Part shown: positions 1 to 64,000 of the stretch, piece after piece
How the letters are laid out: each line of letters starts with the position of its first letter
Position numbering within the stretch: the stretch's first letter is position 1
NCBI GenBank assembly: GCA_965263035.1
Contig: OZ253580.1
Span: forward strand, 1,312,001-1,376,000
Length of the DNA: 64,000 bases
Reading direction: 5' to 3'
Origin: Acidobacteriota bacterium
GTDB taxonomy: Bacteria; Acidobacteriota; UBA6911; RPQK01; JAJDTT01
The notes under the pieces: generated by a model
Database searches by the model: none
What the model was told of the DNA's origin: nothing
The model's input: only the letters and a program-made list of their open reading frames with translations
Made by a program: the position numbers and the translations under genes

Positions 1-42
1 TGCCAGAACTGTATGCCAATGGCACTTAGGTATATAAGCCCC

Positions 43-489
43 ATATTCATCTACTACCGGGGGCGGAACTGGCGGGCTCCGGGGCAACTGGACCGGCTGG
101 GCGAAGCGAGGGCTCAGGGAGCCGTCGGCCTGGCGGTGCTGCCGCTGGACGGCTTCATCTCCCTGGACGGAGCCGCCACGCCCGGCGATTACAGCGAAGT
201 GGTCACGCGCTCCTTCGTCTTCTCCGGAAACATCCTCCTCCTCAACGCGCAGGCCGGGATACCGTCCCAAGGCAACGTGGCCGAGGTCCGTGTGGAGATC
301 CTCCGGCCCGACTCCTTCCCCGTCCCGGGCTACAGGTTCGAGGAGACCGACCTGGTGGACGCCGCGGGTCCGGCGAGCGCCGCGAGCTGGCGGGGTGGAG
401 ACGGGGACGTGGGCCGGCTGGCCGGCCAACCCGTCAAGCTCAAGTTCTACTTCCGGCACACCAAACTGTACTCCTTTCAATTCCGGTAA
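43..489 (+). pseudogene. C-terminal fragment of beta-propeller glycosidase-like paralogue (subfamily II)
   Basis: IFIYYRGRNWR...GAVGLAVLPLDGFISL...GQPVKLKFYFRHTKLYSFQF matches the C-terminal third of 658-2241 and 33439-34990. Residues encoded before ~nt 43 do not resemble the paralogues. Confidence 0.75.
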
Positions 490-647
490 CAGTCCGTGGT
501 GAAAGTCCCGCGAGCACCGAGACCGTTCCTGCGCCCGCCGGACAAGGCGCGATTCGGGAGCATACCGGGAGTATGTGACCGAATCGCAACGCAGTCCGCC
601 GGGATGCAGGGACGGTCGAATGCCGTGACGACTTTTGCCACGGGCTG
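490..647. mobile_element. MITE-like element, family B, copy 1
   Basis: Terminal inverted repeats AGTCCGTGGTGAAAGTC / GACTTTTGCCACGGGCT. A diverged inverted copy lies at 9023-9178. Confidence 0.7.
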
Positions 648-657
648 GTAAGGACCG

Positions 658-2241
658 ATGAAGGCTCCCCTTGCGGCAATCCTATCCTTGTCTCTCGGCG
701 GTCAGTGTCTCGCCGAGCTCATCGAGATCGGCACCCGGAAGCAGCTTTTCTTCGACGACAACCTAATCGAAAGCAGGACCGGGGCCCGGCAGGTGCTGAA
801 TCCGGCCGTCAAGCTGGCCGGCAATCCCGTGGTCCGGCAGGACAGGCCCTGGGAAGGCAACGACATCAAGTACGGCAGCCTCGTCTACGATCCCGAACGA
901 AGGCTATTCAGGATGTGGTACTGGAGCCAGACGGTCGAAAAGAGGGACAAGGAGGATCACTACGACGCCAGGAAAGCCTGCTACGCCGTCTCCCGCGATG
1001 GCTACCACTGGGAGAAGCCGGCGCTGGGCCTGGTGGAGTTCGAGGGATCGACGGCAAACAACATCCTGGGCGAAGAGAGCTACCCCCAGGAGAAGCACGG
1101 CACGACGACCGAACCCGGCAGGTTCAAGGGCGGCATCTTCCTCGACCCGGTCGAAAAGGATCCCCGGAAGAGGTACAAGGCGTTCTCCCGCTCCTGGGCC
1201 GAGGGGGCGGTACCGGGGACCGATCTTCCCAAGGGCTTCCGGGTCTGGAATCTCTTCACCTCCCCCGACGCATTCCGCTGGACGCCCTACCCCGGGAATC
1301 CCGTCATCGAGCCGAAGGGTGTCCCGAAACGACATCCGGAGGGGGAACCCTGGGCTAGACGGAAGGGCTATCAAGGATACCTCTGGGGACCCACGTCGAT
1401 GATGGGGTGGGATCCGATTCGTCAAGTCTATGCCGCGTACATGGAGAACTGCCAACACAAGCGATGCCCCCTCCGGAAGCGGGTGATCGGCCGGGCCGAA
1501 AGTCCCGATCTCGTCAACTGGAGCGAACCCTCGACCCTTCTCGTTCCCGACGGCCAGGACCCGCCGGACCTCCAGTTCTACGCCCTGCATGTCTCCGCCT
1601 ACGAGGGGTATTACGTGGGCATGTTGTGGTGTTACCGGGCGTCGAGCCCGGCCACCCGATGGATCCAATTCGTCTTCAGTCGAGACGGGATCCGGTGGGA
1701 CCGCCGCTATCGCCGCCCCTTCATCCCGCTGGGCCCGCCCCCGGAATTCGATTCCGCCGTGATCGCCGCTCTGGCTCCCGTCGTCCACGACAACGAGATC
1801 TTCTGCCTCTACTACGGAAAGAACTTTCGTGACCGGCGGTTGGATCAGATCGGAGGTCCCGCCGTGGGAGCCATGGGCCTGGCGGTGCTGCCCCTGGACG
1901 GTTGGGTCTCGCTCGAGAACGACGATCAGACCCGCAACCGCTACGCGGAGGTGGTCACCCTTCCCTTCACGTTTTCGGGAAGCCGGCTCCAGGTCAACGT
2001 CGGCCCCCAGGTTGATGGAGAGAGCGCCCGCTTCAGCTTGAATGTGGAAATCCTGGCACCGGACCACTTCCGGGTGAAGGGCTACAGCTTCGAGGAGTCC
2101 GATTCCATCACTCGGGGAGGGGTGGCCCGGGTCGCAAGCTGGAATGGAGAGGACGATCTCAGCTCGTTGGCCGGGAAGCCGATCAAGCTGAAGTTCTACC
2201 TGAAGAACGCCCGGCTCTTCTCCTACCAGTTCGTCCCCTGA
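658..2241 (+). CDS. Secreted beta-propeller glycosidase-like protein (GH32/GH130/GH43-like fold), subfamily II
   Basis: Signal peptide; IGTRKQLFFDD start; YAVSRDGYHWEKP and SRDGIRWD Asp-box-like motifs; CQHKRC motif; conserved GKPIKLKFYLKNARLFSYQF end. Confidence 0.8.
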   Translation: MKAPLAAILSLSLGGQCLAELIEIGTRKQLFFDDNLIESRTGARQVLNPAVKLAGNPVVRQDRPWEGNDIKYGSLVYDPERRLFRMWYWSQTVEKRDKEDHYDARKACYAVSRDGYHWEKPALGLVEFEGSTANNILGEESYPQEKHGTTTEPGRFKGGIFLDPVEKDPRKRYKAFSRSWAEGAVPGTDLPKGFRVWNLFTSPDAFRWTPYPGNPVIEPKGVPKRHPEGEPWARRKGYQGYLWGPTSMMGWDPIRQVYAAYMENCQHKRCPLRKRVIGRAESPDLVNWSEPSTLLVPDGQDPPDLQFYALHVSAYEGYYVGMLWCYRASSPATRWIQFVFSRDGIRWDRRYRRPFIPLGPPPEFDSAVIAALAPVVHDNEIFCLYYGKNFRDRRLDQIGGPAVGAMGLAVLPLDGWVSLENDDQTRNRYAEVVTLPFTFSGSRLQVNVGPQVDGESARFSLNVEILAPDHFRVKGYSFEESDSITRGGVARVASWNGEDDLSSLAGKPIKLKFYLKNARLFSYQFVP

Positions 2242-2304
2242 CCCGCAGCTTCGAGTGGAGTCATGGTCGCTGGTTCAAATCCAGACGCACCGGGTAAAGG
2301 GAAG

Positions 2305-4170
2305 ATGGCATGTGCCCGGGAGCTGAGAACCGGGTTGCTGCTCCTGCTGTGCTGCTTCGCACCGCCGGACCTGTATGCGGGGGAGACGGCGATCCGGCAC
2401 AGCACCTACGAGGAATTCATTCAGGGGTCCCTCGGAGACGGCGGCGCCCGCACCTACATCTCCCGCCGGGGCAGGGTTCAACTGATTCCGCGCTGGGACC
2501 TGAACCGGGACGGTTACCTGGACGTCGTCTTCAACCAGGACCACAATCCGGTCGAGAACGTGGACGCCTTCATCTACTGGGGAAGTGCGGAGGGATACCG
2601 GTCCCTCTTCCCTCCATTCTGGAAGGAGGTCCTGCCCACTTACAAGCTCTTCAAGTCCCTCGTTGAGAACCGCCGCCACATCTCCTTTCTCCCCACCTTT
2701 GGAGGCGGACCGGTCCGGGTGGCGGACCTGAACCGGGACGGCCATCCCGACATCGTGCTCATGAACCAGCTCAGCGGCCGGAAAGCGGGCGAAATTCCTT
2801 CGCTCATCTTCTGGGGGAACTCGGCCCATCACTACTCGGAGGCGAACGCGGCGCTCATTCCCGCCCCGGCGAAGCCCTACTTCTCGAAGGTCGCCGACTT
2901 CGATGACGACGGCTATCCCGACCTGGTCTTCTCGGGCGTGTCCCCCTTCCTGCTCTGGGGCGGGCCCCGGGGATTCCTACGAACCTTTCGCTTCGGGCTC
3001 GATGCCCGGACGACGGGGATCGACGTGGCGGATTACGATCGGGACGGCTACCTGGATGTCATCTTCCTGGTGATGTCCCGCGATCCCTCGGTGCGCCATT
3101 ACGGATTGATCTATCTCGGTGGAGCGGACGGGTTTTCGGCGGGCCGGACCCTGCGAGTCGCACCCCGGGCCTACAAGAGCCTGTACCTGGCCACCGCCGA
3201 CCTCGACCGGGATGGCTTCCTGGACCTGATCTTTGGGGGGACCGAGACGCCCGACCAGCTCTCGGAGATCGTCTGGGGCGGCCGGAGCGGGTTCTCCGAA
3301 AGACCCTCGACCCTGCTCAAGACCAACTGGGTCAATGTCCCGGCAGTCGCGGACCTGGACCGGAACGGCTGGCTCGACATCGTCTTTCCCGGCCGCATGG
3401 ACGCTCTGACCCAGTCGACCCACACCCGAAGCCTGATCATGTGGGGCGGCACCAACGGCTTTTCCGAGAAGAACCGGACCGAACTCGAGGCTTTCAATGC
3501 ATCCGTCATCCGGGTGTCCGACTTGAACCGGGACGGATCGCTCGACCTGGTTTCCAGCAACTACAAGGCGGAGCAGACCCGGCGCCTTCCCGTCTTCATC
3601 TATTGGGGCAGCGGCGGGGCCGGCTACGAAAACCGCCGCAGGACCGAACTTCCGGCGGAATCATCCTGCGGCATCCAGCTGCTGGACCTGAATCAGGACC
3701 GGTACCCGGAGATCGTCGTCAACAACCACATCAAGGATGGCGACCACAACTTCGGCGCCTACCTCTACTGGGGAGGCGAGGAGGGCTATTCCGTACAGCG
3801 CCGGACCCACCTTCCAACGGCGGGAACGCATTTCGCTCATGGGATCGCTCCCGGCAACATCTATGACCGGGGTCCTGAGTACGACTATCTGTCGCGGGTG
3901 CTCCCGATCCCGGACAAACGGCGCTTCCTGGTTCCTGAATGGAGGGGTGAGACACCCCACAACACCTCGATCCGCATGCAGCTTCGCTTCGGACCTGACC
4001 AGTCACCATTGACTGGCGCCGCCTGGAGGGAGACCGGCCGCGGGGAGTGCCACTCCCTGAATGAGGATTCCGCGGCCCTGCAATACCGTGCCGTCCTGGT
4101 ATCCCCGGATGGGGGCAACAGTCCCGTCTTGGAGCAAGTCGTCCTGCGTTTCGTGGACTCATGTCCCTGA
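2305..4170 (+). CDS. FG-GAP/VCBS repeat protein, secreted
   Basis: Many DLNRDGxLD repeats followed by IYWG; signal-like N-terminus. Alternative start at 2263. Confidence 0.85.
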   Translation: MACARELRTGLLLLLCCFAPPDLYAGETAIRHSTYEEFIQGSLGDGGARTYISRRGRVQLIPRWDLNRDGYLDVVFNQDHNPVENVDAFIYWGSAEGYRSLFPPFWKEVLPTYKLFKSLVENRRHISFLPTFGGGPVRVADLNRDGHPDIVLMNQLSGRKAGEIPSLIFWGNSAHHYSEANAALIPAPAKPYFSKVADFDDDGYPDLVFSGVSPFLLWGGPRGFLRTFRFGLDARTTGIDVADYDRDGYLDVIFLVMSRDPSVRHYGLIYLGGADGFSAGRTLRVAPRAYKSLYLATADLDRDGFLDLIFGGTETPDQLSEIVWGGRSGFSERPSTLLKTNWVNVPAVADLDRNGWLDIVFPGRMDALTQSTHTRSLIMWGGTNGFSEKNRTELEAFNASVIRVSDLNRDGSLDLVSSNYKAEQTRRLPVFIYWGSGGAGYENRRRTELPAESSCGIQLLDLNQDRYPEIVVNNHIKDGDHNFGAYLYWGGEEGYSVQRRTHLPTAGTHFAHGIAPGNIYDRGPEYDYLSRVLPIPDKRRFLVPEWRGETPHNTSIRMQLRFGPDQSPLTGAAWRETGRGECHSLNEDSAALQYRAVLVSPDGGNSPVLEQVVLRFVDSCP

Positions 4171-4323
4171 CAGTCCCGGGCTCACAGCCACATTCAGGAG
4201 CGATCCCAAGGCGGGCCGGTACCGGGATGGCCGCCAAGTGTCGCTGGGTAGGATGACGAGGGGCTCCTTGCCTTGTCGCGCTGTTGCTTCCGCCCTTATA
4301 TAGTATTGGCCAGGAACCTGCAG

Positions 4324-5790
4324 ATGTTTTCTTCCTTCCTCCTTCGAACCTTCCGGATCGCAGCCGGTTTCCCGCTGCTGGCGTCGTGTCATCCCACGCC
4401 TGAACCAGCGGATGCGTCGGAATCCTTGGCGATCGGCGCGAGACTGGAACTGCTCCTGGACGACTATCTGATAGAGTCCCGCAGGAACCTGGAATTCGAT
4501 GTCCATCAGCCTCGGCCTGCAGAGAAAGTGATGACCTTCGAAGCTCCCTGGGAGGGCCCCTTCTGCGACTACTTCACCGTCTTCGAGGATAAGGGTGTCT
4601 TCCGAATGTACTATGCGACCCACCCACAAGCCGGCTTCGCCTCGGACACGGATCAGTTCACCTGTTATGCGGAGAGCACGAACGGAATCGACTGGACGAA
4701 ACCTTCGCTTGGAATCGTCCGTTTCCAGGGATCCGGGAACAACAACATCATCAATCGAGGCTGGACCGCTCACAACTTCAGCCCCTTCATCGACACGAAA
4801 CCGGGGACGCCTGCCGACCAACGATACAAGGCGGTCGGAGGCCATGCCCGGATCGGCGGTCTGAAGACCTTCGTCTCGGGCGATGGCCTTCACTGGCGCC
4901 TTTTGGCCGAAGAGGCCCGCATCACCAAGGGCAGCTATCCGGAACCCGTGGGTTTCGATTCGCAGAACATCGCCTTCTGGGACCCGCGCCGAGAAGCCTA
5001 CTTCGCCTATTTCCGAGTCAAACACAACGGCAAGCGGGCCATCGGAATCAGCTCCTCGGAAGACTTTCTCCACTGGTCGGATCCCGAGCTGGTACGAGTG
5101 GAAGCTCCTTCTCAGCAACACCTCTATACGAATGCGACGCTCCCCTATTTCCGAGCGCCTCACCTCTACCTGGCTTTTCCCATGCGATACGCTCCCGGCC
5201 ACCCCTCCTTCATCCCAGACACCAAGAGCGCCTGCGACGCTGTCTTGATGTCCAGCCGGGACGGCAAAAACTTCCAACAGCATTCCAGCGAGCCTTTTCT
5301 CTGGCCCGGTCCCGAGAAGGAGAACTGGACCAAGCACAGCAACATGCCGGCCTGGGGATTGCTGGCCACATCGGAGACCGAGTTGTCGGTGTACTACACC
5401 CAGCATTTCTATCTCCCCACCGCCCACTTGAGGCGAGGAACACTGGGTATCGACCGCTTCGTCTCCCTGCACGCTCCCCTTTCAGGAGGGGAGTGGACCA
5501 GCAAACCGCTGCAATTCTCCGGCGATGACCTGGTCCTGAATTACCGGACGAGCGCCGTCGGCAGCATCCGCGTGTCGATCCTGGACCGCGACGGGCAACC
5601 GCTGGACGGCTTCGGAATGGAACAGTTCCCCGAGATTTACGGCGACGAGATCGCCCGCACCGTATCCTGGGGAAACGGCGGGGCGAATCTGGCGAAGCTG
5701 AAGGGTCAAACCGTCCGCCTGCGTTTCGTGATGGAGGATGCGGATCTCTTCTCGATCCAGTTCCGGGAGGCCCAGGCGGGCGGTAGCTGA
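4324..5790 (+). CDS. Beta-propeller glycosidase-like protein, subfamily I, probable lipoprotein
   Basis: LLASC lipobox-like; IGARLELLLDDYLI; YTNATLPYFRAPHLY; VRLRFVMEDADLFSIQF end. Confidence 0.8.
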   Translation: MFSSFLLRTFRIAAGFPLLASCHPTPEPADASESLAIGARLELLLDDYLIESRRNLEFDVHQPRPAEKVMTFEAPWEGPFCDYFTVFEDKGVFRMYYATHPQAGFASDTDQFTCYAESTNGIDWTKPSLGIVRFQGSGNNNIINRGWTAHNFSPFIDTKPGTPADQRYKAVGGHARIGGLKTFVSGDGLHWRLLAEEARITKGSYPEPVGFDSQNIAFWDPRREAYFAYFRVKHNGKRAIGISSSEDFLHWSDPELVRVEAPSQQHLYTNATLPYFRAPHLYLAFPMRYAPGHPSFIPDTKSACDAVLMSSRDGKNFQQHSSEPFLWPGPEKENWTKHSNMPAWGLLATSETELSVYYTQHFYLPTAHLRRGTLGIDRFVSLHAPLSGGEWTSKPLQFSGDDLVLNYRTSAVGSIRVSILDRDGQPLDGFGMEQFPEIYGDEIARTVSWGNGGANLAKLKGQTVRLRFVMEDADLFSIQFREAQAGGS

Positions 5791-5823
5791 CGGGGTCGAA
5801 CGGGATAGTCGATTCTCGGCCCA

Positions 5824-5984
5824 GGAGCCTGCCCGGCAGAAATTAATCTACTGCGAAAGCGGTAGAATCGGTCCATATTTCCCCGATTTCTCGGCGAATA
5901 GAACAACTATGCACCTCCAAATCGGGAAAATCTGGCCTCGATTCCCCGCTTTCTCGCTACGATCATTCCTACCGCGCAGACTCC
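5824..5984 (+). mobile_element. MITE-like element, family A, copy 1 (161 bp)
   Basis: GGAGCCTGC...GCAGACTCC termini and a long imperfect palindrome. Near-identical copies at 29234, 53666 and 55348. Confidence 0.85.
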
Positions 5985-6012
5985 CCGGTCCCTTCAACCT
6001 GGAGGACGGACG

Positions 6013-7536
6013 ATGAGAATGAGACTTTCGGCTCTCACGGCGGCCTTCCTGGCGCTCCCTCTGGGTGCGGCGCCCCCTGCAGAGCAGGCCGAATCCGGGA
6101 TGCCTATCGACATCGGCTCCCGACTGGAACTTTTCGTCGATCACCACCTGATCGATCGGCTGGACGGAGCGCGGCTGATGCTGGGACACCCCCAGCCGGC
6201 GGGAACCGTCCTGAAGGCGGATCGGCCGTGGGAGGGTCCCCACAACTTCGGTTTCCAGGTGATCCACGACGGCGGCGTCTATCGCATGTTCTACCGGGGA
6301 TGGTCCGAAGACGGATCCGTCGTCCTCTGCTACGCCGAGAGCCGCGACGGCGTCCGCTGGGAGAAACTCAGTCTGGGGTTGCTGGAGGTGGATGGCACCT
6401 TTGAGAACAACGTGGTGGCCGTGGTCGACGAGACCGGTCGCCGCCCGGTCCAGAATCTCTATCCTTTCATCGACACCCGCCCCGGGGTGCCGGCCGCCGA
6501 GCGTGTGAAGGGGATCCGCGCCATCCTCCAGTCCAAGGAGCCCTTCCTCATGCACGTCTACCTCTACGGTTCCAGGGACTGGTTCCGGTGGAGGCGGCTG
6601 CGCAAGGAGCCCATCATCGTGAGCGGAATCCCCAACGCCTTCGATTCCTCCAACTACGTCTTCTGGTCCCAGACGGAGGGACTCTACATCTGCTACTTCC
6701 GCTACATGGCCGGGCGGCCCACCGGCTCTTCGCCGGCAGGACTCCGATCCATTCAGCGAGCCACCTCCCGGGACCTGATTCACTGGTCCGAGCCGGAGGC
6801 AATGACCTACAGCGACACCGGGAGCGCGACACCCTCCGATCACTTGTACACCAACAACACGGAGCCCTATTTTCGAGCCCCCCATCTCTACGTGGGTCTG
6901 GCTGCCCGTTTTATGAAGGGCCGGCGCGTCGTCACCGACGCCCAACTGGACCGGATGCGAGTGGCTTCACAAGGAGGCCACGCCTACTACGAGGACTGCT
7001 CCGACGGGGTGCTTCTGACGACCCGGCCCGGGACCACCCGGATCGACCGGACCTTCCTGGAGGCCCTGGTGCGGCCGGGGCGGGGACCGGAGAACTGGGT
7101 CTCCCGGACCAACTATCCCCTGAGGGGAGTGGTGCAGACCGGACCCGCGGAGATGTCGTTCTTCGTGAGCCGGCACTACGCCCAACCTTCCTGGCACATC
7201 GAGCGCATGACCCTGCGCCTGGATGGATTCAGCTCCGTTCGGGCTCCCTACCAGGGAGGCGAGATGCTCACCAGACCCCTGATCTTCTCGGGAAACCGGC
7301 TGGTGATCAACTACGCCACCAGCGCGGCCGGAAGTCTTCGAGTGGAGGTCCAGGACATGGGAGGCCGGCCTTTCCCCGGATTCTCTCTCTCCGATTGCCG
7401 GGAGATCATCGGGGACGAGATCGAACGTCTGGTCACGTGGGAAGGTCGCCAGGATCTGAGTCGTCTCTCAGGGAAGCCGGTTCGGCTGCACTTCGTCATG
7501 AAGGATGCGGATCTCTACTCCATGAGATTCCGATAG
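6013..7536 (+). CDS. Beta-propeller glycosidase-like protein, subfamily I
   Basis: Signal peptide; IGSRLELFVDHHLI; YTNNTEPYFRAPHLY; SRTNYP; GKPVRLHFVMKDADLYSMRFR. Confidence 0.8.
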   Translation: MRMRLSALTAAFLALPLGAAPPAEQAESGMPIDIGSRLELFVDHHLIDRLDGARLMLGHPQPAGTVLKADRPWEGPHNFGFQVIHDGGVYRMFYRGWSEDGSVVLCYAESRDGVRWEKLSLGLLEVDGTFENNVVAVVDETGRRPVQNLYPFIDTRPGVPAAERVKGIRAILQSKEPFLMHVYLYGSRDWFRWRRLRKEPIIVSGIPNAFDSSNYVFWSQTEGLYICYFRYMAGRPTGSSPAGLRSIQRATSRDLIHWSEPEAMTYSDTGSATPSDHLYTNNTEPYFRAPHLYVGLAARFMKGRRVVTDAQLDRMRVASQGGHAYYEDCSDGVLLTTRPGTTRIDRTFLEALVRPGRGPENWVSRTNYPLRGVVQTGPAEMSFFVSRHYAQPSWHIERMTLRLDGFSSVRAPYQGGEMLTRPLIFSGNRLVINYATSAAGSLRVEVQDMGGRPFPGFSLSDCREIIGDEIERLVTWEGRQDLSRLSGKPVRLHFVMKDADLYSMRFR

Positions 7537-7602
7537 AAGCAGAATCCACGGAACCTCCGGGAGGTGCGTCCTGCCGGGATCGGGCGCGCCGCTGCTTCCA
7601 GC

Positions 7603-8973
7603 TCAGTACGGTTCCGTAACCCCGAACAAAGGCGGGTTGCTCATCCACTTGCCCTGGGTGAAATCCGGGAAGTCCACCGGTGCGCTCGAGCGCCGGATCG
7701 ATTGTTCGGAGAGGGGTGAGATCGCCATCCAGGCCGCCATGTCGTAGACGTCGATGGGGGTGTCGATCTTCCGCTTGATGCACTCCTTGAAGGCCCTCAG
7801 CTCCAGAAAGTCGGTTCCGCCATGTCCTTTGCGGATGCCCTGGGCCAGGTATCTCCTCCACAGCGGATGTTCGTACCCTTCCTGAAATCGATCGAAGGAC
7901 TGCCACCGGTGCGGTGGCTCCATGCCGTCCAGGTAGATCATGGACTTGTCCTTCGAACGGCTGTCCGCATCCTGCATCCAGATGCCTTTCGTACCCTGGA
8001 CCACGTACAGGAAGGAGTTGGGTCGGGGCAGGCGAGTGTCGAACTTGACGACCACCGTTTCCTCATTCGCGCACTTGATGGTCGTGGTGACGAGATCGCC
8101 CTGCTTCCAGGCGATGTTTCGACGCGGGTGACCGGCCGGAAGATTCTCCTCGGACCATTTGCCCAAGCCTCGTGACTTGGTCGCCATCGAGGTCAGGTAC
8201 TCGAAACGGTTCCCCCGCTGAATGTTCAGGCAGTGGGCGATGGGACCGATGCTGTGGGTCGGATAGAGCTCTCCGTTGCGGTACTGGTTGTGCGTGGAGC
8301 GGTAGTCCCCCTCCCCCTTGGGAGTGGGGCCCGTGCCCTTTCCCAGGACCAGGCGTTCGCGCAGATCGTGGGCATACCCGCACTGGCAGTGGATGAGTTC
8401 CCCGAATACGCTCTCGCGGACCATTCTGAGGATCGCCATGTTGTATCGGGCATAGCAGTTATTCTCCAGGAGCATGCAGGGAACCCGGGTTTCCTCGTAG
8501 GTCTCCACCAGTTCCCAGCACTCTTCGATGGAGTTGGCCGGGCCGACTTCGACTCCCGCATAGATTCCGGCCTTCATGGAATCGACGGCCATGGGGATGT
8601 GCAGCTCCCAGGGAGTGGCGATGACGACACCGTCGAGGTCGTCGCGTTGCAGCAACTCGAGGTAGGAGCGCTCATCCTTGCCGTACCCCTCGGGACGTGA
8701 GCGGCCCGACTCCTCGACCGCGTCCTGAGCTCGACGCAGGTTGTCGGGGGCGATGTCGCAAACCGCTGGTATGCTCACGTCGAAAAACCCCAGACACAAC
8801 CTCAGGAGCTTCGATCCCCGGCCTCCTATGCCAATCAAGCCGAGGCTGACCTTCCGGTCATCGGCGCCCTTCAGGATGGCGGGCGTCAGACCGAGTCCAA
8901 GGCCGGCAACGGACACCTGCTTGAGGAAACCTCGGCGGTCGGATGGCGAAACGCTCATGTTCTGTCGGTTCAT
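7603..8973 (-). CDS. Gfo/Idh/MocA NAD-dependent oxidoreductase, GH109-like, Tat-exported
   Basis: DRRGFLK Tat motif; GxGxRG Rossmann motif; IATPWELH; MLLENNCY; YPTHSIGP; GHGGTDF. AGGAGG RBS precedes 8973. Confidence 0.85.
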   Translation of the reverse strand: MNRQNMSVSPSDRRGFLKQVSVAGLGLGLTPAILKGADDRKVSLGLIGIGGRGSKLLRLCLGFFDVSIPAVCDIAPDNLRRAQDAVEESGRSRPEGYGKDERSYLELLQRDDLDGVVIATPWELHIPMAVDSMKAGIYAGVEVGPANSIEECWELVETYEETRVPCMLLENNCYARYNMAILRMVRESVFGELIHCQCGYAHDLRERLVLGKGTGPTPKGEGDYRSTHNQYRNGELYPTHSIGPIAHCLNIQRGNRFEYLTSMATKSRGLGKWSEENLPAGHPRRNIAWKQGDLVTTTIKCANEETVVVKFDTRLPRPNSFLYVVQGTKGIWMQDADSRSKDKSMIYLDGMEPPHRWQSFDRFQEGYEHPLWRRYLAQGIRKGHGGTDFLELRAFKECIKRKIDTPIDVYDMAAWMAISPLSEQSIRRSSAPVDFPDFTQGKWMSNPPLFGVTEPY

Positions 8974-9022
8974 CCTGTTCCTCCTGGCCCGACCGAGCCG
9001 TCTTCCCGGCGGCAAGGTCGGT

Positions 9023-9178
9023 AGTCCGTGGCGAAAGTCGTCACGCCATTCCACTGGGTCTGCATTCCGACAGACCGGGTTGCTTCTCGATCACATAGGG
9101 TCGAATAGGTTCCCTCGTCGCGCCTTGTCCGGCGGACGCAGCCCCCGTCTCGGCGCTACGCAGGATTTCTACCACGGG
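9023..9178. mobile_element. MITE-like element, family B, copy 2 (inverted, right end truncated)
   Basis: Homologous to the reverse complement of 490-647 (AGTCCGTGGCGAAAGTCGTCACG...CGCGCCTTGTCCGGCGG...CCACGGG). Confidence 0.7.
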
Positions 9179-9182
9179 AGGG

Positions 9183-9217
9183 AGAAATAGACTGTCCCCT
9201 TTTCGCCCTTTTCGGTC
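9183..9217 (+). repeat. AGAAATAGACTGTCCCCTTTT motif, site A
   Basis: Direct match to the motif, followed by a CCCTTTTCG duplication. Confidence 0.85.
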
Positions 9218-9296
9218 GTCCCGTGCCAAGGCGGCTCAACGCGCCTGAACTGTTTCATTGACCGGACGTTGTCGACATACTACTCGTCAAGGACCG

Positions 9297-10477
9297 ATGT
9301 CGCGTCATCGTATCTTCCAACAGCTCATCATCCTCGGCTGTAGTCTTCTTGCGGCCTTCAGCCCAGGCTGCTCCCTGCAGCGCAAGCCCAACATCGTCTT
9401 CATCCTCGCCGACGACCTGGGCTACCGCGAGCTGGGCTGCTTCGGCCAGGAGCTGATCCGCACCCCCAACCTGGACCGCCTGGCCCGGCAGGGGATGCGG
9501 CTGACGCAGCACTACTCGGGCAGCCCGGTCTGTGCTCCCTCCCGTTGCGTCCTGATGACCGGGAAGCACCCGGGCCATGCCTACATCCGCAGCAACAAGG
9601 CCACGCCACCCGAGGGTCAGGAGCCCATCCCCTCCGCGGAGATCACCCTGCCGGAATTGCTGCGGACACAGGGGTACGTCACCGGGGCCTTCGGCAAGTG
9701 GGGACTGGGTGGACCCGGATCCAGCGGAGACCCGCTGCGGCAGGGAATGGACCGATTCTTCGGATACAATTGCCAGAGCCACGCCCACAGCTACTATCCC
9801 TCCTACCTGTGGAAAGACAATCAGCGCATCCCGCTGCGGAACGATCCACCGGTTCCCGGGCACGCCGGCCTCGCCCCGGGAGACGACCCTTCCGATCCAC
9901 GCAGCTACGATCGCTTCAAGGGGCCCGACTATGCGCCCGACCGGATCAACGGCCAGGCGTTGGAGTTCATCCGGGCCAACCGGAACCGGCCGTTCTTCCT
10001 CTACTACCCGACCATCATTCCGCACTTGGCGCTTCACGTACCCGACGAGGAGCTCGAGCCCTATCTCGACCTGGGGTGGGAGGACCCACCCTTCTGGAAC
10101 TGGTCGGCGCCCCCCAGGCCAAGCCGAAGAAGATCGATGGAATCAGCCTGGCACCCACACTGCTCGGGCGAAGACAGGACCCGCGACCATTCCTGTACCG
10201 TGAGTTCCCCAGCTACGGAGGGCAGCAGGCGGTGCGCGTAGGAGACTGGAAGGCCGTCCGGCAGAACATGAACGATGGAAATCTCGAGGTCGAGTTGTAC
10301 CATCTCGCTCAGGACATCGGTGAGCGGAACAACATCGCCGACCGGCATCCGGAGGTGGCGTCGGAGCTCACCGCACTGATGGAGAGGGAGCACACGCCAT
10401 CCAGGTTGTTCCCACTGAAACCGCTGGACTCGCCACCAAGCAACTCGGAGGCAGCGAAGGGAGTCCACCTTCGATGA
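9297..10477 (+). pseudogene. Sulfatase with internal deletion and frameshift
   Basis: ILADDLG, CAPSR and GKWGLG in one frame up to WEDPPF (~10095), then the C-terminal PTLLEL...DGISLAP...ELYHLAQDIGE in another frame. The central SDNG/LRGxKG/EGGIRVP block is missing. Confidence 0.85.
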
Positions 10478-11937
10478 GCCTCCTGCGAATTCTGATCCCT
10501 CATCTGGTGCTTCTCTTCCTTCTGACGGACCCTGGCGCAGCCGCGGCCCGGCCCAACGTCGTCTTCATCCTGACCGACAACCACGGCGCCTGGACCCTCG
10601 GCTGCTACGGCAACCAGGACATCCGGACTCCGAATATCGATCGGTTGGCTTCCGAGGGAATGCTCTTCACCCGGGCAATGAGCAGCAATCCCGTCTGCTC
10701 CCCGACCCGCGCCACCTTCCTCACCGGCCTGATCCCGTCGCAGCACGGCCTCCACTCCTTCCTCGACAACAAGTACATGGTCGGCCCCGAGGCCTACTAC
10801 ACCCTGAAGGAGTTCGAGACGCTGCCCCGGATCCTGCACTCCGAAGGCTACGTCTGCGGTCTCAGTGGCAAGTGGCACCTGGGGGCCAACATGACGCCGC
10901 AGGACGGGTTCTCCTACTGGATCACGATGGTGCGGGGAAGTACGAGAAGCTTCTACGAAGACCCCATCATCCAGGACGGCGAGATCAGGAAGACCCCCAG
11001 GTACATGACCGATCTCTGGACCGAGCACGCGATCCGCTTCATCGAACAGAACCAGGGTGGTGAGCAGCCGTTCTTCCTCTATCTGGCCTACAACGGACCC
11101 TACTGCCTCGGACCGCTGCTGCTGGAGCCGGCGCGCAATCGCCACGCGGAGTATTACGCAGACAAGTACCTGCCGTCCTTTCCAAGAGACGCGGTTCACC
11201 CCTGGCAGTACAACAACAAGGCCTACCACAACAACATCGTGAGCATCCGGCGGGTCGCCGCCGAGGTGAGCGCCGTCGATGACGGCGTGGGCGAGGTCAT
11301 GGCGACCCTGAAACGGCTGGGACTGGAGGAGAACACGATCGTGATCTTCGCCGGCGACCAGGGCTGGATGGGCGGCCAGAACGGGTTCTTCGGGATGGGC
11401 GATCACACCCGCCCGATCGCGGCGCATGATCTGATGATGCAGATCCCCCTGATCTTCCGCCATCCACGAGGAATCAAACCGGGGAAGAAGGACATCATGG
11501 TCAGCAACTACGACTTCCTTCCCAGTCTCCTGGAGTATCTGGGCCTGGAGCATCGGATTCCCCGGAAGCCGAAGCTCCCGGGACGCAGCTTCGCCGCCGC
11601 CCTGCGAGGCCGGAAGATCGATTGGGAGACCCGGATGTTCTACGAGATGGAGGGCTGCCGCTCGGTGCGCACCGACGACTGGAAGTACGTGGCGCGCCGG
11701 CAGCCGGACGGGCCGGCCGAACTCTACGACATGGTCAACGATCCGCAGGAGAGGTTCAATCTCTACGGCCAGCCGCAGCACGCGAGCATTCAGCAGGAGA
11801 TGGCCGAGGAGCTCCGCCGCTTCTTCGAGGAATACGCCGACCCTCAATACGACATCTGGAAGGGAGGCCGTTCCAAGGCGCGAAGGCTCCTGGCCCCGGT
11901 CGGCCACCCGGACTACCGTCCGCTCCGGAAACAATAG
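10474..11937 (+). CDS. Formylglycine-type sulfatase (S1)
   Basis: ILTDN, CSPTRA, GKWHLG, GDQG, ELYDMVNDPQE. Confidence 0.92.
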   Translation: MSLLRILIPHLVLLFLLTDPGAAAARPNVVFILTDNHGAWTLGCYGNQDIRTPNIDRLASEGMLFTRAMSSNPVCSPTRATFLTGLIPSQHGLHSFLDNKYMVGPEAYYTLKEFETLPRILHSEGYVCGLSGKWHLGANMTPQDGFSYWITMVRGSTRSFYEDPIIQDGEIRKTPRYMTDLWTEHAIRFIEQNQGGEQPFFLYLAYNGPYCLGPLLLEPARNRHAEYYADKYLPSFPRDAVHPWQYNNKAYHNNIVSIRRVAAEVSAVDDGVGEVMATLKRLGLEENTIVIFAGDQGWMGGQNGFFGMGDHTRPIAAHDLMMQIPLIFRHPRGIKPGKKDIMVSNYDFLPSLLEYLGLEHRIPRKPKLPGRSFAAALRGRKIDWETRMFYEMEGCRSVRTDDWKYVARRQPDGPAELYDMVNDPQERFNLYGQPQHASIQQEMAEELRRFFEEYADPQYDIWKGGRSKARRLLAPVGHPDYRPLRKQ

Positions 11938-11949
11938 AGGGGAAGAGAG

Positions 11950-13482
11950 GTGATCCCGATGAGAGGTCGTCCACGGGGGACCCGTCCCACGGTGCTGGGG
12001 ATCTTCCTGCTGCGGATGATGCTCCGCACGATTGTCCCTTTGCTGGCGCTCCTCTCCGTTATGCCTGCTGTTGCGCAAGAGAACGCGCGGCCGAACTTCC
12101 TTGTCGTGCTGGCGGATGATCTGGGTTATGGCGACCTGGCTGGTTACGGTCATCCCAGAATCAAGACACCGAACCTGGATCAGCTTGCGCGCGAGGGACT
12201 GCGGTTGACGAGCTGTTACGCGGCGGCGCCGAATTGCTCCCCGGCGCGGACTGGCTTCATGACGGGGCGGACACCCTATCGGGCCGGCGTGCACAACTGG
12301 ATTCCCATGTTCTCGCCGGTGCACCTCCGGAGGGAAGAGATCACGGTCGCGACGCTGCTGCGGGACGCTGGATACGACACGTGTCACGTCGGCAAATGGC
12401 ATCTCAACGGTGACTTCAATCTGCCGACTCAGCCGCAACCCCGGGATCATGGCTTCAACTACTGGTTTTCCACGCAGAACAATGCCCTGCCGAATCACCG
12501 CAATCCCGACAACTTCGTCCGCAACGGCAGACCGGTTGGCCAACTCAAGGGCTATGCCGCGCCGCTGGTGACCGACGAGGCCATTCACTGGTTGAAGCAC
12601 GTCCGGGACAAGACGAAGCCGTTCTTCATCTACGTTTGCTACCACGAGCCACACGAGCCGATCGCGAGCGACGAGCGTTTCACCGATCTCTATGCTTCCG
12701 ACGACCCCAGCTATCGGGCTCATCACGGCAACATCACGCAACTCGACGATTCCTTTGGAAGGCTGGCCCAGACCATCGACGAGCTTGGGTTGCGCGACAA
12801 CACCTTCGTCTTCTTCACCAGCGACAACGGGCCGGCGATCACGGGAATTCACCCGCATGGATCGGCGGGCCCCTTGCGCGACAAGAAGGGATATCTCTAC
12901 GAGGGCGGCATCCGCGTCCCGGGCATCATCCGGTGGCCGGGGCAGGTAGAGGCGGGGTCCGAGTCGGACGTTGCCGTCAGCGGCGTCGATCTACTGCCGA
13001 CGCTCTGCGATCTCGCCGGCGTGGCCGTTCCCGGCGGCCGCGCCCTCGACGGTGTCAGCATTCGACCGCTGCTGGCGGGAGAATCGCTGGAGCGGACGAC
13101 GCCACTCTATTGGCACTTCCTGCGGGCCCGCGGAAAGCCCAAAGTCGCCATGCGCTCAGGGGACTGGAAGATCCTCGCGCATCTGGACCAGCCCGACCTG
13201 CCGGTCACTGCCGACATCGTGCCCGATGAGATGCGGATGCTGAAGACTGCGAGCCTGGCGCGGTTCGAACTGTACAATCTTCGCGACGACCTTGGTGAAA
13301 CCAGGGACTTGGCGGAACGAGAGCCGCAGCAGCTTGCCAGACTTGCTGATCAGTTGCGGTCGATGTATGCCGAGGTCCAGGCGGAGAGCCCGTTGTGGCC
13401 CGCCTGGAAGTGGCCCCGATACGAGGCGCAGCGGATCGAGTGGCCGCCGTACCGCAATCGGCCCAAGCCCGGGAACAAGTGA
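11950..13482 (+). CDS. Formylglycine-type sulfatase (S1)
   Basis: LADDLGYGD, CSPART, GKWHL, FTSDNG, KGYLYEGGIRVP. The true start may be near 12016. Confidence 0.92.
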   Translation: MIPMRGRPRGTRPTVLGIFLLRMMLRTIVPLLALLSVMPAVAQENARPNFLVVLADDLGYGDLAGYGHPRIKTPNLDQLAREGLRLTSCYAAAPNCSPARTGFMTGRTPYRAGVHNWIPMFSPVHLRREEITVATLLRDAGYDTCHVGKWHLNGDFNLPTQPQPRDHGFNYWFSTQNNALPNHRNPDNFVRNGRPVGQLKGYAAPLVTDEAIHWLKHVRDKTKPFFIYVCYHEPHEPIASDERFTDLYASDDPSYRAHHGNITQLDDSFGRLAQTIDELGLRDNTFVFFTSDNGPAITGIHPHGSAGPLRDKKGYLYEGGIRVPGIIRWPGQVEAGSESDVAVSGVDLLPTLCDLAGVAVPGGRALDGVSIRPLLAGESLERTTPLYWHFLRARGKPKVAMRSGDWKILAHLDQPDLPVTADIVPDEMRMLKTASLARFELYNLRDDLGETRDLAEREPQQLARLADQLRSMYAEVQAESPLWPAWKWPRYEAQRIEWPPYRNRPKPGNK

Positions 13483-13565
13483 GGCCTTCCGGTCGCCACC
13501 TGGTTCCACATAGTGGTCTCGGGTTCGGATCCGTACCAAACTTGCGCATCGAGAGCTCGACCGGA

Positions 13566-15038
13566 CTACCACTCCAGGCGGGTGTCGTCAGGACCGAGCT
13601 CCCCGGGCCCCCGAATTTCTCGACCTTCCCGTTCGGTGAGTTTGTCCCCCAGCTCGTCCCGGACCTGGGCCGCGAATCGCTCCAGCCGCTCCACCACCTC
13701 GGGATGCTGAGAAGCGAGATCGGAGGTCTCTCTCAGGTCCTGCTTCAAATCGAACAGCTCCAGTCCGGTCTCGGCCTGATCGTAGGGGACCGGGTGGCCG
13801 CCGGTCCCTCCGGCTCGACCCGACAGGGTTCGGTATTCGTGGGGAAAGTGAAGCTTCCAGCGGCGGTCCCGCACGGCCTGCAATTGACCGTTCCGGTAAT
13901 ACGAATAGAAGACCTCGTGAGGCGAGCGAGCCCCAGGTTCCGCGAACATCAGGGATCGGATGTCCCTGCCATCGATCTTGTGTCCGGGCAGCACCGCACC
14001 GATCAGAGCGGCCACCGTGGGAAAGACATCGATCGTCGCGGCCAGTTCGTTGCACTCCGCACCCGCCGGGATCCGCCCCGGCCAGCGCATCAGGGTGGGG
14101 ACCCGGATTCCCCCTTCGAACGACGTGCCCTTGCCCTCCCGGAGTGGAGCCGCGGACCCGGCGTGATCCCCGTAGCTGAGCCAGGGCCCGTTGTCGGAAG
14201 TGAAGATCATCAGAGTGTTCCGGTCCAGATCGGTGCGTTCCAGGGCATCGAGAATCTGTCCCACGGACCAGTCGATCTCCATGACGACGTCGCCAAACAG
14301 ACCTCGCTCGCTACGTCCCTTGAACTTGTCGGATACGTAGAGTGGGACATGGACCATGCTGTGAGGCAGGTACAGCAGGAAGGGCCGATCCCGGTTCCGC
14401 TCGATGAAATCCAGGGCACGCTCGGTGTACTGGGTCGTGAGCAGTCTCTGGTCTTCCCCCGTGACCTTGGGATTGACGACCTGGTTGCCCTCGATCAGGG
14501 GCAGATCGGGAAACCGATCCCCGGCGGTGGGGTGTTCGGGCCACATGTCATTGGAATAGGGCAGACCGTAATACTCGTCGAAGCCATTCTGCAGCGGCAG
14601 GAACTTGGGATGGTGGCCCAGGTGCCATTTCCCGAAGCAGGCCGTGGCATAACCCTGGCTTCGACCCAGTTCCCCGAGGGTGACTTCCTGCTCGTGGATG
14701 CCGATGTCGGCGCTGGGCCCCAGAGCACCCGACAAACCGAGTCGGCGATGATAGCAGCCGGTCATCAAGGCCGCCCGGGATGCAGTGCACACCGCAGACG
14801 AAACCTGGAAGTCCGTGAATCGCATGCCCTCTGCCGCCATGCGGTCCAGATTGGGTGTCGGGAAACCCTGGGCGCCGAAGGGGCCGATGTCGGCGTAGCC
14901 CATGTCGTCGATGAATACCAGAATGATGTTGGGCGGGCGGGCTTCCGAAGTGTCGGGTGGGCGGGTTTGCGAACACCCGGAGAATAAGAGAACACCTACC
15001 ATCAACAAACCCCAAAGCACACTGGAATGAAATCTCAA
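13566..15038 (-). CDS. Arylsulfatase A-like sulfatase, probable lipoprotein
   Basis: FSGC lipobox-like; [38 protein letters not shown] start after an AGGAGG RBS. Confidence 0.92.
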
Positions 15039-15140
15039 CGCGATTCCTCCTTTGCCCTTCCAGGCGAGTGCCCTTCCAGGCGAGCACAATCCGTCCCAAG
15101 AGATTGAAGAACGGAGACCCGGCACTGCCCCCCCTGCCCG

Positions 15141-15195
15141 GAAGAAACAGACTGTCCCCTTTTCGGTCCGTCCCCTTTTCGGTCCTTTCGAGTCC
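15141..15195 (+). repeat. GAAGAAACAGACTGTCCCCTTTT motif, site B
   Basis: Motif followed by tandem TCCCCTTTTCGGTCC duplications. Confidence 0.85.
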
Positions 15196-15313
15196 AGACA
15201 TCGGATTGAAGGGTTTTTAGCGGCGACCCCGGGCCGCCGTGAGAGCCGAAATTCAAAAGAAAGCATACTTTGGTCTAAAGTCCAGGGCGACGACTGATAC
15301 CATTCGAGCAGTT

Positions 15314-16531
15314 GTGAACTTTCTCTTTCCAACTACCGTTGCATGTTTACTGGTCACCGGCATGGGGCTTGCCCTGCTGGGCAGCGTGAAACTGGCGCTG
15401 GCGCAGAAGCTCCGGATCGACGAGGCCCAGGTCGGCGGGTTGGTGTCGCTTTTCGGGTTCACCATGATTCCGGTGATCCTCACAACCGGCTTCCTGACCG
15501 ATCTGATGGGGCGGCAGGTGATCCTGATCGGCGGGACGATCCTGATGGCGCTCGGCCTGCTGGTGCTGGCGGCCTCGCGCCGCTACGCCACAGCCCTGGT
15601 TTCGGTGCTCCTGCTCAGTGCCGCCTGGGCGGCGCAGATCAACGTGATCAATGTGCTGGTGCCTCACGTGCTGCAGCCTCCCGCCTTTCTCTCCGGGGAT
15701 ATTCCGGCGATCTCCTTTGCCACGAACCTGGGGAACGTGTTCTTCGGCCTGGGTGCATTCCTGACTCCGCTGACGGTTTCCTGGGCGTTTGGCCGCCTCG
15801 GGCTCGCTTCGGGCCTTCGGCTGCTGGCCGGACTGGTGGTCCTCCAGGCGGTGATGGCAGGGTTGTCCGAGTTTCCCGCGGCGATGTCGGCGGGAGAGGG
15901 AGGCAGCATCATGAGCTCGGAGACCTGGTCCCTGCTGGGCGATCCGATCATGTGGCTCTGCGCCATGGCGTTGTTCTTTCACGGTCCGCTGGAGGCGGCG
16001 ATGGGCGCCTGGACCACCACCTTCCTGGGCAACAGAGGGGTTCCCGAGGCCAGGGCGGCGACCCTGCTCTCGGCCTTCTGGCTGGCCTTCATGGCGTCGC
16101 GCCTGTTCACCGCGTTCGTGCTGGGTCCGTTTACCGCGCGAGTCGTCTCCGGACTGGGACTGGAAGCCCAGAGCGAAGCAGTGCTGATCCTGGTCCTGGC
16201 TCTGGGCTGCGTTGGGGTCACCTCGGGCGTGGTCTGGAGCGGGACCCAGAGGACGGCGATCGCTTTCGTCATCGCGGCGGGCCTGGTCTTCGGTCCGATC
16301 TTTCCTTCGATCATGGCGCTCCTCCTCGGTCATTTTCCGGGCCCGGTGCAGGGACGAGCGGTAGGACTGTTGTTCGCCATCGGAGGCCTGGGCTGGACCT
16401 TCATCCCCATGTCGATCGGCGCCTATGCGCAGCGGACGAACGTGCAGCGGGGTTTCCTGATCGCGGTCGGATCGGCGATCGCCCTGTTCCTGGTGGCGGG
16501 GCTCTTGACCCTTACGGCCACCAGCGGCTGA
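15314..16531 (+). CDS. MFS transporter (FucP-like sugar permease)
   Basis: About 12 hydrophobic segments; [12 protein letters not shown] motif A; GPIFPS. Start uncertain (ORF begins at 15239). Confidence 0.85.
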
Positions 16532-16932
16532 GTGTGGAGCTCGATCCGGGCCGAATTGAAACTCAACCTGGCAACCTGTCCTTTCGTCGCCAGTTCCAAG
16601 GGAACCGGGGTCCCCGGCACGACTATCTGTCGGCTCCGCTCGGGGTACCCGCCGGAAAAAGGTTCCTGGCGCCGGACCGGAGAGGCGGAACGCCTCACGG
16701 CACCGCGATCCGATTGCAGCTTCGCCTATGAAAGATCGCAAGCGATTGACGGGCGCCCGTTACGGTGCGAAGCTGCGGAAAACGTGAGGGCTCTCGGTTG
16801 CCCACCCTCCGACGCAGAGAGGATTGTGCCGTTGCCCAGCTCCATCTAGCCTGCACGGATTCGAAACGGCCGGACTCTTTTGCCGGAGCCTCCGGGGCCG
16901 GATCACGCCAGGGTGACATAGAGAATTCCATT

Positions 16933-18087
16933 ATGAGATCCACAACCCGTTTTGTCTGGACTGCCTTGGGGATCCTCGCCTCCCTTGCGGGATCGAGCGC
17001 CCAACCCAGGTTCGACCACGCCGATGTCTTCGCCTCCGGGAGCGAGGGCTATCACACCTTCCGGATTCCGGCCATCGTCCGGGCCCCGGACGGGTCGCTA
17101 CTGGCCTTCGCGGAGGGTCGAAAGGAGAATCGCCGCGACCCCGGAGGAGGAGACATTGATCTGGTCTACAGGCGAAGCACGGATCGCGGGGTCAGTTGGC
17201 CCCGACTTCAGATCGTGGACGACCCGGGCGAGGGCTGGAGCGCTTCCAACCCCACTCCGGTCGTCGACCGGAACAGCGGCCGCGTCCTGATCGTCTACAA
17301 CCGCTGGGAGCCGGGCTTCGGAACCGTCCTCTCCCAGCCCGGGACCGACAACAACCAGGTCTGGTTCCGGTACAGCGACGACCATGGCGGCAGCTGGTCG
17401 GAACCTCGGGAGATCACCCGTGATGCGAGGGATCACGAGGACTGGGGAGCCATGTTCGTGGGCCCCGGAGGGGCGATCCAGACGCGGAGCGGGCGTCTGC
17501 TGGTTCCCGCCGCGGCCAAGATCGGAACGGCCTTCTCGATCCTGGTCTCCGCCGACCAGGAGCCTCAGACCGCCACCTATATGCGCGCCTACGTCCTGTT
17601 CAGCGACGACCGGGGCGAGACCTGGAGCCGAGGAGAATTGGTCGACGCTCTCACGGATGAGAATCAGGTGGTCGAACTGGCCGACGGGACCATCATGATG
17701 GACGCCCGGCAGAGCCGCGGCGGCCGGCGCTGGGTTGCGATCAGCAGCGACGGAGGGATCACCTGGTCCCGGCCCAGACCGGGGCAGGAAGTCACGAGGG
17801 TCGCCACGGCCATCGAACGCTACAGCCTGCACTCTGCGGGCGCCGGACGGAATCGAATCCTGTGGACGGGCCCCAAGGGACCCGGACGTCTCAACCTCGT
17901 TCTACGGGTCAGCGACGATGAAGGGCAGACCTTCGGCCGGGAGAAACTCCTCTACGGAGGATTCGCAGCCTACTCCGACCTGGAGCTGCTGGATGACGGG
18001 TCGGTCGGGGTATTGTGGGAGAGAGGGATCAGTGCAAGCTACCAATTCATCACCTTCACCCGATTCCGCCTGGAAGCCCTGGAGTGA
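16933..18087 (+). CDS. Sialidase family protein (GH33)
   Basis: FRIP motif, several SxDxGxTW Asp boxes, AAYSDL near the C-terminus, signal peptide. Confidence 0.9.
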   Translation: MRSTTRFVWTALGILASLAGSSAQPRFDHADVFASGSEGYHTFRIPAIVRAPDGSLLAFAEGRKENRRDPGGGDIDLVYRRSTDRGVSWPRLQIVDDPGEGWSASNPTPVVDRNSGRVLIVYNRWEPGFGTVLSQPGTDNNQVWFRYSDDHGGSWSEPREITRDARDHEDWGAMFVGPGGAIQTRSGRLLVPAAAKIGTAFSILVSADQEPQTATYMRAYVLFSDDRGETWSRGELVDALTDENQVVELADGTIMMDARQSRGGRRWVAISSDGGITWSRPRPGQEVTRVATAIERYSLHSAGAGRNRILWTGPKGPGRLNLVLRVSDDEGQTFGREKLLYGGFAAYSDLELLDDGSVGVLWERGISASYQFITFTRFRLEALE

Positions 18088-18108
18088 GGACGGACCTCAC
18101 GGGGCCGC

Positions 18109-19743
18109 ATGGCTCTCCCCCTCCCTGAGGACGCCGCCCCGGCGGCGCGGGCCGTAAGAACCGCTGCCCCGAGTTGGCAAGCCATGAAGCCGATGGATCT
18201 GAAAGGCTCTATGGAACTGGCCGGCCGAAACCTGGTGGCGAACCTCTGTCCTACGCGCAACTACCTCCCCTATTGGGCGATCGAAATCGACACCGGTTAC
18301 AGAGCCTGGGCGCGCTTCACCTGGCCTCAGCACAACCTGGGACGATGGTGGGATGCGATGTTGCGTCTGGAGGCCACGACCGGATTCCGGATTCCGCCCG
18401 ATCGGGAAGCCGCCATGTTGGGCAATCTGCACTCCTTTTTCGACAACCCCGATCACTTCTGCCTCGCTCCTCGCCATTTCGAGGGGCCCGGACTGGAACT
18501 CCACTCCTTGAGAGAAGGCCTGCTGGCCCTGGTCGCGCTGGCACGCCACCGGAACAGCCGTTGGGCCGAGCGGAAGGGCCGGCTGATGATCGAATCCCTC
18601 CTGCGGGTATCCGACGGGAAGGGAGGTTGGAAGCTCCAGGAGATCGACTCTGCCCGGCGTTTCGACAAAGGGTATTACCAGAAGGTCAAGCCGGTGAGCA
18701 GTAGCACGGACGGACGGTTGATCGAGGCCCTGGTCTGGTTCTATCAGTCCACGCACGATCCCCTGGCGCTGGCCGCGGCCCGGCGCTTTGCCGCGTACCA
18801 CCTTCCGCACACGACCCATCCCGACGGCCGCCTGAACCTCGCTTCGGGATCGAATCACACCCATTCGTATTTCGGGACGCTCCGTGGTCTGCTTCTCTAC
18901 GGCGAGCTCACGGATCAGCATGAGTACGTCGATGCCGTGGAGGCGACGTACCGGAGAACGGTACGCACAATGGTCAAGAGATCGGGATTCATCTCCCATG
19001 ACCTGGGAATGGACAACCGGGGAGAGACGGCTTCCCCTGGCGACGCCGCTCAGCTGGCTCTGTGGCTGGCAACCCGGCACGGCTTCACCGAATACCTCGA
19101 CGACGTGGAGCGGATCGTCCGGGCGCGGATCCTCCCTTCCCAAATCTCGGAGACCCCGCCGCTGCACCCCTCTTCGGACCGGGACGGCGATGAGTATCGG
19201 AATCTCCGGGCCCGGGTCCTGGGGGCTTATGGGGGCATGCACCTGGAACCCCATTCCGGCACGAAGCCCACCACCGATGTCACGGCGGCCGGCCTTCACA
19301 CTCTTACGGACGTCTATAGCCACGTCCTCCTGCGGGGCGATTCCGGACTGAAGATCCTGCTGCACTTTGACTACGAAGACTCGCGAGCCCGAATCCGCTC
19401 CTGGAGAGGAGAGAGTTCGGGCCGGTTGACCGTGCTGCCCCGGACCCGGGAGAATGTCTTTATCCGGATCCCTCGATGGACCCCCCTGGGCTCGGTTCGT
19501 CTCACGGTACGGGGCGATTCGCTCGATCCGAGAACGTATGGAGACTTCGTCCTCATCCCGGGGCATCTCATGCCGGCAGAAATCATCCTCGAATACGGCC
19601 TGCCCGTAACCCGGGAAGTCGAACGGACGACCGGTGTGGACTATCGGTTGATGTGGCGTGGCGACGAGGTCATCGGGATCGCGCCCAACAGTCGCTTCTA
19701 TCCGTTCTATCCGGACTATCCTGGGGAAACGGAAGCAGAATGA
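18109..19743 (+). CDS. Hypothetical protein, possibly an (alpha/alpha)6 GH127/GH146-like glycosidase
   Basis: GRLIEALV, HTHS, GET...DxxQLAL, YLDDVERIVR, FIRIPRW pattern. Confidence 0.5.
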   Translation: MALPLPEDAAPAARAVRTAAPSWQAMKPMDLKGSMELAGRNLVANLCPTRNYLPYWAIEIDTGYRAWARFTWPQHNLGRWWDAMLRLEATTGFRIPPDREAAMLGNLHSFFDNPDHFCLAPRHFEGPGLELHSLREGLLALVALARHRNSRWAERKGRLMIESLLRVSDGKGGWKLQEIDSARRFDKGYYQKVKPVSSSTDGRLIEALVWFYQSTHDPLALAAARRFAAYHLPHTTHPDGRLNLASGSNHTHSYFGTLRGLLLYGELTDQHEYVDAVEATYRRTVRTMVKRSGFISHDLGMDNRGETASPGDAAQLALWLATRHGFTEYLDDVERIVRARILPSQISETPPLHPSSDRDGDEYRNLRARVLGAYGGMHLEPHSGTKPTTDVTAAGLHTLTDVYSHVLLRGDSGLKILLHFDYEDSRARIRSWRGESSGRLTVLPRTRENVFIRIPRWTPLGSVRLTVRGDSLDPRTYGDFVLIPGHLMPAEIILEYGLPVTREVERTTGVDYRLMWRGDEVIGIAPNSRFYPFYPDYPGETEAE

Positions 19744-19915
19744 ATGAACCCGCGAGGCCCTTCGCCGGCGCAGGCTCTCGGAACCGCGCCGGCGGGTCAC
19801 GCCCGGGACCCCGTTTGGTACCGGAGAGACATTGCGCCGCTTCCTGAGCGAAGCTTGCCCGCCCGGTTCCCAGGGGGCGACCTGGATCCAACCCGCCTGG
19901 ATAGGAGGAGCAGCC

Positions 19916-22267
19916 GTGCGAACGTGGACCTGTTTCGTTATCGCCATGATGTGTTTCGTTATCGCCCTGATGGGAGTGAGTCATCCGGCCGTCGCGGCGG
20001 TCTCGCTGGAGCGAGCGCCGCAGCGCGACGAGGAAACCTTGCTGTACCTACCTTTGGACGAGCCGGACGAAGCGATCCTCATCGGCGACCGGCTCGCCAT
20101 CGATCCCGTGTACCTGAGGATGGAGGCCAAGTACAAACGGGGCCGTTTCGGCGGGGCTCTGAAGTTCACGGGCCGGCCGGGGCTGCGCCAGTGCATGCTG
20201 GTATCGCTGCCCCAACGGTTCCACAGTGAGCGCCACGGCAGCCGTAAGCCCACGGTCATCGCCCGGATGGGCGACCGGGCTCAGGTGGTGGTCGACGTGC
20301 CCGAAGTGCTCACGGACATGGAACGGAGTTTCACCATCGAGTTCTGGGTGTTTCCGCAAGTGCTGCAGAATCAGACCATCGTTTCGGGGGTGAACACCGC
20401 CACCTGGGTGCCGGAGGCCTCCTGGCAGGTGGACCTGGCCGACGACGGGAGGTTGCGCTATGCCTGCGGCTCGGGACTGCATCGCTTCGAGATGTTGAGC
20501 GACCGCCCGGTCCCCATCGGCCAGTGGACGCACGTCGCGGTGGTCTGCGACACGGGCGACTTCAGGATCTATCTCAACGGAAGCCCGGAGAGTAGCGTGC
20601 AACGGATGGAAACGGCCAGAAACCAGGGCGTCACGCAACCGGGCAGTGACGGGACGATCCTCTGCGTGGGCGGCCCGGGTCCCGATGCCCTGGCCGGTTT
20701 CTTCGACGGTCTGGTCGATGAGCTACGTTTATCCAAGGGACCTCGGTCCTTCGAGCCGGATCCGGCCGTGCTGATCGGAAGCCGAAAGGAGCTCTTTCTG
20801 GACGACGACCTGATCGCGCGCATGATGGGCGTCCGTCGAGTCGTCAACCAGCCGGAACGTTACGAAGGCAATCCGCTGCTGGAGCCGAGAGGGGAATGGG
20901 AGGGGCGTTCCCTTCAGGAACTGGGTCTCATCTATGACCATCGGCTGGGGCTGTTTCGCGCCTGGTATCGTGCCATGGACAGCGCGGATACCGAGGCCAG
21001 CATGTGCTATGCCTTCAGCCGCGACGGCCTGCACTGGGAACAGCCGGAACTGGGTCTGGAAGAATATGGCGGCTCCACCCGCAACAACATCGTCGCTCGG
21101 AAGCGGTTTTTCTTCGTGTTCCTCGACCCGTTGGCCCGTCCTGGCGAGGGCAGAATCTGCGCCACACACAAATTGAAATACGGGGGGAACCGCGGACCCT
21201 TCAAACAAATCCTGATGCGCTCCCCCGACGGCTTGCAGTGGCCCAGTGACGAGGTGACGAACATGAGTGGCTACTACAGCTGGGGCGCCAGGCGCTACCG
21301 CCGGATGGAAACGATCATGGGGGTGGATCGACCGATTCCCTACGCTCCCGTCTACTTCGGCAAGATCGACAAGTTGACCATCATCGAAAAAGAGGGAGAG
21401 GGCCTGAAATCCCTGCAGTTCGCGCGAATCGGCTGGGATCTGACCCATTGGCAGAACCCGCATCTGACCGATTTGGAGCAGACCGAGAAGAACAATCGAG
21501 GCTGGTACGGGATCAAGACCCGCGATGAGGAAAGTGTCCTGGTCGGGATTGCCGACGCCTACCATGCCAAGGACTTGGGCCCCGAGGGCAGGAAACGCTG
21601 GCGAACCATGGGGCCCGACTCCTACAAGCGGGAGGAGAGCCGGTGGGTGGATTTTCAGCTGATCAGCTCGCGTGACGGCTACCGCTGGCGCCACGTTGCC
21701 GATCAGGCCACCTTCCTGCCGGTGGGGGCCGAGGGAGCCTGGGACGAAGGGTCGCTCTACTACGCGCAGGTGGTGGAACCACCCGGCTCCGACAAGCTCT
21801 ACATCTATTACGAGGGCTACAAGGTCCGCCACGACTTTTCCGATCAGGGTGGCCAGGAATGGTTCGCAGAGCACGGACAGCCCTTCTGCAACCTCGGCGT
21901 CGCCTTTCTGCGCAAAGACGGATACGTCAGTCTCGAAGCCGACGGTTCCGAAACCGAGGGCGTCGTCGAGACCAAGCCGATCCGATTTTCCGGCCGGCAC
22001 CTGTTCGTGAACGCGGATGCATCGGGAGGCGCGATCCAGGTGGAGTTGTGTGACGAGGCGGGCGAGCCACTGCGCGGCTTCAGCCGCGAAGACGTCAGGC
22101 CGCTGACCACGGACGATCTACGGCATCGGGTCCAATGGGGCGCAACCGCAGACCTGTCGGACCTTGCCGGCAAGGCGGTGGTGTTGAGGTTCCACCTCGA
22201 TCGGAATGCCCGTCTCTACTCCTACCGTTTCGGAGATCCCGATCCCCATTCTCGCGGGTCCGACTGA
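19916..22267 (+). CDS. LamG-like jelly-roll plus beta-propeller glycosidase-like fusion protein
   Basis: FTIEFWV, GQWTHVAVV, FDGLVDELRLS (LamG_3), then IGSRKELFLDD and the family C-terminus (LAGKAVVLRFHL..ARLYSYRF). GTG start after AGGAGG. Confidence 0.8.
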   Translation: MRTWTCFVIAMMCFVIALMGVSHPAVAAVSLERAPQRDEETLLYLPLDEPDEAILIGDRLAIDPVYLRMEAKYKRGRFGGALKFTGRPGLRQCMLVSLPQRFHSERHGSRKPTVIARMGDRAQVVVDVPEVLTDMERSFTIEFWVFPQVLQNQTIVSGVNTATWVPEASWQVDLADDGRLRYACGSGLHRFEMLSDRPVPIGQWTHVAVVCDTGDFRIYLNGSPESSVQRMETARNQGVTQPGSDGTILCVGGPGPDALAGFFDGLVDELRLSKGPRSFEPDPAVLIGSRKELFLDDDLIARMMGVRRVVNQPERYEGNPLLEPRGEWEGRSLQELGLIYDHRLGLFRAWYRAMDSADTEASMCYAFSRDGLHWEQPELGLEEYGGSTRNNIVARKRFFFVFLDPLARPGEGRICATHKLKYGGNRGPFKQILMRSPDGLQWPSDEVTNMSGYYSWGARRYRRMETIMGVDRPIPYAPVYFGKIDKLTIIEKEGEGLKSLQFARIGWDLTHWQNPHLTDLEQTEKNNRGWYGIKTRDEESVLVGIADAYHAKDLGPEGRKRWRTMGPDSYKREESRWVDFQLISSRDGYRWRHVADQATFLPVGAEGAWDEGSLYYAQVVEPPGSDKLYIYYEGYKVRHDFSDQGGQEWFAEHGQPFCNLGVAFLRKDGYVSLEADGSETEGVVETKPIRFSGRHLFVNADASGGAIQVELCDEAGEPLRGFSREDVRPLTTDDLRHRVQWGATADLSDLAGKAVVLRFHLDRNARLYSYRFGDPDPHSRGSD

Positions 22268-22438
22268 GATCGGGGGAGGGACGTCCTCGTCCGAAAAAAG
22301 GCGGGGTCAACGGCGCCGGTCCAGCAGTTCTTCCGGTCCGGAGACCGCAGGCCACCCGCAGGCAAAATCCCGCGGGGAAGATCGGACGTCTTTGGGCTCC
22401 GTTGCACCCACAGTTGAGCCAAGACACGCGGGTCGCCG

Positions 22439-24070
22439 CTATTCCTTCAGGAATCGGAAGGCGAAGAGACGAGTGTTCTTCAGGTAGAACTTGAGCTTGA
22501 TAACTTGACCATCCAATCCGCTCAGTTCGCTGCGGCCGTTCCAAGCGGCGATCCCAGTTCGCGTCAGGGGATCCGATTCCTGAAACGTGTGTCCCTGGAC
22601 CCGGAAGTAATCTCCAGCCAGGATCTCCACCCGGACCTCCCCGGAGCCGGTCCTCGGCCCCTTCGCCAAGTTGACCTCGAGATGCTTGCCGGAGAAGGAA
22701 AAGGCCCGCGTGATCACCTGCGCGTAGCCCTCGGCGCCATCCGTCCGGGCGGCGTCTTCGATCGAGCCCAACGCCTTGGCGTTGTAGCCGCCTCCCGCTT
22801 TGGTCGCTCCCGGCTCCAAGGAGACGAAACCGTCCATCGGAATCGTGGCCACCCCCATGGCGCCCATGGGCCCGGGGCCGCCGACCTCGCGAAAGAGGCG
22901 ATCCCGGAAGTTGGTGCCGTGGTAGTAGATGAAGAAACGATCCCCATGGTGAATGGGCTGCTGGGCATAGATGGTCACGGAATCCCAGGCCGGCTCTTCT
23001 CCCAGCGGAATGAAGGGCTCCCGGTAGCGCCTGTCCCAGTGAATCCCGTCACGGCTGAAGACGAACTGGGGCCAGATGTAGAGCGGATCCTCCGGAGTCC
23101 TCTGGCCGGGACGATAGTTCCAGAGCATCCCCAGGTAGAGGCCTTCATGGGTGGTGGCCCACAGGCTGTAGAACTGCAGACCTGCCGGGTCCCGGTCGTC
23201 CGGCACGATGATGGTCTGGGGGTCGGACCAGTGGACCAGGTCCCGGCTTTCGGCTCTTCCGATTATCCTCATCCGCAGTCCGCAGCGTTTGTGCTGGCAG
23301 TTCTCCATGTGCATGGCGTAGACCCGACGGATCGGATCCCAACCAACGGTGGCCGTCGGTCCCCACAGATAGCCCTGGTACCCCCTCCGCCGGGTCCAGG
23401 GTTCGCCTTCGGGATTGACCTTGGCAGGTCCCGAGGGACGAATCACGGGGTTGCCCGGATGGGGCACCCAGTTGAAGGCGTCGGCGGAGTAGTAGAGGTT
23501 CCAGACCCGGGTCCTCTTGACCTCCGACTGTCCGGGGACGGTCCCTTCGGCTGCTACCTGGGCCAGCGCCTTGTAGCGGCGTGAGGGGTCCTGCTCGCGG
23601 GGATCGACGAAGATGCCGCCTTTGATGGAAGGCCAGTTCGCGGGCGCCAGGATGTTGTTGTCCCGGGAACCCTGGAACTCCACGAAACCCAGCGAGGGCT
23701 TTTCCCACCGGTAGCCGTCCCGGGATTCGGCGTACAGGAACTTCCGGTCCTTGCCGTTGGGTTTTCCATCTTCGTCGGCGTACAGGACACTGGAGGTGTA
23801 CCACATGCGAAACCGTTGGCGGGCCTGATCGTAGAAAACGGTCCCGTAGTGCAGAGACTGCCCCTCCCAGGGACGGTCCTGACGGATGACCGGGTTCCCC
23901 TCATGCTTCCGGGCAGTATGGAACACGCGACGGGCGCCCACCAGGGCCTCGACCAGGTATTCGTCCAAAAACATCTGCTTCTGGGAACCGATGTGGATGA
24001 GCCCGGAAGGACTGGCCTGCACCGTAGCACCCAGCAAGACGAAAAGCGCCAATAAGAATCGACCCTGCAT
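22439..24070 (-). CDS. Beta-propeller glycosidase-like protein, subfamily II
   Basis: Close paralogue of 658-2241 (PEGEPW.RR.GYQGYLWGPT, ENCQHKRC, QFVFSRDGI.WDRRYR). Confidence 0.8.
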   Translation of the reverse strand: MQGRFLLALFVLLGATVQASPSGLIHIGSQKQMFLDEYLVEALVGARRVFHTARKHEGNPVIRQDRPWEGQSLHYGTVFYDQARQRFRMWYTSSVLYADEDGKPNGKDRKFLYAESRDGYRWEKPSLGFVEFQGSRDNNILAPANWPSIKGGIFVDPREQDPSRRYKALAQVAAEGTVPGQSEVKRTRVWNLYYSADAFNWVPHPGNPVIRPSGPAKVNPEGEPWTRRRGYQGYLWGPTATVGWDPIRRVYAMHMENCQHKRCGLRMRIIGRAESRDLVHWSDPQTIIVPDDRDPAGLQFYSLWATTHEGLYLGMLWNYRPGQRTPEDPLYIWPQFVFSRDGIHWDRRYREPFIPLGEEPAWDSVTIYAQQPIHHGDRFFIYYHGTNFRDRLFREVGGPGPMGAMGVATIPMDGFVSLEPGATKAGGGYNAKALGSIEDAARTDGAEGYAQVITRAFSFSGKHLEVNLAKGPRTGSGEVRVEILAGDYFRVQGHTFQESDPLTRTGIAAWNGRSELSGLDGQVIKLKFYLKNTRLFAFRFLKE

Positions 24071-24236
24071 TGTTGGCTCCTTTCGAGTCTGGTTGCAGTG
24101 TCCGGATGCGGACTTCAGGAGGTTGGTGTTCCCACCCGTAATGGTAGGATAGCAGGAACCAGAGCCTCTGACACCCGGGATGAAGGACCCTCTACTGCCG
24201 CTCTCGCCTTGACGCCGAACGCGTCAGGACTGGGGT

Positions 24237-24360
24237 ATGGACAGCCCCGGCAAGACGGACGAGCCCATCGTCATAGCCGATAACCGGACCATTGACCCGG
24301 CTTACGTCCGTATGGAGGCCAAGTACAAGCAGGGGAGATTCGGCGGAGCGCTGAAACACG
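24237..24360 (+). pseudogene. Relic of the N-terminus of a 19916-22267 paralogue
   Basis: IDPAYVRMEAKYKQGRFGGALK versus IDPVYLRMEAKYKRGRFGGALK in 19916-22267. Confidence 0.8.
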
Positions 24361-24390
24361 TTGTTCGTCCGGGTAGGAAGAGGAGGCATT

Positions 24391-25221
24391 ATGAAGCCCG
24401 CAAGTGTGGTTCTGATCGCGGTTCTGGCCGTCCTTCCTGCGCCGGCGTGGGGCGAGGGCGGCGAGATGAGGATCGAAGACCTGCTCGAGAAACATCTGGG
24501 CTTTCTCACCGATGGCAAGGCCCCGTCGTCCGTCAACAATCGGCTGTTGATGGGAACCTGTTCCTTCCGGGTGTTGATCGGCCGAAGTGCAAGACTCTCG
24601 GGACCGGTTAACTTCCTCTCCCAAGGGAACAAGGTCAGACTGCTGGTCCGATTCAATGATTCCGGCTACCGCGGTGAGAACATCATCCACGACGGCAAGA
24701 GTGTCCGTGTCGACCAGATCAGTCCCGGTGTCCGATCCCAGCTCGGCGATTTCTTCTATCGCTTCGAGGAGGTGGTCCGGGAAGGACTGGTGGGAGGGGT
24801 GCTCTCCACCGGCTGGCCGCTACTCGACCTCAAGCGGCGCCAGGCAAGTTTGGAGTACGAAGGACTCAAGAAGATCGAAGGCCGAGAACTGCATGAGGTG
24901 ACATACAAGGCGAAACGGCCGGGGGAGGCTCGGGTCCATCTCTATTTCGACCCCGAGTCGTACGGTCACATGTTGACGATCTACCGGGTGATGGTGTCGC
25001 GGTCCGGGAGCGTGGCCATCCGCACCACGCGAGACCGGTTCACTCTGGAGGAGAGGTTCGGGGACTTCCGCGCTCTGGATGGGTGGGCTCTGCCCAGCCA
25101 ATGGAGCCTGAAGCTCACCCTTCAAACCGATCGCGGCAACTCGGTTTCGGAGTGGAGCATGGCGATTGACAATGCCTCCCACAACCAACAGATGAACCCC
25201 CAGTATTTCAAGCTGAAATGA
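24391..25221 (+). CDS. Secreted hypothetical protein (possible LolA-like beta fold)
   Basis: AGGAGG RBS, signal peptide, beta-rich sequence with LYFDPES and FGDFRALDG. Confidence 0.65.
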   Translation: MKPASVVLIAVLAVLPAPAWGEGGEMRIEDLLEKHLGFLTDGKAPSSVNNRLLMGTCSFRVLIGRSARLSGPVNFLSQGNKVRLLVRFNDSGYRGENIIHDGKSVRVDQISPGVRSQLGDFFYRFEEVVREGLVGGVLSTGWPLLDLKRRQASLEYEGLKKIEGRELHEVTYKAKRPGEARVHLYFDPESYGHMLTIYRVMVSRSGSVAIRTTRDRFTLEERFGDFRALDGWALPSQWSLKLTLQTDRGNSVSEWSMAIDNASHNQQMNPQYFKLK

Positions 25222-25337
25222 GGGATGTCGGCCGGCCAGGAGGTTCGAGCCGTCGGCCGCAGCGGGACCTGACGGCCCTCGACAGCCGACGGTATCCCGT
25301 CCTGAAATCCGGTCTACGGCCGGGATGGAGTAAGACA

Positions 25338-25381
25338 GAAAGGGGTGGCGCCGAACCAGGTCGTTCAGCGCCACCCCTTTC
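25338..25381. terminator. Hairpin between convergent genes, probable terminator
   Basis: GAAAGGGGTGGCG...CGCCACCCCTTTC stem about 30 bp after the stop of the TonB receptor gene. Confidence 0.7.
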
Positions 25382-25412
25382 TAATCGTCTCCCTCTGTTG
25401 AGGCCAGGAGAT

Positions 25413-28400
25413 CTAGAAATCGATTCGCAAGGCGAACTGGATCTGACGGGCCATCCCTGCGGTCGTGACGACGCCAAAGCTTCCGGACGAAACGTTGCCA
25501 CGGGGCGGGCCGAAATTCACGTTGTTGAAGACGTTGAAGAATTCCGTGCGAAACTCGACGAAGCGCGTTTCTCCCAAGGCGAAGCGCTTCATCAATCCGA
25601 TGTCGAAATTGATGATGCCGTCGGTGCGAATGGGAAACGCGACCGAGTTGCCATAGGTGGTCGGGTTGACGGAGAAGCACCTGGTGTCAAAGAACTTGGT
25701 GACCGATCGGTTACCTTCGGATATGTTCCCGTCACAGGTGCGATCCGGAAGTACGACTCGACGCCTTCCGATGTTCAGGACATCGCTCCCCGCATCGATT
25801 TCCATCTGCGGCTGCCCGCTCTGGAGGGTCACCAGAGTGGTCAGCTCCCAGCCATAGAGGAGCTGCCGCCCCAGTCCCTGAAGACCTCGTCCAAAAGGCA
25901 ACTCATAGATTCCCGTCGTATAGAAGGCGCTGGCGGCATGCCAGGGAGCTATGGTCCGAGACGCCGAGCGATCGTATTCGTTCTGGGCCGTGCGCTGCTG
26001 GTTGGTCAGCAGATTCTTCGACCAGGTATAACCGGCTACCAGACTCAGGCCGTCGCTGAAGCGCCTTTCGAAGCGGGTCTGAAACGAGTTGTAGGAGGTG
26101 TTCATGTCGGAAATGATGTAGCGGTTGGGGCGAATCGGAGGATAGGGCCGGCGGTCGAGCTGGGCACCCGTCGCCGTCACCGTGGCGCCGTCGTTGGGAA
26201 GCTGAAACCGCACCCCCTCCGGCAGCGCCACGTTGAAGTTGCGGGCTCCGAACTGATGGCTCCCCTTGTTCCCCACGTAGGCCACCTCCACGCGTGTCTC
26301 CGGCATCAGTTCGTGTTGGAGCGAAAGACTCCAATTCTGCACGTCGCCGGGTGTCCAATGGGGATCCGCCATATAGTTCGACGGCCACTCCGAAAGTGAC
26401 GAACCGGCGACGATGGATGGGGCGATCCCATAGATGACCGTTGGCACCTGGCCCCGCGGGTTTCTTCCGTTTGACGCCCCGGTCAACTGGGGAAGATTCC
26501 CGGCGCTCCGGAAGTAAACGAAGGTGGAATCGTCGAACGATCTGCCGTAACCGACTCTCAGCGCCGTGCGATTCCCTCCGAAGGGTCTCCAGGCGATCCC
26601 GATTCGGGGAGCGAAGTCCCGATAGTCCGGCTCGGTCACCCGCCGGGTATCGAGCAGGACGGCCGGAATAGGCGAACGATTGGGGCCCTCCAGCGGTCCG
26701 CCCAGGATCGGCTGGACGGGGGCGTCCTTGAGGAGGCGGGCCACCGGATTGTAGCGGTCGGAGCCCAGTTCGAAGAAGGCCAGACCTCGTCCGTCGGACA
26801 TGAGGACAGGCAGGCTGATTTCGTGCCGGATCCCCAGCGTCAAGGTCAGATTGGGGGTCACCCTCCAACTGTCCCCAAGGAACCAGTTGTAGAAGCTCTT
26901 GGTCGGATAGTTGTTGATGAAGTCATGCCGCAACGTGTAACTGACGGAGGAGGGGTACCCCAGCAGAAAATCGGCGATGACCTGCGATTGGGAGCCGCCG
27001 ATCTGGGCAGTGGCGTATCCGTCGAATCCCATGCCGCCGCCCCCGGTGCGCGCTCCTCCCGAGATGAGCTTGTAGCGTTGGGTGGAGATGCCGAACTTGA
27101 TGAGGTGGTCGCCCTTGTTCCAGCTGATCACTTCCTTGGCTCCACCGTCGGTGCCGAAATCGTATTCGTTGTCCATGCTCCGGAGGTCGGGATAGGGCCG
27201 AATCCGTGTCCTTGGAACTCCCCAACCCGCCTCTGGAACGGTATCCGCGTGGTCGAACCCGAAGACCTCGGCCCAATTCTGGTGCAGCTCATCGGGAGGG
27301 GAGTTCTTGGAGTGCTTGCGCCCCAGATAGATGCTCAGTTCATTGTTGACGGTCGGCCCGAAGTTCTTGATGTAGCCGGCGGCGACCTGAAAGCCCCGCT
27401 GCCGATCCTGGATGAAGGTCACGTTCGGCGTGTAGTGGAAGCCCGTCGTCTTGGGAGACCTCTGCCAGGTCCAGCGGCCCCAGAGCTGGTCGCCCCCCTC
27501 GAAGTTCTGGTCGATCCGGATGTTCCACTTGTCCACATCCGTGTTGTCGACGGCGTTCCAGAAAAAATTGGGGTTGGAGCCGGGAGGCTGGTTGGGAAGC
27601 AGAGGCAGGAAGGTTCCGTCCTGAAAGATGGCCCGCGCCACCGGATTCATCCGGTCCGCCGGGACCCGGTTGCCGGGAAACGGCATCCGCTGCCCGTCGA
27701 CCACGTTCATCGGATCGTAGATGATCCGATCGGGCCAGTGACCATCGAGACCGAAGATTCCATTGCGCTCGTTCTCCGTCGGGGAGATCTGCGAGCGAAC
27801 GAAATTACTGCGCTGCCTCAGCCCCTCGTATGAGAAGAAGAAGAAGGTGCTGTCCTTGAAGATGGGTCCGCCCAACGTCGCCCCAAACTGGTGCCGCTTG
27901 TAGGGGACCGTACCGGTCCCCACCCGGTTGGCCATGAAGTTGTTGGCGTCCAAGGCGTCGTTTCGCGCATAGTCCCAAATGGAACCGTGAAACTCGTTGG
28001 TTCCCGACTTCGAGACCATGGTGATCACGGCGCCCGCGACTCGTCCGTATTCGGCCGAGTAATTGTTCGTGACCACCTTGAATTCCTGGATGGCGTCCGG
28101 CGAGGGCCGTGTGGTCGGCATGCTCTGCGTCAGATCCTGGTTCGGGGTCCCGTCCAGCAGCAGTAGATTCTGGCTGTACTGCTGACCATTGAACCCGGGC
28201 AGCCGGGGCTGCGCCGCCGGTATGTCCCTCAGCGGCGCCACCACCGCTCCCGTCATGTAACGCGCCAACTGAAAGATATCCCGTTCATTCAAGGGGAGAT
28301 CCTTGATCTGGCGTTCGGTCGTGACCGCCCCCAGATCGGCCGTCTCCGTCTCCACCACCGGCGATGCCCCGGTGACGGTGATCGTCTCGGCGATCTCCCC

Positions 28401-28739
28401 GACGGTCATGGAGAAGTCAAGGCGCGCCCGCTGCCGAACTTCGAGCCGCACTCCTTCTCTCACCTGCGTCTTGAATGCCGGGAGTGAAACGCGGACGGTG
28501 TAGATGCCCGGAGGCAGGTTCTCGACGACGTAGTCCCCACGCTCGTTTGTGATCCCACCTCGGGTCACGTTCGTGGCGACGTTGGTGATGTCGACGCTCA
28601 CACCCGGAAGCGCCCCTTGGCTGATGTCGCTGACTGTCCCCACCAGGGTAGCGTCTTCGCCCTGAGCCATTCCCGGAATGCTCGCGAGCAACCCTGCCGC
28701 AATAATCAGACTCAAACGGATAACGGTGTTAGTCCTCAT
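25413..28739 (-). CDS. TonB-dependent receptor with carboxypeptidase-regulatory-like N-terminal domain
   Basis: GTVSD.SQGALPG; DAIQEFKVVTNNYSAEYG; KSGTNEFHGS; FAPRIGIAW; C-terminal RQIQFALRIDF. Confidence 0.93.
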   Translation of the reverse strand: MRTNTVIRLSLIIAAGLLASIPGMAQGEDATLVGTVSDISQGALPGVSVDITNVATNVTRGGITNERGDYVVENLPPGIYTVRVSLPAFKTQVREGVRLEVRQRARLDFSMTVGEIAETITVTGASPVVETETADLGAVTTERQIKDLPLNERDIFQLARYMTGAVVAPLRDIPAAQPRLPGFNGQQYSQNLLLLDGTPNQDLTQSMPTTRPSPDAIQEFKVVTNNYSAEYGRVAGAVITMVSKSGTNEFHGSIWDYARNDALDANNFMANRVGTGTVPYKRHQFGATLGGPIFKDSTFFFFSYEGLRQRSNFVRSQISPTENERNGIFGLDGHWPDRIIYDPMNVVDGQRMPFPGNRVPADRMNPVARAIFQDGTFLPLLPNQPPGSNPNFFWNAVDNTDVDKWNIRIDQNFEGGDQLWGRWTWQRSPKTTGFHYTPNVTFIQDRQRGFQVAAGYIKNFGPTVNNELSIYLGRKHSKNSPPDELHQNWAEVFGFDHADTVPEAGWGVPRTRIRPYPDLRSMDNEYDFGTDGGAKEVISWNKGDHLIKFGISTQRYKLISGGARTGGGGMGFDGYATAQIGGSQSQVIADFLLGYPSSVSYTLRHDFINNYPTKSFYNWFLGDSWRVTPNLTLTLGIRHEISLPVLMSDGRGLAFFELGSDRYNPVARLLKDAPVQPILGGPLEGPNRSPIPAVLLDTRRVTEPDYRDFAPRIGIAWRPFGGNRTALRVGYGRSFDDSTFVYFRSAGNLPQLTGASNGRNPRGQVPTVIYGIAPSIVAGSSLSEWPSNYMADPHWTPGDVQNWSLSLQHELMPETRVEVAYVGNKGSHQFGARNFNVALPEGVRFQLPNDGATVTATGAQLDRRPYPPIRPNRYIISDMNTSYNSFQTRFERRFSDGLSLVAGYTWSKNLLTNQQRTAQNEYDRSASRTIAPWHAASAFYTTGIYELPFGRGLQGLGRQLLYGWELTTLVTLQSGQPQMEIDAGSDVLNIGRRRVVLPDRTCDGNISEGNRSVTKFFDTRCFSVNPTTYGNSVAFPIRTDGIINFDIGLMKRFALGETRFVEFRTEFFNVFNNVNFGPPRGNVSSGSFGVVTTAGMARQIQFALRIDF

Positions 28740-29233
28740 GTCACCTCCTTCGGCGAGAAACGTTGCGTCACGCTGGGGCGGGATCTGGTTCCGTCTCCAC
28801 GCCGGAAGACACGATCAGGGACGGCCAATGGGAATCCGCCCGACAAGGCAGGCGCAGTCATGGACATCCGGAGCAAATGCGATGTGACGGCGAGGGAGAC
28901 TCTCTGCGTGACCAGCATGATGAACGAGCCAACAAACGGTCTTGGTCTCGATGTTGAATGATCTGAACCGAAGGTTGGCGCCAAGGGTCAGATCACGCAA
29001 CCTCTTTATGTCTCTATTACTAGCAATTCCGGTTCCAGGATGCAACACACCTCTTTGCAAATTGCTTAAATCGGCCACGTTAAGCCCATCTGCCGAACTT
29101 CCCGGAACGGGAGCGGATTCAACCATTTGGACAAAACCCAGGGATGTGGTTCAAGAATTTGGAACGCACGGATGGAACACGGTACACATACGCCCGTTGC
29201 CTTCCAGTGCCTATTCGATCCAGAAGGAATCCA

Positions 29234-29394
29234 GGAGTCTGCGCGGTAGGAATGATCGTAGCGAGAAAGCGGGGAATCGAGGCCAGATTTTCTCGATTTG
29301 GAGGTGCATAGTTGTTCTATTCGCCGACAAATCGGGGAAATATGGACCGATTCTACCGCTTTCGCAGTAGATCAATTTCTGCCGCACAAGCTCC
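29234..29394 (-). mobile_element. MITE-like element, family A, copy 2
   Basis: Reverse-complement copy of 5824-5984, with CCAG and CTAG at the junctions. Confidence 0.85.
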
Positions 29395-29632
29395 TAGCTT
29401 GGCGTCGCGAAGGTGAAAGACCAAGCGGACGTAACGGTCGTTCAGAGGCCGCTCTTTGAGGGAGGCGAGCGACTCACTCCCCCTCCAGACGATTCGTCGC
29501 CGGGTGGTGTCCCCCCGGATCGCCCGGCGAAACCTCTGATCTCCACTGGACGGACGCGGTTCCGAGCGACGCAGCCGCGATGATGACTGCCACAAGCGGG
29601 GCGAAAGACCGGGTAGAGCTTGTCCTCTCCAT
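29395..29632 (-). pseudogene. Collapsed relic of a beta-propeller family gene (signal peptide joined to the C-terminal end)
   Basis: RBS plus MERTSSTRSFAPLVAVIIAAASLG, then in another frame IRGDTTRRRIVWRGSESLASL...VRLVFHLRDAKL, cut by the MITE. Confidence 0.75.
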
Positions 29633-29714
29633 TTGAATTGCCCCCTCCTTCCACCAAGAACGGCGGCTCCTCCGTCCGAGCAGAACCACGGCTGTGGAGG
29701 AGGGCGCTTCCCCC

Positions 29715-31244
29715 TCAGCGGAAGCGAATCGAATAAAGATCGGCGTCCCTCATGCGGAACCGGATCCGGATCGGCTCGCCGGCGATCTCCGCCAGGCTCG
29801 ATCCCGCCTTCCAGCGAACCACCTGCTCAATGCGATCTCCCACGATGGCGGTGCACTCCGGCAGGGAAAAACCGGGCACAGCCTCTCCCCGTTCATCCTG
29901 GATCTCCACCCGGATGCTTCCGGCGGCGGACGTGGAACCATTGAGGACGAGTTCCCGGCCTCGAAACTTGAAGGCCTTGGTGACCATCTCACTCCCAGCG
30001 TAGGGAGAATGGACGGAAACGAACCCATCCGTCCGGAGCGTGTAGCGCCGGATATGGTGGGTGGACAGACCATAGTCCCGAGCCACGTAGAGCGACATTT
30101 CTCCCGAACCGGTCGGCACCGTTCCGACGCCTGGAAAGTTGGTTCGCGAGAGCCAGTTTCGGCGCCCCAGGCCGGGTCGAATGAAGCCTTCGCGAAAGGT
30201 CCGGTCATAGACGTAACCGCCGCGGCTGGTCATGAAGACCACGTCGGAGCAATCGTCCCACCTCCCCCCGTGGCCCCCGGGTTCCAGGGTTCGTCCTTTT
30301 TCGTCGCTGAGCACGCGGCGCCCCTGCATGAAACGGGGGATCAGGGCGATATGGATATGGGGCGCCCTGAAGTAGGGCTGGGTGCCGAAAGTGTAGAAGT
30401 CCTGGCCTGGGATCGGGCCGGCCCCTCCAAAGCTCATGGGACGATGCCTGCTCCAGTGCAAGAAATCGGGGGAGGTGGACTTCTGGATGGAGCGGACCAG
30501 CTTCCCCTTCGGGGAGCGGAGATTGCAGCGCGTATAGTGCACGTAGAAGTTCTCGACCGGACTCCAGAAAGCGGCGCCTGCCCCGACGGGGCCATATTCA
30601 GATTCGAGATTCTCCAGGATCACAGGATCCTCTCTCAGCCTCTTCCAGTGAATCCCATCCCCGGAAGCGTAGGCCATGACCCCCTCCTCCGGTTTCAGCC
30701 GAGGCGGCGACTTGAGGGCCTTCAACCGCTCGGAAGCCGGGACTCCGGGGCGGGAGTCCAGAAAGGGCGCGAAGCCCCCGGAATCGAAGATGACGTTGTT
30801 TCTGCGAGTCCCCTTGCGTTCGTAGAGGCCAAGTTCCGGTCTGGACCAGCGAATTCCGTCTTGACTGACGGCGTAGCAGGTGGATTCCTCGGTCTGCTCT
30901 CCATCCTTCCATTCCGGAAAGCCGTGGTAATACATGTGATAGCGTTGGCCGTCGCGGATCACCCGGGGAGCACCCGAGTAGATCCCCTCCCAAGGCCGGT
31001 CGTACACGAGGACGACCTCCGCGGGTTCCGGATGGTGCAAATGGAGACGAGCCCCTTTCAGCTGCTGAATCAAGTAGCGATCCACAAACAGCTCAAGACG
31101 GGAGCCTATATCTGCTACCGCCCCGCCTCCGGCAGCCCCTGCCATGGGATTCAGGAAACAGAGCGTGATTACGCACCAGGCGAGAACCGGCCTCACTGCG
31201 CGGCAGGCGCCCGGGCCCATGGGCAGATCCCTTCTTATGGTCAT
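29715..31244 (-). CDS. Beta-propeller glycosidase-like protein, subfamily I
   Basis: IGSRLELFVDRYLI; TQPYFRAPHIH; SRTNFP; IRIRFRMRDADLYSIRFR. Confidence 0.8.
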   Translation of the reverse strand: MTIRRDLPMGPGACRAVRPVLAWCVITLCFLNPMAGAAGGGAVADIGSRLELFVDRYLIQQLKGARLHLHHPEPAEVVLVYDRPWEGIYSGAPRVIRDGQRYHMYYHGFPEWKDGEQTEESTCYAVSQDGIRWSRPELGLYERKGTRRNNVIFDSGGFAPFLDSRPGVPASERLKALKSPPRLKPEEGVMAYASGDGIHWKRLREDPVILENLESEYGPVGAGAAFWSPVENFYVHYTRCNLRSPKGKLVRSIQKSTSPDFLHWSRHRPMSFGGAGPIPGQDFYTFGTQPYFRAPHIHIALIPRFMQGRRVLSDEKGRTLEPGGHGGRWDDCSDVVFMTSRGGYVYDRTFREGFIRPGLGRRNWLSRTNFPGVGTVPTGSGEMSLYVARDYGLSTHHIRRYTLRTDGFVSVHSPYAGSEMVTKAFKFRGRELVLNGSTSAAGSIRVEIQDERGEAVPGFSLPECTAIVGDRIEQVVRWKAGSSLAEIAGEPIRIRFRMRDADLYSIRFR

Positions 31245-31391
31245 CTCCCCCGTTTTGAAGAGCCGGTCAGACGACTTGGATCATCACTTGATCGGGACAA
31301 CGCGTCGGAAAACTGCCTCTTCAAGCTTTTGGCCTGCCGGGTGCCATCGTGAAACCGGTCACGGCGATTGATGGCGGGACAGTCGTGCCAT

Positions 31392-31426
31392 CGTCGCCAT
31401 GATGCCTCGACGGCATCATGGCGACG
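31392..31426. repeat. Perfect 15-bp inverted repeat in a divergent intergenic region
   Basis: CGTCGCCATGATGCC-TCGAC-GGCATCATGGCGACG. Confidence 0.75.
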
Positions 31427-31522
31427 GGATTGGACGGATGGTATCATGGGGAAAACGAACTGGGACAGGCCGGAAAGGCAGGTCCGTTTCATGGCATCCA
31501 CAATGACCGCGGAGAAGCTTTC

Positions 31523-33115
31523 ATGAGCACGCTTTCCGCGGTTATTCTGTTTCTGACCCACCTCTCTTCTCTTTCCGGTCTTCCCCAGGACCAGAAGCCT
31601 CAAGAGGAAGAGATCGATTACTACAAGAAATGGCTGCAGGAAGACGTTCGCTACATCATGGTCGACGAAGAACGGGCCGTCTTCGAGAAACTCAACACGG
31701 ACGACGAGCGAGACGCCTTTATTGAACAGTTCTGGCGCCGCCGCGATACCGACCCGTCGACGGCGATCAATGAGTTCCGGGAAGAACATTACCGTAGGAT
31801 CGCCTACGCCAATGAGCGATTCCGGTCCGGCATCGAGGGCTGGGCCACCGACCGCGGCCGAATCTACATCACTTTCGGCCCCCCCGACAATATCGACGAC
31901 CATCCCGGTGGATACTACGCCCGGCGTCCGGAAGAGGGGGGCGGCATGACCAGCACCTATGCGTTCCAGCGCTGGTTCTACCGTTTCATCCCTGGCATAG
32001 GACCCGGTGTCGAGATCGAGTTCGTCGACCCCACCAATACGGGAGAGTATCGGATCGCGCTGCGGCCGACCGAGAAGGATGCCCTCTTTGTGGCCGGCGG
32101 AGGAATGACGGACGGGGAGTTCCGCGGCCAGGTGGATCGGGCAGGGCGCGTGCGCTCCGCCCTCTTGATGAGGAACCTGGGTCTGGAGGGCGAACCCTAC
32201 TACATGACGGGGGCTCAACCGCTGCAGCGAGTGCGCAACTATTTCTACACGAAGCGCCCTCCCAAGCTCCAGTTTGGAGAACTGCAGAATCTGGTGGACA
32301 CCCAGCTCTACTACGATTCCATTCCGGTCCAGATCGGAGTCAATCAATTCCGGGTCGGACCGGACCAGGTGCTGGCTCCCGTCACCCTCAGGGTTGGGCG
32401 GGAGCAGCTGACCTATCGGAAAACCGAAGGAAGCCGGCGGGCCGTCCTGAACATCTATGGCAGGGTGACCGACCTGGGAAATCGGATCGTGTACGAGTTC
32501 GAGGATACCGTTCTGGCGGATCAGTCCCCGGACCTGCAACCGCAGGAATTCGGGGGCGTGGCTACCTACCAGAGGAGTGTTCCCCTGCGATCCGGCCGGT
32601 ACAAACTGACTCTGATCCTGAAGGACGGGAACAGTGGGAAGGTCTCGGTCACCACGACTCCGATCCGCGTCGCCCCCTTCGAGTCCGGGACCCTGACAAC
32701 CAGCAGCATCATCCTTGCGGACAAGGTCCTGTCTTCAGATCCCGGAACCCTCCTGAGCGAGCCCTTCGTGGTTCCCGCCGGTTTCAAGATCTTCCCCAAC
32801 GTGACTCAGGAGTTCACGAATCGGGACCGCTGTTTCTTCTACGTGGAGGCCTATGAGGTGGCCATCGATCAGTCGACTCTTCAACCCTTGCTGGGAGCCG
32901 AAATCTATCTGGTCCACGACGGCCGTATCGTGCAGCAGGAACAGCCCAAAGCCGTGACCCTGGGCGATCGGGTTGCCCTTTTCCAGGACGTGGATCTGAG
33001 CCGGCTCCTCGCAGGAAAGCATCGCATCGAGTTGCACGTGGACGACCGCATCAGTGGTCAGCGAGTCATCCGCCGCGCAGAGATTACGATTCTGGAGGAG
33101 TCCCGCGGTTCCTGA
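31523..33115 (+). CDS. GWxTD domain protein
   Basis: YKKWLQEDVRYI, FIEQFWRRRD, EHYRRIAYANERF, GWATDRGRIYITFGPPD. Confidence 0.9.
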   Translation: MSTLSAVILFLTHLSSLSGLPQDQKPQEEEIDYYKKWLQEDVRYIMVDEERAVFEKLNTDDERDAFIEQFWRRRDTDPSTAINEFREEHYRRIAYANERFRSGIEGWATDRGRIYITFGPPDNIDDHPGGYYARRPEEGGGMTSTYAFQRWFYRFIPGIGPGVEIEFVDPTNTGEYRIALRPTEKDALFVAGGGMTDGEFRGQVDRAGRVRSALLMRNLGLEGEPYYMTGAQPLQRVRNYFYTKRPPKLQFGELQNLVDTQLYYDSIPVQIGVNQFRVGPDQVLAPVTLRVGREQLTYRKTEGSRRAVLNIYGRVTDLGNRIVYEFEDTVLADQSPDLQPQEFGGVATYQRSVPLRSGRYKLTLILKDGNSGKVSVTTTPIRVAPFESGTLTTSSIILADKVLSSDPGTLLSEPFVVPAGFKIFPNVTQEFTNRDRCFFYVEAYEVAIDQSTLQPLLGAEIYLVHDGRIVQQEQPKAVTLGDRVALFQDVDLSRLLAGKHRIELHVDDRISGQRVIRRAEITILEESRGS

Positions 33116-33140
33116 CCGGACCGAAACGGGCGAGTATGCA

Positions 33141-33388
33141 CTAGCCCGCATTTCTCACCAGGGGGTGCGATGATCGCGCAGGATTTTCGCCCTCAGCGCG
33201 TGCTCGCGACCGAGAGCGTAGTGGTGACTACGTTTGAGAGAGCATGTGCGCGCTGAGGGCGAAAAGACCAGCGAGGGCGCGCCCAGCGCAGTCTGTCCCC
33301 GAGAGACCTTGGCAATAGCCGGGTAAATGCTGAAAAACAAATTCTTTTTAATCATAAGCATAGCGGCCTGGTGAGGAATGCGGGCTGG
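33141..33388. mobile_element. MITE-like element, family C (22-bp terminal inverted repeats, internal hairpin)
   Basis: CTAGCCCGCATTTCTCACCAGG ... CCTGGTGAGGAATGCGGGCTGG; internal 17-bp perfect stem at 33184-33265. Confidence 0.7.
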
Positions 33389-33438
33389 AGACGCCATTCC
33401 CGGGCGATCATCCCATTCCCCGGGTGAGAAACGCCGGA

Positions 33439-34990
33439 TCAGAAGTTTTTCCGGGCGGTGGCCGGATCTCCCGGAACGAACTGGAAAGCGAACAGCTTCG
33501 CGTTCTTGAAGTGGAATCGGAGCTTGACCGGCTTTCCGGCCAGTCCCGCCACGTCGGAACTTCCCCTCCAGGTGACGGGCTGTCTCGTGCCGGTCTCACT
33601 GAGAGGTTCACAGTCGTCGAAACCGTAACCGGAGATCGGCTTGTAGTCGGTCCCCAGGATCTCGACCCGGACCTCCGCGGGATGAGCTCCCCAACGCTGG
33701 AAGGCCGCCCGCAGGTTGAGCCGCAGTTCGCTGCCGGAAAACGTGAAGGTCCGGGTAACGGCCTGGCTGAAGGTCAGTTTGGAGCCGTCCAAAGAAACGA
33801 AGCCATCCAACGGCAGAACCGCCAATCCGATGGCTCCGTACGCCCGCTCTTCCCCCAGCCTCTCCAACTGCTCCGGGGATCTCCAGTTCACCCCGCCGTA
33901 GTAGAAGAAGATCTTCTCCCCGTGGACGGCCGGCCTGAGGCCGTAGATCGCCACAGAATCGAAGCTGTCCCCGGCTCCGGCCGGTATGAACGGGCTGCGG
34001 TAGCGGCGGTTATAGTGGATCCCGTCCCGGCTGAAGACGAACTGGGGCAGAATCGTGGTGTTCGTGGTCCTGAAGTTCCAGAGCATTCCGATGGTGAATC
34101 CCTCGTAGGCAGTGGCGTGGAGCGAGTAGAACTCGGTGTCGGGATAATCCTGGCCGTCCGGAAGGATGACCGGAACCGCTTCGCTCCAGCGGATCATGTC
34201 GGGGCTCTCAGCGCGCCCGATGATGCCGTTTGCCCAGGGGGCATCTCTGATGGCCACAGATCTCCATGTGGGCGACGTGGACTCGATGCACGGGATCCCA
34301 CCCCATCACCGATGTCGGTCCCCAGCGGCCGCTGCGCTCTCCCCAGTCGATGACGGGATTGTCGGGATGGGGCGACCAGTTGAAGGCGTCGCCGGAATAG
34401 TAGAGATGGAACTGCATCCCGGTCCTTCCCGTCTCGCTGGACAGCTTCCCCCCCACGGTCTGGACCATGGCCTTGTAGCGTTTCGAGGGGTCCGGCTCCC
34501 GGGCGTCGAAGACGATGCCACCCTTGAACCCGAGCCAGTTGTCTTCACCGACGATGTTGTTGTCCCGGGAGCCATCGAACTCCACCAGCCCCAGTGAAGG
34601 TTTCTCCCAACGGTAGCCGTCGGAGGAAGTGGCGTAGCAGAATCGACGGCCCTTACTTTCAGGTTCGCCGCCGGGGACCGGAGTCCAATTGCTGGTCGAG
34701 TACCACATCCGGAATTTCCGTTGATCCGGATCGTAGAAGACCGTCCCGTAGTGAATGTAGTTGCCTTCCCAGGGACGGTCCCGGGGGATGACGGGATTGT
34801 CGACCACCTTCCGCGGATGATTCAGGACCAGCACCGTGTCCTTCAGGGACTCCAGCAGGGACTCGTCCAGGAACAGCTGTTTGCTGTTCCCAATGGGGAT
34901 GATGCTGCCATTGCGAGGGGCAGCGGCCGTCTGAACCTGAATCAGCGCCAGACCCGACACCAGCATCGTCAGGACTCTTCTTTCTAGCAT
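33439..34990 (-). pseudogene. Beta-propeller family gene, subfamily II, frameshifted
   Basis: N-terminal half 34990 to ~34226 ends EICGHQRCPLGKR; the C-terminal half resumes IIGRAESPD in another frame, consistent with one extra base near 34225. Confidence 0.8.
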
Positions 34991-35014
34991 CCAAAACCCC
35001 CTATGTGGCCCCGA

Positions 35015-36661
35015 TCAAGACTCGGGCCGGGCAAACCGAATCGAGAAGAGGTCCGCATCCTTCATCACGAAACGGAGCCGAACCGGACGGCCTTCCAGGC
35101 GGCTCAAGTCGGAGCCTTCCACCCAGCGGACGACCTGCTCGATCTTGTCTCCAATGACCTCAGGACAATCGGCCAGCCGGAATCCCGGGATCGGATCGCC
35201 TCCGGCGTCCTGGATTTCCACGCGCAAGCTGCCGGCCGCCGAGGTCGAGAAGTTCAGGACCAGTTCCTTCCCCCGGAATCTCAAGGGACGGGTCACCATC
35301 TCGCCGCCATCGTAATCCGCGTGCAGGGAGGCAAATCCGTCGCTACGCAGAATATAGCGCCGCACATGATCCGAAGGTAACTCGTAATGACGCGTCACGT
35401 AGAAAGAAATCTCATCCTCGGCGGTGGGGACGATCCCGATTCCGGGAAAGTTGGTCCGAGTGCCCCAGTTCTCGAGTCCCGGACCCGGCCGCAGGAAGGC
35501 CTCAGGGAAGGTCCGGTCATACCTGTCCCCGCCGCGGCTGGTCAGGAGGATGGCGTCCGAGCAGTTCTTCCAGGTCCACCAGGGCATCCCTTCCGGCTGG
35601 ATGGACTGGCCCTCCGCGTCGCTCAAGGCTTGCTGGCCGGGCAGGAAGCGTGCGGCCAGACCGATGTAGAGATGGGGCGCTCGAAAGTAGGGTTGGGTCG
35701 CGCTGGTATAGAGCTGCTCGTCCACGGTGGGGGGATACTGGCTGAATTTCATCGTCTGCCAGTCACTCCAGTGGACCAGATCCGTAGAGACGGCCCGCTG
35801 GACGGTCCGGATCACCCCGGTTCTCTTCCAGGTCCGGCCACCGTCCGCGGAGTAGCGGAAAGCGTCGTCGCCAGCCCGATCCCGGTTGCGAATGGAGAAC
35901 TCCCCCTCTCTGGTGAGCAATGACCGGAACGAGCCGGGATCGTCACCCAAATGCCGAATCTTCAGTCCCAGTTCGACGTTGGAACGTCCGAACGCCACAT
36001 AACATTCTTCCGTTTCACTCCAGAAAAGAGTCGCGCCTTCGATTGAAGGCCGGTCATGGAGCTTCCTCCAATGGATGCCGTCACCCGAGACCAGGATTCG
36101 GGAGCCGACCTCGGGTGTCGATCTCGGCGGCGCCTTCACCGCCTTGAAACGCTCTGAGGGAGGCACTCCGGGACGGGCGTCCAAGAAGGGAGTGAATCCA
36201 CTGGAATCGAACAGGGCATTGTTGTTCCGCGTCCCCATGATCTCCACTTGGCCCAGATTCGGCTTGGACCATTGGATCCCGTCGGAGCTCGCCGCGTAAC
36301 AGGTGGACTCGATCAGTGTCTTCGTCCGGGCATCCCAGACCGCGCCCCGGTAGTACATGTGGTAGCTCTCCCCGTCCATGACGACGTTGGGAAAGGCGGA
36401 GCCCAAACCTTCCCAGGGCCGGTCGAACTCGATGGCCACCTCCGCCGGCCGGGGATGATGCAATTGGAGACGGACCTCTTGCATCCGCTGGATCAGGTGC
36501 TGATCCACGAACAGCTCCAGTCGAGAGCCGATGTCCAGAACCGGCTCGCTTCCTGCCGCCGCGAAACCATTCCCCAAGAGAAGAATCACACTCACGCCCG
36601 ATACGAGCGCGCGACCAAGTTTCCGGTTGAAGCACTGTCTTGCGGGCGGATCCTTTCTCAT
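35015..36661 (-). CDS. Beta-propeller glycosidase-like protein, subfamily I
   Basis: IGSRLELFVDQHLI; TQPYFRAPHLY; TRTNFP; VRLRFVMKDADLFSIRF. Confidence 0.8.
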   Translation of the reverse strand: MRKDPPARQCFNRKLGRALVSGVSVILLLGNGFAAAGSEPVLDIGSRLELFVDQHLIQRMQEVRLQLHHPRPAEVAIEFDRPWEGLGSAFPNVVMDGESYHMYYRGAVWDARTKTLIESTCYAASSDGIQWSKPNLGQVEIMGTRNNNALFDSSGFTPFLDARPGVPPSERFKAVKAPPRSTPEVGSRILVSGDGIHWRKLHDRPSIEGATLFWSETEECYVAFGRSNVELGLKIRHLGDDPGSFRSLLTREGEFSIRNRDRAGDDAFRYSADGGRTWKRTGVIRTVQRAVSTDLVHWSDWQTMKFSQYPPTVDEQLYTSATQPYFRAPHLYIGLAARFLPGQQALSDAEGQSIQPEGMPWWTWKNCSDAILLTSRGGDRYDRTFPEAFLRPGPGLENWGTRTNFPGIGIVPTAEDEISFYVTRHYELPSDHVRRYILRSDGFASLHADYDGGEMVTRPLRFRGKELVLNFSTSAAGSLRVEIQDAGGDPIPGFRLADCPEVIGDKIEQVVRWVEGSDLSRLEGRPVRLRFVMKDADLFSIRFARPES

Positions 36662-36898
36662 AGCGACCTCCTTGGCAGTCCCTGCAAAAAGCCGATATCA
36701 CGCGTTAATGGAAACGCAGGTTGGCATGAAACGGTGTCTGATTGTGGACTCCCTGTTGTTCGCCGGTCAATCATGCGAAATTATTTGCAATAAATCTTCC
36801 TGAACGCAGAGCAAGAAGGGGACAGTGGCCCAGCACGGCCCCTCGACTCCATTGCCCCCACCGATGCGCAACGAGAATTGACTGTTAAGGAGGCCCAA

Positions 36899-37792
36899 GT
36901 GAGAGTCATCGTTATCGTTTCCCTGGCCGTGGTGGTCTTGGCGCCTCTTCCCGGGCCGACCTATAAGGAGGTGGAGAGACCCGGTCGGGCCAAGGTTTTG
37001 GAGTCCCCGTCCGGGGTCCGCTTCGCTCTGCTGGGGGAGGCGGGTGAGCGGCCCGCTCCGACGATTCTTGTCTTTGGCGGGGGGATGCGGGCGGGCCTGG
37101 AGGAAAGGTCCGGCACAATGTGTTGGATCCTGGCTCGGCACGGCTTCCTTGCGGTCGCTCTGGACAGTCCCTGCCACGGAGAGGATCAGAGGTCCGGCGA
37201 ACCGTTCGGCCTCGCAGGGTGGCGTGACCGTCTGGAGAAGGGTGAGGAATTCCTCGCCGACTTCCTGAAAAGAACCTCATCCGTGTTGAACTACCTGATC
37301 CGGCAACGAGTCACGGATCCAGAATGGATTGTTGCCTACGGCTCCTCCCGGGGCGGTTTCCTGGCCCTGCATTTCGCCGCGGTCGAGCCTCGAATCGGCT
37401 CCGTAGTCGCTTTCGCTCCGGTCACGGATCTGCTGGCTTTGCGGGAATTCCAAGGAATGAGGGACAAAGCTGCGGCCCGTTCTCTGGACGTCATGGAGTT
37501 GGCGCCGAAGCTGGCTGGGCGCCGCCTCTTCATCCAGATGGGACACAATGATCTGCGGGTGGGCGGCCGCCACGCCATCAACTTCGCCTTGAGGCTCATG
37601 AAGCTGTCCCCCTACCATATGAAGCCCCTGCAGGGCATCTGGTCAGGGGACGCAATGAAGCTGGTGATCACCCCCTCGGAGAGTCCGAACGGCCACACCA
37701 CCTATGACAGAGCCCACCACGATGCCGCGGACTGGATCCTTCGCACAGGAGCGAAACTCGGGCCAGAGGAGGAGTCGTGCGAATCAGAGTGA
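36899..37792 (+). CDS. Alpha/beta hydrolase, secreted
   Basis: DSPCHGE; GSSRGG nucleophile elbow; signal-like N-terminus. GTG start after AGGAGG. Confidence 0.75.
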   Translation: MRVIVIVSLAVVVLAPLPGPTYKEVERPGRAKVLESPSGVRFALLGEAGERPAPTILVFGGGMRAGLEERSGTMCWILARHGFLAVALDSPCHGEDQRSGEPFGLAGWRDRLEKGEEFLADFLKRTSSVLNYLIRQRVTDPEWIVAYGSSRGGFLALHFAAVEPRIGSVVAFAPVTDLLALREFQGMRDKAAARSLDVMELAPKLAGRRLFIQMGHNDLRVGGRHAINFALRLMKLSPYHMKPLQGIWSGDAMKLVITPSESPNGHTTYDRAHHDAADWILRTGAKLGPEEESCESE

Positions 37793-38547
37793 TCAATCCC
37801 TTCGGGGGAACCGAGTTCAGGGGACGGGAGAATCTGGCGCGGATCAAGCGAAGCGACACCGAGTTCGACGTGGTCAACATCGCCGACGCCTATCCGCTGA
37901 AGAACAACCAGTTCCTGTACTTCCGGCACAAGTGCACCGATGCCACGCTGGAACAGGTGACACAGGCCGAGAAGGACGGATGCGACGCCGCCTTCATTTC
38001 CTGCAACCTGGACATCGGACTCTACGAAGCCCGTTCTCTGGTGGACATCCCGGTTACGGCCACGCTGGAGTCGGCGGCACTGATGGCCTACGCCATGTGT
38101 GAACGTTTCTCCCTGATCTCCGTGGACGACCAGAACGGACGCATCCAACGCATGATCCTGAGGCAGTACGGCCTGGACGGCAAAGTGGCGTCACACCGAT
38201 CCATCGGCATCGACGCCAATGACCTCTACCCGGAGAAGACTCCGGAAGACGAGGTCTACCGGTGCGCGGTCGAGGTGGCCCGGCAGTGTGTCCAGGAGGA
38301 CGGCGCGGAGCTGCTGATCTCGGGATGCACCCTCATGGGTTCCGTTCTGACCCACCGCGGCGCCCAGGCCATCGACGAGATCGGCGCCCCGGTTATCGAC
38401 GGCATGGTCACCGGCTTCAAGATGGCGGAAATGATGGGCGACATCTGCCGGTTGACGGGTCTTCCCCCCGTGAGCCGAACGGGCTTCTTCCAGTTTCCTC
38501 CTGCGGACGACGTGAAACAACTGAGGGATTTCTACGGGCGGAGATGA
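37777..38547 (+). CDS. Asp/Glu/hydantoin racemase family protein
   Basis: MRIRVINP; ISCNLD; GAELLISGCT; PVIDG. Confidence 0.85.
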   Translation: MRIRVINPFGGTEFRGRENLARIKRSDTEFDVVNIADAYPLKNNQFLYFRHKCTDATLEQVTQAEKDGCDAAFISCNLDIGLYEARSLVDIPVTATLESAALMAYAMCERFSLISVDDQNGRIQRMILRQYGLDGKVASHRSIGIDANDLYPEKTPEDEVYRCAVEVARQCVQEDGAELLISGCTLMGSVLTHRGAQAIDEIGAPVIDGMVTGFKMAEMMGDICRLTGLPPVSRTGFFQFPPADDVKQLRDFYGRR

Positions 38548-38701
38548 AGGGTCAGGCCACACCTTGGGGCGTGTGGGAGATCGTTCCGGCAACCGAGACC
38601 CGGCTGTCGCGGCGCCGCCAAGGCGAAAAGCCCGCGCGATCTCCGCGTCCTTCGCAGAGCACTACCGGCCGATCGCCCGTCGTTGGAGAGGATTGCCCGC
38701 T

Positions 38702-40147
38702 ATGAGCCGACCTGGACCACGGACCGTGCTATGGCTGATTCTTTCGATAACCTTGGGGGGACTCTCTTCGGCCTGCGCCCGACGAATTGAGAGGCCGAAC
38801 ATCGTGCTGATCCTGGCCGACGATCTGGCCTGGAACCAGTTGGCTTGCTACGGAAGCAGCTTCTACGAGACTCCCCATCTGGACGATCTGGCGCGCCAGG
38901 GGATGCGTTTCACCGACGCCTACGCCGCCAGTCCGATCTGTTCCCCGACCCGAGCCAGCATCATGACGGGCAAGTACCCGGCACGACTCCGCGTCACCCA
39001 GTTTATCTCGCCTGGAGACTACGCCGGGGATGCCATCAAACTGCTGGAGCCGGACTGGACCCGCCGTCTGCCCCTGGAGGAGGAGACGATCGCCGAGGCC
39101 CTGAAGGATATGGGCTACGTCACGGCCGCATTCGGCAAGTGGCATCTCAGCCAAGCCAAGACCCCTCCCGGGAGCCTGCCCTTCAATCCGGACAAGCAGG
39201 GTTTCGACGAGGACTTCGTGACCTACAAGCCGGTCCCCCGCATGGCCAGGGAGTGGCAGACGCCGGAGAACGACGCCCACAACGTCCGCATCATCACCGA
39301 GAAGTCCCTGGAGTTCATGGAGAAGAACCGGGAGAGGCCCTTCTTCCTCTTCGTTTCGCACAACAGCGTTCACACCCCCTTGGTGGAGAAGGAGGCGCTG
39401 ATCTCCAAGTACCGGCGGAAGCCGGATGTCGACGCCCCCACCAACCACCCGGCCATCGGAGCCATGATCGAGACCCTGGACCTCAGCGTCGGCCGGCTGC
39501 TGGCCAAACTGGACGAGATGGACATATCGGAGAGGACCCTGGTGCTCTTCATCTCGGACAATGGAGGCTTGGAATGGAGCGGGGACGACGGTCCGGTCCC
39601 GGCCAACCATCCGCTTCGCGCCGGCAAGGGGGACCTCTACGAAGGAGGGATCCGAGTACCCTTGATCGCCCGCTGGCCGACCGTGATCACCCCCGGCAGC
39701 GTAGTCGAGGAGCCCGTCAGCAGCGTCGATCTCTTCCCTACCCTGGTGCAAGTCGCAGGAGGAGTCGAGAAGCGCGACAAAATAGACGGCGTGAGCCTGC
39801 TGCCGCTCCTGCGTGGGGCCGCCTTACCGGACCGGGACGCCCTCTTCTGGCACTACCCCCACTACCACGGCTCCGGCGCCCTGCCCTCGAGCGCCATTCG
39901 GAAGGGGCGTTACAAGCTGCTGGAGTGGCACGAGGAGAGGATCTACGGGCTGGAGAATCGGTACCAGCTCTACGACCTGACACACGACCTGGGAGAATCT
40001 ACCGATCTGGCATCCAGCCGGCCCGAAAAGACCCGGGAGCTGGCCACAGATCTGGAGAACTGGAGAAATTCCGTGGGAGCCCAGATGCCGGAGCGTAATC
40101 CGGGCTATCGATCCGCCGGAGGTCCCGACGCGCCTCGAAAGGATTGA
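38702..40147 (+). CDS. Formylglycine-type sulfatase (S1)
   Basis: ILADDL, CSPTRA, GKWHL, ISDNGG, GKGDLYEGGIRVP, FWHYPHY. Confidence 0.92.
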   Translation: MSRPGPRTVLWLILSITLGGLSSACARRIERPNIVLILADDLAWNQLACYGSSFYETPHLDDLARQGMRFTDAYAASPICSPTRASIMTGKYPARLRVTQFISPGDYAGDAIKLLEPDWTRRLPLEEETIAEALKDMGYVTAAFGKWHLSQAKTPPGSLPFNPDKQGFDEDFVTYKPVPRMAREWQTPENDAHNVRIITEKSLEFMEKNRERPFFLFVSHNSVHTPLVEKEALISKYRRKPDVDAPTNHPAIGAMIETLDLSVGRLLAKLDEMDISERTLVLFISDNGGLEWSGDDGPVPANHPLRAGKGDLYEGGIRVPLIARWPTVITPGSVVEEPVSSVDLFPTLVQVAGGVEKRDKIDGVSLLPLLRGAALPDRDALFWHYPHYHGSGALPSSAIRKGRYKLLEWHEERIYGLENRYQLYDLTHDLGESTDLASSRPEKTRELATDLENWRNSVGAQMPERNPGYRSAGGPDAPRKD

Positions 40148-40223
40148 TCCGGTTCGACAGAGCAGCCGGGACCGGGTTGGCACAATGCGCCGGAACTCAG
40201 CCCGTTTCGCTCAACTGACTCAC

Positions 40224-40961
40224 TCATGGCGCCGTCGCCCGCGCTGTGCCGCCGTCCAACTCGCGAACGTAGATGTTGCGAAACCAGAGCCGGTTGCCAT
40301 GGCTCTGCAGCTCGATCTGGCCGCGAGGGTCGATCCGCCGGGACCGGTCCCAGTAGTTCTCCATCACCACCTGGTCGGTGACCAACTTGCCGTTGAGCTT
40401 CACCGTGACCCGGTCGCCGACCATCTTGATGTAGAAGGTGTTCCACTGACCCACAGGCAGATCCGCCTTCACCAAGGGAAAACGGGGATGGACCTTGTTG
40501 TTCCACAGCGCTCCCGAGCCCTTGTCGTTACCGTACCTGCGGTACTTCTCGGACTCCGTATCCCAGATCTGCAACTGGGGGCTGCCGCGCAGATAGATGC
40601 CGCTGTCGCCGTCTTCCAGGATCTTCCAGTCGACATACAGTTCGAAGTCACCGTAGTCCCTGGCGGTGCACAGGCTGTCTCCCTTGCCGTCGAACTCCAG
40701 AACACCGTCGACCACTTTCCAGTGGGCTCGCATGCGCTCGTCGGCCTTCTTCTGAGCCTCCACCAGTTCCGCCGACAACATCCCAGCACGTCTTACGGGG
40801 TTTTCCACCAATCCCTTCCAACCGGCCAGGGTCTTGCCGTCGAAGAGTGCGGTAAAGCCTTCGGGCGGCTGCGGGCCGGATGCTGCCGAAAGCGGAGCCA
40901 GCATCGTGAGCAGGCAGGCGGCGAAACCGGGGATCCAGATGTTGCAGCGGTGGTCTCGCAT
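40224..40961 (-). CDS. DUF1080 (3-keto-glycoside hydrolase-like) protein
   Basis: GFTALFDGKTLAGW, YGDFELYVDWK, DSGIYLR, GQWNTF, GQIELQSHG, FRNIYVREL. Confidence 0.88.
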   Translation of the reverse strand: MRDHRCNIWIPGFAACLLTMLAPLSAASGPQPPEGFTALFDGKTLAGWKGLVENPVRRAGMLSAELVEAQKKADERMRAHWKVVDGVLEFDGKGDSLCTARDYGDFELYVDWKILEDGDSGIYLRGSPQLQIWDTESEKYRRYGNDKGSGALWNNKVHPRFPLVKADLPVGQWNTFYIKMVGDRVTVKLNGKLVTDQVVMENYWDRSRRIDPRGQIELQSHGNRLWFRNIYVRELDGGTARATAP

Positions 40962-41113
40962 CGGGTTCAACTCCTGCAGGATGGGTGCCACACGAAGCGA
41001 CACATTCGTCTGGTGGCCGAAGTATAGCATCCGTCCTCCCGGCGATCATGCTCCGGGAGCCTCACTGGAGCCGGCAAGGCGCGGTGGAGGGATTGAAACG
41101 ATCCGGCCCATGG

Positions 41114-41218
41114 GAAGAAACAGACTGCCAAGAAATAGACTGTCCCTTTTTTCGAAGGACGGAAGGAAGGACGGAAGGACGGACGCGGCGCGAAGGACGG
41201 ACGCGACGCGCACGCGCA
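41114..41218 (+). repeat. AGAAATAGACTGTCCCTTTT motif, site C (partial plus full copy) with GAAGGACG stutter
   Basis: GAAGAAACAGACTG-CC-AAGAAATAGACTGTCCCTTTTTT followed by GAAGGACG and GACGCG repeats. Confidence 0.85.
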
Positions 41219-41250
41219 TCTCGTTCCAGAACAAGCGCATCGGGCTAGCC

Positions 41251-43712
41251 CTGCCCTATACCCACAAATAGTGCTGGACAAACAAGAATGCCTGTCGTAG
41301 TCTTCACGACATGGTAGTTCAGAACCAGATCAAGCGCACCTTGAGCCGAGAGTTGGATCGTTTGCACGCCGTGATGAGGCGGGAGAAGTTCGCCCACCGG
41401 ACGGCGCTGGCGGACCGGGTCTGCTCGGAGTTTGGATTTCACGATGCCCGAGGGCGGGCGCAACGGAGCGGCTGCCTGAAGGCGCTCCGGGAGCTGGAGG
41501 CGGGCGGACGGATTCGTCTGCCGACGCCGCGACGGCGGGTGAAACATTGCGGGCCCCGAGGACTGGGCCGTGCGGTGCCGGAGCCGGTCGGGGTGCCCGA
41601 GACGGTGGACGGCGTGCGGGAGCTGGAGTTGATTCTGGTGGAGACGGGTCCGCAACGAGCGCTCTGGAACGAGTTGATGGCGCGAGAGCATCCACGGGGC
41701 GCGGGGCCGTTGGTGGGTGCTCAACTACGCTATCTGGTGGGCTCGGCCCACGGCTGGCTGGGGGGCTTGGGGTTCGGGGCGGCGGCGTTGCGGTTGCGGG
41801 ACCGGGACCGCTGGATCGGATGGGATGAGGAACAACGCCGGGCGCACCTGCACCGGGTGGTGGGGCTGAGCCGGTTTCTGATCCGTCCGTCAGTGAGGTG
41901 TCGTAATCTGGCCTCCCGGGTGCTGGGGGAGGTGTTGCGGCGGCTGGGTCCGGAGTTCCAGGCGCGCTACGGCTACCGTCCCTGGCTGGTGGAGACCTTC
42001 GTGGAGACGGCTCGCCACGATGGGGCCAGTTTGCGCGCCACGAACTGGAGGGTTCTGGGGCAGACGCAGGGTCGAGGCCGGCAAGATCGGGCGCACCGGG
42101 GTGCGGAGACGAGCAAGGCGATCTATGGGTATGAGTTGTGCCGGGATTGGCGGCGGCGGTTGGGGGTGGGACCGGCGCCGAGGCGGGGAGTGGAACCGAT
42201 GTCGGAGGGCGAGGGACTGGAGGGAGCGGGCTGGGCTCAGCAGGAGTTGGGCGGGGCGCCGCTGGGAGACCGGCGCTTGAGTCGGCGACTGGTGGAGAGT
42301 GCGCACCGACAGGCGCAGGAGCCGGGGCGGGCGTTCACGGGAGTGGCGCGGGGGGATTCTGCGGCGGTCAAGGGATACTACCGGCTGATCGACCAGCCGG
42401 AAGCCTCGGCGGTGACGGTGTCCAACATCCTGGCCCCGCACCGGGAGCGGACCCGGCAGCGGATGCAGGGGCAGCGGACGGTGCTGTGCATCCAGGACGG
42501 GAGCGATCTGAACTTCACGCGGCACGGCCGGTGTGAGGGACTGGGAGTGATCGGGCGCAACCAGACGGGAGCGACGGCGCGGGGACTGCATCTGCACGCG
42601 ACGCTGGTGGTGAGTGAGACGGGGCTGCCGCTGGGGGTGTTGCGGGCGAAGCTGGACGCGCCGAAGCCGGGACCGGTGGCCACGCGGAAAAAGAAGAAGA
42701 CGTATCGCTGGATCGAGGGACTTCGGGACTGCGCCGAGGTGTCGCGGTCCCTCGACGGGGTGCGGGTGGTCAGCGTGGTGGACCGGGAGGCGGATTTTTT
42801 CGCACTGTTCGCCGAGCAACGAGCGTCTCCGGAGGTGGAGTTGCTGGTGCGTGCGAAGCAGGATCGGGTGCTGAAGAGGAAGACCCCGGCGAAGGCGGCC
42901 GGGAAAAGCGCGGATCCGGACCCGGAGCAGAAGCGGAAGCTGTTCGGGCGCCTGCGATCGGCGCCGGTGCGGGCCCGGATGCTGCTGGAGGTGAAGCGTC
43001 AGAGTGCGCGGATCAAGGCCAGCAAGCAGGCGGCCCGCCCGCGGCGGCTGGCGCGGGTGGCTCGGATGGAACTGCGCTACGAGACCCTGACGATTCCGGC
43101 GCCGCGCGGGAACCCAACCGGCATCCCGTCGCTGAGACTGTCGGTGGTGCACGCGCGGGAGGTCGCGCCGCCGGCGCAGGGGAAGCGCCTGGAATGGTTC
43201 CTGCTCACCACCCTGCCGGTGACCGATGTCGAGACGGCGCAGCAACTGCTGAGATGGTATGCGCTGCGCTGGCGGGTGGAGGATTATTTCCGGGTGCTCA
43301 AGACCGGATGCCGGGTACAACAGCTCCAGCACCAAACCGCCGAACGTCTGAAACGGGCCATCGCCATGCACGCCGTCATCGCCTGGCGGATCATGCTGAT
43401 GACGCTGTTGGGGCGAGAGGACCCGGACCTGCCGGCGCAATTGTTGTTTTCCGATCTGGAAATCCGGGTCCTGGGGGCGTTTGCCGCGTCGCGAGGATTC
43501 CCAGCGCCGGAAGACCTGGGGGCGGCCGTGCTCGTGCTGGCCCGCCTGGGAGGATATCTGGCTCGTAAACACGACTCCCCACCTGGGCATCAACTGATGT
43601 GGCAGGGCTACGTCACGCTCTACGGCATGTGTCTGGGCTTCGCTTTACGAGAAGAAACATGAATGAAACCGGACGGCTAATTTGCCCTGTGCAATATGTG
43701 GGTAAAGGGCAG
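41251..43712 (+). mobile_element. IS4-family (IS50-like) insertion sequence, 2462 bp
   Basis: Terminal inverted repeats CTGCCCTATACCCACA / TGTGGGTAAAGGGCAG; 8-bp direct target duplication GGCTAGCC on both sides. Confidence 0.93.
41311..43662 (+). CDS. IS4-family transposase with N-terminal DUF4338 (DruA-like) domain
   Basis: N-terminal RDRWIGW, RFLIRP, NLASR, LVETFV, NW..LGQTQGRGRQD; then LGDRRL, CIQD, DREAD, RWRVEDYFRVLKTGC, ARLGGYLARKHD.PPG. Confidence 0.9.
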   Translation: MVVQNQIKRTLSRELDRLHAVMRREKFAHRTALADRVCSEFGFHDARGRAQRSGCLKALRELEAGGRIRLPTPRRRVKHCGPRGLGRAVPEPVGVPETVDGVRELELILVETGPQRALWNELMAREHPRGAGPLVGAQLRYLVGSAHGWLGGLGFGAAALRLRDRDRWIGWDEEQRRAHLHRVVGLSRFLIRPSVRCRNLASRVLGEVLRRLGPEFQARYGYRPWLVETFVETARHDGASLRATNWRVLGQTQGRGRQDRAHRGAETSKAIYGYELCRDWRRRLGVGPAPRRGVEPMSEGEGLEGAGWAQQELGGAPLGDRRLSRRLVESAHRQAQEPGRAFTGVARGDSAAVKGYYRLIDQPEASAVTVSNILAPHRERTRQRMQGQRTVLCIQDGSDLNFTRHGRCEGLGVIGRNQTGATARGLHLHATLVVSETGLPLGVLRAKLDAPKPGPVATRKKKKTYRWIEGLRDCAEVSRSLDGVRVVSVVDREADFFALFAEQRASPEVELLVRAKQDRVLKRKTPAKAAGKSADPDPEQKRKLFGRLRSAPVRARMLLEVKRQSARIKASKQAARPRRLARVARMELRYETLTIPAPRGNPTGIPSLRLSVVHAREVAPPAQGKRLEWFLLTTLPVTDVETAQQLLRWYALRWRVEDYFRVLKTGCRVQQLQHQTAERLKRAIAMHAVIAWRIMLMTLLGREDPDLPAQLLFSDLEIRVLGAFAASRGFPAPEDLGAAVLVLARLGGYLARKHDSPPGHQLMWQGYVTLYGMCLGFALREET

Positions 43713-43790
43713 GGCTAGCCGGTCCTGCTACCGATCACGGAGCGTGACCGCCGAGACCGACCCTCGCAATGCGCGGGAGTTCCATAACGT

Positions 43791-44111
43791 TTATCGCGGG
43801 ACCGCCTCGCGCGCCAGCGTGTCCTCCCGCCATCCGCGCGCCCGTCGCGCCTGCGCGAGCTCGTAGCTCGCCTGCATTCGCATCCAGTGATCGGCGGTGC
43901 CCCAACCGAGCGCCTCCAACGCGAGCGCCATGTTCGTCGACACGCCCGCCTTGCCGTTCAGCAGACGCGACAGGGTCCCTCGCTCGCATCCCAGGCGCGC
44001 CGCCGTCTCGGTCACGTTCCATCCGACCTCGTCCATGCTCTCACGGATCAGTTCGCCCAAGTGCGGGGGGTTCAGCATCGGACCCGGGCGCTCGCCGCCT
44101 GTGCCGTTCAT
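43791..44111 (-). CDS. higA: HigA-family antitoxin (HTH)
   Basis: NPPHLGELIRE...LSRLLNGKAGVS..MALAL...WMRMQASYEL; lies directly downstream of the toxin gene. Confidence 0.9.
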   Translation of the reverse strand: MNGTGGERPGPMLNPPHLGELIRESMDEVGWNVTETAARLGCERGTLSRLLNGKAGVSTNMALALEALGWGTADHWMRMQASYELAQARRARGWREDTLAREAVPR

Positions 44112-44129
44112 GATCTTTCCTCCTTCCCG

Positions 44130-44402
44130 TCAGTGGTAATCTACCAGTTTCACATCCACGACCTCGCCGTCCTCGAAGCGGAACACCACGCGCCAGTTGC
44201 CCGACACGCGTACGCTCCATTGGCCGGTCCGGCTGCCCTTCAACGGATGCAGCCGGAACCCGGGCGCGTCCGCGCTGCCGGGATGGGTCGCTTCTTGCAA
44301 CCGGAACAGTATGCGTCGAAGCCGGGGCACCAGATTCGCCGGGAGCCGAGCCCGATCATCCCGCTCATGGAGCGCCCGCAGTCCCTTGTGCCTGATCTTC
44401 AT
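44130..44402 (-). CDS. higB: HigB/RelE-family toxin (plasmid maintenance killer type)
   Basis: IRHKGLRAL...PGFRLHPLKG...WSVRVSGNWRVVFRF...VDYH. Confidence 0.92.
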   Translation of the reverse strand: MKIRHKGLRALHERDDRARLPANLVPRLRRILFRLQEATHPGSADAPGFRLHPLKGSRTGQWSVRVSGNWRVVFRFEDGEVVDVKLVDYH

Positions 44403-44410
44403 AACCTAAC

Positions 44411-44429
44411 TGTAGCGCGTAGCGTTACC
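44411..44429 (-). promoter_or_regulatory. Probable HigA operator (imperfect palindrome)
   Basis: TGTAGCGC-GTA-GCGTTACC immediately upstream of the higB start. Confidence 0.55.
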
Positions 44430-44436
44430 CGAAACG

Positions 44437-44457
44437 GAAGAAATAGACTGTCCCTTT
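44437..44457 (+). repeat. GAAGAAATAGACTGTCCCTTT motif, site D
   Basis: Direct match, lying between the higB promoter and the stop of the amidohydrolase gene. Confidence 0.85.
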
Positions 44458-44479
44458 ATTGAGTCTGAATTCCTCCGTT

Positions 44480-45568
44480 TTATTCCAGCCCGAACAGACG
44501 TGTTGCATTTCCGCCGAAGAAGAGCGACTTGTCCTCCTCGGACATGAACTCGGCGTGCAGACGGACATAGTCCATTGCCTGCCGGTAGGTGACACTGCGT
44601 TCGGCCGCCGGCATATCCGAACCCCAGATCAGCTTTTCCGGTCCCAGCTCGTCGTACAACCGTTTGAGCATGTCCTGTGCCCATGAGAATGGGTATTCGG
44701 TGTCCGGCGCCATCAACTGCAGCATGACTTCCAGACTCAGGTTCGGGTTCTTGAGGCAGGTCAGGACTTCAACCGGGATATCGAATCGCTCTTCGGGGGG
44801 ACGCATGACGATGGTCTCGATGCCGTGGGTATAGACGCAGGGAATATCCGGGTGCGACTTGGCCCAGCGGTCCAGACGGACGACCTGCTCCAGGTAGCTG
44901 CCGAGCCGATCCCGGTGACTCGTGTAGAGGTACCAGAACACCGGAATATCCAGCCGGCGGACCGTCTCCCACAGGGGTTCGAACTTGGCGTCGTCCAGGT
45001 GATCGACCCAGCCGGTGAAGGCCAACGATTCAACGGCGAAATAGAGTCCCCTCAACCCCAGGTTTTCGACGGAGTACTCCAATCGGGACCATTGGAGTTC
45101 CTGATCCGCCTCCCACTCCCGGATCTGAGCCAGCGGAAGGAACCGTCCTGGATACCGGTTCATGCAGTCGCTCAGGATCTCATTGAGGCTGCCGTAGATA
45201 TGATCGTGTTGCAGGACCGCCATATCCACACCCAGATAGTCCATGTAGGCGATCATGAGTTCGGGGGGAGCCGCCATGTCCTGCAACCAACAGGGATACC
45301 ACTGCAGATAGTAGTCTTCTCCATCCACGGTGCATTCCAACTGGCCGTGCCCCGCAATGCGGAAATGGACATCCCGCATATCCGCTATGCCCTCGCCGGT
45401 CGGCATCAGCAGTGAGTCATCGGCACGCAAACCGTCGCGGCGCCGACGCCAGCCTTGGGAGTGGAACTGCACGTGGTGCTGGATGATGTGCAACTGGGTC
45501 TCCGCCGTCTGGTCACCCGAGTCGGTGCCCAGACGCGGAAATACATGAGCATGGGCATCGATAATCAT
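44480..45568 (-). CDS. Amidohydrolase family 2 protein
   Basis: IIDAHAH; KLIWGSDMP; FGGNATRLF. Confidence 0.88.
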   Translation of the reverse strand: MIIDAHAHVFPRLGTDSGDQTAETQLHIIQHHVQFHSQGWRRRRDGLRADDSLLMPTGEGIADMRDVHFRIAGHGQLECTVDGEDYYLQWYPCWLQDMAAPPELMIAYMDYLGVDMAVLQHDHIYGSLNEILSDCMNRYPGRFLPLAQIREWEADQELQWSRLEYSVENLGLRGLYFAVESLAFTGWVDHLDDAKFEPLWETVRRLDIPVFWYLYTSHRDRLGSYLEQVVRLDRWAKSHPDIPCVYTHGIETIVMRPPEERFDIPVEVLTCLKNPNLSLEVMLQLMAPDTEYPFSWAQDMLKRLYDELGPEKLIWGSDMPAAERSVTYRQAMDYVRLHAEFMSEEDKSLFFGGNATRLFGLE

Positions 45569-45616
45569 CTGATCCGAGCCTCCCCCGGGACGATAAGTTA
45601 CGTATGCCAGGGGAGG

Positions 45617-48496
45617 TCAAGGCTGGTAGTCGACCCAGGCCGGAGACCCCCAGGCCATTTCCCCATCTTCCTGGATAACGCGAAGATAGTAGTAGCTCTC
45701 CCCCGGCGCGGAAGCGTTGTCCGCGTACTGGAACTCGACCCGCTTCTGATCGGGGGTAACCGAGTAGACGATCCGGTTGTCTTTGATGACGTCCACGCGG
45801 CGGATGGGCTGGGTGCCCGTCAAGTCGGCCGTGATTCGAACCGGAGTGGCGCTCCTGAAGGCCTCCCCCATCAAGTGCTCTCCGTCCGATCCGTGGAATC
45901 GGACATCCAGGATGATGTTGTCCGTGGCGGCGTAGGCACGGCGGGCGCGGATGGCCTCCAGGAGCCCCTCCGGCGTCAGCTCTTCGGCGATCAGGCAGGC
46001 GTAGCTGATATGGGTGGAAATATGGTCCGAGGAGGCGATGAATCCCAGCTTGTAGCCCTTCTCCAGCGCGCTCCAAGCGGTTCCCATCCGACGAAAGGGC
46101 CGGTTGTCCTGCTCCAGCGTGGAACTGGGCCGAACCGTCATGGGCTGAGGGGCTCCCGGGTACTCGTAGGTCTCCCGCATTCCCTGGAAGATCTCCAGCA
46201 GATGCTCGACCCTGGGGTCGTTGTCCCGCCAGTCGGTACCGGAACCGGTCGCTATGGTGTGCGGGATGGAGGTTCCGTTTTTGCGCCGGAGGTGCCAAAA
46301 GAGCCTCTCGGACCCCTCCAGGCCCAGGTGCTCGGCCGACTCGATGGGGAGGATCGAGGTTCCCCGGCGGATGAAGAAGACGTTGCGGTGACCGTTGGGG
46401 AATTCGAGGCTGCGTTCGTAACCGTAGAAGGCGGCGAAGTTCTCCAACTGGAAGAGGTCGGCGACCTTCTGGTTCCGCCACCAGTTGTAGGGCTCGACGA
46501 TCTCGTGGTTGTGGTCCGTGACACCCAGAAAGTCCAGCCCGGCGGCATCCCGGGCGTATCTGTAAGCGTCCACCAGGGAGCCGTCGCCCCCGCCGTCCAG
46601 GGAGATATCGGTATGGCGGTGCAGGTCACCACGGTAGATGGTAAAAGTCCGGCCTCGTGAGTGAATCCGGTAAGAGCGGATTCGTTCCAGATCGCCGGTC
46701 TCGTCGGGATGGACGGGATCGAAGGAGTCTACGGGCGGAAGCCGGAGACGAGACAATTCGATCGGGGACGGCTCGCCGCGGCCCAGAAGCCCCACCATGA
46801 CCTGTCCGTGCACGGCCAGGAAGGATTTCGTGCTGCGATTGTCGGTAGGCCAGGCGGCCCAGACGCGGCCGTCCGAGTCGAGCGCGGTTGCCGGTATCAT
46901 GTCGTTCCGGCCCGCGCTGTTGAAGAGCGGCGTCGGATGAGTCCACCGGGACCCGTCGTATCGCAGACAGACGATCTCCCACGAGGGAAAGTAGCGCCCG
47001 CGGCCCTCGGACTGGCGCATCTTCAGGTGCCGAACCAGCAGCCAGGGATGACCCGCGGCATCCGCCTGGAGGTGGGGCATCTCCCATTTCCCCTCCCCCA
47101 GGACCGCGGAGAGATTCTGGCGGGTGGTCATCCATTCACCGTCGGCAAGGCACGCCACCCGTAGCGACCTGGTCTCGTAAAGCTCCGTTCCTTTGGACTG
47201 GCCGCTCTGATCGACGAGCCGCCCCGTGTCCTTGCCCCACTGCGGACCCGACTCGTGCCAGGCGATCCAGGTCCGTCCCCGGCCATCCATGGCCACCGAG
47301 GCGCCGGCTTCGAACCGATCCGTCGCAGCCACGCTCCGGACGTCCTTCCACCGTCCCGACTGCCGCAGTCTGAGATAGACGTCGTAGCTGCCGGAAGCGT
47401 AGCCGTCCCAGGCGATGGCCAGTTGGCCATCGGGACCCGCGGCAACCGACGGCCACCAGTTGTTTCCTCCAGCCGCTGGCCCTTCACTGATCGGAACCTC
47501 CTGGCCCCAGCGTTGGCCGTCGAAGTCCTGGGCCACGATCTGGGTCACGCCGCCGACCGTTTTCTGCCAGACCAGCCAGAGCCGTCCCTCCGCATCGGTG
47601 ACGGCTCGGTGGTAGATGTCCGGACTCGGATGGTCGGTGAGCTGTTGGCGGGAAGACCATTGTTCCCCATCGAAATTTCGCGCGTAAAGATCCCAATTCC
47701 CTTCCTCCTGGGCAGACCAGACAACCCAGATCCGCCCCTTGGAATCCTCAGCTACGGCCGTGCGAAAGGCGTCCACGTCCGCATCCAGCAGGTGGACCGG
47801 GCCCCAGCCCGACTCGCCCCGAGACCGGGCCACGACCTGATCCGCCTCTCCCTCGACGTATTCCTGCCACGCGGCCCAGAGCTTGCCGGAGCGCGTCGCC
47901 GTCATTGCAGGATAGTCCTGGATGTCGAAGCGCTCGGGGGCCAGAGGCGAAGACGGCGGGACCGATTCCACCACGACGGCTCCCTCCAGAAACGTCTCGG
48001 CCTGAAAGAGCTGGATGCCATCGGGCCGGAAACTGACCGATCCCTTCGCCGTCTCGATCCGGATGGGCTGGTCTCCTGGATTCTCCAGCACGCTTACGAT
48101 GACGCTGGGATGGCGAAGAGTGCTCTTTCCCCTGCGAGCCCAGCTCATGCGGGTGGCCGCCACCCAGCCCAGTTTCCCCTTGATCTGGTCGTTGGGAAGC
48201 TGAGGATCGGCGTCGACCGAGTGGATGCTGTCGAGGAAGCTGTGGCGGTAGATGTTGGCCCGGAACTCGTCCGGCCTCAGCTCAAGCTTCTGACCAGGTA
48301 CCGGGACCAGCCTGCCGCTCCAGATTCCGGGTTCCGAATCGAGGAGTCCCAGCCGGACCCGGAAGGAAGCTTCGGGAAGCAGAATTTCAGTCGAGGGCGG
48401 CGGCGGAGAGCCGGCGGGCCGGCATTGGGACAGCCCGATCGCCAACGCCAGCACTCCCAGACCCGACAGCGACAACGATACGCGTCCGACTGCCAT
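45617..48496 (-). CDS. Secreted beta-propeller plus PHP-type (DUF3604/CehA-McbA-like) metallohydrolase
   Basis: Repeated DxxGRxWxxW blades; GDLHRHT, LDFLGVTDH, IPHT, GFIASSDH; C-terminal YYYLRVIQEDGEMAWGSP. Confidence 0.75.
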   Translation of the reverse strand: MAVGRVSLSLSGLGVLALAIGLSQCRPAGSPPPPSTEILLPEASFRVRLGLLDSEPGIWSGRLVPVPGQKLELRPDEFRANIYRHSFLDSIHSVDADPQLPNDQIKGKLGWVAATRMSWARRGKSTLRHPSVIVSVLENPGDQPIRIETAKGSVSFRPDGIQLFQAETFLEGAVVVESVPPSSPLAPERFDIQDYPAMTATRSGKLWAAWQEYVEGEADQVVARSRGESGWGPVHLLDADVDAFRTAVAEDSKGRIWVVWSAQEEGNWDLYARNFDGEQWSSRQQLTDHPSPDIYHRAVTDAEGRLWLVWQKTVGGVTQIVAQDFDGQRWGQEVPISEGPAAGGNNWWPSVAAGPDGQLAIAWDGYASGSYDVYLRLRQSGRWKDVRSVAATDRFEAGASVAMDGRGRTWIAWHESGPQWGKDTGRLVDQSGQSKGTELYETRSLRVACLADGEWMTTRQNLSAVLGEGKWEMPHLQADAAGHPWLLVRHLKMRQSEGRGRYFPSWEIVCLRYDGSRWTHPTPLFNSAGRNDMIPATALDSDGRVWAAWPTDNRSTKSFLAVHGQVMVGLLGRGEPSPIELSRLRLPPVDSFDPVHPDETGDLERIRSYRIHSRGRTFTIYRGDLHRHTDISLDGGGDGSLVDAYRYARDAAGLDFLGVTDHNHEIVEPYNWWRNQKVADLFQLENFAAFYGYERSLEFPNGHRNVFFIRRGTSILPIESAEHLGLEGSERLFWHLRRKNGTSIPHTIATGSGTDWRDNDPRVEHLLEIFQGMRETYEYPGAPQPMTVRPSSTLEQDNRPFRRMGTAWSALEKGYKLGFIASSDHISTHISYACLIAEELTPEGLLEAIRARRAYAATDNIILDVRFHGSDGEHLMGEAFRSATPVRITADLTGTQPIRRVDVIKDNRIVYSVTPDQKRVEFQYADNASAPGESYYYLRVIQEDGEMAWGSPAWVDYQP

Positions 48497-48625
48497 AGAG
48501 GTTCCTCCGAAAAGGGTGGTGATCCAGTCGGTCTGAAGAATACCAACCGAGGGGGACTGTCCAACGGATCGGAACTCAAGCCCAAGTTCGGCGAGCTCCC
48601 CGGTCCCGAACCCGGCACACCGGCA

Positions 48626-50125
48626 TCAGTGAAACCGGAATGCGTACAGATGGGCGTCGCGGAGGCGAATGCGCAGACGGACCGGAAGGCCGGCGAAGCG
48701 GGAGAGGTCGACCCGGGGTTCCCACCGCACGACTCACCCGGTTCGATCTCCGGCGATTCTAGGGCAATCCTTCATTCCCACGCCCGGAAGGGGAGCTCCG
48801 GTTTCGTCCTGGAGCTCGACCCGAAGGCCGCCCCCTGCGCTCGTGCTGTAGTTGAGCTCCAGCCGGCTGCCGCTGAAGACGATGGGCCGGGTCGTGAATT
48901 CACCCCACCCCTCGTAGGGACCCTCCACCGACACGAAGCCGTCGTTCCGGAGCGAACAGCGCCGAAGCCGGCATTCGGGCGAGCGGTACAGTTCCGTGTA
49001 GTACATGGAGATTTCATCGCGTCCGGTGGGCACCACCCCCTGCCCCATGATGGGATTTCGGTCCACCCAATTGCGTTGGTCCGGACCCGGGCTCAGGAAA
49101 GGCTTCCGGAGCGGCCGCAGCCAGTGCACTCCGTCCCGGCTGGTGGCCAACTGAACGTCGGAGAGCCCGGTCTGATACTCCAGGCTCTTGTCGTCCCTCA
49201 CGTAGAACACCATGGGGAACATGAGAAAGCTGCGGGCCGCCCGGAAATAATTGACGGCGGCATTGGTGTAGTGATGGAGGTTGGCGGGATCCTTCAGGTC
49301 TCGGGCCAGCACCATTTCGGGCTCCGACCAGTGGAGGAAATCCTGGGACTCGCAGCGCCGGATCGCCCGGCGCCCCCCTCTGAAACGGGACTTGTCCACT
49401 TCCGGCCGGTTGTGGACATAGCGCCGGCCCTCCGGATCCCACATGACGGGACCTCCGGTCGAGGTGTCGACGCCTCGCATGTAGATGACGTAGAGACCTC
49501 GTTCGTCGTCCCACAACAGGGTATTGTGGCTGTCGAAGGGCCCCGAGATGGCCAGCGGAGTCTCTCGCACCGGCTTCCAGCCGATTCCGTCCGGAGAAAC
49601 ATAGCCGCGAAGCCCGCCGGAAGAGGCGATCATCTTGTAGCGCCCGGGACTTCCCGGCGGCTCATTGGGATCCAGAATCTGGCTGGCGTTGTGAAGCTCG
49701 GCACCTCCCAGGATATTGTTGTTTCTGGATCCCTGGAAGGAGTACAGGCCCAGGTTCGGCTTGATCCAGCGAACGCCGTCGCCGCTTTCCGCATAGCAGG
49801 TCCGCCGGCCTGCCCGGTAGCACATCTGATATCGGCCGCCGGAGTGGACGACCGAACTGTAGTGGATGCCTTCCGCTTCCCAGGGCCGGTCGCTTTCCAG
49901 CGCCGTTTCCCGGGGCAGCGGACGATGCAGCGTGAGCCGGATATTCCATGTCCGGTCGAACCAGTAGTCGTCCAGAAACAACTGCCGCCTCGATCCGACG
50001 TCGATGGGCCCGGCACGGTCCGGGACGGCGCTTCGGCCCGGCAAGAAAGTTCCGGCTCCCAGCGTCAGGCCGGCGACGCCCGTAGACTTCAGCCAACTGC
50101 GGCGGGTCCTTCGAATTTGGCTCAT
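48626..50125 (-). pseudogene. Tat-exported beta-propeller family gene with an in-frame TGA at 48734-48736
   Basis: RRSWLK Tat motif; VGSRRQLFLDD. After the TGA the same frame continues VVRWEPRVDLSRFAGLPVRLRIRLRDAHLYAFRFH to a stop at 48626. Confidence 0.8.
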
Positions 50126-50470
50126 GAATGCCAGACCTCCATTTTCCGCAGAACGGACCCACGGCCCGCTTGTCATCGATGCCGAGCCAGCCGCCGATGG
50201 AGTGCACCCCAGAATCGTCCCTTGAGCCGGAAAATATCCTCGGCTGACGCCAGTCTATCTGTCCCCGGCGCGGTACATCCAGACAGGCTCTATCGGCTGG
50301 TTCGGTATGAGCATGAATTGGGGAACGGGATCGAGTGAGACGAAATGAGCGGCTGCATCCGTGATTCCGTTTCCGAAAAGCGGGGTTTCGGCAGATTGGG
50401 GCGCCGGGAGTTCATCGAGTCGGAAGTGGGGCTGATCTCATCTCTGAGCGTGAACCCGCCGGCACGGAGG

Positions 50471-50523
50471 GAAGAAATAGACTGTCCCCTTTTTAGGTAG
50501 GGACTGTCCCTCTATAGGGGACT
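50471..50523 (+). repeat. GAAGAAATAGACTGTCCCCTTTTT motif, site E, plus a partial GGACTGTCCC copy
   Basis: Direct match to the motif. Confidence 0.85.
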
Positions 50524-50737
50524 CCGAGAGGACCCCGTGTATGCCTCCTGGATCTCGTGAAGAAGACCGGCTTCGAGGCACGATTTGCACAATCCGTCGT
50601 CGCGGGCGTACAAACGGGAGGTCGGCGGCCACCATGGGACCAGGAGCCGGCTGGCGGCAGGGCCGCGCAAGCAATCCGCGCCGTCTCCCCCCAACCGCCC
50701 TGGCTGATCGGCACGGTCGGAAGAGAGGAGAATCCCC

Positions 50738-52300
50738 ATGAATCATCCGAGGCTCGTGACCATCATCTGCGGTGTGGGCTGGCTGCTCCTGACTTCCTGT
50801 GGAAGCGCGACCGATCCGCCTTCCAGGGGGGCCAACGTCGTTGTCATCTTCGCCGACGATCTGGGCTACGGTGACATCGGCAGTTTCAACCCCGACTGCC
50901 CGTTCCGCACACCCAACCTGGACCGGATGGCGAGCCAGGGAGCCCGGCTGACCAGCTTCTACGTCCCCCTGCCCTACTGCGCGCCTTCACGAGGAACCCT
51001 GCTGACGGGCCGCTACCCGTTTCGCCACGGCGTCGTCTTCAACCCCGCGCCCGATGACGGACGCTCGGGCTTCGGCCTCCCGTCGTCGGAGGTCACCCTG
51101 GCGGAGGTCCTGAAGACTGCCGGCTACGCGACGGCGGCCTATGGCAAGTGGCACCTGGGCCACGAAGAGCCGTGGCTCCCCCGCACTCAGGGCTTCGACG
51201 AGTATTTCGGCATTCTCTATTCCAACGACATGTTTCCGGTACAGCTGGTTGGAAACGAGGAGGTGGTGGAATACCCCGTGGTGCAGGCCACCCTCACCCG
51301 TCGCTACACCGATCTGGCGCTTCGCTTCATCGAGACCAACCGGGCCCGCCCCTTCTTCGTGTATCTGGCTCATGCCATGCCCCACAAGCCTCTGGCGGTG
51401 TCCGATGACTTCTACACGCCCGAGAGCAGGGAGGATCTCTACGCCGATGTGATCGCCGAGTTGGACCACTCGGTGGGCCGGATCCTCCAGAGGTTGGACG
51501 ATCTGGATCTGTCAGAAGACACCCTGGTGATCTTCACCTCGGACAACGGCCCCTGGTACGGCGGATCCACCGGTGGCTTGCGGGGGATGAAGGGAAAGAC
51601 CTGGGAAGGGGGATTGCGGGTGCCCCTGATCGCTCGCCTTCCCGGTGTCATTCCCCCCGGAGTCGTCAACCCCGAGCCTGCTGGGACCATCGACATACTC
51701 CCGACGGTATGCGGGCTGACCGGAGCTCCCCTGCCGGAAAACCGCGTCCTGGACGGCAAGGACATCCTGCCGCAGCTCCGGGATGGCAAAGCCCCGAGCC
51801 CCCACGACGGCATCTATGGAATGAAGGGGGCGGCACTGTCCACGATTCGCTCGGGCCGGTGGAAGCTCCATGTTCGAAGCCCGGGGCCGCGGCGATACGC
51901 CGATTCGTCGGCGGAGGAGCTGGCACAGTGGGTCGACCGCCGGGGACCGGACGGAGTCACAATCCTGGCTCCCTATGAGCAGCCCAAGCCCGACCAATAC
52001 CCCGGCTTGATCAGCGGCGATGGACCCGGCGACGGGATGCTCTTCAACCTCGAGAGCGATCCAGGCGAGCAACATGACGTGTCCGCTCAGCATCCCGAGG
52101 TCGTCCAGGATCTGATGACCCGATTCGAAGCGCTGGCGGCCCAGGTCCCGGAATTTCAGGGACCACCGCCCCACTACTACCTGTTTGGATCTCCTGCCGA
52201 GGGGGAGCCGAGACCCTTGATGCGGCTCATCGGCGGTGAGCTGCGATATGACGGGATTCCCAGGTCACAGCAGCATCTCTTGGCCACGCAACCAGAGTGA
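50738..52300 (+). CDS. Arylsulfatase A-like sulfatase, probable lipoprotein
   Basis: LTSC lipobox-like; [34 protein letters not shown]. Confidence 0.92.
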   Translation: MNHPRLVTIICGVGWLLLTSCGSATDPPSRGANVVVIFADDLGYGDIGSFNPDCPFRTPNLDRMASQGARLTSFYVPLPYCAPSRGTLLTGRYPFRHGVVFNPAPDDGRSGFGLPSSEVTLAEVLKTAGYATAAYGKWHLGHEEPWLPRTQGFDEYFGILYSNDMFPVQLVGNEEVVEYPVVQATLTRRYTDLALRFIETNRARPFFVYLAHAMPHKPLAVSDDFYTPESREDLYADVIAELDHSVGRILQRLDDLDLSEDTLVIFTSDNGPWYGGSTGGLRGMKGKTWEGGLRVPLIARLPGVIPPGVVNPEPAGTIDILPTVCGLTGAPLPENRVLDGKDILPQLRDGKAPSPHDGIYGMKGAALSTIRSGRWKLHVRSPGPRRYADSSAEELAQWVDRRGPDGVTILAPYEQPKPDQYPGLISGDGPGDGMLFNLESDPGEQHDVSAQHPEVVQDLMTRFEALAAQVPEFQGPPPHYYLFGSPAEGEPRPLMRLIGGELRYDGIPRSQQHLLATQPE

Positions 52301-52413
52301 TACGCCGTTCTCGGTTGCCGGCGCCACCACTCGGCCCGGTCGCTGATCCTACCTGGCGGGGTTTTTCTTGATCGGAATATCGTCGAAGGATTAGCAGTGA
52401 CCTTCACGCGGTA

Positions 52414-52478
52414 GAAGGAGACTGTCCCTTTTTGGGTCGGTCCCTTTTTGGGCCGGCGAGAAGAAACAGACTGTCCCT
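52414..52478 (+). repeat. Motif site F (two copies plus a micro-duplication)
   Basis: GAGACTGTCCCTTTTTGGGTCGG-TCCCTTTTTGGGCCGG-...GAAGAAACAGACTGTCCCT. Confidence 0.85.
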
Positions 52479-52480
52479 GT

Positions 52481-52567
52481 CAGGGGAAGGTAGCCGATCT
52501 CATCCACCACCAGGAGTGCCGGATGGGACAGGGTCTCGAGACGGTGGTTGAGCCGGCCCGCAGTTTT
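52481..52567 (-). pseudogene. Fragment of an IS21-family IstB ATPase (Walker B region)
   Basis: Hand translation of the minus strand: KTAGRLNHRLETLSHPALLVVDEIGYLPL. Confidence 0.75.
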
Positions 52568-52624
52568 CGTTTTCGAACTTTGAGCCTATACTCGACCCGG
52601 TCCGAACCGGAGGTGGAGAATCGA

Positions 52625-53647
52625 ATGTCGTTTTGCAAGCCAATCTTTCCCTTGCTCCTGGTCGCGTCCCTGGCCGCCGGCTGCGGGGCGCCGGGCGCCC
52701 AATTGGTCTCGGTCCGGAAGATCTGGGACCGGGCTCCCCATAGCGCGTTCACCGATCTGGTCCGCTTCCAGGACCGCTGGTACTGCATTTTCCGCGAGGG
52801 AGAGAGTCATGTCTCCTCCGACGGGACCATCCGGGTCATCAGCTCGGCGGATGGAGAGACGTGGTCCTCCAGTGCCCACTTTCCCCGGGAACCGGGACAG
52901 GACCTGAGAGACCCCAAGCTGGAAGTGACCCCGGACGGGCGTCTCATGGCGCTGGCTCTGGACCGGCGGGATCTGGCCGAGGATGTCTTGGAGTTCTACT
53001 CACTGGTCTGGTTTTCCCCGGACGGGACACAGTGGAGCCCCCCTCTGCGGGTCGCCGAGCCCGACTTCCTGCTCTGGCGGGTCACTTGGCATGAGGGAAC
53101 GGCCTACGGTGGAGGCTATGCCGACCACCGGGCCGCCGGCCACCGGCCGACACAGGACGAGTTCGTCCGCCTCTACAAGAGCGAAGATGGGCTCCGGTTC
53201 GAGACCCTGGTTCCGGTCCTCTTCGCTCGCGGGTCGCCCAACGAAACCGCCATCGTGTTCCGGGACGATGGAACCGCAGTCTGCCTGTTGCGGCGCGACG
53301 GGGAGGAGAACAGCGCGCAGATCGGAACCGCGGAGCCGCCGTACACGGAGTGGAACTGGAAGGATCTGAACGTGTTCATCGGCGGACCCGACCTCCTGGT
53401 CCTCCCGGATGGTCGGCTGGTGGCGTCCGGCCGCCGGCACCTTCCCGGCGGCGAGCGGCGGACCCTCCTCTGGTGGGTGGACCCGGAGGCAGCGACGGCA
53501 ACGGAGATTCTGGAGCTGCCGTCCGCGGGAGACACCAGCTACGCCGGAATGGTCCTGCACCAGGGGCTCCTCTGGATCAGCTATTACTCGACCCACGAAG
53601 ACAAGACCAGCATCTACCTCGCCAAGGTGGTCCTGCCCGCCGCCTGA
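52625..53647 (+). CDS. BNR/Asp-box (exo-sialidase-like) lipoprotein
   Basis: LAAGC lipobox; HSAFTDL, FREG, DLRDPKL, NET, GDTSYAG, ISYYSTHE. Confidence 0.75.
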   Translation: MSFCKPIFPLLLVASLAAGCGAPGAQLVSVRKIWDRAPHSAFTDLVRFQDRWYCIFREGESHVSSDGTIRVISSADGETWSSSAHFPREPGQDLRDPKLEVTPDGRLMALALDRRDLAEDVLEFYSLVWFSPDGTQWSPPLRVAEPDFLLWRVTWHEGTAYGGGYADHRAAGHRPTQDEFVRLYKSEDGLRFETLVPVLFARGSPNETAIVFRDDGTAVCLLRRDGEENSAQIGTAEPPYTEWNWKDLNVFIGGPDLLVLPDGRLVASGRRHLPGGERRTLLWWVDPEAATATEILELPSAGDTSYAGMVLHQGLLWISYYSTHEDKTSIYLAKVVLPAA

Positions 53648-53665
53648 GACCGTTCTCTCACCCTG

Positions 53666-53825
53666 GGAGCCTGCGCCGCAGAAATTGATCTACTACGAAA
53701 GCGATGAATCGGTCCATATTTCCTCGATTTCTCGGCGAATAGAACGACTATGCACCTCTAAATCGAGAAAATCTGGCCTCGATTCCCCACTTTCTCGCTA
53801 CGATCATTCCTGCGGCGCAGACTCC
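53666..53825 (+). mobile_element. MITE-like element, family A, copy 3
   Basis: Copy of 5824-5984. Its right end overlaps the TAG stop of the adjacent minus-strand gene. Confidence 0.85.
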
Positions 53826-55288
53826 TACCGGAACCGCAGCGAATAGAGATCCGCATCCTTCATGACGAAGCGCAGGCGCACCGGCTTACCGGCGATCCGG
53901 CTGAGATCACTACCCCCCATCCATGAGACCACCCGTTCGATCTGGTCCCCGATGAGCTGGACGGACTCGGCCGCCGAGAAACCGGCGATGGGACTCCCGC
54001 CGGGGTCCTGGATCTCCACCCGCAGGCTGCCGGCCGCCGAGGTGGCATAGTTGATCACCAGCTCGCTGCCGCTGAACCGGAGGGTCCTGGTGACCATCTC
54101 GCCCCCTTCGTAGAGAGCGCGGACCGACGAGAAGCCGTCCGTACGCAACACCATCCGCTCCAGCCGAGCGGTCTTCTGAGCGTAGTCCCGCTGGACGTAG
54201 AAGGACATCTCCGCCGGCCCGGTGGGGACCACTCCCAGCGCCGGGTAGTTGGTGCGCGAGGTCCGGTTGTTGAGGCCGATGCCGGGACGGACGAGGCTCT
54301 CCCGGAAGGTGAAATCATAGATCGTCGTGCCGGCCCGGCTGGTCAGGAGGACTCCGTCGGAGATGTCCCGAACCCTCCAGTCGGGATCGCGCGGAAAGTC
54401 GGGATCCGTACCCAGTTCCGCCGTCTGGGCCTCGTCCAGGACCCGGCGGCCGGCTTGAAACCGGCCCGGCAGGGCCACGTAGATGTGGGGCGCCCGGAAG
54501 TAAGGGTGGGTCTGATTGGTATAGAGATGCTGGGACGGGACCGTGCCCCCCGTATCGCTGTAGGTCATGAGGACGGGATCGGTCCAGTTGAGGAAGTCCC
54601 GGGAAGTGGAACGCGCCACGGCCCGGCGCCCTCCGACGGCGTGCCGGCAGTAGAGGACGTAAAGCTCCTCCGCCTCCGACCAGAACATCACGTTCTGGGA
54701 GTCGAAGTGGTTCCTCAGCTTCCGGGGGACGATCGCTTCGTCCCGGACCAACTTCCAACGAATGCCGTCGGCGGACACGTAGCCGAGCAGTTCTCCCTTG
54801 GCTTCCATGTTGGCCTTGTAACGCTCCGCCGCCGGCACGCCCGGGCGGCCGTCGATGAAGGGGCAGAACTGGTGTCCCGAGTCCAGGATCACGTTGTTCT
54901 CCCGGCTCCCCTGGGCCTCGAACAGACCGAGGGAAGGACGGGTCCAACGAATCCCGTCCCGGCTCTCGGCATAGCAGGTGTAGGACTGGGCCCCCAGGCC
55001 GCAGCGGTAGTACATGCGGTAGGTATCGCCGTCCTTGAGGATGGTGGTGTAGAAGGAGTACCAGTCCTCCCAGGGCTTCTCGTAGGAGATGGCGACGCCT
55101 CCGGGCCGGGGAACGTGCAGTTTCAGGCGGGTTCCCCGGAGCTGTCCGATCAGATGGTAGTCGACGAAGAGCTCCCGCCGGGAACCGATGTCCAACGACG
55201 CTTCGAAACCGGACTTCCCCCAAGCGGTTCCCGCCGCGGGAGACGACAACAGTGCCGCCGCCCCCAGAACCAACAGTCTCAACCTCAT
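53825..55288 (-). CDS. Beta-propeller glycosidase-like protein, subfamily I
   Basis: Signal peptide; IGSRRELFVDYHLI; YTNQTHPYFRAPHIY; SRTNYP; GKPVRLRFVMKDADLYSLRFR. Confidence 0.8.
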   Translation of the reverse strand: MRLRLLVLGAAALLSSPAAGTAWGKSGFEASLDIGSRRELFVDYHLIGQLRGTRLKLHVPRPGGVAISYEKPWEDWYSFYTTILKDGDTYRMYYRCGLGAQSYTCYAESRDGIRWTRPSLGLFEAQGSRENNVILDSGHQFCPFIDGRPGVPAAERYKANMEAKGELLGYVSADGIRWKLVRDEAIVPRKLRNHFDSQNVMFWSEAEELYVLYCRHAVGGRRAVARSTSRDFLNWTDPVLMTYSDTGGTVPSQHLYTNQTHPYFRAPHIYVALPGRFQAGRRVLDEAQTAELGTDPDFPRDPDWRVRDISDGVLLTSRAGTTIYDFTFRESLVRPGIGLNNRTSRTNYPALGVVPTGPAEMSFYVQRDYAQKTARLERMVLRTDGFSSVRALYEGGEMVTRTLRFSGSELVINYATSAAGSLRVEIQDPGGSPIAGFSAAESVQLIGDQIERVVSWMGGSDLSRIAGKPVRLRFVMKDADLYSLRFR

Positions 55289-55347
55289 GACCGAACCTCC
55301 ATTTCCGAGTCCGTTGCCGCTCTGCCGCCCTGCCCCCGGATCACCTA

Positions 55348-55508
55348 GGAGTCTGCGCGGTAGAAATGATCGTAGCGAGAAAGCGGGGAATCGAGGCCAG
55401 ATTTTCTCGATTTTGAGGTGCATAGTCGTTCTATTCGCCGAGAAATCGGGGAAATATGGACTGATTCTACCGCTTTCGCAGTAGATCAATTTCTGCCGCG
55501 CAGGCTCC
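55348..55508 (-). mobile_element. MITE-like element, family A, copy 4
   Basis: Reverse-complement copy with CTAG at the left junction. Confidence 0.85.
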
Positions 55509-55754
55509 TCGGGCCGGCTGAATTCCAGAGAGTACAGGTCCCCGTCCGGAATCACCAGACTCCGCGTGGACCGCTCCGGCGCTTCCCGCCGGGGCCACGG
55601 ACGGCCGGCGCGGCCCGTCGGTTCGAAGCGGCCCCGCCGCACCCGAGGACGCCCCTCGAGACCGTCCCTTTACGGCTGCCGCCAGGAAACGCCTTGTGCT
55701 AATCTCCGTGAAACCCAGTCGCATGATGCACGCGGTTATGAAGAGGAAACCGAA

Positions 55755-56657
55755 ATGAGAACTCTCTGTCTCCTGCTGGCGAGCCTGACGGCGGGCACTT
55801 CGGCCGTGGCGGGTGCTTCGCCCCCGTCGGCGCCGACCCACGCCGACGTGGCTTACGGACCGCACGCGCGCAACCGGCTGGATTTCTGGAAGGCGGAGGG
55901 CCAGGGTCCCCGCCCCCTCCTGGTCTACATACACGGAGGGGGTTGGACAGGGGGCGACAAGAAGCGGGACGAATCGAGCTTCCGGCCCTATCTCCAGAAG
56001 GGCATCTCCTACGCCGCCGTCAATTACCGTCTGACCCCCGGGTCCCCCCTTCCGGCTCCGGTTCACGATGCGGCTCGGGCCATCCAGTTTCTGCGCTGGA
56101 AGGCCTCGGAGTGGAATATCGACAAGAATCGCATCGCTCTGACCGGCGGTAGCGCGGGAGCGTGCACCTCCATGTGGATCCTCCTGCACGACGATCTGGC
56201 GGCCCCCCAGGCCGCCGACCCCGTACTCCGCGAGTCGACCCGGGTGACGGCGGCGGCAGTTCGTGGCGGCCAGACGTCCATCGACCCCAAGGTGATCGAG
56301 CCGTGGCTGGGCCCCAACGTCCTGAAGCACCGCATGATCAACATGGCGGTGGGCGAGAAGACCATCGAAGCCGCCCTGGCGAACTACCGGAAACACCGCC
56401 CGCTGTACGTCGAGTTTTCGCCCTACAATCATCTGACCGCGGACGACCCGCCGCTGCTGATGACGTATGGAAACAACATGACGCTCCCCTCGGAGGACGC
56501 GGGGCACGGAATCCACCACCCCGTGTACGGGATCAAGATGAAGGAGAAGGCCGACCGCCTGGGACACGAGTGCCATCTGCTGATCGAAGGCGTATCGAAG
56601 TCGGCGCAGTACGCCGGTGCGATGGAGTTCTTGATGGCGAAGCTGCTGGGTCGATAA
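55755..56657 (+). CDS. Secreted alpha/beta hydrolase (HSL/BD-FAE-like esterase)
   Basis: YIHGGGW; VNYRL; GGSAGA; HHP. Confidence 0.88.
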   Translation: MRTLCLLLASLTAGTSAVAGASPPSAPTHADVAYGPHARNRLDFWKAEGQGPRPLLVYIHGGGWTGGDKKRDESSFRPYLQKGISYAAVNYRLTPGSPLPAPVHDAARAIQFLRWKASEWNIDKNRIALTGGSAGACTSMWILLHDDLAAPQAADPVLRESTRVTAAAVRGGQTSIDPKVIEPWLGPNVLKHRMINMAVGEKTIEAALANYRKHRPLYVEFSPYNHLTADDPPLLMTYGNNMTLPSEDAGHGIHHPVYGIKMKEKADRLGHECHLLIEGVSKSAQYAGAMEFLMAKLLGR

Positions 56658-56699
56658 CCGGCGGCTTCCGGTCCGATTCAAATCCAAGGTGACAAAACC

Positions 56700-57926
56700 A
56701 TGATGAGCGCAGACGGCAACGGCTCTTCCCTGTCGCGGCTGATCGGCTCCCGGAAGCCCGGCCTCACCCTGGAGCAGCCGTTCTACAACTCATCGCGGAT
56801 CTTCGAGCTGGACATGGAGCGGATCCACTTGCGCCATTGGCAGTTCGTGGGCCACGTGAGCCGCCTGCCGGCCCCTGGGGACTATTTCCTCTACTCTCTG
56901 GGCGGCGAGTCGGTGGTGATCGTCCGGGACCGGGCCGGTGAAATCCACGCCCTGCTCAACGTCTGCCGGCATCGTGGATCCAGGATCTGCCGGGAGGAGG
57001 AGGGCTCGGTCAAGAGATTCGTCTGTCCCTATCACTCCTGGACCTACGGATTGGACGGATCCCTGATCTCCGCCCGGCACATGCCCCCTGACTTCGATCG
57101 GGCGGAGTTCCCCCTGCATCGTTGCCACGTCCGCATGGTGGAGGGGCTGATCTTCATAAGCCTGTCCCAGATCCCTCCGCCGTTCGATCCCCTCGCCCGG
57201 GACATCTCGACCCTCTTTTCTCCCCATGGCTGGCCGGCGGCCAAGACCTGTGCCCGCATCAGTCACGTCATCCGCGCCAACTGGAAGCTGGTGGCCGAGA
57301 ATTTCTTCGAGTGCTACCACTGCCTCCACACGCATCCCGAGCTGACCTCCGTCATGAGCTACGTCCGCGCCGGCGAGTCGAAGCGTTTCGGCGAGGAGCT
57401 GGACCGCTACACCTCCCGGTGGAAGAGGGAGATCTGCCGGACAGGTCACGATCCGAAGCCGTTCCAGCGCCCGGCGGGGATCCGGCAGCATGGGGGCCGC
57501 AGACCCATCCGCCCCGGCTATCTGACCCAGAGCCGGACCGGCCGGCCGGTCGCTCCCCTCATGGGGGACTACGACGCCTACGACGGGGGTGTGTCGTCCG
57601 TCATGTTCTTTCCCATCAATTGGCTGGTGGCCAGCAACGACTACGGAATGGCGACACGGTTCACCCCTCGCTCCCCCCGGAAGACCGAGGTGGAGCTCAC
57701 TTGGCTCGTGCACCCGGACGCCGTCGAGGGCGTCGACTACGATCCGGACGAGGTGACGTGGCTGTGGCTCAAGACGCTGGAAGAGGACCGGGAGATCTGC
57801 GAGAACAATCAGGCCGGCGTCAACAGCCGTTACTACCGACCGGGGCCCTACAGCAATGCGGAGGAGACCGTGGACCGGTTCTGCCAATGGTACCTGGAAG
57901 AGCTGGGCGTGAACTCCCAGCAGTGA
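56700..57926 (+). CDS. Rieske oxygenase alpha subunit (GbcA/Stc2-like N-demethylase group)
   Basis: NVCRHRG and CPYHSW Rieske ligands; ANWKL..ENFFECYHC...HPEL; EDREICENNQAGV.S..Y.PGPYS. Confidence 0.88.
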   Translation: MMSADGNGSSLSRLIGSRKPGLTLEQPFYNSSRIFELDMERIHLRHWQFVGHVSRLPAPGDYFLYSLGGESVVIVRDRAGEIHALLNVCRHRGSRICREEEGSVKRFVCPYHSWTYGLDGSLISARHMPPDFDRAEFPLHRCHVRMVEGLIFISLSQIPPPFDPLARDISTLFSPHGWPAAKTCARISHVIRANWKLVAENFFECYHCLHTHPELTSVMSYVRAGESKRFGEELDRYTSRWKREICRTGHDPKPFQRPAGIRQHGGRRPIRPGYLTQSRTGRPVAPLMGDYDAYDGGVSSVMFFPINWLVASNDYGMATRFTPRSPRKTEVELTWLVHPDAVEGVDYDPDEVTWLWLKTLEEDREICENNQAGVNSRYYRPGPYSNAEETVDRFCQWYLEELGVNSQQ

Positions 57927-57977
57927 GGAACGAGTAACAAGAGCCGGCCCGTCCAGGGACAGGTTTTCTCCAGACTC

Positions 57978-59180
57978 TCATTCCGCTACGAATTCCGACT
58001 CCATCAGCCGCAGCCGCACGCCGGCAATGATCTCCCGCTTGCCGCCGGTGCGAACCCCCGCATAGTGGGTGGTCAGCCAGATCTCGCCGGGCCGGCGTTC
58101 GAACAGGTAGGGATAGGAGAGCCAGCCTTCGGGTTGCCGGGCCACCATCTGGGGACGGGTCCAGGTCTTGCCGTCGTCTTCCGAGAAGGCGATGGACAAC
58201 TCTTCCCGCTGCCAGCTGCCGGGGATGCGGGAATAGGGGAGTCCTCTGCGCGCCCCGGGCCGGCGGTCCCACTCCTGGAGCGTCATTCCCTACCGGATGG
58301 AGCCGGTTCCAGGCCAGGATGAGACGGCCGCTTGACAGGCGCGGATCAGATGGCCCGGAGCGCTGCTGGCCTCGATGCCGCTGGGCCGGATCACCCGCCA
58401 GGAGCGACCCTCGTCCTGGGAGAACGCCTCCCAGAAGCGGTCCCAATTGGTGCGGATCAGGGTCCAGAGGCGGCCGTCCCGGAGCTCGACGAGAGTCGGC
58501 TCGATGGCCCCGTCGTGGTGCCCGTGTCCGCCCAGATCGATGAGGTTGCTCTGGGACCAGGAGCGGCCCGCGTCATCGGAGAAGAAGGTCGTGAAGCTGT
58601 GGCGCGCGGGTCCGCGCATCAGCTTCATCACCGGCACCACCACCCGGCCGGAGCGGGTCTCCAGAATGTCCACCAGAGCCCCGCAGTAGTCCCGGGAGAG
58701 GAGCTGGGCATCGATCCAGGTTTCCCCCTGGTCCAGGCTGCGCACGGACCAGACCTCGTTGAAGACGCCGGGGTCCGGTTCGTTGGTCTGGTTGTTCCAG
58801 CCCCATTTCCGCCTCCCGGTGTCCATGAACACCAACACCAGGGCGCCCCCACGGGTCTTCTGCAGGACGCGCCATTCCCGTTGTATTCCGGGATCCCGTT
58901 CCCGCAACACGGGCCCCTTGCTGCTCCAGGTGCGTCCGTCGTCGCTGGAGTAGTGGGCTTCGTTGCCCTCCACCGTCATGAGCCGGCCGTCTTCCAGCAA
59001 CACGAAGGGCCCGTCGCGGTCCGTGACCAGCTGCCGGGACTTGGGGTGGGTCCATTCGGCCCGCGTCGCCCCTCCCGCGAACCCTCCGGAGAGGCCCGCC
59101 GGCCAGGAGCTCAGCCAGACCAGGATGGCGAGTCCAATCGGCACGGTGGTCAGCTTCCGAACGGGATTATGCTCTGACAT
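57978..59180 (-). pseudogene. Sialidase/BNR family gene with two nearby insertions and an in-frame TAG
   Basis: Asp boxes; HDGAIEP. The expected LSSGRLILAWNRLHP lies in a shifted frame between ~58340 and ~58292, and the main frame resumes after the TAG (REELSIAFSEDDGKTW, LSYPYLFE). Confidence 0.78.
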
Positions 59181-59460
59181 CCAAGAAGTTCCTTTCCACT
59201 GGTAAAGGCGGCGTTCCGGGTGCGGCTGGAGCCCCGCTCGCGCGGCGAGTCCAGGAGGGCGCGGCAACGGCATGCGTGGATCCTATTTTTGCTATCAATA
59301 GCAAAAACTTGGCTGAAATTGTCCATTGATAGAAAAATATTCGCTCAAGACCCCAAAACGACCGCAAGAGAGGGGAAGCTTTCGACTCCCCGAGGCTCAC
59401 TGCCGAATTTTTCAGTTTGGAATGTGAGACTTGGAATTTGGTTTTTGTCCGAAGGAGTTG

Positions 59461-59534
59461 TGGCTGGGGGACAGGGATTCGAACCCCGATAACGTGGTCC
59501 AGAGCCACGCGTGTTGCCATTACACCATCCCCCA
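59461..59534 (-). tRNA. tRNA-Gln (anticodon CTG)
   Basis: TGGGGGA acceptor pairs with TCCCCCA-G-CCA; anticodon arm CGTGG-CTCTGGA-CCACG; GTTCGAATCC T-loop. Confidence 0.95.
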
Positions 59535-59622
59535 ACCGGAGGGCCAAACCGGGCGCATTATAGCAAAACGGCTCCGTCCTGTCGGACTGCCGCACACCGG
59601 GGTGAGGAACGCGGATTCGGAG

Positions 59623-60027
59623 TCAGTCCACCAGTTGCAGCCGCGCGGAAGCCTGCTCCAACAGGGTGAGGGCGGCGCCGTAATCGGTCCCGGGATCCCG
59701 GGACCGGAGCATCCGCTGGGCCTTCTCCCGGTCCGCCCGGGCTTGGGCGCCGTCGATCTCTGCGGGAGACTCCACCTCCTCGGCCAGCACGATCACGCGG
59801 TCCGGAAGGACTTCGGCGAAGCCGGAACTGCAGAAAAGTTGGACGCGGTCTCCACCCTCGGGGTAGGAGATGATGCCCGTCTTCAACTCGGAAAGGAGCG
59901 GCGCGTGGCCGGGCAGGATGCCCAGATAACCTTCCGCTCCAGGGATGGTCACTTCCTGAACCTCGCCACTGAAGACCAGCCGGTCCGGCGCAACGATCTC
60001 CAACTGAATGGCCTCGGGTAGCGCCAC
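59623..60027 (-). CDS. atpC: F1 ATP synthase epsilon subunit
   Basis: LEIVAPDR, GYLGILPGHAPL, SGFAEV; follows atpD. Confidence 0.95.
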   Translation of the reverse strand: MALPEAIQLEIVAPDRLVFSGEVQEVTIPGAEGYLGILPGHAPLLSELKTGIISYPEGGDRVQLFCSSGFAEVLPDRVIVLAEEVESPAEIDGAQARADREKAQRMLRSRDPGTDYGAALTLLEQASARLQLVD

Positions 60028-60029
60028 GA

Positions 60030-61478
<1,449 letters not shown>

Positions 61479-62342
61479 TCACCCTTCCAGGGCGTCCGCT
61501 CCGCTGACGATCTCGATGATCTCCGTGGTGATGGAGGCTTGCCGGATGCGGTTCATGGTCAGGGTCAACTTGTCGATCATCTCCTTGGCGTTCCTGGTGG
61601 CGGCGTCCATGGCCGTCATTCGAGCTCCGTGCTCGGCCGCCTCCGACTCCAGCATGGCCCGGAAGATCTGAGTCTCCACGTGCCGCGGCAACAGAAAGTC
61701 CAGCATCTCCCGGGGCGGCTGCTCATAGATGTAGTCGCCCCCCATTTCCGGCTGGAATTCGAGGCGCCGGATGGGCAGCAGAGGCTCCAGGATCACGTTC
61801 TGCCGCACCACGGACTTGAACTCGTTGTACACCAGGTAGACGGCGTCCAGCTCGCTGGCCGAGAAATAGTCGATGATCCCCTTGCCGATCTCTCGGGCGT
61901 ATCGGTGATCCACCCGGGTCATGATATTCAAGAACTCGTGGCGCACCGGCCAAGGGCGGGTCTTGAACCAGTCCACACCTCGCCGTCCCACGAGCGTCAG
62001 GCTCAACGTGCGGTTGGCCGCCTCGTTCTCGATGAAGTTCATGGCCGACCGGATGATGTTGGAGTTGAAGGAGCCGCAGAGCCCACGGTCCGCGGTGATG
62101 ACCACCAACATCACCCGTTCACCCTCCCGCTGGGCCAGAAGCGCGTGCTGAGAGGGATCGATCCGCCGGGCCATGGAGTTGAGTACGGACAGCATCCGGT
62201 TGGCGTAGGGTCTGGCCGCGACGATCCGATCCTGGGCCCGCTTCAGCTTGGAGGCGGCCACCAGCTTCATGGCCCTGGTGATCTGTTGGATGTTCTTGAC
62301 CGAACGAACTCGCCGCCGGAAGTGAATCAGGTTGCCGGGCAT
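61479..62342 (-). CDS. atpG: F1 ATP synthase gamma subunit
   Basis: ITRAMKLVAASK, DRGLCG, RQASITTEIIEIVSGA. Confidence 0.97.
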   Translation of the reverse strand: MPGNLIHFRRRVRSVKNIQQITRAMKLVAASKLKRAQDRIVAARPYANRMLSVLNSMARRIDPSQHALLAQREGERVMLVVITADRGLCGSFNSNIIRSAMNFIENEAANRTLSLTLVGRRGVDWFKTRPWPVRHEFLNIMTRVDHRYAREIGKGIIDYFSASELDAVYLVYNEFKSVVRQNVILEPLLPIRRLEFQPEMGGDYIYEQPPREMLDFLLPRHVETQIFRAMLESEAAEHGARMTAMDAATRNAKEMIDKLTLTMNRIRQASITTEIIEIVSGADALEG

Positions 62343-62398
62343 ATTGTTTCAGGCGTCCACCCGAGGCGTTGGGCTCGGGGCCGGATCGTATCCGGAAG

Positions 62399-64000
<1,602 letters not shown>

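Follow-up and report, generated by a model that had tools for sequence, protein, structure and literature searches.

Intergenic motif copies and the genes between them

The 64-kb stretch of DNA analysed here (the window) carries sulfatase genes, an amidohydrolase gene, a HigA/HigB toxin-antitoxin pair and an IS4-family insertion sequence, among which copies of a 21-bp motif are found. A search for GAAGAAAYAGACTGTCCC with at most 2 mismatches yields six matches (at 9181, 15141, 41129, 44437, 50471 and 52460), where 0.01 are expected and none of 100 shuffles reaches six. Two additional partial or variant copies are present at 41113 (left half only, GGAAGAAACAGACTG) and 52414 (GAAGGAGACTGTCCC). 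All of these copies, 6 full and 2 partial, reside on the + strand and in intergenic DNA as defined by a rough gene caller, which confirms what a sequence-only reading of this region had reported. At A, B, C and E the motif separates divergent genes; copy D sits between two − strand genes and copy F between two + strand genes. The clustering is real, because 6 of the 18 sites that match the strict 18-mer genome-wide (at most 2 mismatches) fall inside the window. The features are as follows.

9181..9204, + strand: motif copy A, GGAGAAATAGACTG^TCCCCTTTTC, abutting a 155-bp repeat
9297..15038, mixed strands: A-B interval, four sulfatase genes (Pfam)
9297-10241, + strand: sulfatase 1 of A-B, truncated
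10474-11937 and 11992-13482, + strand: sulfatases 2 and 3 of A-B
13566-15038, − strand: sulfatase 4 of A-B
15141..15185, + strand: motif copy B, then a second right-half unit (TCCCCTTTTCGGTCC)
41113..41154, + strand: copies C1 and C2, the left-half unit GGAAGAAACAGACTG and then CCAAGAAATAGACTG^TCCCTTTTTTCG
41241..43720, + strand: IS4-family insertion sequence inside the C-D module, bounds by homology to other copies
41311-43662, + strand: IS4-family transposase gene, 783 aa, DruA-like N-terminal region
43791-44111 (HigA) and 44130-44402 (HigB), − strand: toxin-antitoxin pair, cargo of C-D
44437..44460, + strand: motif copy D, GAAGAAATAGACTG^TCCCTTTATT
44480..50176, − strand: D-E interval, three genes, kept in all congeners
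44480-45568, 45617-48496 and 48734-50176, − strand: amidohydrolase, 959-aa protein and 480-aa protein, respectively
50471..50494, + strand: motif copy E
50738..52300, + strand: E-F sulfatase gene, cargo (Pfam)
52409..52486, + strand: copies F1 and F2 with mini-units, GGTAGAAGGAGACTG^ [TCCCTTTTTGGGTCGG] [TCCCTTTTTGGGCCGGCGAGAAGAAACAGACTG]^ TCCCTGTCAGGGG

The earlier description of coherent gene units between copies is borne out by Pfam for most of the contents; the 26-kb B-C interval, which that description passed over, is no coherent unit. Among the three D-E genes, an amidohydrolase identity is clear (Pfam) only for the first. The IS4-family element is represented by at least 12 near-identical copies in the genome. 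The 'MITE' noted beside copy A proves to be real (the 155-bp repeat, 9023-9177, which gives 138 BLASTN hits across the genome), whereas an 'IstB fragment' at F was not recovered, given that the four ORFs there match no Pfam family at E<=1 apart from one chance-level TruB_C match.

A polar, genome-wide repeat family

A position weight matrix seeded with the window copies settles, upon iteration, at 136 sites, of which 117 are intergenic, in a genome whose coding share is ~84% according to the rough gene caller. The consensus derived from 104 unique sites, GAGAAGGTGAC-T-GTCCCCTTCTC, is dyad-symmetric and spans ~23 bp. The window motif is a local variant, with a degenerate left arm, of this extragenic repeat family. 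In the seven clusters that contain at least four sites, 56 of 62 sites occupy the majority strand (shuffle mean 39.1; 0 of 10,000 shuffles reach 56). Site orientation is independent of gene orientation, and the replication-strand bias of the motif is weak (4 of 6 loci).

Right halves of the motif are duplicated in 14 cases. In all 14 the repeated unit begins at TCCC(C), and at most one base upstream of this start matches. The breakpoints lie at GACTG^TCCCC. Such agreement of every duplication, to within one base of a single phosphodiester bond, is not predicted by slippage or short-homology recombination.

In 10 folds as single-stranded DNA, the window variant performs no better than shuffled sequence does (z between -0.9 and +1.1), and therefore it lacks a REP hairpin. 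The 5' GTAG is confined to a subset of sites (T at -13 in 20 of 104). Moreover, almost no two-sided covariation is evident at the dyad positions of the 104 unique sites, and thus the data fit a double-stranded site bound by a dimeric protein equally well.

Gain and loss of gene modules at the motif

We compared this genome (G000) with eight congeners (G001-G008), among which G007 is the closest relative compared across the window. Modules gained or lost at the motif in relatives, a check proposed with the sequence-only reading, are seen for HigBA at C/D, for the E-F sulfatase, and for a 1.96-kb module at a second locus. In six congeners (G001, G002, G003, G005, G006 and G007), a clear single motif resides between the counterparts of window positions 41108 and 44479; G004 has a degenerate motif there and G008 has none. 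At this position, G000 carries the insertion sequence plus HigBA between two copies that agree with the congeners in their outer arms and have new inner arms. Copies C1/C2 form the left boundary of this G000-only insertion, the right arm and flank of copy D match the single ancestral copy of the congeners, and HigA/HigB are missing from the position in 8 of 8 congeners. The second locus (L048, 7.9-9.85 kb) exhibits the same pattern, with a single motif copy in four congeners. Elsewhere, HigBA homologues of G001 and G004 are bracketed by same-strand motif copies, the orientation of cargo relative to the motif differs between genomes, and the homology of an oxidoreductase block starts at the motif in six different upstream contexts.

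Copy E is retained upstream of the sulfatase in G007, G006, G001, G005 and G008, whereas the E-F sulfatase is missing in G002, G003, G004 and one of the two copies that G006 has of this region. Of the four sulfatase-less junctions, three keep 1-2 motif copies and that of G004 keeps none. At the strain level, sequencing runs X1 and X2 contain a contig in which the left flank of copy E (50290-50468) is replaced; in run X1 the right flank (50491-50733) is replaced too, and because this contig differs on both flanks, what is shared is the ~22 nt of the copy E motif. Copy B is present as two full tandem copies in G007, and the number of A-B sulfatases differs among congeners, downstream of window position 9177.

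RAYT-A as a candidate enzyme

Searches for PF01797 combined with tblastn revealed four intact paralogues of a RAYT-like Y1/HUH transposase (RAYT-A, 311-326 aa) in this genome, with dN/dS values of 0.12-0.31. The best NCBIfam match is REP_Tyr_transpos (52.9 bits, under its cutoff of 80), and some homologues are named 'REP element-mobilizing transposase RayT' in a JGI source. An AlphaFold model (pLDDT 78) has as its top PDB match 4er8_A (E 1.1e-5, TM 0.64 on target), which is E. coli TnpAREP bound to a REP hairpin, and the structures ranked next are IS200/IS605 TnpA proteins.

A Y1/HUH transposase flanked by the motif, another feature that the earlier reading had proposed to look for, is thus present. 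In all four RAYT-A copies the motif is inverted upstream, where it is of the window type, and a related motif lies in gene orientation downstream. The inverted upstream motif recurs at 9 of 11 RAYT-A loci of relatives, two other genera included, and also in G023, a genome from another family. All 9 genomes of the genus contain 19-107 copies of RACTGTCCCCTTYT and G023 contains 79, but the remaining 21 genomes have only 0-5, and controls give 0-1. RAYT-A homologues of at least 72% identity occur in exactly the same 10 genomes that are rich in RACTGTCCCCTTYT, and elsewhere identity is at most 57%. The motif family and close RAYT-A copies therefore occur together in 10 of 31 related genomes (a tally that counts in the unpublished G016) and in 0 of the 21 others, although this co-occurrence represents only two independent lineages. 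RAYT-A is a multi-copy gene (2-12 matches per genome), and its locus at 0.80 Mb has the same flanks in 7 of 8 congeners, the G008 contigs breaking there.

Interpretation and alternative explanations

We lean towards a REP/RAYT-type system of this genus, with RAYT-A as the cognate enzyme that moves DNA between same-strand copies. RAYT-A is most likely the enzyme that belongs to the motif family, and its substrate would presumably be single-stranded DNA. It might nick and rejoin one strand in the conserved core, at GACTG^TCCCC, such that a segment of 14 nt to several kb that lies between two same-strand copies could be excised and then re-inserted at another copy. Re-insertion would leave hybrid, same-oriented copies at both sides, and repeated rounds could surround gene modules (HigBA or a sulfatase, for instance) with arrays of uniform polarity. 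We infer that whole gene modules, beyond short units, move by this RAYT-A route rather than by ordinary recombination; cassette-like exchange of gene modules is plausible but unproven.

A rather unlikely alternative is that the copies are passive REP-like repeats, spread or left by a RAYT that transports no modules. They would then mark fragile intergenic DNA subject to slippage, short-homology recombination and allele import via flanking homology, and gene gain and loss would accumulate beside them through ordinary processes. Consistent with this explanation, no motif is present at 10 of the 14 gaps of at least 60 bp found in the window between G000 and G007, nor at the junction of a 20-kb segment (window 16548-36886) missing from G001-G003. 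Empty sites in congeners likewise contain no motif at the 1.56-Mb RAYT-A locus and at copy B, where the motif and ~110 bp on its left side are missing from G001, G004 and G005. Orthologous positions of the solo copies at C/D and E in species whose flanking DNA is 86-95% identical show that these copies are old, and a large rearrangement in G002 ends at RAYT-A copies, as expected from homologous recombination. In addition, the excision circles and empty-site joints anticipated from the sequence-only reading were not seen in public contigs. However, passive repeats predict neither the strong within-cluster polarity nor, at two independent loci, modules that bring their own differently armed copy in the same orientation.

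That the copies serve as core sites for a tyrosine recombinase, similar to those of integrons, Xer/dif or pdif modules, is quite improbable. Such an enzyme would act as a dimer on two 8-11-bp arms, with strand exchange across the GACTGTC centre and insertion of circular modules. The conserved dyad, asymmetric centre and scarce covariation suit this explanation, hybrid arms after insertion fit conservative site-specific recombination, and an Xer-like tyrosine recombinase gene (G000 5547290-5548480) is located where a same-strand array of 12 or more sites ends, with an Xer-like fragment inside another motif array. However, the Xer-like family is represented only by fragments in the motif-rich G004, G005, G008 and G023 and is intact in a motif-poor sister genus, and the TIGR02249 cutoff for integron integrases (265 bits) is not reached by any match, the best score being 78.7 bits. 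Furthermore, exchange across a shared overlap region would not be expected to give right-half units without the left part of the centre, and the site geometry is 11+1+11 rather than 11+6+11.

A regulatory element carried with each gene (a transcription factor operator, promoter part or terminator) is highly improbable: although 5 of 6 window copies lie upstream of a co-oriented + strand gene, copy E keeps a distance of 35-110 bp to the downstream sulfatase start in six genomes, and dyad symmetry suits a dimeric DNA-binding protein, the sites are spread evenly genome-wide, with 28 in divergent, 29 in convergent and 60 in tandem intergenic regions, only 37 of 66 intergenic sites have a co-oriented downstream gene (29 have a convergent one), copy D faces two − strand genes, copies remain where the cargo gene is missing, inverted pairs flank the RAYT gene, and the tandem half-units have no regulatory logic.

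Returning to the RAYT-A system, the proposal of polar sites used by an enzyme encoded elsewhere gains from the polarity, the RAYT-A flanking, the co-occurrence and the modules gained or lost at the motif, but not from the window indels, most of which lack the motif. The integron-like cassette array proposed with it is not supported: no integron integrase was found, and gene orientation relative to the site is not fixed. The rule GGGG(A/T)(C/G)A(C/G), which the sequence-only reading associated with such transposases, was not found in the available part of PMC3337134.

Comparison with known systems

In the mosaic dRS3/NIME intergenic arrays of Neisseria and the pdif modules of Acinetobacter, short palindromic repeats delimit repeat units or gene modules. 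The delimited units, toxin-antitoxin pairs included, differ between strains; the proposed enzymes are phage-type or Xer recombinases, and pdif sites alternate in orientation. Compared by description (dRS3 is mentioned in PMC3733652), these systems share with ours short palindromic repeats that bound modules with toxin-antitoxin pairs, but they are set apart by other sequences, other proposed enzymes and the alternating pdif orientation.

Integron cassette arrays and CALINs also have same-oriented imperfect palindromes that separate gene modules in arrays, cargo with toxin-antitoxin and GNAT genes, and a site left on each side after insertion. However, no IntI was found here, the cargo is in either orientation and of ordinary gene size, and the candidate enzyme is of the HUH type rather than a tyrosine recombinase. 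The sites, as the sequence-only reading held, are not attC-like: they are 23-bp dyads, whereas attC sites measure 57-141 bp and carry R''-L''/L'-R' boxes.

The IS200/IS605 'peel and paste' elements (IS608, ISDra2) resemble our system in their Y1 HUH enzyme, in same-strand end structures that bracket a mobile segment, in conservative excision and insertion without target duplication, and in fixed strand polarity; structural matches of RAYT-A at ranks 2-12 belong to this family. In contrast, RAYT-A lies between inverted rather than same-strand copies, left and right ends are the same site, the replication-strand bias is weak, and no link to tnpB was found (only 2 of 10 TnpB genes in this genome are near motifs). 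TnpAY1 subclass 2.3 (Quentin et al. 2018), mainly from Chromatiales and Alteromonadales, differs by description in having no identifiable flanking REP-like structures, according to the available part of PMC6006769.

The REP/RAYT systems of Proteobacteria (REPtrons, TnpAREP; REPINs), whose defining features we take from the available parts of PMC8266576, PMC6006769 and PMC3337134, differ in several respects. RAYT-A is multi-copy and about twice as long as classical single-copy RAYTs, the window variant has no stable hairpin, and GTAG is restricted to a subset. Copies here are mostly singletons of uniform orientation rather than inverted doublets, the probable break falls within the conserved centre and not at a CT next to the hairpin, and gene-sized segments separate copies. 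Nevertheless, both have tens to hundreds of copies of short palindromic repeats outside genes, a Y1/HUH transposase gene between inverted repeat copies, specific pairing of repeat family and enzyme, and vertical persistence (the RAYT-A locus at 0.80 Mb), and the best structural match is 4er8. The system is better classified as REP/RAYT-type with cassette-like behaviour than as a new integron-like system.

Motif copies and gene modules in the window

The genome under study (G000; a single contig of 6.198 Mb, 62% G+C) encodes Pfam families that include PSCyt1/PSCyt2/PSD1 and DUF1501 and that identify it as a planctomycete. The window corresponds to positions 1312001-1376000 of its contig C1. When the window was searched for the 18-mer GAAGAAAYAGACTGTCCC with up to two mismatches, six matches were found, at 9181 (copy A), 15141 (B), 41129 (C2), 44437 (D), 50471 (E) and 52460 (F2), all of which lie on the + strand and for which the chance expectation is 0.01 matches. 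Two additional partial or variant copies are located at 41113 (C1) and 52414 (F1), and F1 is the only window copy that carries GGTAG. Across the whole genome, this strict motif (two or fewer mismatches) occurs at only 18 sites, including the six in the window. All window copies are intergenic according to a rough codon-usage gene caller (4223 genes, 84% of the genome covered). A previous reading made from the sequence alone (the sequence-only reading) had proposed that same-strand intergenic copies bracket gene modules. Both the placement of the copies and most of the module contents, as assigned by Pfam, are confirmed, but an IstB fragment reported at copy F was not found. Copies B, C and E have flanking sequences that occur only once in G000, and therefore these copies are not the ends of a larger repeated element.

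Features between the motif copies (window coordinates)
Copy A to copy B: four sulfatases
Copy C to copy D: IS4-family element and HigA/HigB
41241-43720: IS4-family element, with a transposase gene at 41311-43662 (783 aa)
Copy D to copy E: three genes, - strand
Copy E to copy F: one sulfatase

The IS4-family element is present in at least 12 copies in G000 at 98-100% identity, with related copies in the congeners G007 and G005, and the N-terminal region of its 783-aa transposase matches the Pfam family DruA (Druantia protein; E 3.6e-31). Directly adjoining copy A is a 155-bp MITE-like repeat (9023-9177) that has 138 BLASTN matches in G000 at ~80% identity and is multi-copy in every congener too. 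At 55345-55509 lies a repeat of ~165-175 bp that looks like a recently active MITE; G000, G006 and G007 contain many copies of it, which are 95-99% identical. At the left edge of the window, a TnpB gene (Cas12f1-like TNB / OrfB_IS605; G000 ~1310855-1312029) ends at window 1-29.

A genome-wide family of polar dyad repeats

A position weight matrix seeded with the 18 strict sites and then iterated converged on 136 sites. The 104 unique strong sites yield the consensus GAGAGAAGGTGAC-T-GTCCCCTTCTC, an 11+1+11 dyad in a conserved site of ~23-27 bp. Only position +/-4 is regularly unpaired among these 104 sites, and 10 of the 11 arm positions are paired in 59-96% of them. Window copies retain the core and the right arm (AGACTGTCCCCTTTT) and differ in the left arm (GAAGAAAYA), and intermediates such as GGAAGAAGTAGACTGTCCCTTTCTC connect the two forms.

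Most family sites (117/136) are intergenic, and these reside between divergent (28), convergent (29) or tandem (60) genes. A more stringent definition gives 66 intergenic sites, of which 37 have a downstream gene co-oriented with the site and 29 a convergent one. This even spread of orientations rules out a promoter or terminator, and the same counts, which reveal no fixed position or orientation relative to genes, speak against a transcription-factor operator. Of the 62 sites in the seven clusters with at least four members, 56 share the majority direction of their cluster, a value reached in none of 10,000 shuffles (mean 39.1). Thus, the uniform orientation seen in the window is a property of the whole family, and the earlier claim that it holds regardless of the neighbouring genes is borne out. 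In an array at 2.28-2.31 Mb, the sites are on the + strand and the genes mostly on the - strand.

Ten single-stranded DNA folds of the window variant were no better than those of shuffled sequences (z -0.9 to +1.1). The T at position -13 that is a prerequisite for GTAG is present at 20 of the 104 sites, and a conserved 5' GT[AG]G guide is therefore lacking. Pair counts over the 104 sites revealed one-sided changes only, with no two-sided covariation in the dyad arms. Relative to the replication origin near 2.873 Mb, solo copies of the strict motif place their complement on the lagging-strand template in 12 of 15 cases, but these represent only six loci, four of which agree, and the clusters of the wider family did not follow the replichores.

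A candidate cognate transposase

A search of G000 with PF01797 returned three Y1-transposase loci, one of which belongs to the family termed RAYT-A, the RAYT-like Y1/HUH transposase that is the candidate cognate enzyme. Four paralogues are present.

RAYT-A paralogues in G000
800900-801856, + strand: intact
1560682-1561638, - strand: intact
1832141-1833097, + strand: intact
5961150-5962127, + strand: intact

The copies are 90-97% identical in DNA, and pairwise dN/dS values range from 0.12 to 0.31. The top NCBIfam match, 'REP-associated tyrosine transposase' (NF047646), scores 52.9 bits, which is under the cutoff of 80. At E<=1e-5 there are 555 public homologues, some of which are called RayT by a JGI source. 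A sequence search of the PDB found no relative of RAYT-A; the Foldseek search, conducted with an AlphaFold model (23 sequences, pLDDT 78.2), gave as its top PDB match 4er8_A, the E. coli TnpAREP-REP complex (E 1.1e-5, probability 1.00), followed by IS200/IS605 transposases. RAYT-A is a Y1 transposase of the TnpAREP type that carries the HUH motif (HFH at residue 78) and the catalytic tyrosine motif (YVELN at residue 177, numbered on the 326-aa reading).

Upstream of all four RAYT-A genes, at a distance of 30-300 bp, are window-type copies in inverted orientation, and downstream of each gene is a GAATCGAGACTGTCCCTTTC-type copy in gene orientation. Of 11 loci inspected in relatives, other genera included, nine also have the inverted upstream copy. 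In G023, a genome from another family, three upstream (-) and five downstream (+) copies are found, and the upstream left arm reads GAAGAAG(T/C)A. The sequence-only reading had postulated an enzyme encoded elsewhere, and a Y1/HUH transposase flanked by the motif is indeed found.

RAYT-A is a multi-copy family: G000 has four members, and each congener genome gives 2-12 matches. The locus at 0.80 Mb has the same flanks in seven of eight congeners (the contigs of G008 break there), which fits vertical inheritance. At the 1.56-Mb locus, the empty sites of G001 and G004 lack the motif, and the block that is present or absent exceeds the motif-bounded unit.

On contig C1 of congener G002, the flanks of the 0.80-Mb locus (L089; G000 797001-805500) are 3.5 Mb apart, at ~5.09 and 1.62 Mb, and both adjoin a RAYT-A copy, suggesting a large rearrangement through recombination between RAYT-A paralogues. 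G000 also carries a second, canonical RAYT pair (family B) with a different double hairpin, GGGGGACA-N4-TGTCCCCC plus GGGGGTTAAAAACCCCC, on both sides of the gene (3477680-3477740 and 3478425-3478480; locus L001). This double-hairpin class occurs at many other G000 sites, its repeat has GACTGTCCCC-like letters in common with the motif studied here, and the family B paralogue at 2482816-2483487 is 66% identical.

Another candidate enzyme is an Xer-like tyrosine recombinase (G000 5547290-5548480; locus L048 1290-2480) at the end of an array at 5.55 Mb. It was rejected on its distribution, as only fragments of this family exist in the motif-rich genomes G004, G005, G008 and G023, whereas intact members exist in motif-poor genomes. 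The family (~334 aa) is multi-copy in G000, with 8-12 full or partial copies. Every congener has, close to its arrays, a conserved block of 480 bp, and it is into this block that the 5.55-Mb copy in G000 reads through. The ends of TnpB/IS605 elements were likewise rejected, as only 2 of the 10 TnpB genes in G000 are near family motifs.

Co-occurrence of the repeat and the enzyme

The pattern RACTGTCCCCTTYT was counted in 31 related genomes. It is present in 19-107 copies in all nine genomes of the genus and in 79 copies in G023 (a 3.4-Mb genome), and in 0-5 copies in the remaining 21 genomes, among which is the unpublished G016. Controls with the reversed pattern gave 0-1 copies. RAYT-A proteins of at least 72% identity exist in exactly the 10 genomes that are rich in the motif (at least 19 copies), and identities in the 21 others are 57% or lower. 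In the sister genus (six genomes), for example, RAYT-A homologues reach only 46-54% identity and motif matches number 0-1. G023 carries two RAYT-A copies at 80% identity, one of which lies within a dense motif region. Because kin are not independent, this co-occurrence represents two lineages only.

The dense region in G023 (contig C1, 1.42-1.49 Mb; loci L083-L086) holds ~60 family motifs in 70 kb around one RAYT-A gene, arranged in runs of 13-17 copies with a spacing of 30-220 bp. It looks like a horizontally acquired island.

Gain and loss of modules at the repeats

Synteny with the window extends to eight congeners (G001-G008), whose identity to it is 86-97%. At the C/D site, a motif copy lies between a 3-keto-disaccharide hydrolase gene (window 41108) and an amidohydrolase gene (window 44479); it is clear in G001, G002, G003, G005, G006 and G007, degenerate in G004 and absent in G008. 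The IS element and HigBA are present in G000 alone, with one motif copy on either side. The outer left arm of C1 (GAAGAAACAGACTG) resembles G001 and G004, the outer right arm of D (TCCCTTTATTG) resembles G002, G003 and G006, and the inner arms are new and mutually alike. Such hybrid arms are the pattern expected if a molecule with its own copy recombines with a resident copy.

A second locus (L048 7.9-9.85 kb), with main-class sites of the family, shows this pattern too. Here, a single copy separates an oxidoreductase block from a TumE block in G002, G003, G006 and G007, and G000 has an extra 1.96 kb between two same-strand copies. The motif marks the point at which homology of the oxidoreductase block starts, with six different contexts upstream of it. 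The E-F sulfatase is absent from G002, G003, G004 and one of the two copies of the region in G006, and the sulfatase-less junctions hold one or two motif copies in G002, G003 and G006, and none in G004. At several loci, the ends of gene-sized insertions fall together with the repeats, and a gain or loss of modules at the motif among related genomes is seen at C/D, the second locus and E-F.

HigBA homologues in G001 and G004 have same-strand family copies on both sides, and three further homologue loci are not bracketed; there, the orientation of the HigBA genes relative to the motif is opposite to that in G000. In two closely related public sequencing runs (X1 and X2), a contig carries other sequence in place of the left flank of copy E (50290-50468). 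In X1 the right flank (50491-50733) is replaced by a contig as well, such that only ~22 nt of motif are in common. At window 37743-37765, where G000 has no motif, an additional 209-418 bp that include a family motif are present in G007 and G005, and this site is therefore a presence/absence polymorphism of a motif copy.

The breakpoint can be mapped within the repeat. At 14 of 147 family sites, the 11-nt right half is duplicated within 70 nt, and the repeated unit starts at TCCC(C) in all 14, with either no (seven cases) or one (seven cases) matching base upstream. Window F, B in G007 and E-F in G003 hold minimal 'empty' units of 28-33 nt that start with TCCCC, continue over a right arm and then a left arm, and finish with GACTG, and copy C includes a left-half unit with a GACTG end. 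All of these cases are consistent with one bond only, GACTG^TCCCC. Folding of the single strand would place it in a loop of 9 nt (TGACTG^TCC) with a 7-bp GAGAAGG/CCTTCTC stem at its base, a position that may be comparable with that in HUH Rep origins.

Evidence for and against cassette exchange

These features could be united by a mechanism in which a segment between two same-strand 23-bp sites would be nicked at GACTG^TCCCC, excised, circularised and re-inserted at another copy. Such exchange might build, within a planctomycete genus, polar arrays of gene cassettes that include toxin-antitoxin pairs, sulfatases and oxidoreductases, and horizontal transfer may have carried the whole system into at least one genome from a different family (G023).

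Several results speak against a cassette system. The window variant exhibits no fold advantage, GTAG is in the minority and two-sided covariation is absent. RAYT-A is multi-copy, with one locus that appears vertical and another whose empty sites lack the motif. When the whole window is compared with G007, the colinear chain holds 14 gaps of at least 60 bp, and the motif is present in either genome at only four of these. A 20-kb segment (16548-36886) that is present in G004, G005 and G007 is absent from G001, G002 and G003, and the junction is clean (13-20 bp) and has no motif. Congeners that lack the motif of copy B also lack ~110 bp to its left, and no motif is found there. In addition, no D-to-E or E-to-F joints were found in public Logan contigs of runs X8, X10, X1 and X2, although this says nothing about activity because contigs cannot show rare circles.

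Weighing these data, we consider it highly probable that the system is of the REP/RAYT type in identity and architecture, given that an extragenic repeat family, a Y1 enzyme with inverted flanking copies and the co-inheritance of both are in place. The odds tip slightly in favour of the combined claim that the system has this identity and that the module pattern was caused by site-specific strand exchange at the core. The fullest proposal, in which the RAYT-like Y1/HUH transposase drives cassette exchange of an integron-like kind with single-stranded DNA as its substrate and the system was transferred to G023, seems rather doubtful. The observation made in the sequence-only reading stands, but its interpretation as a cassette system is supported only in part.

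Comparison with known systems

IS200/IS605 elements have end hairpins on the same strand, exist as near-identical copies of a whole unit and transpose as that unit. In contrast, the copies that flank RAYT-A are inverted, the genes are only 90-97% identical with one locus matched beside unchanged flanks in seven of eight congeners, and RAYT-A at another locus varies as a block that extends beyond the motif-bounded unit. Integrons and CALINs have same-oriented sites between cassettes, with genes that mostly point the same way as the sites; in the family, the sites are uniformly oriented within clusters (56/62), and the genes are not co-oriented with them (37 versus 29). The attC sites of integrons have paired R and L boxes and span 57-141 bp, a size and architecture that differ from the ~23-27-bp family site. 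A canonical integron is rejected, as no IntI integrase was found in G000 (best TIGR02249 match 78.7 bits versus a cutoff of 265) and four arrays gave no Rfam match (E<=1). Xer/dif or pdif sites (28 bp, with 11-bp arms and a 6-bp spacer) do not fit the 11+1+11 geometry.

Literature searches yielded no description of this motif or of REP-bounded gene modules in Planctomycetes; the REP family tables and figures of PMC3733652 and PMC6006769 could hold a related planctomycete family.

If the link to the enzyme holds, the repeats would offer a route for gene capture and shuffling through HUH single-strand chemistry that is separate from integrons, and a single 23-nt site would provide a clean in vitro substrate for RAYT action. 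If the link fails, the repeats would still document a REP family that lies outside Proteobacteria and whose RAYT is unusual in being long and multi-copy.

Features shared with REP/RAYT systems are the extragenic, multi-copy repeats that are co-distributed with the enzyme (117/136 intergenic; 10 genomes versus 0 of 21) and the transposase gene that lies between inverted repeat copies (4/4 in G000). Unlike in classical systems, which have a single RAYT per repeat family, RAYT-A is long and multi-copy, the hairpin of the window variant is weak or absent and GTAG is in the minority. The repeats also occur as singleton copies with uniform polarity, and the break falls inside the conserved centre. 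REP/RAYT systems are usually regarded as short non-coding repeats accompanied by a domesticated transposase, whereas the repeats described here are located at the exact ends of gene-sized insertions, have a mappable breakpoint, assemble into polar arrays and are carried with the enzyme in two lineages.
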